From positions 74,834,001-74,898,000 of the forward strand of contig OZ336880.1 in the NCBI GenBank assembly GCA_965287045.1: DNA of 64,000 nt, read 5' to 3'. Shown here piece by piece: positions 1-64,000 of this stretch (positions within the stretch are counted from its first letter, which is position 1; each line of letters opens with the position of its first letter). The position numbers were made by a program, and so were the translations under genes. The notes below the pieces were generated by a model. The model worked only from the letters and a program-made list of their open reading frames with translations, did not search any database and was not told where the DNA came from. This DNA comes from Carcharhinus amblyrhynchos (lineage: Eukaryota).

Positions 1-285
1 GGTTCAAGGTGAGAAGGGGAAAGTTTAAGGGACATGTGCGGGGCATGTTTTTCACAAAGAGCGGTGGATGCCTGGAACGCACTGCCAGAGGAGGAGTTGG
101 GAGCAAGCACATTAGCAACATTTAAGAAGCATCTGGAAGGGTAAATGAATGGGGAGGGAAGAGAATGATACAGACCGAGTAAGCAAAAAGGTTTTAATTT
201 GGTTTAGCTTGGGATCATGATCAGCATAGCTTGGAGGGCCAAAGGGATTGTTCCTGTGCTGTGATTCCCTTTGTTTTTTGTTTTA
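1..285 (+). mobile_element. CR1-clade LINE (HER1-like) 3' end fragment
   Basis: CR1 ORF2 C-terminus/3'UTR pattern (ttttcacaaagagcggtgg...tggaacgcactgccagaggagg...gggccaaagggattgttcctgtgctgt); runs off the window start. Confidence 0.8.
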
Positions 286-299
286 TTAGTGCACTCTTC

Positions 300-530
300 C
301 AATTCTGAACTCGTGATCATCCTTGATGTGAATCGCTCCACCACTGGAACTCAAAGACCTGTGCTCTGGAATTCCCAACCTAGCCCTTTCTGCTTCTTTT
401 CATTTAATTCCTTCTTTAAAAGATAGCTCTTTGACGAATCATTTTGCCCTCCTTTCAGGTGGTTTCTGTAAAGTGTCTTAGGATGTTTTGCTACATTAAA
501 GGCACTTTATAAGTGCAAGTTATTGTTGGT
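300..530 (+). mobile_element. Decayed L2-type 3' end
   Basis: ctctggaattccc...tgtaaagtgtcttaggatg...taaaggcactttataagtgcaagttattgttg; same tail as the element at 4880-5610. Confidence 0.6.
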
Positions 531-689
531 AATATTAATCTAGAATAGAATTTTGACTGTCAATAATATGGGCAACATTTTGTTTGGTTTCCTTCCTGGG
601 CAAAGAAGAACATATCTGTTTAAATCTGGCTTTTAGATAAGTGATATATAGGTTTTTTATTGAACTCAAATTGCACCACCTACTGTGCT

Positions 690-745
690 AGAATCATAGA
701 ATCTCTACACTGCAGACGGAGGCCATTCAGCCCATCGAGTCTTGA
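690..745 (-). mobile_element. HE1-type SINE tail fragment (tail A)
   Basis: tagaatcatagaatctctacactgcagacggaggccattcagcccatcgagtc is the reverse complement of the tail of full copies in this window. Confidence 0.8.
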
Positions 746-869
746 CCACACATTGCTATCTACGTTGAAACAGGAAGAGGGGTGTGGATTTCGTTTTGCC
801 ACATTGATTTGAGACTGATGGGTACATTTTTATTTTGATTCCATGTCTGGTCCTGTGTTATTCTATAAC

Positions 870-1563
870 TCCAGTTTTCTTCCATGGAACTGCCAGTTAT
901 TGATCAGGGAGGCACAGGCGGAGGCTGGAGGGAGGGAATTGCTAAATAAGATATTGGCCTGAGCTTGACAGACAGTGGGGTTTTCCTTCCCATCATATCC
1001 AAGTGTGCCATGGCCATTCCACACTTGAATGGGCATTAATTGGCTGCAGGTGGGACTTCTACCCTTCACTTGGGAAGCAATCCCTGTCTCAAGGAGCTGT
1101 GGCCAATCCCTAGTCCCTGTAGCAACAAGAGTTGCAGTGAACAGAAGAGGAACTTCAAAGTTAAAAGGGGATTTCTGATGGAGATGGTTCATTCACCCCC
1201 CCAACCCCTCCCCACTACTCCTCCACCTCACCACCTCGCAACCCCCCCCCCACCCCCCCTCCCATCCCCCCTCCCATCCACAGCCCTGACTACAAATTCT
1301 ACTCAAGATATAAGCCTGTTCATTCCTGGGTTTCTCTCTTGCCCAGTAAATCCTCCTGCCAGTCTGGGTAGGAAATGGTCCTCAATGGCCACTTAAGGGC
1401 CTCAACGAGGGCAAGGTTGGACATTCCGTCCAAGGTCTTGCCTGCCCTGATGTGAAATCTCTGCAAGGTTGGGGTGGGTGGGAATGCAGAGGGAGCCCCA
1501 TTTCTTCAATTCCATGCCCACCCTCCCCCAAACAACTGTTGGTGGGGGTGTAAAATACAGACC
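870..1563. mobile_element. Decayed GC-rich non-autonomous DNA element (Harbinger-like MITE)
   Basis: Ends in gtaaaatacagacc, like gtaaaattcagacc at ~42037; internal ggccacttaa motif and C-rich tracts shared with 41640-42037; left boundary uncertain. Confidence 0.5.
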
Positions 1564-1629
1564 ATTATATGGACTGATGTGATCTTACTGTTCTTAAACA
1601 CTTTGAGGAAACATAATTGACGATGCACC

Positions 1630-1810
1630 ATCTGGTGCAGTACTGAGTCACATAGCCCAAGATTAATCAACGAGCTGTACTAAATGATCTCATTTGAACC
1701 GGGAGCACTACAACTGAATTCATGTTCTGGGCAAGGGAGCAGAGAAAAACTGGCCAGAATTCACATTCCTAACTTACTACCCAGTGACCCTTTCTCACAA
1801 TGTGCATGTA
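1630..1810 (+). mobile_element. Old SINE-like repeat fragment (family C)
   Basis: actgagtca...actacaactg...agggagcagagaaaaa; similar to 22570-22740 and 23180-23265. Confidence 0.45.
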
Positions 1811-1934
1811 GGAAATATAGAACGGTAAGGACTATTTGAAAGCTTTCTGAAGTATAACTCACTTGTGACTTTGCCAGCATGCAGTCATTTTACTATTCAG
1901 CCATGTGTCACAGCTCACGATGTAATAAATGTTT

Positions 1935-2270
1935 TTTTAAAATTCCTTCGTGGGATTTGGGCATCGCTGACTGGAAATTTGTTGCCCATCTCTGAGGGCA
2001 TTTAAGAGTCAACCACATTGCTATAGCTCCAGAGTCACATGCAGGCCAGACCAGGTAAGAACAACAGATTTCCTTCCCTAAAGGATATTAGTGAACCAGA
2101 TGGGTTTTTACACTAATTGTCATCATTAGACACTTCATTCCAGATTTTTAAATATAGAATGCAAATTTCACCATCTGCCACAGTGAGATTTGAATCCAAG
2201 TCCCCAGAGAATTAGCCGGGGTCTCTGAATTACTAGTTCAGTGACTATGCCACTGCGCTACTGCCTCCCC
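1935..2270 (-). mobile_element. tRNA-derived SINE (family B)
   Basis: Minus strand: ggggaggcagtagcgcagtgg head, B-box-like ggattcaaatc, A-rich tail; homologous to 14636-14965, 36430-36700 and 44277-44629. Confidence 0.8.
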
Positions 2271-3409
2271 AATCAAACAATCCACACTCAGTAAGTAAAC
2301 AGGACGCCAGTAATTGGGAGCAGGTAAGTGACCTCCTTGTATGACAAGGAAAGCATAAAATAAAATTTTAAGCCAATCTTTTTGAGGCCTCTTCTGGCTT
2401 AAAAACTCACTGCCTCTGTCTGCTCAAGCTGATGAGTAGAAATTGAAATCAAGTCCCAAAAACATCACTGGGACGTAACATGCAAATGGGAAAAAAGAAG
2501 CTTTGGGCTTTGGCCGCGTTTCCTTGTGATCGGCTCAAGGGCAGGGTCAAAGACACGGTCAGTGTGCTTCTGGCAGTTTCAGGGCTGTAAGTGATCAAGT
2601 TGAGCTGGCATATATTTACTGGAAAAACATCTGACCCACTGATCTGTAATTCGTATTATGATTTGGTCATTCGTTATTCAGTCAGCTTCCATGTGCAGAC
2701 GTGTGTGTAATGTGTAACATGTCTTCAGATTTTGGCTGGGTGGGGGAGGCGGGGGGGTGGGGGGTTAACCGAGCATCACGCCGTGCACCTGATTCATGTC
2801 TATCTATTTCGAGAAGACTACAGCATCTCCACTTTGCTGCCTTTTCCACAAAGGAAAGCAATCAATGTCACTTATAGAGAAAGCTTCTGGACGATTACCA
2901 AGAACCTATCTCTTGCAATTCCATCTGCAGCTAATTGTTACTTACCACCTGCATAAAAATCTCCACAAATAAGTTCTGAAATTAATGAAAAATGTTCAAT
3001 TTAACCTAAATTCCTCAACTGATTATATTGCGTGATCTTTTTGTCGCTAGGAAATTAAAATTCAGCAAATGAAATGTTTCTTTTTTGAAATTCAACTCAC
3101 ACTAATTTTTTCTTCCCATGTGAAATGAACATAAGGATCTCTAAATGTCAGGACAATACCTCCCGTGCCTGATCTGGACTCTGACAAACCTTAAAGAGAA
3201 ATGAAGGGGAGAGAAAATGTATCTTTAAATCAGAGATCAGGCCCTTAGACTTTGGAAATCCCAGTCGGCCTCTTCAGTATCTGCACGTCTACCGACCATA
3301 GCATGACTGCATATGCACAGCTGGATCATTTTTACCATCTTCTAGCTGGGAAACAGCCCTGCACATATCTGCAGTTTGTTTCTTTTCTATTTTCAGTCTG
3401 AAACTGTTC

Positions 3410-4370
3410 CTGAACTCCGGCACAGAAGAAGAAGCAAAAGGAAAACAGGAGGAAAGTGAAACAGTGCAGGTGAGCTGGAAGAGGAGTACCATTCCAAAGA
3501 GAGTGTCCAAAGGAGCACAACATGGGGAGAAAGACTGAAAGAGGTCCCAAGAAAACAGTCTAGTGAAGGGACAAGGACAGGAATCTTAAACAGGTCTTGT
3601 TGGGTTAGGTTAAAAGTAAGGAATAGAGGAAAATAACCCAAATTGGGAGCTGCAAGGAGCAGACTTGGAGCAAAGTGAGCTTGAAAGGAACCAAAAGATC
3701 TGAGGAGGTAGCTGAAGGTTGCTGTGGGACTTTTGAACAGTGGTGTTCTGCTTGGCACAGCCAAGTATCTGAGTGTGCTTGGAAGGAGAATCTTGAATGC
3801 GCGTAGAAATCAGGGGAAAAGAATCATTGGAAGGAGAAATTGAAACCCGGGAGGTGATCGTTATTGAAGAGATCTGAGTGAAACCGTTAGTTTGGGAAAG
3901 AACTCCAAGAAAAGTTTCTTGAATGTGGAAATTGAAAGCCCTTATGAGAAAGACAGAGTTTCAGTGAGAGTGGTTGGTTGATGGTATCATATACATCTGG
4001 GGGCTGGGGTGGGTGGGCTGATAAGAAATCCATAGATCCACGTCTGGTGGTATCCATCACTTAATTTTGGAGTGTGTTGTATTCAGTTTGTCTATCACTT
4101 TACATGTACGACATACTTAACATTAATTTTAAAGCATAAGGTAAATATTGCAAATTGTGTTATCTTTGCCTGTAAAGATATAATTGGGGTGAAGGGATAG
4201 TGTGATTTGATTCATTTACTGGTATTTGTGTTGATACCTATCCAACCATTTTGTCAAGTGCAATATAGTTCATTTCTCGTGTTTAACAAATGTTTTATTC
4301 TTTTGTTAAAGCATAGCAGCAGACTCCTGTGAGTTTGTTCAGCAACAGCTCTTCCTCATCACCATTTCTC
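3410..4370 (+). mobile_element. Probable decayed solo LTR (Gypsy-like)
   Basis: Purine-rich 5' part then T/G-rich 3' part ending in tgttttattcttttgttaaa...gactcctgtgagtttgttcag; no ORF; boundaries uncertain. Confidence 0.4.
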
Positions 4371-4511
4371 TCAACTCTTTAACTGTTCCTAAATTAACTC
4401 ACTGCTTATTTAACACATGGTATTGAATAAGCAGAAATTCCTTCCAATTATACTGGAAAGACTGTAGACATAATTTTTGAACCTCATTCCAATCTATGTT
4501 CCCCAGCTATT

Positions 4512-4848
4512 GAGCAGCATGGTAACAAAATGTTTAACACACTGGATCCCTAGCACTACTGCCTCACAGTGCTAGGGACCCAGGTTTAATTCTGGCCTTG
4601 GGTTACTGTCTGTGTGGAGATTGCATGTTCTCCTCATGTCTGCATGGGTTTCCGCCGGGTGCTCTGGTTTCCTCCCACACTCCAAAGATGTGCGGGTCAG
4701 GTTGATTGGCCTTGCTAAATTGCCCCATAGTGTCAGGGGGACTAGGAGGGTAAATATGTGGGACTTGGGGATTGGACTTGGGTGGGATTGTTGTCGATAC
4801 AGGCTCAATGGACCAGATAGCCTCCTTCTGCACGGAAGATTCTATAAT
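4512..4848 (+). mobile_element. HE1/V-SINE, tail A
   Basis: tRNA-like head, central tgtgtggag..tgca..ttctc...ggtttcctcccaca.tccaaagatgtgc domain, CR1-type tail. Confidence 0.9.
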
Positions 4849-4879
4849 ACCAACTCTCCCGGGCTACTGCCTGAGACTG

Positions 4880-5610
4880 AACCAGGCTGTTCTCAATCTT
4901 GAGTGCTATATTTAACCTGAAGGTGAGCTTCTGGTCACATATTTCAATCATCACTAAAGCCAACAATTTCCATCTCCATAATAACTTTCAACTTCACCAC
5001 GTGTCAGTCCGACTGCTGCTGAAATCTTTATTCATGCATATGTTAACTGTAGGCCTGACTATTCCAAGGCACACATGGTTGGTCTCCCACATTCTAACCT
5101 CCATGAACTTGACATCATTTAAAACTCTGTTGCTTGTGCCTTAATCACAGAAAGTCCAGTTCCACCATTATCCCTGTGCTCAGTGACCGATAATGGCCCT
5201 CTGTCAAGCAATGTCTTGATTATAAGGTTCTCACCTCTGTTTTCAAATACATCCAAGGCTTTACTCTGCTCTGCTGTGTAATCATCTGCAGTTTCACGGT
5301 CTTCAAAGAGATCTTGATTCCTCAAATTCTGGCATTTAAGCATCTCTGATTTTAACCATTCCATCATTCGTGTTTGCGCTAGTCACGGTTCTAAATTTTG
5401 GAATTCCCTCCCTAAATCTTTCTGCCTCTATCTCATGTTCCTCCATTAAGACATTCCTTAAAAACCTACCACTTTGACCCAGCCTTGATCATCTGACCCA
5501 ATATCCCCTCATGTGGCTCGAGGTCATGTTTAGTTTTATAACATTCTTGTTGTACATCCTGGCATGTTTGATTATGTTAAAGGCACTATATAAATGTAAG
5601 TTGCTGTCGT
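4880..5610 (+). mobile_element. L2-clade LINE 3' fragment
   Basis: Decayed ORF2 C-terminus (atcactaaagcc...ttccatctccataata; gactattcc; ccctgtgctc) and tail taaaggcactatataaatgtaagttgctgt. Confidence 0.75.
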
Positions 5611-5661
5611 CAACAAGTTTTGATGAAGAGAGTAGTCTCGTGTAGAGCATAGACATCAAAA

Positions 5662-6703
5662 GCCAGAATTCCCCCAAAAATATTCCTTAAATATCGAATT
5701 CACATGAGAACTGGAGTAATTCATGCTGTTTTTTTCAATGGGAGTTCCAAGAAGAATGTCCCACACTCTGTGCACTGCACAAATCACGACAGTGTATATT
5801 ATTTTGAATCAGAGAGCAGGGCCTATTCCCTGAAGGAGAGGATGGCAGCAGAGTGCCTATTCCCTGAAGGAGAGGACGCCAGCAGAGTGTTGAGCGGACC
5901 ATAGCGCGTGCGCCGATCTATCAGCGCCGAGTTCAGCAAATGCGCAAATTCACACTACCGCCCTCCCGATTGCTGGCTAACTTTATCACTGGCCAGCTCC
6001 TGCATTGTGCATTGCCGACATATGCCTCCTTACAGCCCAACCGCTGGCGCCCCGACCATTCCAGGGCCAGCCCCGAATGCTCGCCCTGCCCTGCCCCGAT
6101 CTCCCGCCCTCCACCCCCCTCCCCCCGGTGTGTGGACCCACTCCCCCCCTGCAGTTCTAAACCCCCCCCACTACCATTCTTGGCCAGCTTGCCCCAATCG
6201 CTAGCCTCCAACCTTCCCCCACCAATTCTGTATTAACAGCAGGACCCCCCCCACCTCTACCGATTGCTCCACCAGGTCCCGCACTCATAGGCCTCACTGC
6301 CTTGGCGCTGTCCCATGCCCGATGGGCAGTGCCAAGGTGCCTCCTGGGCATTGGTACTTTGTCTCAGGCAGTGCTGGGAGTACAGGCTGGCACTGCCAAG
6401 GTGGCAATCCCCCGCTGCCCTCTTGGGGGGGTGGGGGGGGGAGGGCGCTGGGCCACTAGTGCCCTGTCAGGGGGGTGAGTCTCTCTGGCAGGGAGGAGAT
6501 GCTAGTGGGCCTGGAGGCTTCAGTCGGGCCCACTAATGATATTTAAAATTTGTGTAAATACCTATTTAAATGGTCTTGGTGTCTCCCCACCAATTTCCGG
6601 CACAGAAACGTTGCCCGCTGAAATCCGGTGCTGGGAGATGCTACTGGGACGGGAAGGCATGCACGAATCCCGCACATCGGCTGCTGTGAGATTCTCCTGG
6701 CCC
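5662..6703 (+). mobile_element. ~1-kb Harbinger-like non-autonomous element
   Basis: Colinear with 15075-16137 (aactggagtaattca, cccacactctgt, aaatccggtgctgggaga, ctgtgaga); termini gccagaatt...attctcctggcc. Confidence 0.7.
5821..5888 (+). repeat. 34-bp tandem duplication inside the MITE
   Basis: gcctattccctgaaggagagga(tgg/cgc)cagcagagt x2. Confidence 0.9.
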
Positions 6704-6898
6704 ATGACACTAAAAGCTCAGCACAGCTGGATGGAGGAATCACCACCCAACAGTCACCAATTGGTCCAAACACCGATTTCCGTGCTGTAAACTCTATGTA
6801 GTTCCAAAACCTACCCACAAATTATTGGCAACGCTGGTGAAGCAAGCATTAAAAAGGTTTCCCTGCTGTATTTAGGGTAATTATCTTGTTTGTAGTTT

Positions 6899-7895
6899 TT
6901 GACTGCTAGTGGGCTTTTATGCCTAATTCTGGCTCTGTTGGCTGCTGCAACTGACTCAGAAAATTCTGGGGAAGTTGTGATTCAGCGCTGCCAGGGCAAT
7001 CTCTACACAGGGGCTTGTGTGCAGATGTTCCTCTGCCAACATGTCGATGTTGTTCTGCCTGCCACTGAGGCTAGAGGATGAGTACTGGGAATGCGGCAAG
7101 GAAGAGTTTAAAGATTTGTAGATGCTGGGAAAGGACAGCTTCGGTGAAGAGGGCACCGGATTCTTTACACCACAGGAATTCTTTGAAAATTGTACTGTGG
7201 AGCAGTGTGTCTTTGTCAGGAAGATCGTCCCAGAGTTAAATTATCTGTTGCAATATCAAGTACGTTTCTGCAATTCTTTTCTTGTGGTTCAGAAGGTGAG
7301 TTTCTCGCTTGATGAAGGGGCAGTGCTCTGAAAGCTCATCATTTCAGATAAACCTGTTGGACTTTAACCTGATGTTGTGAGACTTCTTATTGTGTCCACT
7401 CCAATCCAATGCCGGCATCTCCATATCACAACATTTCTGGTTCATTCCAGGTTGCCACAGGTGATGTGAGCAACATACTGAATCAAGCAGATACCAGATA
7501 CATGCCACTCCCCTAAGGCTAGCTAGTCTATCATTTTGCTTCTGGAGACTGCAAAGCAGGCTGGCAGAGGTGTTGGATAACAGTATTCCCCCAGGCACAG
7601 CAGCATCAATGACTGGAGTTACATAGGCTTGTGGACTTCGTCTTAAGACTGTGGGCTATTCCTACAACAGAAGAGTTTTCACTGCCAGGACATGAATGCA
7701 TCATGCATGTCGATGCGCCATTTCAATTGCTGTCCTGACTTTACTCTGCAATGGCCCTCAATGATCTCCTGCATTGGAGGTCCATTCCATCAATTCCTCC
7801 ATCATCCTGCCACCTCTCATCCACTCAAGGAATTGGGCTGGTTATTTGGGGACAATAGACAATTCCTTGAACCTGTGATACATGACCATACATGA
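6899..7895 (+). pseudogene. Decayed PIF/Harbinger (HARBI1-like) transposase, interrupted by a Penelope-like insertion
   Basis: Motifs in order: FENCTVEQC..IVPELNYLL..LVVQKVSFSL | insertion | SGSFQVATGDV | INDWSYI | QKSFH | WP | GWLFGD..FL. These parallel the Harbinger motifs LPVxxKVxxAL, SGSFQxxxGD, IDCTHV, RKGxHS, WPGS, WLLGD; stops and frameshifts present. Confidence 0.8.
7305..7428 (+). mobile_element. Penelope-like element fragment (family P1) with decayed hammerhead motif
   Basis: tcgc-TTGATGA-aggggcagtgctct-GAAA-gc-tc followed by aaacctgttggactttaacctg...ggcatctcca; homologous to 18467, 22393, 31094 and 48190 copies. Confidence 0.8.
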
Positions 7896-8330
7896 GCATA
7901 GTTGCGGAGGAGAACTACAATCAAAGCTATATCTTTGCTGAAGATCTTACTTTATAAAGACAATTAGCATCTTGAAGAGACTTGGTTCCTTAATTAGGTC
8001 TGGATTCATCAGATAGGCCTGGTAGAATTTCCAGATTTGTTGTAATTAGTTGTAAGCTCAATAACTCTGCTTTGTGATAGAGACAAAACTTAGAGACACT
8101 TTAGAGGAAATACTCACCTAATTACAGGAGATGACACAATAGCCCTAATTTTAACCGTGGGCTGGATTCTGATGAAAAAATGTTCAAAACAGCTCATTTT
8201 CCAATTAGAAACAAGCAAACTAACCTTATGCCAATGCTTAGTGTCCTATATTCCTTTACCTAAAAGTGGTTGTCCTATGAGGTGCATTGTAGTGGCTAAA
8301 ACATGTGAGCTGACATACTAATCCTCCACT

Positions 8331-8638
8331 GGGTAGCACAGTGGCACTGGGGTCAGCACTGCTGCCTCACAGTGCCAGGAACCCTGGTTCAATTCTGACC
8401 TCAGGTCACCTATCTCTGTGGAGTTTGCACTTTCTCCCCATGTCTGCGTGGGTTTTCTCCAGATGCTCCAGTTTCCTCCCATAATGCAAAAATGCACATG
8501 TTTGGTTGATTGGCCATGCTAAATTAACCCTAGTGTCAAGGAGATTAGCAAGGTTAATGTGTGGGGTTATGGGAATAGGGCATGGGTGGGATTGGTCAGT
8601 ACAGATTTGATGGGCTGAATGTACTGTAGGGATTCTAG
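8331..8638 (+). mobile_element. HE1/V-SINE, tail A
   Basis: Head, central domain and CR1-type tail all present. Confidence 0.9.
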
Positions 8639-9937
8639 GTGGACATGGTGGGTGATCCAGAGGAGTTTTGATCTCGGAGCAGCTAGCTGAAGATGCAGCA
8701 GCTTGACAGTAATAGGACCAACCTATTCCACCTACTTGTTGGGCACCAGCATGGACATTTCTTGAGGGCCTGACATGGGAGCGGTTGTGGGAAGCTTAGT
8801 CTTCCTCCATTACTATCTTTAACCTGCCTGTCCCCCGTCATCAGGAGTTAAAATGCCACAGGGCTCACGTTTGGAACAGTGGGTAGGCTTTGAATTCAAA
8901 TTGCTGCCCATTTATCAAAAACTAGCCCATGGTTAAAACTGGGGCTATTGTGTCATCTTCAGTAATTAGGCAAGAACTGCTATCACATCACTTTAAGTTG
9001 AATTGAGTATATTTTAGTGAGAAATGACAGTCAACCGTGCACTGTCCTGGCATTTTTTGTCTTGTATTTAAGCCACTACAGCATAAGTACAATGAACAGG
9101 TCCGATAATAGATGAGTAAATACGGTACCAACTTTGTTAACAGCAGTGATACACTGAACTCAAGCACAATTCGCAAGACAAAGACGTTCCAGTACGTAGA
9201 GGAGTGGTCATTTCTTTAATATCTCATGTTGATCATCCCCTGAAAGAAGATTTTCTTTGATGGCCTCTTTTTCAGTATCATGTAACAGGAAAACTCTGGG
9301 AGAGAACCATACGCAATCCATAATAGTTTGGTGAAATAATTTGTAGGAGCAAGCCGAATCACAGTGAACCAAAGCATGAACTTTACTGCAGCTCTCTTGG
9401 AATGACAGTCCAAACAGGAAGTTGAAAAGTCCAGCGGCATTCAGAGGTTTAAGGAGGTGGAAACGGTCCAGACTTTGCGAGGAATTAAACTTTACTAGCT
9501 GTGTGGCAAACACAGAAGAAAGCAAAGTCAGGAAAAAGTAAATAAAATGATGTGATATCACATTTATTTGCAATGTTTTAGCGATTATTAATTATAGCAT
9601 AACATTGTATGGATTTGGCTTGGTTTCTTGGCTTGGGGTCAAAGAATTTTCTCGGCAGCCTCTCAAATCCCTGGAAGGTTTTGAATGTTTCCTGGGTTTA
9701 AAAATCTATTATATTTTGGGACTGTGCCTTTAAATTTAAGGTAAAATGATTGGGAGTTGGCGGGGTTAGGGGGAGAGAGGTGGTCATGTGACTTGTTCTG
9801 AGGCCTGCCTGCCTGCCTGTAAGCCTGGATGTTTTGATTGTTAGGAATCACAGGAAGGCCTAGGTTGCTACACTGGGGAGAAAGTGCAAAGTGTTTACGT
9901 TTGGACAGAATGGCAGCAGCCTGTGTGTTAACAGAGA

Positions 9938-10655
9938 GTCATAGGGGTTTACAATCATAGAGGTTTACAGCATGGAAACAGGCCCTTCAGCCCAACTTGT
10001 CCATGCCGCACAGCTTTTACCACTAAACTACTCCTAATTGCCCGCATTTGGCTCATATCCCTCTATATCCATCTTATTCATGAAACTGTCTAAATGCTTT
10101 TTAAAAGACAAAATTGTACCCACCTTTACTACTACCTCTGGCAGCTCATTCGAGATACTCACCACCCTCTAAGTGAAAAAATTGTCCCTCTGGGCCATTT
10201 GTATCTCTCCCCTCTCATCCATGTCCTCTAAATTCAGGCTCCCCTACTTTTGGGAAAAGATATTGACTATCTAGCTGATCTATGCCCCTCATTATTTTAT
10301 AGACCTCTATAAAATCATCCCTAAGCCTCCTACACTCCAAAGGAAAAAGGTCCCAGTATATCCAGCCTCTCCTGCAACCATCAACTCCTGGTAGCATCCT
10401 AATAAATCTTTGCTACATTCTTTCTAGTTTAATAATATCCTTTCTATAATAGGGTGTTCTGAGTGTGGCCTTACCAATGCCTTGTACAACTTCAGCAAGA
10501 TGTCCCAACTCCTGAATTCGATGAAACCAAGCATGCCAAATGCCTTCTTCTCCACTCTGTCCAACTCTGATTCCACTTGCAAGGATCTACAAACCTGTAC
10601 TCTTAGATCTCTTTGTTCTGTGACTCTCCCCAACACTCTATCATTAACTGAATAG
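9938..10655 (-). mobile_element. CR1-clade LINE 3' fragment
   Basis: Minus-strand peptides LLKLYKALVRPHSE and LFPLECRRLRDDFIEVYKIMRGID are typical of the CR1 ORF2 C-terminus; 3' tail present. Confidence 0.9.
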
Positions 10656-10845
10656 GATCTGAAAAGCTAGATTATAAACAGTTTTGCTTTAAACCATCAA
10701 TTCAGTTCCAAGATGAAAGGAAATTTGGCTGTCAGGAATTGCTGATTAGCAATTGAACCTATTGGACATGAAATTCCTGAATTCAGCCATGACAAAATGG
10801 GCAGTGCAGCGACCCACGTTCAATTTGCTTGTGTGACCAGAATTG

Positions 10846-10968
10846 GAAGTTCTCTGTCCTGCCTGCCACGAGAATCGTAGCGGGCGGGACACAGGCCATG
10901 CAAAAGTAAATTGATTTTGGGTGGGATTTTCTGGCTTTAGGGCAGGCGTGGCTAGAAAATCCCACCCC
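10846..10968. mobile_element. Short Harbinger-like MITE (~120 bp class)
   Basis: Ends in gaaaatcccaccc; similar to 23346-23471, 36750-36849 and 59110-59235. Confidence 0.65.
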
Positions 10969-11063
10969 GTTAACTTTGTCCTGAAATTTTCATGAAGCAC
11001 TTTGACAGCACAGTTCAATCGAGGCGATCACAGACACAGGGTTTTATCTTCTGACGCTTCACG

Positions 11064-11240
11064 CTGGGGGAATCTTCTGGTCTTGCCGCGGTGCAGCTTT
11101 GCCGAGGGTTTCCCAGTGGCTTAGGGTTGAATCAATGAGAAATCCCGTTGACAATGGCGGGACCTGAAGATCCCACCAACTGACCAATGAGCGCTGTCTC
11201 CCACCGCTGAGAAAAATTCCACTGGGAGGCCAGAGAATCA
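11064..11240. mobile_element. Short Harbinger-like MITE (~180 bp class)
   Basis: gggggaatcttctgg...ccagagaatc termini; inverse-similar to 17445-17631 and 29430-29612. Confidence 0.6.
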
Positions 11241-11587
11241 CTATGGCTAGACTTGTTGGAAACAAGTGATTGGTTTCCCAATGTAGGTCACCACTCAGGA
11301 AGAGAGAGTTAATGTCGCATGAATTGTTGGATCTCCTTGTGCCAGAGACACAATCGTTGACTGCACGCTTGTGGTCTTGCATGTCTTCACACAAGACCCA
11401 GCCATCTCTGATAACAGGAAGGGATTCCATTTGTTAAATGTACAACTCAACTTTGGCCATCAGCAATGGGTTTGGTGGGCCTGTTCCTGACACCCTGGCT
11501 ATAGAAATGCTGCCTTCATTCTGTGGTAATTTCAATACCTCCCCTCCTACCTGGCTTTGAATTAAATGCTGTGTCCTTAAGGCTTTT

Positions 11588-11895
11588 AAGTTTAAATTTT
11601 ATTTATTAGTGTCACAAGTCATCTTACATTAACAGTGCAATGAAATTACTGTGAAAATCCCCTAGTTGCCACACTCTAGCATCTGTTCGGATACATTGAG
11701 GGAGAATTTAACATTGCCAATGCATCTAACCATACCTTTTGGACTGTGTGAGGAAACCAGAACACCCGGAGGAAACCCAGGCAGACACAGGGAGAATGTG
11801 CAGATGCCATACAGATAGTGACCCAAACTGAGAATCGAACCGGGTCCCTGGTGCTGTGAAGCAGCAGTGCTAATCATTCTGCCACTGTTCTGCCC
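11588..11895 (-). mobile_element. HE1/V-SINE head and body with alternative tail B
   Basis: Same head/body as tail-A copies; tail attctccctcaatgtatccgaacag...ttttcacagtaa...cttgtgacactaataaataaa. Confidence 0.9.
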
Positions 11896-12333
11896 ACTTT
11901 GACAGCAACATGGGCACAGTGTGCTTTCAGTGACAGCCACATCTGAAACAGGACTCTCCGTGTACAGACTGTCAGACCTTTCAAACTAAGATTCTAATGC
12001 CTTGATTAGAGGTGTGCTTAAATGTTGCTGGAGAGAGTGGTGAGATTTCTGTGTGTGCTGCCTGCTGCAGAACTTCACCTTGGAAAGTGTTGGAGTCACA
12101 GGAACAAGTTGAGAAAGTGGAAGAACTGTTGGGGCTACAGAGGAAGAGCAAGGCCTAACAGTACCACCAGCTGCTCAAGTTCTCAGGCAGAAACCAGTGC
12201 TTGAAATATTTTAATGCATATTCTATCGTTTCCCCCATGCACCAGCAATCTCTCCACACAATTAACTCACTCCTCACAACTGTGATCTCAATGCTTTCAT
12301 GCAGTCCTTTCTCCAGGGTGTTACCTCTACATC

Positions 12334-12671
12334 ATAGAATCCCAAGGAGAACGAGGCCATTCAGCCCATTGAGTCTGCACCAACTCTCTGACAGAACGCC
12401 TTACTCAGGCCTATCCCCATAACCCCATACAATTATCCTGGTAATCCCGCTAACCCAAGCTTCTTGGGACACTGAGGGATTATTTAGCATAGGCAATCCA
12501 TCCAACCTGCACATCTTTGGACAGCGGGAGGAAACCGGCGCACTTGAAGGAAACTCACAGCGACATGGGGAGAATGTACAAACTCTACACAGTCACCCAA
12601 GGCTGGAGTTAAACCCAGGTCTCTGGAGTTGTGGGGCAGCAGTGTTAACCACAGTTCCACCATGCCACCCC
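12334..12671 (-). mobile_element. HE1/V-SINE, tail A
   Basis: Full reverse-oriented copy. Confidence 0.9.
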
Positions 12672-13009
12672 ATGACAAAGAATAGTATCAAAACCAACAA
12701 CTAGCCAACAGAACAGTGCAACCTCAGGTTCTTTTATTAATCTTCATTTAACTATTTCTTGTACTGAAAGCAGAGACTAACAATCACCATTATACAAATC
12801 CCTATTGCTTGTCTTTTGTGACTGTGTATTCTCAAGGTCCCATAAGATGCTTTCACAGTGATTGAATTGAAGGGAAATAGAAAATTGCTGAATTCCATTG
12901 AGGGCTCCAGAAATCTTGAGTAACTTTAGCCATAGAACACCCAACTGCTGACTGCAGTATCTGAATGGTAGCCAAACAAGTCAAATTCAACTGGTTGTCT
13001 GGTACCAAG

Positions 13010-13393
13010 AATGTGGCTTTCCTCCAGGTGCTCCAGTTTCCTCCCAAGATCCAAAAATGTGCAGGTTAGGGGGCGGTTTGGTGGCACAGTGGTTAGCATT
13101 GCTGCCTCTCAGCACCAGGGACCCAGGTTAAATTCCAGCCTCGGGTTACTGTCTGTGTGGAGTTTGCACATTGTCTGCATGGGTTTCCTCTGGGTGGTCC
13201 AGTTTCCTCCCATGGTCCAAAAAGTACATGTTAGGTGGATTGGCCATGATAAATTGCCCCTTATAGTGTTGGAGGGATTAGTAGGGCAAATCCATGGGTT
13301 ACGGGGATAGAGCCTGGGTGGGATTGTTATCAGTGCAGTATCGAAGGGCCAGATGGCCTCCTTCTACATTATAGGGTTTCTATGATTCTATGA
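13010..13393 (+). mobile_element. HE1/V-SINE, tail A, preceded by a partial body of the same family
   Basis: Body fragment 13010-13068, then a full copy from 13069 ending ttctatgattctatga. Confidence 0.85.
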
Positions 13394-14269
13394 ATAAGGG
13401 TGTTGACATAATGTGGGGCAGGGGCATACTAACAGAGGGCAAGATTTGCGTCACCCATGCTGAAAATGTTCTGTACATGGGGGCTGTATGTCAAGCTTTC
13501 GCAATGCTATGTCGGAGAAAAGGAGGGAAAAGATAGCATTCAAAAGCCCTTCCCACACCATCCCTCTTGGAATATGGAGCTGATGGTGAGTTTCTGTCAA
13601 AATGATCAGAGTTTCCACCAGAGGCTTCAACATTGTGAGTCCCCGTGCAGTGTTCTTAGATTTGTCCGCCCAATCCCTGGTGGATGGAATGAGCTGAAGT
13701 TTGTGCTTGGAGACCAAACAAAAGGTAGAACCGGACTCTTCCATGTCCTCTGCTATTTTACAGAAACTGACTGGCAGGCTGTGCAGTGAACGTCAATGCT
13801 TGTGTTGTGTAGCCAACCATTCTTTTCTGTAGACAGTATTTTGCGGTCTTCATTTCCACCTCTTTGCGCAGTGTTTGAGATACAAGATTACCCTCTGATA
13901 CAAGGTTACCTGGACTGGCCTATCCAGTTACCCTTCCTCCTGCACACTTGGGTTCAATGAATCTAGTCACCCCCCCCGCCACCTCCCTCACTTCCATCCC
14001 AACCCCTACACCTCTAATCTGTCTCTGAGCTTTGTGCAGTACCAGTCTCTGGGCTGCTGTCTGCTTGAATAACATTGAGTGACTTTGCATCTTCTGGAAG
14101 GCCATTCTGCTCATTCTAGGGTCCTTGTATATCCTCCACAGTTTCAAGATTTGTAAAAAAAAGGGAGAAACAAAGAATTAGCAGCTAACGGCCAGGTTAG
14201 TCAAGAGGGATGAGTGACAACAAAACTTTAGCTTGGAGATAAGATTTCAGCGAGAAGGCAAAGATAGTG

Positions 14270-14615
14270 GGATGGTCAGAACCCAAGTGGGACTTATCTT
14301 TTAATCTCTCCACTTTCCACAGTGGCCTTTTTGGATCTTCTCCTATGTCTGCCTGGTCCTTGTTATTATGTGTCTGCTCCTGCTGCAAGAAAGACGGGAG
14401 TGTGTTCATTACTGTTAGCCTGGTGAGATGTTTTGAGCATGTGCATATTATAGTTGAAACGTGTTGCTGTTGTGTGAGAGATGACATAGGTGTGAAGGAT
14501 GATGGAAGTGATAATGAGGACAGAGCAGGTGCTACAGGTAATGCACGGTACAGCAGAAAGAAACAAGAAATATGAGTTAGGCGTCTTACCTTAAAGGTTC
14601 TTGAGCAAAGAGTAC
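14270..14615 (-). pseudogene. Decayed Harbinger Myb/SANT-like ORF relic with a ~200-nt intron
   Basis: Donor AAG|gtaaga (~14590), acceptor gtctttcttgcag| (~14385), then QEQTHNNKDQADIGEDP, resembling the EKxAHNxRExxxTGGGP segment that follows the Myb/SANT-like domain. Confidence 0.45.
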
Positions 14616-14635
14616 TTATATTTCAGCCAGGTCTT

Positions 14636-14965
14636 TGGAGACAGTGACCTAGTTGTATTATTGCTGGACTATTAATCCAGAAACTCAGCTAATGTTCTGG
14701 GGATCCAGGTTCAAATCCTGACACTCCAGATGGTGGAATTTGAATTCAATAAAAAATATCTGGAATTAAGAATCTACTGATAACCATGAAACCATTGTCG
14801 ATTGGTTCACAAATGGCCATCCTTACCTGGACTGGCCTACATGTGACTTGAGACCTACAGCAATGCGGTTGACTTTCAGCTGCCCTCTGAGCAAGGGCAA
14901 TTAGGAACGGGCAATAAATGTTGGCCAGCCAGCGACGCCCATGTCCCACGAATGAATTTTAAAGA
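14636..14965 (+). mobile_element. tRNA-derived SINE (family B)
   Basis: ggttcaaatcc B-box; tail gggcaataaatgttggccagccagcgacgcccatgtcccacgaatgaat. Confidence 0.85.
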
Positions 14966-14981
14966 AAGGAAAGTGATATGA

Positions 14982-15072
14982 ACACAAAATGCTGGAAATA
15001 CCCCACAGGTCAGGCAGAATCTATGAAACAAAACAGAGTAAACATTTCAGGTTGAAATGATTTCATCAAAAC
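14982..15072 (-). mobile_element. Penelope-like fragment (family P2), decayed hammerhead-like core
   Basis: Minus strand: TTGATGA...cctGAAAtgtttactctgttt...agattctgcctgacctg...ccagcattttgtgtt; homologous to 16158-16240, 42038-42130 and 59345-59452. Confidence 0.6.
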
Positions 15073-15074
15073 CC

Positions 15075-16137
15075 GAGCCGGAAATCTCCCCAAAAAATTC
15101 TAAGTCTCACATTCGTGTGAAACTGGAGTAATTCACTTTGTTTTTTCCAGTGAGAGTTCGGAGGAGGATTTCCCACACTCTGTACACCGCAGAGGCCACC
15201 AGTGTGAATATCATCAAAAACTAGGGGGTGGGGTCTATCCCCACTGAAAAGACTGAAATCAGCATGCTGAGTGAATTACTGTGCATGCGTTGATCTATCA
15301 GTGCCGAGATCAGTGCATGCACAGTGACCCCGCACTGACAGCCTTCTGTTTGCTGGCCAGCTTAATCGCTTAACCCCCCACAATGCCGGCTCTCTGCCCC
15401 TCATGACCTGATCACTAGCCCCCCCAATCATTCCTGGGTCCAGACCTTGACCCCACCTCCTGGCGCTCTGATCTCCAGCGCTACCCCCGACAATTTCCAC
15501 TTCATAGTCCCATTTCCCCAGACAGTATCACGCCCTCCAGCAGTCCTGACTCCCCCTCTAGCTGTCCCCCCACCCCCTCACCAGCCCACTTCAATTGCTG
15601 GCCTTGCTCCTTCCCCCATTGATCACTATGCAGAGCGGCAGTGGGACCCCCTCACCTCCTACCCCTTAACACTGCCCATCAGGCATGAGGCAGCCCATCA
15701 AGCCTTGCCTCAGGGGCGGTGCCAGAGGCCCAGGTTGGAACCCGATACCTAGGAGTCACCCTGCTCTCCCTTCGTGCCCAACCCTCAGTGGGGCTCCAAT
15801 TGCCCCCACTTCACTCCAGCAGGGTCGGGCCAGTAGTTCCCTGAAATCTTCTGTAAACCCTACTGGAGTGAAATACTACTAGTGCGGTGGAGAAGCTATC
15901 GGATCCAGAGCCTTCTGTCCTGGACTTGCTAATGGGATTTAATAGGATTTAAAGTATATGGTAATGAACAATACAATAACTTATGTGCCTCCCCGCCAAT
16001 TTCCAGTCACTGGAATTGATGCCATTGGAAATCCGGTGCTGGGAGACACTAGAGGGTCAGGATGTCCAGCGCAGATCGCATGCACTGGGCACTGCTGGAG
16101 TCTCCCAGCCTGCCAGCGGGCTGTGAGAATCGTACCC
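15075..16137 (+). mobile_element. ~1-kb Harbinger-like non-autonomous element
   Basis: Colinear with 5662-6703; termini gagccggaaatctcc...gagaatcgtaccc. Confidence 0.7.
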
Positions 16138-16157
16138 TCCCCCACCCTATCACCACC

Positions 16158-16240
16158 AGTTTCTGCTTCTCTACACAGATGGCTGTTGAGTATTTGCAAT
16201 GTTTTATTTTTGTTTCAGACTTCCAAAGTATTTTGCTTTT
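16158..16240 (+). mobile_element. Penelope-like fragment (family P2)
   Basis: tctctacacagatggctg...tgagtattt...tttgtttcagacttcca. Confidence 0.55.
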
Positions 16241-16379
16241 GTGCTGCCTTGGAACAGCACTGTTGGATCTGACCTGCTCTTCCCCTTCACAGGAGAGAGA
16301 GGCAGCAAGGCACTGAACTGTAGGGAATAAATTCTAGAAACTAGGCCTGGACATTTGAAGATATGGCTGCTAATTATGA

Positions 16380-16820
16380 TTGAGATGCTCAAGAGGCCAG
16401 AATTGAAGAAGTGTTGAGATCTTGGGTGGTTGTACAAGTGGAGGATGCTATAGGGGATTAACGTGACAATTTTAAAATCGAGGCAAATACAGGCTAGTAA
16501 ACACAGGGTTGATGGATGAATCGGACTAGGTGTGAGTTAGGATATAAGGAGAGTGTTTTAGATAAGTTCATGTCTATTGAGTGTGAAAAATTGGAGGGTG
16601 ATCAGGAGAGTATTACAATAGTCAAGTCTAGAACCAACAGCGGCATCAGCAATAGTTTCAGCAGATGAGCTGAGGCAGGGACAGAAGTGGGCAATGTTAT
16701 AAAGTTGGAAGTAGGCAGTCTTTGTGAAGGAACAGGTACATGGCTGAAAATTCATCTCAGGGTCAAACACAATATCATGGCTACGATTGGTCTAATTCAA
16801 CCATAGGCAGTTGCCCAGAA
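16380..16820 (-). mobile_element. L2-clade LINE 3' fragment
   Basis: Minus-strand peptide TKTAYFQLYNIAHFCPCLSSSAETI...SRLDYCNTLL is a classic L2 ORF2 C-terminal motif. Confidence 0.85.
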
Positions 16821-17444
16821 GAGGGAAGGGATTATGCCCTCCAATATTATTTCAAATCATGCTAATAGATTTTAACTTCAGGAAGAATGACTGATGGAAT
16901 GATAAATCCTTGGCTGTCAAGTGAGTGAAGATTTTGTAGCCATCTTAAGCTTAGAAATCATTCAAATCTCACCGGTGAGTGGCTTTCAGCCCAGGGACTT
17001 CCTATTATAACTCACCAGCTCTGGGCCAATGCAAAATTGGACAGTTAAGACAATAGAAAGGCCCAAAACTAAGTCACTAAAGGGGTGTCCAGGGGAACTA
17101 GAATCTAGAAGTGGGTGGGTAAAGTTCAACATTCTGCCGGCAGCAGTTTTACAGAGCCAGAATAAGCCACATGATGTGTGTACAACATCAATTCCATGGG
17201 GAAGGTCATTTAAAGACCGTAGCATGAGTTGGTGTTACAGAGCAATAAAGTCTATAGATCATGGCCACCCCACAATGATCGGGCCAGGTGAAAATTGACC
17301 CACAGCCCATATCACAGGATCAATCATTAATATTATAAAAGTGGAACTACTTGAACACAAAAGAGTAGCTTCACCTTGTAATATTAACTTTAATATTAAT
17401 CTTAAATGACTGAAAGATAGACATTTTAAATTGCTCATTACTGG

Positions 17445-17631
17445 GCTTCTTTGGCCACCCTGAGGCATTTTTCTCACAGTGGGATACGGCGTACCTTTTC
17501 TTGGTGATGAGATCTTCTGGTCCCCCTGCTATCAATGTGATTTGCCATTGAATCCACCCTCTCATCCCCAGGAAACCTGCAGCAGGGGGGTGTGCTGTCA
17601 GTGGGATCCTGCTGGCATGAAGATCAGGCCC
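17445..17631. mobile_element. Short Harbinger-like MITE (~180 bp class)
   Basis: Similar to 29430-29612 and, inverted, to 11064-11240. Confidence 0.55.
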
Positions 17632-17652
17632 CATGTCTCTCCAATACATTAT

Positions 17653-17985
17653 CATAGAATCCCTACAGTGCAGATGGAGGACATTTGGCCCCTCGAGTCT
17701 GCACCGACAACAATCCCACTTAGGCCCTATCCTTGTAACCCCACATATTTACCCCACTAATTCCTCTAACCTACACATCCTGGGACACTAAAGGACAATT
17801 TAACATAGCCAATGCGTCTAACCTGCACATCTTTGGACTGTAGGAGGAAATCCACACAGACATGGGGAGAATGTGCAAACTCCATACAGTCAGTGACCCA
17901 AGCTAGGAATCGAACCCAGGTCTCTGGAGCTGTGACACAGCAGTGTTATCTATTGTGCCACCCTCCGCTGTGCCATCATGCCATG
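17653..17985 (-). mobile_element. HE1/V-SINE, tail A
   Basis: Full reverse-oriented copy. Confidence 0.9.
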
Positions 17986-18066
17986 CTACCTTTTCTTCTT
18001 CATTTTCTTTTCACTTTTTTTTTACTTTTACATCATTCCTTATTTAATCATGCATTATTTAATGTT

Positions 18067-18343
18067 TTAAAGTTTATTTATTAGTGTCACAAGTAGGCTT
18101 ACATTACTGCAATGAATTTATGATCAAAATCCCCTGGACATCACACTCTGATACCTGATCGGGTACCCTGAGGGAGAATTTAGCGTGGCCATTGCACCAG
18201 AAAACTGGAGCACCCGGAGGAAACACGAGTAGACACGGGGAGAGTGTGCAGACTCCCTACAGAGAGTGACCCAAGCTAGGAATCAAACTGGGTCCCTGGC
18301 ACTGTGAGGCAGCAGTACTAACTACTGAGCCACCGTGCTGCCA
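18067..18343 (-). mobile_element. HE1/V-SINE, tail B (internal deletion)
   Basis: Head ggcagcacggtggctcagt; tail gtaagcctacttgtgacactaataaataaacttt. Confidence 0.9.
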
Positions 18344-18355
18344 TGAAAATAATAG

Positions 18356-18428
18356 CACTCAATGTGGGGCCTGAACCCACAACCCTGAGATTAAGAGTCT
18401 CATGCTGTACCGACTGAGCTAGCCAGGC
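18356..18428 (-). tRNA. tRNA-Lys(CTT), probably a pseudogene
   Basis: GCCTGGCTAGCTCAGTCGGTACAGCATGAGACTCTTAATCTCAGGGTTGTGGGTTCAGGCCCCACATTGAGTG (73 nt). By eye it differs at about 8 positions from the conserved vertebrate tRNA-Lys-CTT, half of them CpG transitions, and the T-loop TTCGA is changed to TTCAG. No CCA; TTTT shortly downstream. Confidence 0.9.
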
Positions 18429-18466
18429 AAAAAATTGGTACTTCAAGGTACAAGTTCTACCTCGAT

Positions 18467-18540
18467 AAGAAGCCAGGTTAAAGTCCAACAGATTTATTTG
18501 GTATCATGAGCTTTCGGAACACTGCTCCTTCATCAGGTGA
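18467..18540 (-). mobile_element. Penelope-like fragment (P1) with a minimal type-I hammerhead ribozyme motif
   Basis: TCAC-CTGATGA-A-GGAGC(AGT)GTTCC-GAAA-GC-TC-ATGA at 18540->18504. Confidence 0.8.
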
Positions 18541-19304
18541 GCAGAGTCAATTGCTACCTCAATATACCTGATGCTGATGATTCCAACCTTGCCTTGTTTA
18601 AAATGAAACTTAACAGTGAATTACTATTTTTTCAGATCCTTCTACCCAGTTATGAGGTTTACTAAAGCTCCCAAGGCATCTTTTTGCTTTGCCAATTGAG
18701 TTCTGCAGTCACAAAGATTGAAGTGCTTATGCCATAGGTTTCTCCCACATCCACAGCTATCATTCCTTTGAAACTGAAGCTGAAATTGTCAGGATTGTGT
18801 ATGGTTCACCAGACAATAGCTGTGATTAGAGCCTTCAGGTTAAAGTAGGTGAGGATGCTGGCTTTACATTTCACATTCTGTATCGTTGTTTATAAGCATC
18901 GCCACATGATGTAATTATATCATCAAATACAGATTGCTCAAGAATGCAGGAGGATAGAACAAAAAGACTCACATTATTTTATTGATATTTTTTCTTCCAT
19001 TTGTTCCTTAATGGGTGACTTATTTCCACAATAAGAAGCTGAAATGCTTTCAAAAATGCCAGGGATCCATATGATTTCCCAATGTACAAAAATTCAGCAA
19101 GATGTTATTTGACAAAAATAAATCTCTCACAATAAATACTCCTTAAAGGGCCATGATTAAATTTGCTTTCCTCTCAACCACTGGAAAAATATTACCTGTT
19201 CTGCAATAAAGTACTATTCCAAGTAGAACAAGTCATGACGGAGACAACATGCGCAATACATTTTGTTTGCAACAGAACTGGCTCTATGAATGATGACTGG
19301 ATTA

Positions 19305-19370
19305 GAACTGTGGAATCCCTACAGTGCAGAGGGAGGCCATTCAGCCCCGTCACATCTGCACCGACTAGCT
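19305..19370 (-). mobile_element. HE1-type SINE tail fragment
   Basis: gaatccctacagtgcagagggaggccattcagccc...tctgcaccgac. Confidence 0.8.
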
Positions 19371-19639
19371 GAAAGAACATGGGCAATATTTTGCTCTTAC
19401 CTGATACTTCTGCTTTGATAAGGGAAAATTCTATCATGCCCCTTCTCCTGGCATGCAGCACTTCCAGCAACTCTCTGATGCAGTGAACTGGGAAAGAGTA
19501 GTGGTATTGCTTGCTCATGCTTAGTACAGTCAGCCTCCAAAGAAATTGAGCTATCCTGTACCTACTCTGCACCTATAGGTCCATTGGAAGAGATGGACCT
19601 CCAATTTAATCAGATGGCTCTGATTAAATATCAATGACT

Positions 19640-20237
19640 ATTTCCAGCTTCTTGGATGATTCCCCCAACTAGCAAGAGGTCACATGATGACCATGCTGGA
19701 TGATCCAAGGCCGTTGCAGTCCTTGGATAGTCGTTGGTATGACTGGGCAGTGTTCACGGGGCTATGCCAACCTTGCCCAGCAGGCACCTTGATGGGCATC
19801 GCAGCTGTGGTGGGGGAATGCCAAGGGGCTTGAGTTGGGATTGGGCAATGATGAGGGAGGCAAGGGGAGAACTCTGCAAGGGGAGGGAGAGGGAGCTCTA
19901 CAAAATGGGGAAACAAGAAGGGAGTACTGTAGGAGTAGTGATGAGCAGGGAGGGAACTCTGCAGATGGGGGGAGTGTTAGGTGGGGGTGGAGAACTCTGC
20001 AGAGGGGGTGATGATTGGCGGGTGGGGAGGGGAGCAGCACTGGTAATGATCAGCAGCAGTTGTTGGGGGTGATGCCCATGGTGTTGGAGGGGGAGGTGGG
20101 GATGTGGGAGGCAGATCTCCCAATGCACTGGGAGATTGGGGCACCTGCGCAATGGCGCACCAAGTGCTCAGCATCCAGCCTCACCAGTGAACTGAGGCTC
20201 TGCCCCAAACATGTCCCATTGCTGGTGAGAATCACAT
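19640..20237 (-). mobile_element. Partial GC-rich Harbinger-like element with degenerate internal repeats
   Basis: Repeated gaactctgca units; hairpin atctccca-atgcac-tgggagat next to tgcgcaatggcgca, as in the ~1-kb MITE family; ends gtgagaatc. Confidence 0.5.
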
Positions 20238-20399
20238 TGTGAGGCAGCAGTGCTAACCACAGTGCCATTGTGCTATTCCGAAGGCATTACTTAAACTAGA
20301 ACGTGTAACAAATCAGATAAAGAGGCTTCCTGATATGACAATCTGCCCACCTTGGCAGGCTTCCAACATACACAGGCCAAGAGTTTGCATCCAGCAAAT

Positions 20400-20515
20400 A
20401 TGACAGTGTAGCACTCCCTCAGTAGTACACTGGAATCACAGCTGAGATTTTGTTCTGAAGTCTCTGGAGAGGGGCTTGAACCCAAACCCTACCCAGAGGT
20501 GAGTGTTACCGCTAA
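20400..20515 (-). mobile_element. Deu-domain SINE head fragment
   Basis: Minus strand gggttcaagcccctctccagagacttcag...gtactactgagggagtgctacactgtc, matching the head of the 61990 copy. Confidence 0.65.
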
Positions 20516-20576
20516 TTTACAGTTGACTCTATAATTCCTCAGCTGACACAAGCTTTGTAACTGATCAATCAAGTTT

Positions 20577-20878
20577 GGGGCAGCATGGTAGCATAGTGTT
20601 AGCACTACTGCCTCAAAATGCCTGGGACCTGGGTTCGATTCCTGGCTTGGGTCACCGTCTGTGTGGCGTTTGCACATTCTCCCCATGTCTGCATGAGTTT
20701 TCTCCCTCAGTTCAAAGATGTGCGGATTAGGTAGATTGGCCATGCTAAATTGCCCCTTAGTTCCAGGGGCACTAGCTAAGGCGAATGCATGGGATTGTGG
20801 GGATGGGCCCTGGGCAGGATTGTGGTCGGTGCAGGCTTGATGGGCCGAATGGGATCCTTCTGAACTGTATGATTCTAA
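20577..20878 (+). mobile_element. HE1/V-SINE, tail A
   Basis: Near-full copy with intact ggttcgattcc B-box. Confidence 0.9.
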
Positions 20879-21354
20879 ATTTCACTTAGGCGTTATCTCA
20901 CTTTTATCTACTTTTTGTCAAGTAACAACTAGCTTGCAGTTGGAGAAAAGGAACAGAAAATAAATTGGAAGTCAAAACATGAATTTATTTTACTTTCTGA
21001 AGCTAAACTCTTGAGAGGTACTAATTATTTCCAAGGTGAAATCCAGTAAATTCCGCTGTCAGCCTTAAAGCTGAGACCACAAATATGTAAAACCATGAAC
21101 AGTTTAAGATGCATATCCCTTGAACCAATCGCAGTTCATGAAATTAATCAGGCCAATAAAAATATGGATTAGTCACCCGCATACTCTGTGCAGATGACAT
21201 TTAGAAAAATAATGACAACATTATTCTTCCAAGATTAGAGAGTACATAAACCAATTAATGGAGGCATATTTTTATTCTCATATCCACATTTGCAACCAAA
21301 AATGTATCCAGTACCTTTCCTGTGGAGATAGGCGCATGAATTAAAAAAAAATGT

Positions 21355-21810
21355 TTTGATTTGATTTATTATTGTCGCATATATTACAGTGAAAAGTATT
21401 GTTTCTTGCACGCTATACTGACAAAGCATACCAGCATACTGTACATAGAGAAGGAAACAGAAGAGTGCAGAGTTTAGTGTTACAGTCATAGTTAGGGTGT
21501 AGAGAAAGATCAACTTATTGCAAGGTAGGTCCATTCAAAAGTCTGATGGCAGCAGGGAAGAAGCTATTTTTGAGTCGGTTTGTGTGTGACCTCAGATTTT
21601 TGTATCATTTTCCCGACAGAAGAAGGTGGAAGAGAGAATCTCCAGGATGTGTGGCGTCCTTAATTATGCTGGCAGCTTTGCTGAGGCAGTGGGAAGTATA
21701 GTCAGAGTCAATGGATAGGAGGCTGTTTTGTGTAATGGATTAGGCTACATTCACGACCTTTTGTAGTTTCTTGCAGTCTTGAGCAAAGCAGGAGCCATAC
21801 CAAGCTGTGA
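21355..21810 (-). mobile_element. Rex1/Babar LINE 3' fragment
   Basis: Reverse complement of the 3' end of 33051-34627, including the aataaatcaaatc tail. Confidence 0.85.
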
Positions 21811-21869
21811 ACCAAACAGGTGCACTCGCATTAGAGACAGTATAGCAAAGTTCCACTAAATAAACCTCA

Positions 21870-22380
21870 GGTTGAAGAGACTAATCTTATGATGAGAGAC
21901 TGAGCAAAACTGGGTCTAATGTGTCTGTTGTTTAGAAGAATGAGAGGCAATTGCACTGAAAAATACAAGATCCTGAAACGGCTTGGCAGAGTTAACGTTG
22001 AGAGATAGTTTGCAACTGTTGGGGAATCTAAAACTCAGATCACAGTCTCAGAATAAAATGCTGATCACTTAGGGCTGAGATGAGAAGAAATTATACTTCC
22101 GGGTCGATCATTTTGGACTTTGGTGAGGAGAATTAGTTTCATTCAAAGGATTGTAAATCTTTGGAGTTCTCCACAACCTGGGAGGATTGTGGGTACTCCA
22201 TCGTTGAATACATATAAGGCTGGGATAGACTGATTTTTAATCCCTCAGGGAATTAAGGGATATGGGGAATGGGCAGGAAAGTAGAATTGAAACCAAAGGT
22301 CAGCCATTATCATACTGAATAGTGGAGCATGTTCAACAGGCCAAATTGCCTATTCCTGCTCCTATTTCTTGTGTTCTTGT
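21870..22380 (+). mobile_element. CR1-clade LINE 3' fragment
   Basis: tttagaagaatgagaggc...cacagtctcagaataa...ctattcctgctcctatttcttgtgttcttgt. Confidence 0.85.
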
Positions 22381-22392
22381 AAGTTTGAGATT

Positions 22393-22470
22393 CCAAATAA
22401 ACCTGTTGGACTTTGACTTTAAGACTTCTTACTGTGCCCATCCCAGCCCATTGCTGGCATCTCCACATCA
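22393..22470 (+). mobile_element. Penelope-like fragment (P1)
   Basis: ccaaataaacctgttggacttt...gacttcttactgtgccca...ggcatctccacatca. Confidence 0.75.
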
Positions 22471-22569
22471 TTGTGTTCAGTTATTACATCCTCTGCAGTG
22501 TTGCTTAATTAACCACAACTAGACTCAAGCTCTGCTCGCTCCTCGACTAACTTAATGGGTAGCTGCTCC

Positions 22570-22740
22570 TTACCACAGTGAACTGAGTCATGGATATCAC
22601 AGATATCCAGGCCTTAACTCCCTGTTCTGTGCGGAGTTAGGAAATGGCAGCAGGGGTAGTGTAGAATGTTCCAACTGGCCTCAGCACCCTTGTGTTAGGG
22701 AGGGGAAAAATGAGCTGGGCTTCAAGCCAAAGGTTCATCC
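22570..22740 (+). mobile_element. Old SINE-like repeat fragment (family C)
   Basis: ctgtgcggagttag...caactggcctcagcaccct...tagggaggggaaaaat; similar to 23180-23265. Confidence 0.5.
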
Positions 22741-22839
22741 TGATAAGTCTTAATAGTGACTTAGTATACGTGCACTCAACAACTCAAATGGACTGGTGGT
22801 GAAATAAATGAACTATGGCATCACACAAATCAGGAGGGA

Positions 22840-23178
22840 CAAAGAACAAAGAAAATTACAGCACAGGAACAGGTCTTTTGGACATCCAAGCCTGCACCGA
22901 CAATGCTGCCTGACTAAACTAAAATCCTGAACCTTCCAGGGACCATATCCCTCTATTCCTATCATATCCATGTATTTGTCAAGACGCTCGTTAAAAGTCA
23001 CTATTGCATCCGCTTCCACTACCTCCCCGTCAGTGAATTCTAGGCACCCACCACCCTCTGTGTAAAAAAAAACTTGCCTAGTATATCTCCTTTAAACCTT
23101 GCCCTTTGCACCTTAAACCTCTGCCCCTCTTCCACCCTGAGATAAAGCTTCTGACTATCCACTCTGTCCATGCCCCTC
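22840..23178 (-). mobile_element. CR1-clade LINE 3' fragment
   Basis: Minus-strand VEADAIVTFNERLDKYM and tail ending ttttctttgttcttt. Confidence 0.85.
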
Positions 23179-23345
23179 AGGGTACCAGGTCTGATTCCAG
23201 GCCTGCGCTGAGTTAGTCTAGTTCAATCAGCATGATGGTGTGAACATTGCAACTGGCCTCAAGTTGAGGTTCAGGAGCCAAAAGATGCACAACTTCATTG
23301 GCGGAATGCTGTGTGAGTGGAAAGATACGATTAGACGCAGTTCTC

Positions 23346-23471
23346 GGGGTGAATTTTCCCATTCCACCTGCAATGGGAATCGTAGCAGTCAAGGGGTAGA
23401 TCATTGAAGGTCCATTGACCTCCGGCGGGATTTTCTGGATTCAGAACAAGCATGGCTGGAAAATCCCATCC
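23346..23471. mobile_element. Short Harbinger-like MITE
   Basis: TIR-like ends ggggtgaattttcc...ggaaaatcccatcc. Confidence 0.7.
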
Positions 23472-23694
23472 ACAAACACCCAGCCTGTGATATTATCTGT
23501 ACCAACATTATGGAGTTCATGTTGTTATTTCCAGAAAAGGAAAAATGGAGGATTAAAATGAAAGAAATTGAGTTTAGTTCCACCCCAAAATATAAACTGG
23601 AAAACATAATCAATTATTTTTCTAGTATCTGAGACTAAAACTGCAAAGAACATTCCCTTTAAGATACAGGTTAGAGTCCTCCGACCTCACCCGT

Positions 23695-23792
23695 GGCTGG
23701 GATTTTTCGCTCCCGCTGCTGGAGATTTTGCTGAGTGCCAAATTCTCCATTCTCGCTGGGAGAGGTGGCATTTGACGTTGGAGAATTCCAGC
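23695..23792. mobile_element. Short Harbinger-like MITE
   Basis: TIR-like ends ggctgggatttttc...gagaattccagc. Confidence 0.65.
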
Positions 23793-26736
23793 TGCATTCT
23801 ATTAACCATGATCTGCACATTCTCTTTTACGGCATAATTCACCTGAAGTAAACCCTTGATTATTATCAAAGTGAATCAAAAATACACAAAGACTCTAATT
23901 TTATTAATACACTAAGATGCATGAAAGTTACAGCAATTATTTCTCCTTGGTATTGCCAGAATATTATTGAACAAGAAAAACCTTTGAATTTTCACAGGCT
24001 GCTCCAAACAATGTAATAATTTTTGCATCAATTTAACCCGATTGGTATGGTGTAGTTTTAAGCAATGATAGGGCTGTCATCTGCTTCATTTGCAGGAACT
24101 AAAATATTAATCTTGGTGGGTCTGATGTGCGGGGATGTGAGCGTTTGATTGTTGGCAGTTTCAAAACCCTGTCTGTTTGATCAACAAAAGGAATACTCAC
24201 TTCTAAATGACAAAATGGTTTCTCTTTTGTATGTATCTATCACCTTTAAGCTCCTTTAAGTCTGGTACAGGCGTATTTCCCCTGTGGCACTTTAGAGTTG
24301 TATTGCAATATTACTGAATCATTACCCTTGCCGTGTTTCAAATGAAGGGTATTATTCAGTGTACACAGGCCTTACCTGAGTCAACAATATTCACGGCTAC
24401 AATATCATACATTCCACTGGTTAGTCTTGCAAATTAAAACACCCCCCCCTCCCACAACCCCATTTGCAGGGATTTAAACCAAGAATTACCACATGCTTAC
24501 AGAGTTAAACAGCTGGTACAATGATTTCTGTTGAATTTTTAATCAGGTGAATAAACCATTTGCGGGAGATGTTTTTTAGGCCTCCTGCAACCTTAATGTA
24601 ATACGCAGAAAGTCAAATAACAGTCAAAAGGTGAAACAGCCTAATATTCAGGCATAATCCATCATTGTACGCGCTAATTAGAATCAGCCCCCTCCTGCCA
24701 TTTAGTTTCAAAACAGGTTTAAAGGCTCAGAACATTCATTCAGCTGTTAGCTGACATGCTCCAGTGCATCCTTGTAGGATCCGCCTCATCTCCCTCTGGA
24801 GAAAATTTGTGCATGCATACAGTATGTGAACTTTAGATAAATAAATAAACAAGAGAAACAGCTTCCAGATAATTGAAAGTGAGTGAAGGAGGGAGCAGAA
24901 AGAAAACAGTCTCTCAGAGGGGGGAAGCAGGAGAGTGTGACAGGTATGATTAAAATCCCAATGATTTATGACAGGTACATCACTAACAAGATGCTCAAAC
25001 CCGCACCCACCTCCCCCCCCCCCTCCGCCGCCTTTTTAACGTTTGTTTGTTTTAGTGCATTCTAGAATAAAGATGTGTATTTTGCTTCAGGTTGTGCTCA
25101 GGAGATAAGGGAAGTTCAGTGCTTAGGAATTCCTTGTGGCTGGCTGAGCAGTAATTTAGCAACAACTCCCTGTCAGCATTAACATGTCAATTCATTTTAA
25201 TAGTCTGGGCATGCTCAATGGGTGAGCTTTTGCTTAGATGCAAAGCTGTGATTCTCCCATGAGCCCCTGTAGTGTAAGAGTATGTGTTATGGCCTGTCGT
25301 AGTTCAATAAGATTTGTGGGTTCTATACTCAAGGTGATAGAAGATCTTCTGAGACAATTAGCATAAAGCATCAGAAAATTTAGATATGCATTATTTTTGA
25401 CATCAGACTATGCTGGAGACTACACTGCAGTAATTATTCATACATCCAGATTGACTTTGATAGTAGCCAATTTTGGAACAGAGGTTGTTTAAACTATGCT
25501 TCTCCTTCAACGCTTTCTGTCATTACTTTACAATCTGTGGCCACAGTCCAATGCTGTTGTGCCTCGGAACTGAAAACAGCATTAAAAGTCACTGAAATGA
25601 CAATGTTAGATCAATATTCAGTCCTACATGTGCTGAGTCCGGATCGCGTGTGCACATTGAATCACCTGGTTGTGCAACTTAACAAATGACAAAGTTCAAG
25701 AGTGGGTTATGTTGGGTGGGGCCATGTGAAACACAGCCAGAAAATCACACTGTGTGCTGCTGCCTTACAAACTCTGTGAGCTATTTTAACAGTGGTATCG
25801 ACCCATTTATATGACCATGAAAACAGCAGCCAGAGGAGTTTGATATGATTGCATTGATTATTCCTGTGCTAATATTGAGTAGTATAATTTCCAGACTTAT
25901 ATTCTGCCAGGGATTGTTTATTTGATTATCTTAAGCATTGTACTTCAAATATATATGTGCAAGTGGAGGCAATATGGATGACACAATTAATGAACGTGTG
26001 TCAAGTGACTTAGAAGATACTCAGCTGATGTTACTGAAATATGTGCCCCAGGAACAAGTACAGGTGTTTTCTTTTATCATTGGTTCACCTTTTATTGTAG
26101 GTCTGAGGAAAAGAAAAGATTTATTATAGCTTTTGAGCTTGATCATACAGACATGTTCATTCCTTTTGCTTAGGGGCTACTAAACCTTGCTGTTTAATCT
26201 AAATATCTTATACTTCTCACCATTTGTGGGAAATACTTCAATACTCAGATAGTATATAGACAGACCATATAGCACATAGGATTCATTTTTGTGTGCAGGA
26301 ACACTCAATATTGTATAAAAATAAAACACTTACATAAGGCTAGATAAATTTGTTTCTATTAGCAAATCATTCTTTTTTTCTAAATGCCATGCCTTTGGGA
26401 ATTGTAAATTTTAATTACTAATCCAAACAGTATTTTTTTTTAAACTTGCCTTTTAATGGAAGTGGCGGACACTTTGATCTGTATTGCTGGTATGAACCTT
26501 GGCTGCGCGCAACATGACAGCATTGATTGACTGAAACCTTGAAATTATGTTTTGGGATTACTAAACTGTATGAATGTTTGACATATTCATTTGAAACTCC
26601 GTTCTCCAATACTTTAACAGAGCTATTAACCTGTTCAAAATAAGTTGGTTGTTATCCCGGGGGGTGGGGGGGTCAGTTAGCTCGCATGCAATGCAGGATG
26701 AAGCCAAAAGCATAGGTTCATACTCATACTTGTTAA

Positions 26737-27014
26737 AATTAAATTTTATTTGTTAGTCACAAGCAGACTTACATTTACACCGCAATTAAGTGACTATGAA
26801 AATCCTCTAGTCACCACACTGAGGGAGAATTTATTATGACCAATTCACTTTAACCTGCACATCTTTGGACTGTTGGGGGAAACCAAAGCACCCAGAGGAA
26901 ACCCACACAGACATTGGGAGAATGTGCAAACTCCACAGAGACTGTGACCCAAGCCAGGAATTGAACCTGCGTCCCTGAGGCAGCAGTGCTAACCATTGTT
27001 CCACTGTGCCACCC
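26737..27014 (-). mobile_element. HE1/V-SINE, tail B, inside an older tRNA-derived repeat
   Basis: Reverse tail-B copy; its flanks (26672-26730 ggtcagttagctc..., 27015-27125) resemble one interrupted SINE. Confidence 0.8.
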
Positions 27015-28167
27015 TGTTGTGATGGTTCATGGAGGCCTGGCCCATTACCTTGTCACATGTTTGCAGAGTGGTGTCTCCCAAGCTGCATCTGTAATAGAGA
27101 GAGATGCACCTGGTCCTTTGTGAACCATGCCTTGCCTAATCTCTCCAGATTTCAGATAAACATATTAAGCATTCATTTACTAGTATTAATTTCAGGATTA
27201 TGGTATCAGAATCACTTCACTATCATGCAAGCAAAATCTCTGCCGTCCTTATAACCCCATATCCTATATAGAGACCAATTCCAGTCTCAGATGAGATGGT
27301 CATTCTAAATTTTACCCAGTGCATTAGTGAGTAGGAAGGAAAGCTAGCTTAGATTGTTGGGTGCTTCAAGTATTACCAAACTGGGGGCCCTTAAGGATAG
27401 GCCAAGAAAGAATATGTATTTGTATCCCACTGGAACATAGAATGAAAACAACCATATTACGCTGAGAGAATCAGTGTACTTTTATCAACTAACTTCAATA
27501 AAGGCAGAAATTATGCAATAATGAAGACCTATTACTGTGAAGATGTGCAAGACTAAAATATGACTGGATTTTTGTCACAGTGGAAGCCTCTCCGACAGAA
27601 GTATTTGAAAATCAAGAGTCACAGCCCTGAGTGCCGTGCATTCCATTTTCCCTGGGGCAAGATTGGGGATGGTTCGCGTTTTGTACATGCACAATTAACA
27701 GAGGCTGTAGGCCATTTAAGTACCTCTAATGTTGGATTTTTGTATTCCATGAGTCTGGAACTCAAAGTGGTTCTACTACAAATACAGCTTAGGAGACAGC
27801 ACTCTGTAGGCATGGGACAAGGCAATGAGTGGACCTGGTAAGATCAACTCAGAGCCTTGTGCGTTTATGTAAATAGCTGGTGTATCCCTTTGGTAAGGTA
27901 CCACTACGGAATTAGGTTCAAACTTGTCTTCGCTGTCCCAGAATTTCTTTAATCTGATGAAGTAAGAGGGTGGGGCAACTGGTCAGGCAGAGCAATTATT
28001 TTTGTTCCTACTGACTCATGCACCTAGGTGCCAGGAAGAACATTGTGCTAGTGAAGGGTCAGATTGGCCATTGTGCAGAGTAGATTCTCACAAGGCTCTC
28101 GAAAATCACAATTACAATCAACCAGCCTCTGGTGGCATATTTTCACCCAAAGAACCTTATACATTGA

Positions 28168-28789
28168 ATCATAGAATTCCGACAGTGCAGAAAGAGGCCA
28201 TTTGCCCATCGCGTATGCACCAACAACAATCCCACCCAGGTCCTAGCCCTGTGACTCCATGGATTTACCCAACTAATTTTCCCTTTCACAAAGGGGCAGT
28301 TTAGCACGGCCAATCCACCTAACTCATACATCTTTGCATTGTGGGAGGAAATCGGAGCACCTGGAGAAAACCTATGGGGAGAATGTGCAAACTCCACATA
28401 GACAGTGCCCAAGGCCAGAATTGAATCTGGAGTTTTTGGCACAGTGAGGTAGCAGTGGCACAGTAGTTAACACTGCTGCCTCACAGCACCAGGGATCTGG
28501 GTTTGATTCCCAGCTTGGGTCACTGTCTGTGTGGAGTTTCTCCTCGTGCCTGCGTGTGTTTCCTCCAGATGCTCCTCCAATAGTCCAAAGATATGTGGGT
28601 TAGGTGGATTGGCCAGGCTAAATTGCCTCTTAGTGTCAGGGAACCTCACTAAGGTAACCTCGCTAACCTCGCCTGGGGTTATGGGGACAAGGTCTGGGTG
28701 GGATTGTGGTCAGTGTAGATTCAATGGGCTGAATGGCCTCCTTCTGTATTATAGGATTCCATGATTCATAAGCACTGTGCCACCATGCC
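28168..28789. mobile_element. Nested inverted HE1 SINE pair
   Basis: Minus copy 28168-28455 whose extreme 5' end reappears at 28771-28789; a plus copy (~28455-28770) sits between them. Confidence 0.85.
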
Positions 28790-29104
28790 ACAATATGTAA
28801 CTCCATAAATACACAAGGGACTACTCATCCCAGACAAGAGTGACACCGATCTTTGTCGCATCTTCGTTTGCCCTTTTGCTCTGCGATGGCAACATGAATT
28901 TATGTTTGCCTCATTTTGGTATAGGGAGGCATAATCGCTCTTCACCGCATCTGTGCATCAGAGAGCTCGTTCGCATGCGCTCTGTACACACCTACAAGAG
29001 TTATTCACACATACAAGCCTCAGTGCTGAAGCAGAGATATGTCCAATGCTTTTGCAGATAGAACCCTTCCCTTGGTCCTTTGTGTGGATGAGCCAAACTA
29101 CTTA

Positions 29105-29320
29105 CGTTGCCAGAATGCAGAGAATTACTGGATCAGTATTTTCAGCACCAAAGCCATGAATGCAGGTGGTCTCCTGCAGCATTCACCCCAGCCTCAGATT
29201 GTACCCGTGCCTTCTTAGCTGCACCAGGTGGAATGCAATGGCTAGCAGAGTACAGTTCTCCTCCACTAGACCTCATCCACTAACACAGCAAAATCCTAAT
29301 CAGAGAATTGTGGCATGGTG
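29105..29320 (-). pseudogene. Decayed Harbinger Myb/SANT-like DNA-binding ORF exon
   Basis: MPQFSD*DFAVLVDEV*WRRTVL / KKARVQSEAGVNAAG..SWLWC*K followed by a gtaagt donor; parallels RFSDxxLxxLVxEVxxRRxxL..KKAW....VNA....W.QCRK. Confidence 0.65.
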
Positions 29321-29429
29321 GTACTCATTTCTTCCCCTGCAGCTCCTCTCCGTGACATTCTATGAATGAAAATATACAGCGAAAAGGATCCTGAACCATC
29401 CAGATTCCATTGCTCTCATCCACTTTTGT

Positions 29430-29612
29430 GGGTGAGATGCTCTGGCCTCCCAGCCACGTGTTTCACGCCAGCAGGAGGTGGCGTATTGTTTGCTAGCAGT
29501 GGGAATCTCCGGTCCTGCAACTGTCAATGCGAATCCCCATTGACGTCGCCCCACGCTGACAGGAAACCCATGGGCGGGGATGCCATGCCTGCGGGACTGG
29601 AGAATCCCACTA
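29430..29612. mobile_element. Short Harbinger-like MITE (~180 bp class)
   Basis: gggtgagatgctctgg...ggagaatcccac termini; CpG-rich. Confidence 0.65.
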
Positions 29613-29689
29613 GCGTGAACATCCGGAGAATGTATGTTTACATGCACTAATCATTTTCACCGTGTCATCAATGAATACTGTTAACATGT

Positions 29690-30433
29690 AATGGAAAGAA
29701 AAGCTCTGCACAAATGTTTTGCACCAGGTATGTTATGGATGTTGCTTCAAGGTTGCAAACTGTGTTCATGGATCATTGATAGGCCTTCTGGATTACTTCC
29801 TCTCAATCACACAGTTATGCCATGACAGTGAGAGGATGAGAGGGACCTGGTTAAGGGTTAATAATGTGGGCACATGCTGAAGATGGCCAGAGGGCAATTG
29901 GATGGGATTATGAACATGGCACTGTTCATCATTCATCCACCCACTAAGTCTTGGCAGCTAATGACATGACTGCATAATACTTGTACCAGTTAGTAATGGG
30001 AAGACAATGCCATCTCCATGGCTGTGTCTTGAGAATCCATCCCATGCTTTCAGCAGTTTGTCATAGCGTGCTGTGAGCAGGCAGCAAGCCTCCCATTGAG
30101 TAAGCCCATAATGGGCCAAAAACTCCAGAATCACCATTTGTACATTTGACAATCATCCAACAAAGCAGTGACATGTCCTCTGAGGCACAGGGATTTCACC
30201 ATTGATGAACAATGTCTCAAATGGACCTTTCATAAAGCCTGCTTTTTATTTGCATCCAAGTTGTCCAATATACACTAGGCCCACCTCTGACACCTCATTA
30301 GTTCAGGGTATTCCATCACAACCTTTAATCCAGCCTGCACCCTCAGACTGAAAATCAGATGGCCAGGCAGCCATTTTTAAAGGTAGGGTTCACGGAGCTG
30401 GGAATTCTCCTGACTCATAATTGAAAATCCCAG
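29690..30433 (-). pseudogene. Highly decayed Harbinger transposase relic with a TIR-like end
   Basis: Minus-strand LSNVQMVILEFLA...GIVFP weakly resembles LPVxxKVxxALxFLA...YIxFP; lies upstream of the Myb relic on the same strand; ends gaaaatcccagtc. Confidence 0.4.
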
Positions 30434-30654
30434 TCTACAAGTACATCTGATGGGAAGTCACACTCAAAATGAACTTGGGTTATAAGGTTGTTGCAACAGT
30501 GCTGTAGTCCTATTCCCAACAGTGTGCCTTCCAAATCTTGGGAGGTTGAGATTGATGAATTTGGAGCAGCATCAGAATATTTGAATTTGCATTTCCAGGA
30601 GAGCTGTTTATTGACATAACACATGCACAGACTTATGACATGGCCTTTTATCAA

Positions 30655-31027
30655 GGTTACATTGAATATTCAAAAGGTTCTGAAGATTCAGAAAGAATGT
30701 CCCCAATGGCGGGGGAGTCCAGAACAAGGGATCATAGTTTAAGAATAAGGGGTAAACCTTGTGGAACGAAGGTGAGGAGAAATTTCTTCACCCAGGGAGT
30801 GGTGAATATGTGGAACTACTGAAAGTAGTTGAGGCCAAAACATCTAATTTCAAGATCAAATTAGTTATCGGTCTTGGGTCTAAAGGGGGTCAAAGGATGA
30901 GGGGGGTGGAGGCGGGAGGGGGGAGTCAGGATATTGAATTTGATGATCAGCCACGACCAAAATGAATGAGGGAGTAGGCTCAAAAGGCTGAATGGACTAC
31001 TCGTGCTCTGATTTTCTATGTTTCTAT
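30655..31027 (+). mobile_element. CR1-clade LINE 3' fragment
   Basis: GESRTRDHSLRIRGKP..VRRNFFTQGVVNMWN peptide; tail ttctatgtttctatg. Confidence 0.9.
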
Positions 31028-31093
31028 GAAGATCCCTTACTGAGCAACTGAAAAAGTGATCATTTGTGAAAACCTGGATACTGGTTTCTGAGT

Positions 31094-31198
31094 AAGTCTC
31101 ACCACACCAGGTTAAAGTCCAATAAGTTTTGGGCTTTAGCCTGGTGTTGTGAGACCTCTTCCTTTGCTTATCCCAGTCCAACGCCCGCATCTCCACAT
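31094..31198. mobile_element. Penelope-like fragment (P1) with fold-back junction
   Basis: gtctcaccacaccaggttaaagtcc / gggctttagcctggtgttgtgagac inverted arms. Confidence 0.8.
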
Positions 31199-31419
31199 AC
31201 CGGTTTCTGATGCAGGGCAATCCCTCAAAGATTAGGCTCTTGCTTCCCTCTCTCAGCAATGCCATGCCTGGCTTACTGCACACTTCTGGTATGCTCTTTA
31301 CTGTAAAAGCAGTCAGAGATATCAGAAAGTTAAATGAGAAAACCGAGGAAAACAAATAATGATCAATAATCTAAAAGCACTGGAGAAGTGTATGAGTGTG
31401 AATTGCCTGCCATAAATCA

Positions 31420-32194
31420 TGTGACCTTTGGCATTTGGACTGCAGACAGTATAGAGCCTCTGGCGAATATATAATTAAATATGGACAAGGGTGGGAGTAC
31501 CTCACAGCCTTCAGTGGAATTCACACATTTTACTGTTTATGAATGGGTTGACACCTGATTATTATGGAGTTTTTGAATGACTTGTCTCCCTGTTTCACAC
31601 TGAACAAAAGAGAAGATCAAAACTCAATGTTTACTATCAATTTCCTATTGGATCACCAGGACCTCCGCCCTCTAAATGATACTGGGTAAGCCTTAGAATT
31701 GTTAGCCTAGAAGTCATGAGATTAAAATGGGCTTCATCACCCCAGGACCAAACAGATTATGAGAACCTTCAGTTGTCAGCCAGTCCGAACCAGACTCTGA
31801 AACTGACTGCAAATCAGAGACTAGCCAATGTACTTAACATGTTCCAGTTTTGAAGTTTTCCTGAAGTTTTCCTAGATATTTGATTATAAGAGATCTCACA
31901 ACCTGCTGTGAACCTTTCATTTCACAATAGCCTCATTTCAAATTTAAACCATTGAATTCATTCAAGAAATCATAAGCCTACCACATGAGAGACATTTGTG
32001 TGTGTGTGTGTGTGTGATGTTGTGTTAATTCAGAGTAAGCTTATGAAAATAAATAACTTTATTTAAACTCACAAAAGCTTGCTGCTTAGTTGTTTCATTG
32101 AAATGCACTCTCCAAATGATAAGAAAAAAAACTCTTTCTAAACGCAACATACTGATCACAAGAAGTAAGAAGGCAAATGTATTCTACCCATGAC
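31420..32194 (+). mobile_element. Probable solo LTR containing a (TG)n microsatellite at ~31997-32015
   Basis: tgtgac...atgaca-like ends, (TG)n followed by AATAAA; no ORF. Confidence 0.4.
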
Positions 32195-33050
32195 ATTGTA
32201 AAGAATATGGCAGCATAATTGTTAGTTAGATTACTTTGGTGGCATATTGTTGCATCTTACTTTGAGCTAAAAGATTGTCCAAAAATCTCACCTGTTCGAA
32301 AGTAACTTCATTCATTTCCCTCTGATTGGAGGAGGCATCCAATTAATCATCAAACTCAACTGACGTTTGCTAACTTGTATTACGTTCTTCATTTTACTAT
32401 CACAATTTCATTACAATTGCATTGGAATTGTCCTCCTTTGGATCTCTCAACATTACAAACATAATGGGATTCTGACCAGATATTTGTAAAACTACTGTCC
32501 TCCAAGCAGACCCTTGCCCATTTACCATTGATACCTGTTAACAGCTTTCAAACAATCTGTCGGAATTGCCATTGATCCAATACATTTATGCGGAAGTTTT
32601 CAAATCATCAAAGTAAATAATTAGAAGTAACAGACAATAAGCTGGAAGACATGTCTGAATACCAGAAATTCCTCACACCTCAGGAGCCCTGTATAACCTT
32701 AGAAGGCAATATTGGAGTGGAAGCGTTTAGGAAGTTGGATTTCTGGGTTAATGGTTTAGCCAGGCAGTTTTCTATGATAAAACAATGATGTAGTGTAATC
32801 TTAAAATGGATTTCCACTCTGCGCAACCAGAACTGTCAATTTCAGTGTTGCAAACAGGATAGATTTATGTTTATGATCATTTTTATGATATTATCAATTA
32901 AAGACAAAATGTACTAAACAATAATTTCAATCTAGAGTGTTTTGAGAACATTAATTGTAGCAGATATTGTTTATTTTTATGATGCCTCTTCTCATGGAGT
33001 TTTATCATTGTGTTGCAGCTATAATCACTGCAACTAAAAGTAAGGCATTT

Positions 33051-34627
33051 AAAATCACCAGCACCACGCACCCCTCCCTGATGAGCTCAATGCATTCTAT
33101 GCCTGCTTTGAGTAAGAAGTTGGTGAGAGCACACCATCCACCGCAGATGAATCTGTATCCGAGGTCACCATTCAGATGTCAGAGCAGCCTCCTCGAAGGT
33201 CAGCCCACAAATGAACACTTAGATCCTGTGCAGACCAGCTGGCGGGGGTATTTCGATCTCTCTTTACAACAATATGAGAGCCTTATCTGCTTCAAGAAGA
33301 TGAACATCATTCCAGTACCAAAGAAAAGCCAGGCAGTGTGCCTTAATGACTATCGTCTGGTAGCTCTGACATCCATCATTATGAAGTGCTTCGAAAGGTT
33401 AGTCATGGCACGGATCAATTCCAGCCTCCCAGATTGCCTGGATTCGCTATAGTTTCCTTTTGCTGCAAAAGATCCACAGCAGACAACATCTCCTTGGCCC
33501 TACGTTCAACTCTGGACCACCTAGATAACAAAGACACTGATGCCAGACTCTTATTTATTGACTACAGCTCAGCCTTCAACAACGAAATTCATCTCCAGAA
33601 TCCATGGCTTGAGACTCAACTCCTTCCTCTACGGCTGGATCCTGAGCTTCCTAATTACAGATCGCAACCAGTAAGGACAGGCAACAACACCTCCTCCATG
33701 ATCATCCTCAGCAACAGCGCTTAGTCCTCAGCTCTTACTATACTCCTTACACACTTATGATCTTGTGGCCAAATTCCTTTCCAACTCGATCTTCAAGTTT
33801 GCTGATGATGCCACTGTAGTGGGTTAGATCTCAAACAAAGACGAGATGGAGTACAGAAAAGAGATAGAGAATCCGGTGAACTGGTGCAACAACAATAATC
33901 TGTCCCTCCAGGTCAGTAAAAGGAAGGAGATAGTCAACAATTTCAGGAAGCATAATGGAGGACATGCCTCTGTCTATATCAATGGGGATGAAGTAGAAGT
34001 GGTCAAGAGGTTCACATTTTTAGGTGTCATCAACAACCAGTCTTGGTCCCCCCATGCTGACACTGTAGTTAAGAAAGTCCATCAACATATCTACTTTCTC
34101 AGAAGACTAAGGAAATTTGACATGTCTGCTACGACTCTCACCAACTTTTACAGATGCACCGTAGAAAGCATCTTTTCTGGTTGTATCACAGCTTGGTATG
34201 ATTCCTGCTCTGTCCACAACTGCAAGAATATACAAAAGGTTGTGAACGAAGCCCAGTCCATCACTCAAACCAGCCTCCCATCCATTGACACTGTCTACAC
34301 TTTCCGCTACCTTAGGAAAGCAGCCAACATAATTAAGGACCCTACACACCCTGGACATACTTCTTCCTTCAGGAAAAAGATACAAAAGTCTGAGGACACG
34401 TACCAACTGACTCAAGAACAACTTCTCTGCTGCCATCAGACTTTTGAATAGACCTACCTTGCATTAAGTTGATCTTTCTCTACATCCTAGCTATGACTAC
34501 AACATTATATGCTGCACACTTACCTTTCCTTCTCTATGAATGGTATGCTTTGTCTGTATAACATGCAAGAAACAATACTTTTCACTGTATGCTAGTACAT
34601 GTGATAATAATAAATCAAATCAAATCA
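33051..34627 (+). mobile_element. Rex1/Babar non-LTR retrotransposon, 5'-truncated, disrupted RT
   Basis: Motifs IIPVPKK, CLNDYRLVALTSIIMKCFERLV, LLFIDYSSAFN, KFADD (aagtttgctgatgat ~33796), YFLRRLRKF, FYRCTVES; frameshifts; tail aataaatcaaatcaaatca. Confidence 0.95.
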
Positions 34628-34989
34628 GCACTGACAAAGGTGGATGGACTATCAATAGTACACATTAATAGTATTTGTGATTGTCTAGACATGCAAAAGA
34701 ATGGAAATTCAAAACCTTAATTTTCCAAACTTTGATGATTCAAGATTCAAAAATTAAAATCAGTTTTCAAAGAAATTGACTGAAATGTTTTAAATTTGGA
34801 AGGTTTAAAATGGGGCAGATTCCAGGAATTCACATTCTGGAGTGCATGTGGAAACTTTAAATCCTCAGGTCAATGCGCTATGCAACATCTTGACCAATGA
34901 CATTTATGAGGTGTATCCTAATTTATCCAAGCAGATTTTTTTAAATGAAATTATGACGACAAAATAAAGAATGGAATACAAAACTATAC

Positions 34990-35156
34990 GGAGTCTACGC
35001 ATTCTCCCCATGTCTGCATGGGTTTCCGCTGGGCGCTTTGGTTTCCTTCCACCATGTACCCGAACAGGGCCCAGAGTGTGGTGACTAGGGGACTTTCAGA
35101 GTAACTTTATTGCAGTGTGAATGTGAGCCAACTTGTCACACTAATAAATAAACTTA
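34990..35156 (+). mobile_element. Partial HE1/V-SINE with tail B
   Basis: Central-domain fragment plus tgtacccgaacagg...taataaataaactt. Confidence 0.85.
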
Positions 35157-36429
35157 AGCTTCCTGGGAAAAAACTGGAGTTTTATTAATGTATAGTCTAA
35201 CTCTAATATTATCAATAAGCAGGGACTGGACAGATACCTTTCTGCCTGAAATGAACTTCCACTGTGCGCAGAAGGGGGAAAACAATGAAAGGCTAATGTT
35301 AACCCAGTTCGTTACTGTTCTGCTGCACTATTTTATTGGATCTTCCATTTACTACCAAGAAATTTTAAGCCACTTAATAACTTCATGTTTTAAAGAATGG
35401 AGCCGTTTTAATCATATTGAAGCTTATATTTCATCGCTTTTCCCAAGTTCAATTTCTTCACTAGCCTCAACTGCAAATACATAGCAGTATCTTCACACTC
35501 AATATAGGTGTTTCTCACACCTATTTTCAGTAAATGAATAGACACCTAATTACATTATCATAGCAACAGGAATTGGCTATATCTCCTCCAATTACATCAA
35601 TTAAGCTAATGAATAATGCCCATTAGTGTAATTGCCCTCATGCATACATTAGCTGTAACATTTCAGTTGATCGTCTCCATCCCTTTTGTAACCTGTGCAT
35701 CTCATTGTCATATTTACCTTCAAAAGCGCACTTAAAAACATAACTCTTGGACTACATCTTTGAGCAACCCATCTAATTTACTTACTTTATCCCTGCTTGG
35801 ATCTAATTTCCAAGTGTGAAGGTATATGAGATGCTCTGCTACATTACAGGTACAATATAATGTGGGTTGTGTTGCTTAGCTTCATCTTTTCTGACAATTA
35901 ATTTTACTTTATGATTTTGTTTATGTATCTGTATTGGTGCATGTGTTTTTATCAGTACCATAACCTATCTGGTTCTGTGACCTTCACAAATAACAAAGGA
36001 TATTTATTTAAAAATCAAAAGATTCAATCAGATCCATGCACGTGTATCACGATTCCAATTCTTCTCTAATTTTGCTATATTCATTAAAAGTAAAACAAAC
36101 AATTTCTGAATATTGATCTTTACTTTGCTCTTCATCCTGGGATCCACTACATCAATCAACCTCCAGATGAGTAATTAATGCTCCTGAAACATTCTACGTA
36201 TATATCATACAACAAGAAAGCTAATTAGTGGGAGAAGTTTGCTATCCTAGAACAGACACTGGGATCTGACAGATATTTGTATTGCAGCTTAGCACTACAG
36301 TACCGGCTTGGCTTCAAACTCTGCATCACAAAGAGTACACCAGTTTCAGCGCATTTGGGGATAGATTGGTGACTCATAGGCTCAAGCAATGCATCTATTT
36401 TGTGTTAGTTTTCTATTCATTTTAATTTC

Positions 36430-36700
36430 TCTGAATGAGGGGGTATATTGGTGCCATTAGTGAATGTCACTGATGCTTGTGAAAAGTACCAACCAACTTT
36501 GCTCTCTAAGTTAAAACCCATCTTGTTCACTAATGTCCTTTACAGAAGGCAATCTGCCATCCTTACCTGATCTGGCCTACATCTAATTTCAGAGCCACAG
36601 CAATGTGATTGACTCCCAACTGCCTCAAAGGGCAACTAGGGATGGGCAATAAATGCTGGCTAGCTAGCCACACCCATATCCTTCAAATTAATTTTAAAAA
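36430..36700 (+). mobile_element. tRNA-derived SINE (family B), rearranged
   Basis: aaacccatc...ctaatgtcctt...gggatgggcaataaatgctggc. Confidence 0.75.
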
Positions 36701-36749
36701 AATGTGAACAATAGCTGTTACCCAACAAGGAGTGCATTTAGACTTATTG

Positions 36750-36849
36750 GGCAGGCCGGAAATTCCCACCCGAGGTCAGTGGAGATTTCTGCTGTCCAAC
36801 CCTCAACCATGTCGATTCCATGGCAGGTGAGATGATAGGGTTCCAGCCA
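36750..36849. mobile_element. Short Harbinger-like MITE
   Basis: ccggaaattcccacccgaggtcagtgga; inverse-similar to 23346-23471. Confidence 0.55.
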
Positions 36850-37035
36850 TTAGAACAGACTTTTTCATGGACGAATAGTCCATCAACTCAGTGTATTCCT
36901 CCTTCTAAGCAGGTGTTAACCATTTAGTTTGAATGTGCTAACTTGTGTAAAAATAGTGCATATAAAATTGTAAATATTCATGATTAAAACTTTGCTCCTT
37001 GGAATTTCTAGCCCATTTTTTCTTCTTCTACATAG

Positions 37036-37230
37036 GCCTATAGCCCATGGCCTGAATCCTGATGAGGAGTGTGCACCGCACATGTGCATTGAGATAATAC
37101 AGAAGTCTAGGTACACGGACACGTGAGCTAAAAGCATGTCAGGTTTAAACCTTTGGTTCTTTGAAGCTGTCGAGATTGAAGGACTGCATTGAATTGTCTC
37201 CCTAACTTTGCATACTTGTCCCGATGATAG
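37036..37230 (+). other. Candidate spliced exon (non-coding or 5'UTR, 195 nt)
   Basis: Acceptor ttttttcttcttctacatag| and donor TAG|gtgagt in unique sequence; stops in all three frames; ATG 7 nt before the donor. Confidence 0.55.
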
Positions 37231-38744
37231 GTGAGTATTTACACTTCTTTATTTGCATGTCTTTTCTCTGCTTTAGCTGCAGCGAGTAGAGGCTTTGGGG
37301 GGGGGGTGGGGGTTAATTATTTTTCAAGTGTGCCTCAAAGATGTTTAAAATATATATAATGCACAGAATGTGAAAGAAAGGTTTAAAAATGTATTTTGTC
37401 ATGACAAAATGTTAATTCCAATGAGTAGTATGTTCGTTTATCACAAAGTGGATTTCTGGTGTCTGTAATAAGTTTCAGCTAAAGTCCATTTGGATTTTAA
37501 GCAGTGTTGTTTATCCCAATTTTAAGAGCCTCCCTGATGCAATGTTGATCCTTAGAAGCTTCTTAAGATATAGGGTGAAATGAGTTCCACATTTACAGTG
37601 AAAAATATGCAGATTGGCTATTTTAAATGCTTTAGGGAAGTGTATTCCTTAAGATGACATTCACACATCTCCTGTAAGCTGATATGAACTCTCTCTCTGA
37701 CAGGTATTGTAGAATCTAGTGCAGATTGAAAATCTGGAGTAATTTTTCCCACCATCACTGGTCCTTTTAGCTTGGCTTCTAATCACTGACGTTCTTTTGA
37801 GGTTTGGACACAGACGCAAACATTATGAGAGAAGAGTCAGGCTGCATTTAAAATGTACAATTAATATGTCCAAACCCTACCTTCCTCCCTCCCTCTCCCA
37901 CTCCCATCCCCTCCCCCCTTTCCCTATCCACAGAGGGAACAGAACCATTGGGTTAAAGTAAACAATTTTTTTGGTCATTATGTTAAAGAGAAAAATATAC
38001 ACTTTATTGCGAGAAATTTGAAAAAAGAGACAATTAAATAAAATGTCATCATACAGCTGCTAAAGTAAGACGTTTAGTTTAAAGTTAACATGGTATCAGA
38101 GTTTTATATTTATAGCTTTTATTTTGTTAATAAATGTTTTCCGCTATACATTGCGAAATTCTACAAATGCTTTATTGGAACATCAAAACACAACAGTGAA
38201 ATATGAGATAATCATAAATGAAGTAAACAAGGCAGAAGAATACTAATGATAAACACATGGTGGTTTAGATTTTCCATGGCCCAAAATGTGAACTCTCCTT
38301 TGCTCAACCTCATGCAATAAGGTATCCAAATCATGGTCTGCCAAGTTCTGACCTCTCTTCTCAAGTATATTTTCAGTTTACAAATTCATGTTGTAAATAG
38401 GATAGATTAAACAGAAGGGGGTGCAACTTTGTACCTTCTGCTCTACATTCCAGGGGTCTGTTTATATTTATTGGATAGATATGAAATAATATTTTCCATT
38501 TTTGATAGTGATTTATTCATGAAATAGTCAATGAAATCATCTTATGCTTTTAGCGGTAATTATAATGCAACTGCTTTACTCCCTCATACTCATGGGAGCA
38601 GTCATGTGTATTCCTGCCAATATGTATCTTATGAAATGTTTGTTTTTAAAAAAAATCTTTCATTTTTTTTGAACAATTGATAACATTAAGCTGTTCAACT
38701 CACAATTGTCATACTGGTTGTTGGGATACATAAAATGGACTGTA

Positions 38745-39128
38745 AAAGCTTCCACATGCATGTAAAAAGAAAGCATTTGGCTAAAACCAATGTGGGTCCA
38801 TTACAGGTAGAGTCTGGAGAATTCATAATGGGGAATCGAGAAATGGCAGAAAAGCCAAATGATTACTTTCACTAAGGAAAATTGAGGAAATCTCCTAGAT
38901 GTGGAGATCCAAGCGTGTAGGGAGAATGTGGAGTTCAAAGAAATTAGTGTAACTTGAAGGTTGTATTGGATTAATGGGACTGAAAGTTCTCCGGATCTGA
39001 TATTATGCATCTCAGGAAGTGTGTTGAAAGAGGTTGCTATAGAGATAGTAGATATATTGGTGATGATCCAAAATTCTATAGACTCTGGAATAATTGATGA
39101 AGATGGGAGGTAGAAAATGTCACCTCAC
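38745..39128 (+). mobile_element. CR1-clade LINE internal ORF2 fragment
   Basis: ctaaaaccaatgtgggtccatta...gaaatggcaga...ccggatctga...gattggagggta-like gatgggaggtagaaaatgtcac. Confidence 0.75.
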
Positions 39129-39381
39129 TGGCTGCTGTAAAGCAGATGGATTTAAAGAGCCTAGTGAACCTCACAGGTCTGGGGGTAGGTGAGTGAATAA
39201 GATTTGGCAGGTCAGGGAGTGGGGAGAGGCTGGGGAGCGGGAAGTTTTGGGTCCACTTGTCAGGGTGAGATGGGGTAACAGGTCCACTTGAAGGAAGCAG
39301 GGGATTGTGAGGGGATGGCTTTGGGTCTGTTCGTGGAGGTTGAGGACATGGAGTTCGCATAGTGCGGGGAGGAAAGAATCT

Positions 39382-40030
39382 CGGGTCTGTTCCGATGTTG
39401 ATATCCAGGTTTGCTCTGGAGATGTCGGGTCCAGTTCAACTCTGGAGATGTCAGGGTCTGGATCCACTCTGGAGATGTTGGTGTCCGGGTCTGCTCTGCA
39501 GATGTTCTCTGGGTTTGCTCCGGAGAAATCGAGGCCTGGGTCTGCTCCAGCGATGTTGGGGTCTGAGTCCATTCCAGAGATATCGTGGTCCAGATCTGCT
39601 CCAGAGATGTTGGGTTCAGATCCACTCTGGAGTTGTAGGGGTCCGGGCAGTTCTGGGGATGTCAGGGTCCTTACAATCCCTACAGTGCAGAAGAGGGCTC
39701 ATCAAGTCTGCACTGACTTTCTGACAGAGCATCTTACCTAGGCTTTCTCCCCCTCCCCTATTCCTGTAATCCCACACATTTACCGTCGCTAATCCACCTT
39801 TGGATCTTCTACACATCTTTGGATTGTGGGAGGAAACTGAAGCAAACAAAGGAAATTCATGCAGACCCAGGTAGAACGTCCAAAGTCCACAACATCACCA
39901 AAAGCCAGAATTGAACCCAGGTCCCTGATGCTGGAGACAGCAGTGCTAACCATTGTGCCGCTGTGCTGCTGGATCCAGATCTACTCTGAAGATGTTGAGG
40001 TCTGGGTCTGCTCCAGGATTGGGGTTTCAG
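39382..40030 (+). repeat. Degenerate ~27-bp minisatellite split by a SINE
   Basis: Unit about gggtctgctc(c/t)(a/g)gagatgttggggtc(c/t); about 11 copies in 39382-39670 and about 2 more after 39970. Confidence 0.85.
39672..39968 (-). mobile_element. HE1/V-SINE, tail A
   Basis: Reverse copy inside the minisatellite. Confidence 0.85.
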
Positions 40031-41639
40031 ATTGGGGGAAGGGGAGCTTAGTATTGAGCCCATGGATTGGATGGGAGGTGTTCAAATCTGTGTGACTAGT
40101 TTTCATTGATTGTAGTAATCCCTTGGTGGGGGTGTGTGGTGGAGGAGATGGCTTTGGGGAAGGTTGGGAATACCTGTGTGTTGATTAGTTGAGGGTTGGA
40201 AATCCAGAGTGTTTGCAGTATCTGATGCAGTGCTCTGTCTGGGTTTTTTAAATAGTTATGCTGAGGTTAGAAGTAGTTTTATTTCTTCTATTTCAGAATA
40301 ACAAATCAGCAATACACAGCAAGGACCATCCAAAATCAGCAATTTAAATCACTTTGTCAGACGGTTTCCAGCCTAGTACAATTGTCCTGGGAGGAGTTAG
40401 GACTTCTGGACAATGGCCAGGTTAATCCTTACCTGGGAATTTCTGAGAGGGATTCCCCAGCACATCCCAGGGCTACCCCCTGACACTGAGGAGCCAGGAA
40501 ATTACAGGCCTTCAGTGTCATATCAAAATCTTCCCCATATTAGTTAAATACACGCACTGCCCTGAATAAACAATTACAGTTATTGAACAAGGTTCCAATT
40601 TGTTGCACCAACTCTGCATTTCCAAGTTGATTCAACAGAAGCCAAAAGCTTCCTTTCTGCCCCTCCTTGAACTTTTTTTGCTACCTTCTTCGATTTTTGC
40701 TCATGCTTGCCGTATCAAGTTTAGGAAGTTTTCCACCACACACAATGATTTCACACACACAACCCCATTTATCTGGAAAGTTCGTTCACATTAGTCATAC
40801 CCCTGAGATGACAGTAAAACTATTGGCCAAATGGCGTTGGCAATAAGTATTGAATTATCCCAATTTCAAACATGAATATATTTATATATATATACTTATG
40901 TAATATTGAGTTAGGCCTGCCACATAACCCACTCAGGTCATATCAGCCCTCATTTTGTTTCCCTGGTTTGGATCCAATGCAGAATATGTTTAAGTAGGAA
41001 AATTAAAATTTATGAATGCACAGAACTAAACAATACATTGGGTCATCTCTATATACAACAACAGATCAGCTTTTAAATCAAATAAAGCACATTGGCACAG
41101 GGGTTCAGTTTAAAATACATTTCCAGCTATTTATCTGTGAATGTCCACACTATTTTCTGATATGCATTGTTGCAAAGTAAGAATGAAAAATAAAATGACA
41201 TGACTGAGAGAAAGAGATTCAAGTTAATGGAGGTGTTGATAAACGAAAGCAAGACCAGAAGTGAAATCTCTTATTGTTAAATTTCCGAGTACTGAGGTGT
41301 CCCCTCAATACCTACTGCACAGCCAGGTATCAAGGCACACACATCTTTTATTCAGTCCACTTGCTCCACACTCTGAATGTTAATGTTCACTCCAGGTATT
41401 TTCCAACCAGTTCACCCCACACCCCAGGTCACATGGCTCATCCCCATAAAGGGGCTATGTCCCAACATACATTACATCTATTATGCCTGACATTTGTTCT
41501 GACCAGGACTTGATGATAGATCATTGATCCGGTCAGTTCCCAGGCAGCTTATACTAGGTGGGCTAGTGTCATACAATGGGCAAGGGAATGGGAAAGCACC
41601 TGTACCAAGCAGAATCAATGCCTACACCTTCTCCATCAA

Positions 41640-42037
41640 GAGCACATTTTCCCCTTTACCCTGCTCTACTAATCTCTTGAACCTGGCTCCTCACCTGCCT
41701 CTCATGCCCCTTGTCATTACCTTGGCAACCAAGGCCCACCAATAGCCCAAACCTGCCTTCAGTCCGGCCTCAATTACATCCTCTTCTTTGGAGACTGGTT
41801 ATACTCACAGCAGTGGCCACTCCTCAAACCTGGCACTCTTTGGACTACAGAGCTGCTGGCAACTCTCTGATGAGACTGCCTCCTCAGATGGGAGTGGAAG
41901 TTTTGCCCTGAGCCACTTAATACCCGCTGAGTGAAAATGGCTGTGGGGCAGCAACTATTTCATGGGTGGGCTCCAGTCCAACATTTAGTTGGGGAGGTGA
42001 GGCAACTAAGTACACAGGGCCCTGTAAAATTCAGACC
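41640..42037. mobile_element. Decayed Harbinger-like MITE
   Basis: Ends cctgtaaaattcagacc; gccacttaa motif. Confidence 0.5.
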
Positions 42038-42130
42038 ATTAACTTTGTTTCTCTCCCCACAGATGCTGCCTGGCCTGCTGAGTATTTCTCAGAATCTTTC
42101 TTTGCTTTTTAGATTTCCAGCATCTGAATT
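42038..42130 (+). mobile_element. Penelope-like fragment (P2)
   Basis: ttaactttgtttctctccccacagatgctgcctggcctgctgagtattt...agatttccagcatctg. Confidence 0.7.
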
Positions 42131-43659
42131 GTTTGAGAATAACCAAGAGCTTCGATGATCAAAAGACAAGATTGGAAATTGGGACAGAATACAAAACCTA
42201 CTGTCCCATCTCCAATTATTCCCAAAGTGGTACAAGTGGCATCCTGTGAATACCATATGTAATTGGGTGATATATGTAAAAGGAAGGGTTTATATTGGAG
42301 TTCAAATGTGTAACAAATTGCAATGAAAAGATAATTGAAGCAAGTCAAAGGAAATGTACTTTTTGATGTTTCGTAAATATTAAAGCAAGCATTATTGATT
42401 CTCTCAAGGTGGATATAAAAGATCTCACTTGAAGGAGAGCAAGAGAAATTTCCTGCTGTCCTGGTCAATGTAGATCCCTGAACTAACATGATGGTCATTG
42501 CTTTCATTATCATTTGTGAACGTTTGCTTGAGGCAGATTGACTCCTGTATTAACTCAATACAGCAGTGACTATGATTCATAAAAAAAATACAGTTCTTGG
42601 ACTGTGAAACAGTTGGGTAAATCCTGAAATCATGCAAGATGTTATCTCAAATTTAATTCTGCCTTCTTTCCCAGTAAAGTTAGCTTACCAGTTAATGAAG
42701 TACTTTTTTTTAAAAAGTAAGTTTCTTTTGTTGGCAACCATCATTATGCCGTCCATGTGTTTAACAACTTGTTAATTATATAGGAGAATTTTGTTTGTAA
42801 ATCCTTCAATATTGCTTCAAAATCATATGTAACAGCAAATAAATGGCAATTATTTTTTCCTAATGTTAATTCATTTCAGTAACGAAATCACATTAGATAG
42901 ATTTTTGGTATAAATTACTGCAATTTCCTTGCCAAAATTATAAATGTATGTTAATATATTAATATAATAACTGAAGCTTTGCATAACTTATTCACTGTGC
43001 AGTGCCGAGCCCCTCCACTTTCTTTGCTTGCTACCATGTGTTGACTCCTTAGCGATTGCTGAAACTCAGCCCACTTCAAACAACAAAGAGTTAAAAGGAA
43101 CAGGTTTTGTAAGGTTATCAGAGAAGCATTAATGATATGATGTATGCTGTTACAGATTTAAGCAGCAAGGTACCGCAGGATTTTTCACACGAGATGTCAC
43201 AGCTTGTATGTGCTAAAATAACACACACCTTCAGCTTCATTACCATCGTGAAGAGATTACACCTACATCGGTGCTGCACCTCAGCCAATTTACTGATTTG
43301 AATTGAATTGAAAAATAAGAGTTTAAATTACCAAGCTGAGGTGCTGAGAACGACACAGAAAACACTCCCACAACAAATACAATTCTACCTGCACCAGATA
43401 TCTGGAATGAAACACAGGAAGATAAACGTAATTGTTGGTGGCAAGCTGTAGGATGGGGAATTGCTTGCAATCAGTTAGTTATATTACTTCCCAAAGTCAG
43501 GTGCTGAATTATCTTTGTGTACAACAAGGTCTGTACTTTATGCATATCACAAGCTCTTGCAGTACAATACTGAAATAAATACAGAACACTGCATGCATTA
43601 CAATTGGTATCCAAGTTCATGTAGCACCATTGTCTCTTCTAAGTTACAAAATCAATGCA

Positions 43660-43785
43660 TCAAATAAGTTGCTGTAGGCAAATTGGCTGCAGTAGTTTAT
43701 GCATAACAGCATTCAAAACTACTCTTTTGCTGTAAAGCACCTTGAGTTGCCTTAAGATCATGAATGGTGCTTTGTCAATGCAAGA
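43660..43785 (+). mobile_element. Deu-domain SINE 3' fragment
   Basis: gcaaattggctgc...gctgtaaagcaccttg...aatgcaag. Confidence 0.55.
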
Positions 43786-44095
43786 TCCCAGAACCAGAGG
43801 TCACAGTCTAAGGATTCGGTTAGGCCATTTAGAATGGAGATGAGGAGATATTTCTTCACCCAAAGAGCGGTGAGCCTGTGGAGTTCATTACCACAGGAAG
43901 TAGTTAGTGCCAAAACACTGAATGCATTCAAAAGATGGCTAGATATAGCACTTGGGGCGAATGGGATTAAAAGTTATGGGGAGAAAGCAGGATTAGGCTA
44001 TGAGCTGGATGCTCAGCCATGATCATAATGAAGGGCAGAAGCAGGCTCAAAGGGCCAAATGGCCTCCTCCTGCTTCTAGCTTCTATGTTTCTGTG
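43786..44095 (+). mobile_element. CR1-clade LINE 3' fragment
   Basis: EMRRYFFTQRAVSLWSSLPQEVVSAKTLNAFKRWLD peptide and CR1 tail. Confidence 0.9.
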
Positions 44096-44276
44096 TCTTC
44101 CTTTTCTTTTAAATCTCACCACTCCTAAAGCATTACATGGATTTAAATCCAGGAGAGCACATAAATAACAAATAACCTTTGGTCTTGAATGAAATGCAGA
44201 AAATTCCTTTAATACTCATTATTACAGACAGAGTTTAACCAATATCATTTTTCACTTGACTGAGAGGATGGGGATT

Positions 44277-44629
44277 TTTTTTAATTCCTTCGTGGGACAT
44301 GGGCTTTGTTGGTTGGCCAGCATTTATTAGCCATCCCTAGTTGCCCAAGAGCAGTTGAGAGTCGACCGCATTGCTGTGGCTCTGGAGTCACATGTAAACA
44401 GGACAAGGGAAAGACAGCAGATTTCCTTCCCTAAAGGACATTCGTGAACCAGATAGTTTTTTTTCTGACAATCGACAGTGGTCTCATGGTCATCAATAGA
44501 CTCTTCATTCCAGATTTTCTTTTATTGAATTCAAATTCCACCATCTGATTTGAACTCTGGTCCCCAGGACATTAGCTGAGTTCCTGGATTAATCGTCTAA
44601 CAATAATACCACTCGGCCATCGCCTCCCC
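44277..44629 (-). mobile_element. tRNA-derived SINE (family B)
   Basis: Full reverse copy with head ggggaggcgatggccgagtggtattattg. Confidence 0.85.
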
Positions 44630-44733
44630 AGTGTATTTATTCTGTCTCAATGTTTATCATGCAGTGGGATAATGGCACATTGTTATGCTACTGGATATGT
44701 ATTCTTAAAGCTTGCATTGACAATCCAGAGTGT

Positions 44734-45180
44734 GGGCTGGGTTTAATAGAGGTGAAGAGGGGACACTGTTGACTGGAGAACTGGCAAGATCAATGGCAAT
44801 AACGTGTCTGACTGCTGGAAATGGTGTCTTTTAGGGAGGGCTTGCCACATCGTGTGCTACTCAGGTGCTTAACTGGACAGTGTTTGGCTTCCCTCAGGAT
44901 AAAAGACTTTAGGGACAGTAGTGTCACCCTCTCATGGCCGTCAGCCAATAAAAAGCCAGCAGCGCCTTTGAACGTGAGGCCGTGTCTGCTGCCAGCATGA
45001 CACCCAAACCAAGGACCAAGATCATCATGGACCCAAAGGCTGGGTGAATACCAGCAGTGGTGGGATGGAGCCCGGGGGTCTTAACTACCAACTTAAGAGC
45101 TTTATTAAGGGTATCAATGGCAACCGGGCAAGTCATTCAGCAGCTTCCCATCATGGACAATTAGAGTGTAGACAGGAAGG
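44734..45180. mobile_element. Truncated Harbinger-like MITE
   Basis: Starts gggctgggttt; GC-rich interior with acttaa motifs; breaks at a 40-bp insert. Confidence 0.45.
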
Positions 45181-45257
45181 CAAATAAGTGGCAATTATTT
45201 TTCCTAATGTTAATTCATTCCATATGGGACTAAGTCCTGTGGCGGGACGGAAGGGGG

Positions 45258-46132
45258 AATATTTTCCACTGTGGGGGCCTGTGGGAAACCACACCATATC
45301 TTTTAATCCCAACCTTATTAATTATGCACCCAGGGGCTTTGCACAATATTCCACAGTGGGGTGGGCATGTTACAATGCATCTCACCATCATATCTGGCTG
45401 CCATATTGAAAAGGTGCCCGACATCACTGACCCACCATTGAAGAAAGAAGCTGGATCTCTTGAAAAAAAGACGGATCTTCAAGAACACTCTGAGGCTGGA
45501 AGACAGACCTACTCGATGATAGAGAACGCAGAAGATTTACCTACAGATGCTCCTCCCACCCACTGCTGCAGTATTCCAGGGTGCAGGATAACTGACACCT
45601 CCATCCTGAACGCTGGAGACAGCCCAAGGTGTCAGGGAGAAATAGGTGTGGATGGAAGATTCTGGTTGAGTCTTCACCTTCATCCTATTCACAGGATGTA
45701 AATCAGTTTCACGTCAGTTTCACAAGCACCTTCCTGATCTACTATGATGAGCAGCAATGGGAGATCCCATGGGAAATTCACTTTAACCTTATTTTCAACC
45801 AGGCCTGCCATTGAGTCAGTAACAGGGCCTCGAGAGAATTCCACCCATAATGTGTAATATTGTGTCCAGTTGCTGTTATACATATGCTGTGCACATTGGG
45901 TGAGTAGGCACAGGCCTACTTCTTCTTTTCAAGAGACCCAGCTTCTTTCTTCAATGGTGGGTCAGTGATATTAGACACCTTTTCAATATAGCAGCCAGAT
46001 ATGATGGTGAGATGCATTGTAACATGTCCCCCCTCCATGGAATATTGCGCAAAGCCCCTGGGTGCATAATTAATAAGGTCAGGGTCAAAAGATATGGCGT
46101 GGTTTCCCACAGGCCTCCACAATGGAAGTATT
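45258..46132. repeat. Long inverted repeat: arms 45258-45471 and 45921-46132, spacer ~450 bp
   Basis: Arms are reverse complements at roughly 85-90% identity by eye; the ORF track shows near-identical peptides on opposite strands (PVGNH.ISF.P.LINYAPRGFAQYS). Confidence 0.95.
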
Positions 46133-47719
46133 ACTGTTACAAACCACCTTGTCTGACAAAGGTCCACCATTTCCAGCAGCCATTACTGCCATTGATCCGG
46201 ATTTTGCAGCAACATACAAACAAAACCTCTTGAGACCAGATTTACCCAGGGCAGTCCTACTTTATGGAAAAATGAATAATTATAATTTGGTAAATTTTCA
46301 CAATGAATTCTAAATTTTAAAGTTTTACAGCTCGGGTACAATGTTTTTGCCCATAAAATAATTGTGATCTAAATTGATATAGAAAACACAATTTCATTAA
46401 ATTAATGTATTAAGAACCTTCTGATATCGTCTTAAAATTGTATTGCAACAGGGCAGGAAGTCAAAGTTTTATATGAGTGACTTATCCAAAAGCACAGAAG
46501 ATGACTGATTGCTGTGTGGTTAATTCTTCGTCAGTAACATGGGTTGGTCTTTTGGGATTGGGCTTTGCAGGAAGACATCTGGACAACAACAAAATAGGCC
46601 TTTGAATCTTTCTTAAGTAATCCCTGCAGCTCCATCTGTACCAAGGCCCAATTCTTACGACAGACTCCCTTTCCCTTCAAAACACCTTCCACATAATATT
46701 AGTTTCCCTCTCAAATGTCACACCACCTGGGCTTTACATCTGTCAAACTGCAATGGGAGCTGGCTGGGACAGGCCCCAGCTTGCTTGTCAGAAGATACTG
46801 TCACTAAAAATAAGGCTACTGAAGTCACAAACGTTTCAAGAGGAGCAGGGTTATGAGAAGGCCGCGTGGTGTGGAGGGAACGGGGTTCTGAAATTATGGA
46901 AAACAAGAAAGAACGATTTTTCATTTCTCTGAAATGCAAATTAAATACAAATGCTGGACTTAAAGTGCATTCAGCAACATCTGAGAATCAAAGAACTGTA
47001 TACAGTACTTGAACTTCCTGAATTTAGGAATATTGCCAATATATAAGCATTCCTCAGAGCTGGGCAGACTGTTGCTGGTTAGGTCTTGAACAATGCACAC
47101 TGTAATCTTTTAGCTACATTTGTGACATCAGTGAAGCATTAACAAACACCGCCAAATGCTGCAAGCAAACAAGGAAAATCAGCATTCGAATGACGAGCGT
47201 TCAATAGTACTCCTGTAAGACAAATTAGAATTAGCTCTGATATTTAAGCTGCTCCTTCCAATACAATAACAATTCTATGAAAGATCGGTTCCAGTTGATA
47301 GGTTAGACACGTTTTTTTTTATAAGTCAGAAACCCATGGTCGCCGTTAACAACCCACATTTGTTGTCACTGAATTTTTATGCAGTTGGCCGTTTTACTCT
47401 CTTGAACAATTCACACAGAATAATAATAACAACCTACTGAATAGATATTTGGTACATTAACTTTTATTCTTAACATCTTTAGTAAACCAAAAGGGCTCTT
47501 CTTATGGCAATGGTGCACACGAGTACGTTGTAGCCGCATCACCAAATAACTGAAGCATGGAATCACTGCATTATTCCACAATCGGTTACATATAGCAAGG
47601 CTGTTATCTTTTTTTTCTTAAGGATTTCACAAGATCGCAAGACAAACGCAGCCCATTCTAGCTCTTCTGTGAAAAGAAATCCTCGCATCCCTGTCACAGA
47701 ATTAGAGCTAGGCTGTACC

Positions 47720-48190
47720 AGGGTGATGTTGGGCAGCACTTCTTCACACAAAGGGTAGAGGATATTTGGAACTCTCCCCAAAAAAGCAGTTCAGCCTAGG
47801 AACTTGACAATTTGAAGACAGAGATTGATAGGTTTTTCTTAGACACTGGTATTAAGGGTAATGTAACTGACACAGGTCTTTCAGTTAAGATACAGTTAGC
47901 CACGATCCAACTGAATGAACATTGGAGTAAAGCGACATAGCAATGGGCCATTCAGTCCCTCGAGCCTGCTCTGCTACTTAACTAGATCACAGTTGATCTT
48001 TTACCTCAAGGTCATCTTCCCACACTCTTCCCACATCCCTTAATGTCATTACTGGTATCTCGGAATCTATCAACCTCTGCTTTGAACATCCTCAATAATG
48101 AGCCGTCACAGCCCTCTGGAATAGAGAATTTCAGTGATCTACCAGTCGCTGAGTGAAGAAATGGCCTCCATCTTATTTTGAAACTGGCAG
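47720..48190. mobile_element. Two oppositely oriented CR1 3' fragments
   Basis: Plus fragment 47720-47920 (its tail resumes at ~48480-48525); minus fragment 47925-48190. Confidence 0.8.
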
Positions 48191-48472
48191 CCATGATGTG
48201 GAGATGCCAGCATTAGACTAGGGTGGGCACAAGTAAGAAGTCTCAAAACACCAGGTTAAAGTCCAGCAGGCGATACCAAATAAACCTCCTGGACTTTAAC
48301 CTGGTGTTGTGGGACTTCTTACTGTGCCCACCCCTGTCCAACGCTGGCATCTCCACACCATGGCTACCACCGACTCACAAACTGTCGGCTTAAAGTGGAG
48401 AGGATCCCCAAGGAGATTGCACATATCGATGTGATACCAAATAAAACTGTTGAACTTTAACCTGGTGTTATG
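48190..48472. mobile_element. Penelope-like element (P1): fold-back terminal repeats plus ORF start
   Basis: Inverted arms ~48190-48271 and ~48284-48365, then atggctaccaccgac...cttaaagtggagaggatc (MATTD / LKVERI), then a direct repeat gataccaaataaa...tttaacctggtgtt. Confidence 0.85.
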
Positions 48473-50109
48473 AAATTGGTGGAACAGGTTTGGAAGGCAG
48501 AAAGGTTGACTCCTGTCCCTGTATTACTAATATCAAACTCTGTGCGCGTGGGTGTGTAATATCTTTCCCTGCATACACCGGAAATCAATGAAAAACAGGT
48601 GACAGTTCTTTCAGTTGCCAGGAGTGTCAGATTCATTTGAATACACAGAGCCTACCGGAAGCCAATCACAATGACATTCCGTGCAAGTGGGAAAAAGTAG
48701 AAAGTTACAGAAATTTGACCTGTTATGTAGAACAATGCAAATAGTCACTTCGAAAGGTATATGAGAAAGGAAGAGATTGGAAATGATCACAGTTTTAGGG
48801 GTACGAGAGTGCTGGTGTGGAGAACAGGAGAAAAATATCTTGGACAAGGCACATCTAAGATATCCTGGAAAGGCCTGGGGCACATCCCTGGCCCACAAAC
48901 AATCCAGATATAAATTAATCTCCCAAATTTACCTGGTCTGATCACTCAATGCGAATTCGAATTTACAATTCTGGGGCTGATCCAATGCTGCTATTCAAAT
49001 GTGAAAATAAATATACTGTCCTGGCACTGATTACATCAATGGCCTTGATATTAAGATTCAAATTAGATCCCCACCTGCCTGCAAGCCTGAATCTTGGCCA
49101 AGTTAGTGTCAGCGAAGATTAAATGTTGCTGGTTAGAAATGATGCAACTTCCAGGTAGTGAACTCAGATTATTATAACCTCTTCCACACAGCATTCTTAG
49201 TAGGTAAGAGGTAGGGGGTTGGGGTGAGGGGTTAAAATTGACCTCACTATGTATGGCAAACTTCCCAACCAGGGTGGTGAATCAATAGCAAAGAAATAAT
49301 GTTTGTGGCAGGACTGAAGATGACCCAAAGTCTTTTCAGTGTTAAGGTAGGACTCATCTAAAATGGATGTTGCATGGATTAGTATCTTCAAAGAGTGCAA
49401 CTACCTTATGCTACTTTATAATATCTTAAAAGCCTCCACAAGCTCTCCTCTAAGGCACTGCTTTCAATTTTCTCTTGCCTTCCTTCTTAACACAGTTCTT
49501 TAATATTAGAGATCATCCTTGTGGCTCTGCATTATCTCCACATTTAACCATTCCCTTTCAGCTGCTTGTTAATTTTAATTGAGTACTTTTACTCCACAAT
49601 TGTGAGCAGAATGATGAAGGCATCAAACTCGGCTTTTGAGCTCATGCGAAAAGATTTATTGAGAATTTTAGACAGTGAAGGTTTCTCTCATGCTGTGGAC
49701 TTTAAATAGTTGCAATGGTTTTGTAAGGTCATGCTTGCATTCAGACAGCATTCAGTAATCCATCAGAATGTCTTTTCTTAAGGTTAAAATAGCATTCATG
49801 TTTGACACAGTTAATCAGACTAAGATGCATTGTGTAAATGGTAAGAAGGCATACTGTTTCCCTGTGAAGACTAGTCAACTAAATTTAGTCTGATTGAGAT
49901 GCCCACGAAATCAATTAATGCACAAATTAGTGCACTTATGGGAACCCATGACAGGTTTATTTCAGAAGGAGGTGTTCTATAGACACACGCTATGGATCAT
50001 GCAGAAACTCTTGAATTATATTTGTTCATCTTGGTGGGGATTGCAAATGGTGTTACAGTAGAAACATTTTGGATTTTGGGATCCAGAAACTCCAAGCACA
50101 AAAGAGGTA

Positions 50110-50406
50110 TTTATTTATTAGCGTCACAAATAGGGTTACATTAACATTGAAATGAAGTTACTGTGAAAATTCCCTAGTCGCCACACTCCAGCGCCTGTTT
50201 GAGTACTCTGAAAGAGAATCTAGTATGACCAATGCATCTAACCAGCACGTCTTTCAGACTGTGGGAGAAAACTGGAATACCTGGAGGAAACCCACACAGA
50301 CATGGGGAGAATGTGCATATTCTGCACAGTGACCTAGCAAGGAATTGAACTTGGGTCCCTGGTACCGTGAGGCAGCAGTGCTAACCATAGTGCCACGATG
50401 CCACCC
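50110..50406 (-). mobile_element. HE1/V-SINE, tail B
   Basis: Full reverse copy. Confidence 0.9.
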
Positions 50407-52684
50407 TCAAGGTGGACAGTAAAACTCCCATTGCCCTCCTCAAAGTGTGCCATAGCTCAACCAGTCTTGCCTTTTATGTTGCCATCATCCTCCCATTTGA
50501 TGGTAATAGGTCTGATCCTATCTCCTAAATCCACCTTTTTCATAGTGAGGTGTATACAAAATTATTGCTGAATTAGAAGTGCCGAATTAGACCTTTTTTT
50601 GTTTGCTTAACTCCTGTTTTGTGTGCTCTGAATAGAAGGTTGCAGACCCTTGTTTTTAAGTGACCCACAGCTACTTGAGAGAGCAGGCTTTCCTCTTATC
50701 GACGTGAGATGGATTCAGACTAAGTTTCCAGAGGTGAAAGATTATCATTCTAACCCAATGTGCCACTCCTTTCCCTGCAATTTGTTTTTTAATTCGTTGC
50801 TGCTTCCTTAGGACATTCTCCCAAAATTAAGCAGGCAAAGGGTCATGGACCCAGCTTTGACCCTTGGATCTATCGAGTTCCCTCATTCCAAGGGATGAAA
50901 GTTCAAATGCAGTGCAAGAGGAGGCTCTCGCAGCCGCAAGGTTAACGTCATCTTGAAAATCACAGTTCAGAAGATGCAGACGCACAACTGGAAGAGAGAA
51001 AAACACATAAATGCTACCACATTTAATTTGTTCGTTCTTACATTTGCATCGCTGATTGCTAACTATTTAAATATTAGCTGAATATTATAGTTATGAATCT
51101 GTTGTACCCCTGATATAAATTAACATTATAAATGCCAGCATAATCCACTCAGCACCACAGAATGCGCCCACCTGCCAGACACCTGTTCCCACTGTTTCAA
51201 TACTCTTTGATTACAGCAAATGCTGGGTCTCTTCTGAAGTAATGAGCAATTTTTACATTTTGCATGATTAGAAACAGATGCTGACAAAGCCTAGCTCTGC
51301 AGTTGTATGCATGAGCAATCGCTGATATGTTTATGATTAGAAATTACAAGAAGTCAAATCAGTGTTAATGCTATAAAGTAAACACCATATTTTTTTAAAA
51401 AAAAACAAAAATTCTGATTCAGCATCTCCTCTACTAGTTAATAACAACACATCTCTCTTTAATAAGACAGCTAACACATCAGAAGCTAACAAAACTCAGG
51501 ATGCAGAACTATATTCATCACCCACAGCCAGTCAACCAAATTGTCAATGCTTGTGTTTTGACTAACCGCATCTCATTCCCAATAAATGCAAGACTGAGGT
51601 GATGGAGGGGAAAGAATGTCATGTGATCAACAGGACAGGTTCAAAGTAACTTCCAGGCATCAATAGATAGTTTAAAATTGTAATTTTATTGAGATTATAC
51701 CATTTGTGATTGATTGGCTTGAGTTTTCAATGCACTGGGGCCAATTTTGACTTGCAGAAATTAGCCTTAACTGGGCGTTAATGGTTTTATGTTGGAGGCG
51801 GGAGACTTAACCGATCCATTAATGGCCATAGCCACCACAGTGTTCACAGAGACTGTGTGCTGAGCAGATGATGTGTTGTCTGTTTTAGTTGGCATGTTTG
51901 TTTAATATAAATTGAGGTTCTATGACATGCATGGATTGACACTTTCAGACAGAACTGGTGAACCGTGAACTCGAAACGATTTTACTGGTAATGATGGCTA
52001 AAAAGTCGCTTGAGGGGTGTGTAGAGTGGAAAGTAAAGCGAGGCCGCTTGGACATCCTGTACCCCAGCCCCACCACCTTTGTGATTGCGACAACCCCAAA
52101 GTCTTTACCCAATGATTGGAGACTGAACTTCTGACTCTGAACTCATGTAATATGATTCTCCCACATTTATGAATAAGCTTCCTATCAGCTGTAATAAAGA
52201 TCGTTACGACCAAGATTTAGATATTTAAATCATGACTAGTTAGAATGTTAATCAGCCTACGAATTCTTCCATTATTTCACATCAGAAGCAATCAACTTTT
52301 TGTCTTGCTGTGTGCATCTCACTTAACTTTCTGCTCTTCTAATAATCTCTACATTGCTAACTTATGTTCACTTCTACTGCATTTCTTGACTTCTTCTTTC
52401 CCTTGAAAATTCCTGCCCTCTGTCCAATCCCCTTTATTATTTTTTAATGCCAGCATCTTCTGTTAAATTCCATGCATCCCACCTCAATCCTATTGAGTTT
52501 CTGAATTCCCTCTATTACATCTTGACCCACTTCCTCAGTCCTGTCCACCCTAGCTTAATCATGTCATCTTCACCTATGCCTCCTTATCTTAATTTCACTC
52601 ATCTATTTGTGGTCTCAATGCCTCTCCTAATTCTTTTTCATGCATTGCATGCTCAATTTCCCCATCACCCCATTCCTCATAGGA

Positions 52685-53013
52685 TCATAGAATCCTTCAG
52701 TGCAGAAGGCGGCAATTGGCCCATCGAGTCTGCAGCGACCACAATCCTATTCAGGCCCTATCCCCATAACCCCGTGCATTTACCCTAGCTAGTCCCCCTG
52801 ACACTAAGGGGCAACTTAGCATGGCCAATCCACTTAACCCGCACATCTTTGGAGTGTGGGAGGAAACCAGAGCGCCCAGAGGAAATCTATGCAGAGACGG
52901 GGAGAACACACAAACTCCACGCAGACAGTGACCCGAGCCAGGAATCGAACCTGGGTACCTGGCACTATGAGGCAGAAGTGTTGACCACTGTGCCACTGTG
53001 CCGCAATGCCACC
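52685..53013 (-). mobile_element. HE1/V-SINE, tail A (relatively young)
   Basis: Full reverse copy retaining many CpGs and an intact B-box. Confidence 0.92.
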
Positions 53014-53552
53014 CATCACTTATACGTGACAAGCTTAGGCCTTATTATCCTACCTGAATCCCCATCAGCATTATCAAAAGGCGTTTTTTTTTAATGATGA
53101 ATCCCAACGACAATGAATGCCTAATTTCTTGCTCATTTTTACTTGCAGGTTCATTTTCGATATGTCAAGGGTGCTTCATAGCCTTTGTTAATTTTATTAT
53201 AACATTACCATGAGCTACGCAATTTGGTTCCCTGGCCCATCCGACAGTTTCCTTTCCAGGAAACCATATTTAATTGTATTTGCCAACTGCAAAATTTGGC
53301 AAACAATGTAGGCATTCATGGCCGACTAAAGATAAAGTGTCATTGAAACTAGCAATGGATGGACTGGCATGGAGTTGAAGTGAATGCGGGATTAGAAATG
53401 AGAAACTACGTTGGATTTATAAATGTGATGCATTCTGAATGACCAGTCGGAAGAACTTATCAATAACAATTTTTAAAAATTAAAGATAAAACAAATAGAA
53501 ATCACTCAGAACATTTCTTTTTCAGAATTACGAAGCCCTAAGTTTTAATCAA

Positions 53553-53672
53553 AGGCCAGGATTTTCCAGCCCCATTGTGGTGGGACCCACCTTAGGAGAT
53601 GCAGCAGCCCAGCCTAAAGTCCATTGACTTGTGACGGAAGTGGACGGTCCCAGTGGTCGAAGAAACTGGAAA
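53553..53672. mobile_element. Short Harbinger-like MITE
   Basis: ggccaggattttccagcc start; aagtccattgac core shared with 23346-23471. Confidence 0.6.
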
Positions 53673-53839
53673 GACATACTCAAAATAAAGGTAATTGAAA
53701 AATAGTAGATAACACGATAATCAGAATACATTTATGCCATGCCTTGATTTGCGATGCCTTCAGTCAAATTTTTACTTCAAGCTCCTGTCAAGTCTCAAAA
53801 GCTTAGCTTTTGTCTGTTGATGTTTTTGTTAGCACTTAC

Positions 53840-53953
53840 CTTGGCAATTTTGTGAGGTTTTTAACATGCAATTCTCGATTTGCGATCATTTTAGCATGCA
53901 ATGTCTCTTTTCTGAGCATGTGGAATTGGGGGAAAATCACAGTGTGCATCAAT
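53840..53953 (-). other. Candidate minus-strand exon (114 nt)
   Basis: Acceptor ccttcttcacttcacag| and donor AAG|gtaagt; one open frame LMHTVIFPQFHMLRKETLHAKMIANRELHVKNLTKLP, not recognised. Confidence 0.3.
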
Positions 53954-55859
53954 CTGTGAAGTGAAGAAGGAAGGTGTATCTCCTTGACCTTTGAGCATTT
54001 GCAATTTATTCGCTTTTTTTCCAAAAAAAGACTTTGAAATAAGCTGACAATTGAATCCTCTGAGCTTTATTTTAAGCAAATGATACATCTCAAATTTGAA
54101 CAACTGCTCCTTTTCGAATATGAACTGCTCAATTTTACCTCACAGACAGTTAAATAACACCTGCGAATAACATCACCTGTTTTTCTCTTTTCTTGCCATT
54201 TAGAAAGGAAAACACAGAATGTTTATCAAGAATTGATTTACAATTCCAGTTTGTTTCTCCAAGTGATTTAAATCTAGCTGGGAGTGAAATCTGGATTGTT
54301 TAGCTTGTCCCAGTTAGATTTCATCCAAATAAATCACTGAGTTTTTGAAATTCTCATTTTGGTTCAAAACTTAGTAACAAAATCTGAGAAAGACCACAGC
54401 CAATTAAAAGGCATCAAGTTAATTTCATTTTTGTACCAAAAATTGCACCTGGCTTAAAAGATAAACTTTTGTGTGATTATGGCATAAGAACCTAAAGGCA
54501 GAAAATGATCAAGTACAGAAAAGCTATTGGGAGTCGAGTGGGGAGTTATCTGATGACCAAAAGGAAATTTAGACGTGTTGGAGGAGCAGGACAACAGGCT
54601 GACAAACTCCGGGTGTTACCTTCCAGGCTGAAAAGGACCAAAAATGTTCTGGCTGCCATGCTCCTCAGTTCCACTTCTCAAACCTGCTAATGACTGTTTC
54701 TCCAAAATAAAGGCAAAGTCCTCATTCCTGTCAGGTATGTCTCTCCCCTCCCCACCCCCCCCAACAAATCCTCCCCACTAGCCCCACCTTGTCCCCCAGC
54801 TCCATTCAGATTTCAGTTTCCTCTTGACCGGAAATTTGCAACTTCATCCCATAACTCCTTTGCGAGTGCTCCAAGCCCCACAAGGCAAATCGTCCCCAAC
54901 ACTGGGGTCACCCTCAGGAAAAGAGATCCCTTGAAATGTTCCCTGAGCCCAGAGCCACCCCTATTCCTCCGATACATCTTAAGATTCCTCTACAAAACTT
55001 GTGTAAAATGAGATCATTTGGATCTCAGGTTCCGATCATAGTTCTATTCCTGATCCAGGATTGTTCCTCATATGGATAAATTAGCATATTTGATTATATT
55101 TCTTGACACAACTTCCCTGTTCATCTGAACTTTAAGCTTAAGGAATGCCATAGGATGCCAACTCATTTTCAGAAAATTGCAAATGAATATTGTTACAGAA
55201 CAAAATTTATCTATTTTATTTCATCTCAACATGTTCTCCCTATTTTGCTACAAGATCGTTTTGGCACCTCTCAGTCTTTTTTTTCCATCAACAAGCTCCA
55301 AAATGAGTTGAGTTGCAGAAGAGCTTTCCTCCTTGATTTGTGCATTTGTGGGGCAATAAAACAGTTCTCGGTGAAGAAACTGGGCAAATTATCTTAGAAG
55401 GAAAATCCTGTCCCAACGCATAAAAAATATTTAGTAGCTAAGCACTTTGGTTAATGCTCATTGCCTGGAAACTATTTATTGGTCTCCAAGTAGAACAATT
55501 GAAAGTAAAGTACTTCAAATGCAGCATCATGTAGCCTGGAAGCAGTGAATCATGGGGAAGGAAAATGCCAAATTAATCCAAAGACAAAAATGGAGAGAGC
55601 AGCAAGAGGTTTGCTTAAAAAAAAACTCAATTTTGGTTTGCAGGAGTATGATCCTTGTATGCTATAATCACTAAAGTTTGTGAATTGCTTTTGGAGCAAA
55701 TGCTGGTGTTAACTCTGGTTTGTTGAAAGTTTACTTTGAGTCAGGATCTTCTTGGTTTAAGGCCTAAACCACTAATTTGATCTTGGCATGCCAATTTTGA
55801 AGGTGCTTGAGATTTTAAAGGATATATTCTGATGCATGTTTCTGGTAACAGAGACCAAT

Positions 55860-56410
55860 GTTAAAGATCTCATTTTGTCAGGATTAGAAGATGAACAGGA
55901 AGATCTCCTGGTGTCTGGATAATGTTACTTCTTCAATAAACATATCTAAGTAGATTAATCAATCATTCACCTCATTGTTGTTTGTAGTTTCATCCTGTGT
56001 GTAAACTTGGCAGCATGTTGGCACAGTGGATAGCACTGCTGCCTCACAGCTCCAGAGGCCTGCACTCAATTCCTGGCCTGGGTCACTGTTTATTCCGTGT
56101 CTGCTCATTCTCCTGTATCTGCGTGACCTTCCTCCAGGTGCTCTGGTTTCCTCTCACAAACCAGAAGAAATGCTGGTTAAGTTCATTGGCCATGCTAAGT
56201 TCTCCCTCAGTGTACTCAAACAGGGCCCTGGAGTATGGCGACAGGGGGATTTTCACAGTAACTTAATTGCAGTGTTAATGTAAGCCTACTTGTGACGCTA
56301 ATAACTAAATCTTTCTGCATTAACCAAAAAAACTGCACTTCAAAGTAATAAACTGAATCTGAAGAACCTTGGAATGCATCTGATACATGCAGCTGTCTAT
56401 ATAAATCCAA
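55860..56410 (+). mobile_element. Deu-domain SINE interrupted by an HE1 tail-B SINE (56009-56310)
   Basis: Deu-like gaagatgaacagg..ctcctggtgtc...ctcattgttgtttgt before the insert; cacttcaaagta...ctatataaat after it. Confidence 0.8.
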
Positions 56411-56453
56411 ATTTTTTTTATATATTTTGTTTGCTTTTTCCATTTCCTTCATG

Positions 56454-56797
56454 AGGCAGTATGGTGGCACAGTGGCATAGCGGTTAGCACAGCTGCCTCA
56501 CAGCACCTGGGATCCGGGTTTGATTCTGGCCTTGGGTGACAATCTACATGGAGTTTGCACATTCTCCCCATGCCTGCGTAGGTTTCCTCCGAGTGCTCTG
56601 TTTTCCTCCCGCAGTTGAAAGATTTGCAGGTTAGGTGGATTGGCCATGTTAAATTGCCCCTTGGCGTCACGGGATATGTGGGTTAGGGCGATTAATGGAG
56701 TAAATGCATGGGGTTACGGGGCTAGACCCTGGGTAAGGTGCTCTGTCAGACTCGATGGGCTGAATGACCTCCTTCTGCACTGCAGGATTCTATGATT
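56454..56797 (+). mobile_element. HE1/V-SINE, tail A
   Basis: Full copy. Confidence 0.9.
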
Positions 56798-58443
56798 GCA
56801 TGAGTCAAACGTTTGAGGTTAAAATAAAGCAAAACTCCACTGTTGTACATTACACATAATTACACATGCCCTTCCTATAACACTGCCCCACCCGTCCTCC
56901 CCCGCTACCCTTGCCTTAATGTCACAAGTTGAATTTTCCACAGCGCAAAGACGTAATTGAGATAATTTGGCAGAGGATACAGCTTGCACGTTAAGCAAGA
57001 ATATATACAAACATTTTAAAACACAATTGACTTCTCTTTCAAACAAAAACGTACTGTAAAATATAGTGCACAGCTGACATCTTGTCTCGGACAGAAACAG
57101 CACAAAACAAGCACTGCATTCTAAATCAGACCAGGGCCATACTTCTCCATACCAGGAGCATGAATGCAAAAAAAAACATGCCTGAGGTTGCAACATCTTT
57201 TTTTAAAAATTAGGAGAGAGGACCCAGAGAAGCGACAGCCAATTCCTTCTGTAAGAGGATTTTAAATCAGTAAGATGGTGCTTATCGTTAGAGATTCTCA
57301 ATTCAGTCTGGAACTGAACCTGGCAACAGCTGTAATTTTTCATCTAAATGGATAAAACTTGATGAAGTGTTAGATAATACAAATAAAATGTTGAACTCAG
57401 AATTCGGAACTCTGGAAGGAGGCCAAACAATTAAAAAAAATAAAGATTTCAGCGTAAGAATCGTCAGGATTCGTGAGGTCCTTCAAACATCGTAATTATT
57501 AAAAAATAAACACATTATGAAGAGGTATCAAGTTTTGATTTCTGCTAATTGAAACTTTGCAATTGGTGGGTAATGCTGGCTGTCAATCAGTGTGAGCCAT
57601 GGACCGATAATATCATTTTTTGTCAGCCATATGCTTCGAACTCTCCACCTCATCAGAGGCATAAAACCACAGGCTCATGCAGATTGATGACATTCCTATA
57701 CATCTTCCCGTGAGTGTCGGTTAAATTAAAAACGTAATGTCAATAGATCGTCAGCATCTCTATAACGAGCATTGAAAGTTCAAAACTGGCAAGGTTTTTT
57801 TCAGTGGTTCGTAAGCGCAGAGTGCAACCTTTTCCTCCGGGCTTTTCTCTCCTTTGTCATTGTTACAAAATATGATGCATTATAAAAAGGAAGGTGGAAG
57901 TGAATTCATCCCATCTTAGCTCATTTATCAAGAAAAACCCGGTGGTTCCCTCATTAGTGAGCCTGATACATAAGCAGTTCTAGCCTTTCCATCTCCACTA
58001 CAAACACCAAAGTCTGTTTAATGCAGTGACCATTCATTGCGTGATGAAGAGTTTCCTGACACCTTTCTTAATTTTTCTTTTTGTAATCTTGAATCTATGT
58101 CCCTTTGTCCTGGTACAATGATTTAATTTGAGGTCCTATCTTCTTTTTATCTTCTTTTTTTATCCCTGTATGGTTATCTTAAGCATCTTTTATCAAATTT
58201 GCAAAGTCCAAGGCTCAGTTTTTCACCACAATGGAGAGAGAATCTCTCCGTTATGGTGAGAATAACAGAATGCTGAAAATGCCAAGTCTTGCCTCAGACA
58301 TGGCACTTTACATTTTTGCAGGGGTGGGATTAGGGGATAGGGGTGTTACACCATCCACGTTTTGTAGCGTCAACTGTTTGTTGACTTAAACAAAGCTTCT
58401 TTCCTGCTGCTGTTAGACTTTTGATTAGAGTTACCTTGCATTA

Positions 58444-58775
58444 GGGGCAGCACAGTAGTTAGCACTGTGGCTTCACAGCTCCAGGGACCTGGGTTCGATT
58501 CCCAGCTTAGGTCACTGTCTGTGTGGAGTTTGCACGTTCTCCCCGTGTCTGCGGGAGTTTCCTCCGGGTGCTCCGGTTTCCTCCCACAGTCCAAAGGTGT
58601 GCAGGTTAGGTTGATTGGCCATTCGAAAATTGCCCCTTAATGTCATGAGATGTGTAGGTTAGAGGGATTAGTGGGTACATGTGTAGGGATATGGGGGTGG
58701 GACCTGGGTGGGATTGTGGTTAGTGCAGACTCTGTGGGCCAAATGGCCTCTTTCTGCACTAAAGGGTTTCTATGA
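58444..58775 (+). mobile_element. HE1/V-SINE, tail A (relatively young)
   Basis: Full copy with intact A/B boxes and retained CpGs. Confidence 0.92.
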
Positions 58776-58946
58776 TTAAGTTGATCTTTCTCTCCACCCT
58801 TGGTATGACTATAATGCTACACTCTGAACTCTCTCGTTTCCTTCTCTATGAATGGTATGCTTTGTCTGTATACCGCGCAAGAAACAATACTTTTCACTGC
58901 ATGTTAATACATGAGACAATAATAAATCAAATCAAATCAAATCAAA
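58775..58946 (+). mobile_element. Rex1/Babar 3'UTR fused to the preceding SINE
   Basis: attaagttgatctttctct...aataaatcaaatcaaatcaaatcaa matches ~34463-34627. Confidence 0.9.
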
Positions 58947-59109
58947 CACAAGCATTAGCAATTAGTATTATTACTACTTGACTACTTATACTCTTTATCA
59001 TTATTTGAGTGGCGGACTGTCAGTTCGTCATTTAATCTCCCTCACCTTCTAATTTACCCCTGACCTTCCCTTTTGCTCCTCCTAGCCCTCCCCAAATGTT
59101 CAACACCAT

Positions 59110-59235
59110 GGGTGGGATATTCTGACCATGTCATCCCAAAACCAAAAACTCCTGCCTGAGTTCAACGGACCTTCCTACAGCACATCGCTCGCCTGCTAAA
59201 ATTCCTGTGGTGGGCGGAGCAGGAAAATTTGCCCC
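59110..59235. mobile_element. Short Harbinger-like MITE
   Basis: gggtgggatattct...ggaaaatttgccc termini. Confidence 0.65.
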
Positions 59236-59276
59236 TCTAAAACCCATCACATGCTCTGCTAGAGTGTCTATCAGAC

Positions 59277-59452
59277 AATCGATGGGCCAAATGGCCTCTT
59301 CTGCACTGTTGGGATTCTATGATTTTATGATTTCTACCTCTTGTCAGTCCCAAAGAAAAGTCATATTAGGCTCAAAACGTTAACTCAGTTTCTCTCTTAC
59401 AGATGCTGCCAGGCTTGTTCAGTTTTTTCCAATAGCTCCTGTTTTCAGTTCA
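59277..59452 (+). mobile_element. HE1 tail fragment followed by a Penelope-like (P2) fragment
   Basis: tcgatgggccaaatggcctc...ttctatga, then aaacgttaactcagtttctctcttacagatgctgcc. Confidence 0.7.
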
Positions 59453-61989
59453 CCTGTATATATTACAATGCAGTAAATTCAGCATTTGATTGACAGCCTC
59501 AAATGGTCAGTAAGGGATTGGCAGTCTGATATGGGGACATAAATACAAATGATTGTTTTTCTGAAGGATTAATACTTGAGGGCATTTAAATGCACAGAAT
59601 GGCATTTGTCAACGAGTGTTTGTTTTATATAGTGAAGTCTATAATAGATATTTTGGTCTAGATTTTCACCTTTGTGCAGACAGTAAAAGTCAGAAAGTTT
59701 CCCAGTTCAGTGGCTCACCTTGGGATAAAGTATTTGTAAATGTGTAGTTTCTGTTCTGGAGTGGGCTGTGAGGGGTAACAGGAGTTAGGTCTGCCTTCAC
59801 TGCAAAGAGTTTGTGGGCAGCCACTGAGGCTGCTACATGTGGAGGAGGGTCGGTTAAAAGGCTCACCTCAGTGCTCTGCGTCTTCGTTCCAGTTACAGTA
59901 GGATCAGTTAAACAAAAAAAAGCTCTCCTGCCCTCATCCCTCACTCATGTGACTCTCACCCCTGTCACCCACACACACTCCATATGACCCATCCATGCCA
60001 ATTCATGCCCTCTAATCCCCCACTCATTCCCATGGGCCCTCAAACCATCCATGCCAGTCTGTGTCCACCACACACTTCCTTGGTCCCTCATTGAACCTTA
60101 TAATGACAATAGCATAAATAAGAAAGCTTTAAAAAGTAGACTTTTGTTCATAAAATTGAGCTCTGTAAAAGTGCCAATCATCAAGACCCTTTAAAGTATC
60201 AGTCACAGAAACAACAAGCACTTGAAAAATCTTTGTGTAAGTAAACAATGTGAGAGTTACAGAATAGGTCAGAGAGAAAGAACAATCAATCAAGCAATAT
60301 TTTCCTGGAGCACAACTGTTTCACCAGAGTAATGGATGTTTGGGTTCTCAGCCAAGCCTCATTATGCATTCCTGTGCTCAAGTCTGTGAAGTAGGACTGT
60401 GAACAGGGAACAAAAGAGCTTAAATATGGCTTCATCTGACCTATATTCCACTGTTCTGCCTGGTTAGCTTTGCAAACCTTTGGTCTTGTTACATGTTGCT
60501 CCTTGGTGATTGGGCCAATTAAGTGTCAAGGCTGCTAAAACTTGTAAAGCTCTTTTCACATTTTAGCTATTTTGACAAAATGTTCTGTTCATTTTTCTTC
60601 CTATATAGCATTCATTAACTGGATCTGGACCTACACCCTATCTGGCATGAAAAGATTTGCAAACACTTCTGAATCAAGACCATGATGCCTTTATAACTTC
60701 AAAGCACAATGGAAATGAACCAATACAGTCTTACAAGATCTTTGTCCTGACTGTAAATTGTTGACAAAGATTGTGAAGCAAAGTAAAACCTTAAATTATA
60801 ATCACTGTTCTGATTATAGCACCAGAAATATCATAGGGAGAGGAAATTCAACAAGGAACCTCAACATATTATATGTCAGCAAAATGGAACTCTCTCTCAG
60901 TCCCATTATCAAGCAGTGCCCATGTAGTTAGCCAACGAGATTAGCAGTAAAACGGCCTTTTAGGCAGCAAACGCATGTAACATTCCTGGGCAACTTGATT
61001 TTTTTTCCTTCATTTATGTTTTTAATATTCCCTCATCTAAATGGGCCAAGTGAGCTGGCAGTGAGACCTATCTCTGAATTCTAATAGATGAATATTTGTA
61101 CAGTTAGTAGGAGCTAATGGGATCATTTTCATTCTGTTACAGCAAATCAACAGTTACAGAATTGCCATCTGTGGTTTTGGTAACCTGCATCAGATGTGAA
61201 TTCTGTTACTGCAAGGTAGAGCAGCTTGTTTAATGATTCCTAATCTTTTTTTTAATTAAATCATTCAGTCAGCCTTACAAAATGTATCTGAAAGCAGCCG
61301 CAAATTGCTGTTCTGAAAGTAGCAGCAGGATATTTAACTGGCATAGGTTGCAACTTCGAATGTAACAAAAATAATGAAACCATTTTTATAAAATACACTG
61401 ATTTATGTACCGGCCTACCTTCTTGTATGAATAATTAAGAAGTCACAGAAGATGTTAATTACTTACACTGATAAAAATAGTTAATCAATGTTAACAGAGA
61501 GGTACTGGGAGAAAGAAGTTATCCTATAAAATGCATATGCTGGCTTTTACTTTCCAAGCTGATATTAGCTCAGGGTTATGGTTTATCCCTAACCCTTAGT
61601 TGATGAGACTTGCAGTGCTTAATTGCTGAGATATCAGCACCAATTGAAAAAAAATGTATTATGATATACACTTGTAGACTTCTGAGACTCATCAGTTATT
61701 GGATGCATGAATTATACTAGGTGCAGATAACATTACCCAAGGTATGATTAACAAGTCCAAATTGAACCGAGTCTGGTTGGTTTGGGTGAAGAATTGTTTC
61801 AGGTGGATTTGCATTCAAGTTACAAAAAGGGTGTCCCTGGAAAATAGTACCTCCAAACACATGAACTCTTCTATCTATAAAGAGAAGGGCGGCAGGCAGA
61901 TAGGAACACCATCATCTTCAAATTCCCCTCCAACTCACATACCGTCCTGGCTGAGACCAATATATTGTTGCCAGCTGTTGCCCAGTTAG

Positions 61990-62380
61990 TAGCTAATTCA
62001 TCTCTGAGTTAGAAGGTTGTGGGTTCAAATCCCACTCTGTGGACTTCAGTGTAAACATTGAGGACAACATTTCAGTACAGTGAAGTGGTGTTGCCCTGTT
62101 TAAAGTTCCATCCTTTGAGTGAATCAATTTTTCAACTGATGCCCTTCCAGATTCCCTAGCACAATTTTGAGGAACAGGGGAGTTCTTCCTCATGTCTTGG
62201 CCCATATTTATCCCTGAACAGACATTGCTAAAACAGATTATCCGGTCATTTATCTCATTGCTGTTTGTGAGACGCAGCATGGTTCTGTAAATTACATTAA
62301 TAAATATTGTTTTGGCTGTAAAGTGCTTTAGGACATGCCAAGGTTGTGAAAGGCATTATATAAATGTAAGTTCTTTCTTT
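61990..62380 (+). mobile_element. Deu-domain SINE (SacSINE1/AmnSINE-related) with L2-type tail
   Basis: Head with gggttcaaatcccact; Deu-like core gaacaggggagttct..tgtcttggcccatatttatccct..aaaacagattatc..attgctgtttgtg; tail tgtaaagtgcttt..aaaggcattatataaatgtaagt. Confidence 0.85.
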
Positions 62381-62452
62381 ATACTGCGGTTCCTTCATTG
62401 TTGCAGTGCCAAACTCTTGTGACTCCTTGCCTAACAGTGCTGTTAGAGTACC

Positions 62453-62703
62453 TTAGAAACGCTACAGAGCACGAGGAGGCCATTCGGCCCATTGAGCCTG
62501 CACCAACCCACCCAGTCCCACAACTCCACGTATTTAATCCCATTGACACTAAGGACTAATTTAACATGGCCAATCAACCTAACCCACATATCTTTGGCAG
62601 GAAACTTGAGCGAATGTACAAACTTCACACAGTTATCTGTGGCCAGAATTGAACTTGGAGCTGTGAGGCAGCAGCGCTAATCCCTGCACCACAGTGCCAC
62701 CCT
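62453..62703 (-). mobile_element. HE1/V-SINE, tail A (internally deleted)
   Basis: Reverse copy with head and tail. Confidence 0.85.
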
Positions 62704-63112
62704 TAATCACACAAGCTTCAGAGGTTCAAGATAACGCTTGATGATCACCTTCTCAAGAGCAACCCAGGTCTGGGAAATAAAGTGCTGGCCTTTCCACACC
62801 TATTTTCTGTGAAGGAATGAAAAATAGACATATTGCTCTCTATTTCCTATACACGACGGCAGTGAGCGTGTCAAGATAGTCACTGCATGATCATTTTTAG
62901 ATGGGTTTCTTAAGTTTGAAACTAAAATAACACAAATCTTTAATTTGTCTTCATAAAAATCGAATGCCTTCCCTGCTTTCAAAAAAATATGTTCATCTTG
63001 ATGCGGATCTCCCTCCACCTGAAATTTCATTGCCTTTTCTCTTCTAGGTATTGACTGGCCTCCTGTGTATTTCCAAACTGTCCTGTCTAAATGCAAATAA
63101 ACAGGGAAGATG

Positions 63113-63415
63113 GTGGCATGGTGGCACAGTGGATAACACTGCTGTCTCAACAGCATCAGGAACCCGGGTTCAATTCCCGGTTTGGGTCAGGGTCTGTGTG
63201 GAGTCTGCACGTTCGCCGTGTCTGCGTGGGTTTCCTCTGGGTGCTCTAGTTTCCTCCCACCTCAGATGTACTGGTTAGGATGCACTGGCCATGCTAAATT
63301 CTCTCTTAGCGGACCCAAACAGACGCCAGAATGTGGCGACTAGGGGATTTTCACAGTAACTGCATTGCAGTGTTAATGTAAGCCTACCTGTGACATTAAT
63401 AAATAAAAATTAAAT
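63113..63415 (+). mobile_element. HE1/V-SINE, tail B
   Basis: Full copy ending tgtgacattaataaataaaa. Confidence 0.9.
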
Positions 63416-63539
63416 AAGTAATACAGTCAGCTCGACCGTAACAATAACTAGCTTAGGGTTATTGAAGCTCAGCAATTTCCTGACTTCCTCTATCCAACTT
63501 GGGATCAAAGATCCAGGCCTTAGTTTGAAAGAAGAGCAG

Positions 63540-63797
63540 AACTGGATGCTAAATATTCCTGGATTCCAGCTGATCAGGAAATATAGGGAGGGGGAGAAAG
63601 GATAACAATATCGATTGAGAAGAACATTTCAGGGCTGGAGAGAAAGGGTGTCATAGAATCCTACACAGCACAGAAGGATGCCATCCAGTTCATTGAGTTT
63701 GTACCAACCCTCTGAAAGAGCATTCCTCACAGGCCACGTCTCTCCCCATCACCCTATTCGCGTAACCCCATGCATTTAGCATGGCCAATCCACCTCA
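63540..63797. mobile_element. CR1 endonuclease-region fragment (+) followed by the 3' part of an HE1 tail-A SINE (-)
   Basis: W.LNIPGF-like ctggatgctaaatattcctggatt; catagaatcc...gcatggccaatccacct. Confidence 0.65.
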
Positions 63798-64000
63798 AGT
63801 GTTCAAAGATAGAATATGTTTCGTTAAACCTAAGAAACAACTGAGGCATCATTTCATTACATAGCGTATCGGCCAGCCACAGTGGGAAAGTTATAAAGGA
63901 ACAAATCTGCAGAGACATTACAGGTTGTTGCGAAAACTGTAGCATCATTATAATGAGGGCCTTTAATTATTTTAATATTGACTGGGATAGTGAGCGTGTC

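Follow-up and report, generated by a model that had tools for sequence, protein, structure and literature searches.

A V-SINE of Carcharhinus amblyrhynchos with a second tail that probably stems from both ends of a Rex1-type LINE

Stringent LINEs require their own 3' tail. Among tabulated SINE/LINE pairs, the HE1 V-SINE of sharks and rays is set with the LINE HER1, and the SINE/Rex1 pairs are SINE2-5_NV with Rex1-24_NV and SlmI, HpaI, and OS-SINE1 with RSg-1 (PMC3747384). Bipartite LINE-derived SINEs include, in the accessible part of PMC5786205, Bov-tA, Mar-1, AfroSINE, WALLSI2, and SINE2-1_ACar and, in that of PMC7245038, SINE1-1_EBu and SINE2-9/10_EBu; in both, birth from an internally deleted LINE is proposed. 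Two-ended nonautonomous LINEs are reported, in the parts of this literature available to us, for RTE, Ingi, Vingi, and R2. Here, we compare with these systems a SINE family found in a stretch of 64,000 nucleotides of the C. amblyrhynchos genome (the window).

One SINE family with two tails

The window holds seven copies with tail B (SINE-B) and 13 copies with tail A (SINE-A), and a putative Pol III head and a V domain are common to both. All seven tail-B copies claimed by an earlier note on this DNA were located again. Four are full length, at positions 63112..63407 (+ strand; putative Pol III head, V domain, and tail B, 88% identity to the family majority over 303 nt), 56009..56309 (+), 50110..50405 (-), and 11595..11894 (-). 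The copy at 34990..35155 (+) is 5' truncated and internally deleted, a deletion has hit the start of tail B at 26742..27013 (-), and the copy at 18070..18343 (-) has a V-domain deletion and a decayed 5' stem arm. The count of about 13 copies with a CR1-type tail also held, as 13 head-bearing copies have tail A, whole or partial (positions 4551, 8332, 12669, 13080, 17962, 20583, 28455, 28457, 39966, 53002, 56463, 58450, and 62701). One example, at 52684..53002 (-), has the head and V domain as in SINE-B followed by the CR1-type tail; two others were placed by alignment at 56463..56797 (+) and 20583..20877 (+).

The copies are dispersed and noncoding, some of them 5' truncated, and have a common 3' end with a short repeat tail, as expected of SINEs. 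The copy alignment shows motifs in the head that resemble A and B boxes, and the head itself is similar to those of published V-SINEs; ARAGORN and Rfam (8 loci) gave no tRNA match for it. Two core motifs of the V domain are present in published V-SINE consensus sequences, one 11 times and the other 8 times, and by eye the order of the sequence around them agrees as well (PMC6887750, supplement). The shared head and central domain had been described as ending right at ggccatgctaaatt, but the likeness between the two forms runs ~12 nt further. By eye, these ~12 nt are V domain in the published frog and fish consensus sequences; thus, tail B proper begins later. As for the terminal motif pair ascribed to tail B, 4/7 copies have the 5' stem motif in its exact form, and in the remaining ones it is decayed.

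In a sample of 664 kb (600 kb taken at fixed steps plus the window), we found 53 tail-B matches, which extrapolates to ~200,000 copies. In sequencing runs, 73 to 100% of the tail-stretch words were present under five organism labels; this presence at the level of words is a hint that the tail-B family may be common to several species. A metagenome scan with an 18-mer gave 55 matches, none of which extends as tail B.

RexA and its two ends in tail B

RexA is the main Rex1-type family of the genome. In the window, it is represented by a broken, 5'-truncated Rex1-type LINE at 33059..34621 (+), detected by tblastn and blastn and by PF09004 (E=1.3e-6), in which an RT part, the PF09004 domain, a 3' UTR, a short-loop hairpin (fold z, -1.95), and ATCAA repeats can be distinguished, and by 3' fragments at 21358..21819 (-) and 58383..58933 (+), the latter split by the tail-A SINE at 58450-58777 with a 4-nt duplication. 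All three 3' ends finish with the motif pair that the earlier note had seen at a Rex1 end. RexA has a single ORF, which opens at its 5' end, with endonuclease, RT, and C-terminal PF09004, a domain that we take to be a mark of Rex1, and is close to fish Rex1-type proteins. Its identity to most of the listed teleost RT plus PF09004 proteins is 55 to 61%, although those entries are not named Rex1, and one locus gave a nearly full-length protein match (amino acids 56 to 966; L472).

The 5' start of RexA was sharp in 20/20 loci. Internally deleted copies with only the 5' and 3' ends were found at 18/20 and 13/15 of the loci examined, and a further 5/5 were met by chance in other loci, with breakpoints that differ from copy to copy; RexA is, then, a LINE that gives internally deleted two-ended copies, as a donor of bipartite SINEs should. 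Three copies of another small repeat terminate in a two-ended RexA piece of ~100 nt. Two mini-Rex copies (L528 and L529), considered as a third V-SINE tail, were discarded because their upstream part differs from the V domain.

Over its last ~60 nt, tail B matches the RexA 3' end, with 20 of the 23 terminal nucleotides and 10 of 11 on the 5' stem arm in agreement. One change in the stem is compensatory (an A-T/T-A exchange across it), the bulge is the same, and the commonest RexA loop hexamer (22/69 ends) recurs at the tip of the hairpin predicted for tail B. The homology is confined to the two stem arms, this hexamer, and the AATAAA end; the loop has 26 nt in tail B versus 6 nt in RexA, and the terminal repeats differ too. 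The score of the comparison was above those of 5,000/5,000 dinucleotide shuffles (p=0.024 after removal of the AATAAA part), while the tail-A control gave p=0.47. As a positive control, tail A matched 93/152 CR1 3' ends. Tail B matched 3/152, each of them nested, adjacent, or AATAAA only. Predicted hairpin stability was no better than in shuffles (z of -0.24 for tail B and -1.79 for RexA; single copies, -1.95 to +0.76) and was therefore dropped as support for the Rex1 link.

The 20 nt directly upstream of the 3' piece agree with the outermost 5' part of RexA (RexA nt 7 to 26, tail-B nt 22 to 41) at 18/20 columns, with a shared pattern of CpG decay. Against one RexA subfamily the match becomes 20/20 if CpG decay is allowed, as at the one non-CpG difference this subfamily has the SINE letter (80 matches versus 8 for two other bases combined); the loop of the subfamily is mostly different. 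In an ungapped test, the score was reached by 1/1,500 shuffles (tail A, p=0.64; head, p=0.997), and when gaps were allowed and the target was the first 165 nt of RexA, the 5' match by itself was modest (p=0.017 and 0.037). The joint score for both RexA ends was reached by 0/3,000 shuffles for tail B and by 1,143/3,000 for tail A. Tail B thus has a LINE 5' piece upstream of a LINE 3' piece, as bipartite SINEs do, the gapped test being the weaker evidence. Within the window, the 5'-like piece lies at 63322..63341 (+; 17/20 to the SINE-B majority), 56224-56243 (16/20), 50176-50195 (19/20), 35067-35086 (16/20), and 11664-11683 (15/20), each inside the SINE-B copy that spans it; in the first of these copies, the 3'-like piece follows at 63348..63403 (+), with two stem arms, the longer loop, and the AATAAA end. 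The proposal that tail B derives from Rex1/Babar was therefore supported, since it matches Rex1-type ends and not those of CR1 or RTE, and the presence of the RexA 5' end strengthens the link beyond what had been noted.

Origin of tail B

Given the match to both RexA ends and the many two-ended RexA copies, tail B is most likely a captured mini-Rex1. We consider it probable that a miniature two-ended Rex1 was joined behind the V domain and that the SINE was then copied by the Rex1 RT. The starting point would be a CR1-dependent V-SINE with head, V domain, and tail A. A RexA-like LINE would have been deleted internally until only ~25 nt from its very 5' end and, behind them, ~60 nt from its 3' end were left. 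It would have come to lie behind the V domain either because the deleted copy inserted into a tail-A SINE or through template switching. SINE-B would be transcribed by Pol III from its head, and the Rex1 protein would recognize its 3' stem and AATAAA end, moving the SINE from the CR1 to the Rex1 reverse transcriptase. The donor may have been an earlier RexA or a sister of it because no present subfamily combines the 5' variant with the long loop.

A broader version of this proposal, which we put forward tentatively and with somewhat less than even confidence, is that Rex1 is a further LINE clade in which two-ended deletion copies arise routinely, with a separate breakpoint in each, that one such mini-Rex1 switched the V-SINE from CR1 to Rex1, and that the 20-nt 5' piece has persisted in ~200,000 copies because both ends of the RNA are needed by the Rex1 protein. 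The two-ended copies would arise when the reverse transcriptase, working on its own RNA, jumps out of the 3' region straight to the 5' end.

A LINE ending exactly as tail B does (loop or terminal repeat) did not turn up among the matches listed (30/485 examined; 100/320, 30 of them examined; 100/396; 100/879, 30 of them examined; and 75/75), nor did any non-SINE tail-B match among them extend into a Rex RT, as the earlier note had anticipated. A further search gave 5 matches, and the three places fetched were SINE-B copies. The second, rarer Rex lineage (RexB; ~50% protein identity to RexA) was rejected as the donor, since its end does not match tail B (666/3,000 shuffles); this end has a similar stem, a longer loop, and a weak likeness to that of RexA (36/3,000 shuffles), and a RexB 5' end was searched for and not found. 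The end of the RTE-like element does not match tail B either. In ~1.4 Mb, the LINEs were CR1, Rex1, and one RTE-like lineage only, with CR1 dominant in the sample.

An ordinary tail swap, in which a Rex1 3' end supplied only the last ~60 nt and the 5' match over 20 nt is coincidental, seems unlikely to us. The 5' match is indeed short and GC and CpG rich, with the modest gapped p values over 165 nt given above, but it coincides with the outermost part of the LINE 5' end and lies immediately before the 3' piece, 18/20 columns agree with shared CpG decay and negative controls, and its sole transversion is removed by a RexA subfamily in a family where two-ended copies are common. Convergence of some other LINE, extinct or rare and not of the Rex1 clade, on a common stem-plus-AATAAA end is very improbable. 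It would account for the exact donor not being found among the matches listed and for the loop and terminal repeat unlike those of RexA, and L2, Tx1, and Nimb do lie outside the LINEs seen in ~1.4 Mb; it leaves the 5' piece unexplained, however, and is at odds with the joint match to both RexA ends and with a tail unlike CR1 and RTE ends.

The enzyme involved is a separate matter, since tail B might be Rex1 derived and SINE-B still depend for its copying on enzymes of CR1 (HER1-type) elements or of any LINE active at the time. Rex, SINE-B, and CR1-type insertions cannot be told apart by their target-site duplications, which were set aside as a partnership signature; insertion signatures alike in all three classes would fit continued CR1 copying, as would the dominance of CR1. 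The CR1-type tail has been wholly lost from SINE-B, however, and stringent LINEs are described in the accessible part of PMC4176376 as requiring their own 3' tail; we regard this as the least probable of the alternatives.

Nesting occurs both ways, with RexA inside these SINEs and SINE-B inside RexA, which, together with the median identities to the majority sequence (RexA, 86%; SINE-B, 83%; SINE-A, 78%), points to overlapping activity of RexA and the SINEs. In 9/30 loci, SINE-B passes directly into a RexA 3' end. Template-jump chimeras were rejected as the source of such joins; since the missing SINE 5' parts sit upstream and the tail-A control behaved alike (15/30 versus 17/30), the joins are best read as RexA insertions into older SINEs.

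Comparison with described systems

A putative tRNA-type head and a V domain in a cartilaginous fish, together with a tail A that matches CR1 ends as HE1 is said to match HER1, liken SINE-A to HE1/HER1, and by this likeness we take it to be a probable HE1. SINE-B differs in that the CR1-type tail has been replaced. The tail shared with CR1-type HER1, by which HE1 is recognized, is missing from it (3/152 CR1 ends versus 93/152 for tail A), and we therefore do not classify SINE-B as HE1. Frog and bony-fish V-SINEs (Racla-like and Ac1; PMC6887750) have, by eye, the head and V-domain core of SINE-B and tails unrelated to tail B, and neither tail-B motif occurs in the V-SINE file of that supplement.

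Like SINE-B, SINE2-5_NV, SlmI, HpaI, and OS-SINE1 share their 3' end with a Rex1-type LINE (RSg-1 being, we assume, of this type). The earlier note had held a SINE on Rex/Babar machinery to be a less commonly described partnership; the Rex1 link is supported, but as SINE/Rex1 pairs are already tabulated (PMC3747384), the partnership alone is not new. That table includes no V-SINE and no cartilaginous fish among the Rex1-tailed SINEs and gives no LINE 5' end for them.

If tail B arose as proposed, a tail swap can be followed in one genome, where the two resulting SINEs, the LINE partner of each, and the likely intermediate (the mini-Rex1 copies) are all present. Tail B would also be a natural candidate, of minimal size, for what the little-studied Rex1 protein recognizes in RNA, namely, a 20-nt 5' piece plus a loop-tolerant 3' stem. 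The closest organization is that of the bipartite SINEs, in which, going by the accessible parts of their descriptions, a head and a conserved body are likewise followed by a LINE 5' piece and a LINE 3' piece. The donors reported there are RTE and Vingi only, while that of SINE-B would be RexA-like, and the 5' piece of SINE-B, at only 20 to 25 nt, is unlike those in the available parts of PMC5786205 and PMC7245038. Rex1 is not mentioned in the bipartite-SINE text of PMC5786205 or in its readable supplement. As far as these sources extend, what is new is the combination of the 5' and 3' ends of Rex1 in one SINE, earlier such SINEs having been reported for RTE and Vingi; Rex1 would join the few LINE clades known to have supplied SINEs with 5' pieces, in support of the proposal that internally deleted LINEs are a source of unexplained SINE middle parts.

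One SINE head on two tails

One V-SINE head on two tails is a real feature of this genome. Self-comparison of the window recovered, where an earlier note had placed them, the seven copies carrying tail B (SINE-B), together with 13 copies that join the common head to a complete or partial tail A (SINE-A), ca. 13 having been claimed. The same note had the common stretch diverging after ggccatgctaaatt; the two tails stand, but the V domain runs ca. 12 nt past ggccatgctaaatt, as shown by the V-SINE consensus sequences published for frogs and fish (supplement of PMC6887750), with which head and body share two exact motifs and agree by eye.

Across the 2.92-Gb assembly, searching with tail B at the DNA level yielded 2,946 candidates; of the 30 best loci, 27 had half or more of the head/body upstream of the tail, and the remaining 3 had the V-domain end there. 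A fixed-step sample of 600 kb plus the window contained 53 tail-B matches, and tail B followed 39 of the 114 heads extending to the junction. Median identities to the family majority sequence of 78% for SINE-A (n = 64), 83% for SINE-B (n = 38), and 86% for RexA (n = 36), the main Rex1-type LINE family here, mark all three as old and B as younger than A. Given its abundance, SINE-B is probably present in some repeat library, perhaps without the two-ended anatomy described below.

The middle of tail A was variable, with at least two or three length variants that kept the CR1-type end (window and random loci). A back-to-back pair of tail-A SINEs in opposite orientation, with the 5' end region in common, occupies window positions 28167 to 28766.

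Tail B and both ends of RexA

Using tblastn on 1.3 to 1.4 Mb of fetched DNA, we found CR1 families, the abundant RexA family, and a rare RTE-like element (L272, positions 2066 to 3805) whose open frame spans 411 codons. RexA (45,274 candidates) carries the PF09004 domain, and its protein is 55 to 61% identical to most teleost RT-plus-PF09004 proteins among the matches listed; the closest protein piece carrying a name, at 83% identity, is from a shark. Together with the V-SINEs and several CR1 families, this match suggests a cartilaginous fish. A codon-shifted pattern revealed a rare second lineage, RexB, in 11 of 30 loci viewed. RexB (L367, L400 to L408, L412, and L413) has a longer terminal hairpin, TTGAA repeats, and about 50% protein identity to RexA.

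Tail A, the positive control, matched 93 of 152 CR1 3' ends and is thus CR1-type, while tail B matched 3 of 152, explained by a nested SINE-B, an adjoining RexA end, or AATAAA alone. Against the RexA 3' end, 20 of the last 23 nt of tail B were identical, as were 10 of 11 nt in the other stem arm; the two changes within the stem compensate each other, and the majority sequences have a common fold with equal stem and bulge. The gapped score exceeded all 5,000 shuffles (P = 0.024 without the AATAAA part), and neither tail A versus the RexA end nor tail B versus the RTE end gave a match in this test. The loop measures 26 nt in tail B versus 6 nt in RexA, and the terminal repeats are unlike, although the loop seen most often in RexA (22 of 69 ends) is also found at the apex of the longer hairpin in tail B; hairpin stability in tail B and Rex was not above that of shuffles. 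At the RexB end, the stem resembles those of RexA and tail B, with a longer loop and again a different repeat, indicating that loop and repeat vary within the Rex clade. Tail B had no significant match to the RexB end, and RexB was rejected as donor.

The RexA 5' start was sharp in 20/20 loci (upstream walk), the ORF opening at once. In a comparison of 20 RexA copies with 52 unselected tail-B copies, RexA nt 7 to 26 equalled tail-B nt 22 to 41 in 18 of 20 columns, and CpG decay affected identical columns in both. One mismatch is a CpG transition; the other base is common to a RexA subfamily, the SINE-type base giving 80 matches versus 8 for two other bases together. Of 1,500 shuffles, 1 reached the ungapped score, with P values of 0.64 for tail A and 0.997 for the head; over 165 nt with gaps allowed, the P values were only 0.017 and 0.037. 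The joint score for both ends in order was reached by 0 of 3,000 shuffles for tail B and by 1,143 of 3,000 for tail A. Five of the seven tail-B copies in the window keep the Rex1 5'-like piece at 15 to 19 of 20 positions. With both RexA ends matched and hardly any CR1 match, the earlier inference of a Rex1-derived tail swap is supported overall.

Several SINE-B variants were also seen. A recurrent one (L113, L123, L134, L140, and L167) lacks the last ca. 25 nt of the V domain, the body abutting the Rex1 5'-like piece almost directly, and is possibly a subfamily; another (L370 to L399) has one additional A before this piece and includes several near-identical copies with common flanks at contig ends that look like segmental duplicates. 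Tail B alone forms tandem repeats at L379 and L527, the latter with a unit of ca. 91 nt beginning at the Rex1 5'-like piece.

Two-ended RexA copies and the origin of tail B

RexA copies that retain the 5' end are mostly internally deleted. In 18 of 20 fetched 5' ends, 140 to 190 nt of 5' sequence (a length biased by the 161-nt query) was fused to the 3' region, with breakpoints scattered over positions 669 to 839 of the 948-nt reference and, in one copy, a 3' piece of merely 37 nt. Two-ended copies also made up 13 of 15 from the RexA subfamily and 5/5 chance finds in other loci, and 5' end candidates numbered 2,588 versus 826 for the ORF N terminus. The scatter of breakpoints suggests that these deletions arise freshly at insertion. 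At L505 to L524 and L530 to L544, most copies with a 5' end were deleted internally, each with an individual breakpoint, their 5' parts often ending near a pyrimidine-rich CAG resembling a splice acceptor. Another small repeat, with three copies (L545, L546, and L547, on contigs C15, C22, and C26), joins a ca. 100-nt head of no recognised kind, without an Rfam match, to a ca. 100-nt end made of 30 to 40 nt of RexA start and 60 to 80 nt of RexA end, the same two-ended design as tail B.

Tail B is most likely a captured minimal two-ended Rex1 copy, probably donated by an older form of RexA or by a sister form. Such a copy would have come to lie, by insertion or template switch, in a tail-A SINE directly after its V domain; Pol III transcripts would then end in a Rex1-type stem plus AATAAA and could be copied by the Rex1 RT, the putative copier. 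A rare donor LINE carrying the tail-B end may still exist. Pattern searches for tail-B letters behind non-SINE-body sequence or behind the Rex ORF end revealed no LINE with the exact end among the 30 viewed of 485 matches, among those listed or viewed for patterns with 320 (100 listed, 30 viewed), 396 (100 listed), and 879 matches (100 listed, 30 viewed), or among all 75 matches of another; a further pattern had 5 matches at three places, all SINE-B. The yield was deleted or truncated SINE copies, SINE-B nested in or adjoining RexA, and chance matches, and the check named in the earlier note, non-SINE tail-B matches running into a Rex RT, found none among the matches listed or viewed.

SINE-B often directly follows a RexA 3' end. 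We rejected these joins as a sign of partnership, since the tail-A control behaved alike (15/30 and 17/30); as the missing SINE 5' parts also lay upstream of the RexA end, the joins are RexA insertions into SINEs. RexA inserts into these SINEs often, and nesting goes both ways, suggesting that their activity overlapped. The insertion signature (4- to 5-nt duplications or small deletions) was the same in Rex (n = 36), SINE-A/CR1 (n = 39), and SINE-B (n = 19).

Comparison with known systems

Tail swapping and partnership with Rex1-type elements, among which we presumptively count RSg-1, are already known in kind. The tables of PMC3747384 pair HE1 with HER1 in sharks and rays, SINE2-5_NV with Rex1-24_NV, and three salmonid SINEs with RSg-1, so that the "less commonly described partnership" of the earlier note is not new as a SINE/Rex1 pair. 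A Rex1-tailed V-SINE from sharks was nowhere described in the literature searched (Repbase, Dfam, and the original V-SINE paper lying outside the comparison), namely, PMC11481361, the portions covered of PMC5499810, PMC5804259 (including one supplement), and PMC6274825, and likewise of PMC3531059, whose supplements may hold shark SINE tails. Elasmobranch Rex1, without ORF1, is noted in the portion covered of PMC13343379. In the text and one supplement searched of PMC5786205, Rex1 is absent: LINE 5' regions feeding SINE middles are given there for RTE and Vingi only, and two-ended nonautonomous LINEs for RTE, Ingi, Vingi, and R2 only. The relevant part of PMC7245038 applies the same model, a LINE 5' region in the SINE middle, to hagfish RTE. 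Beside these systems, the two-ended Rex1 origin of a SINE tail may be the new part.
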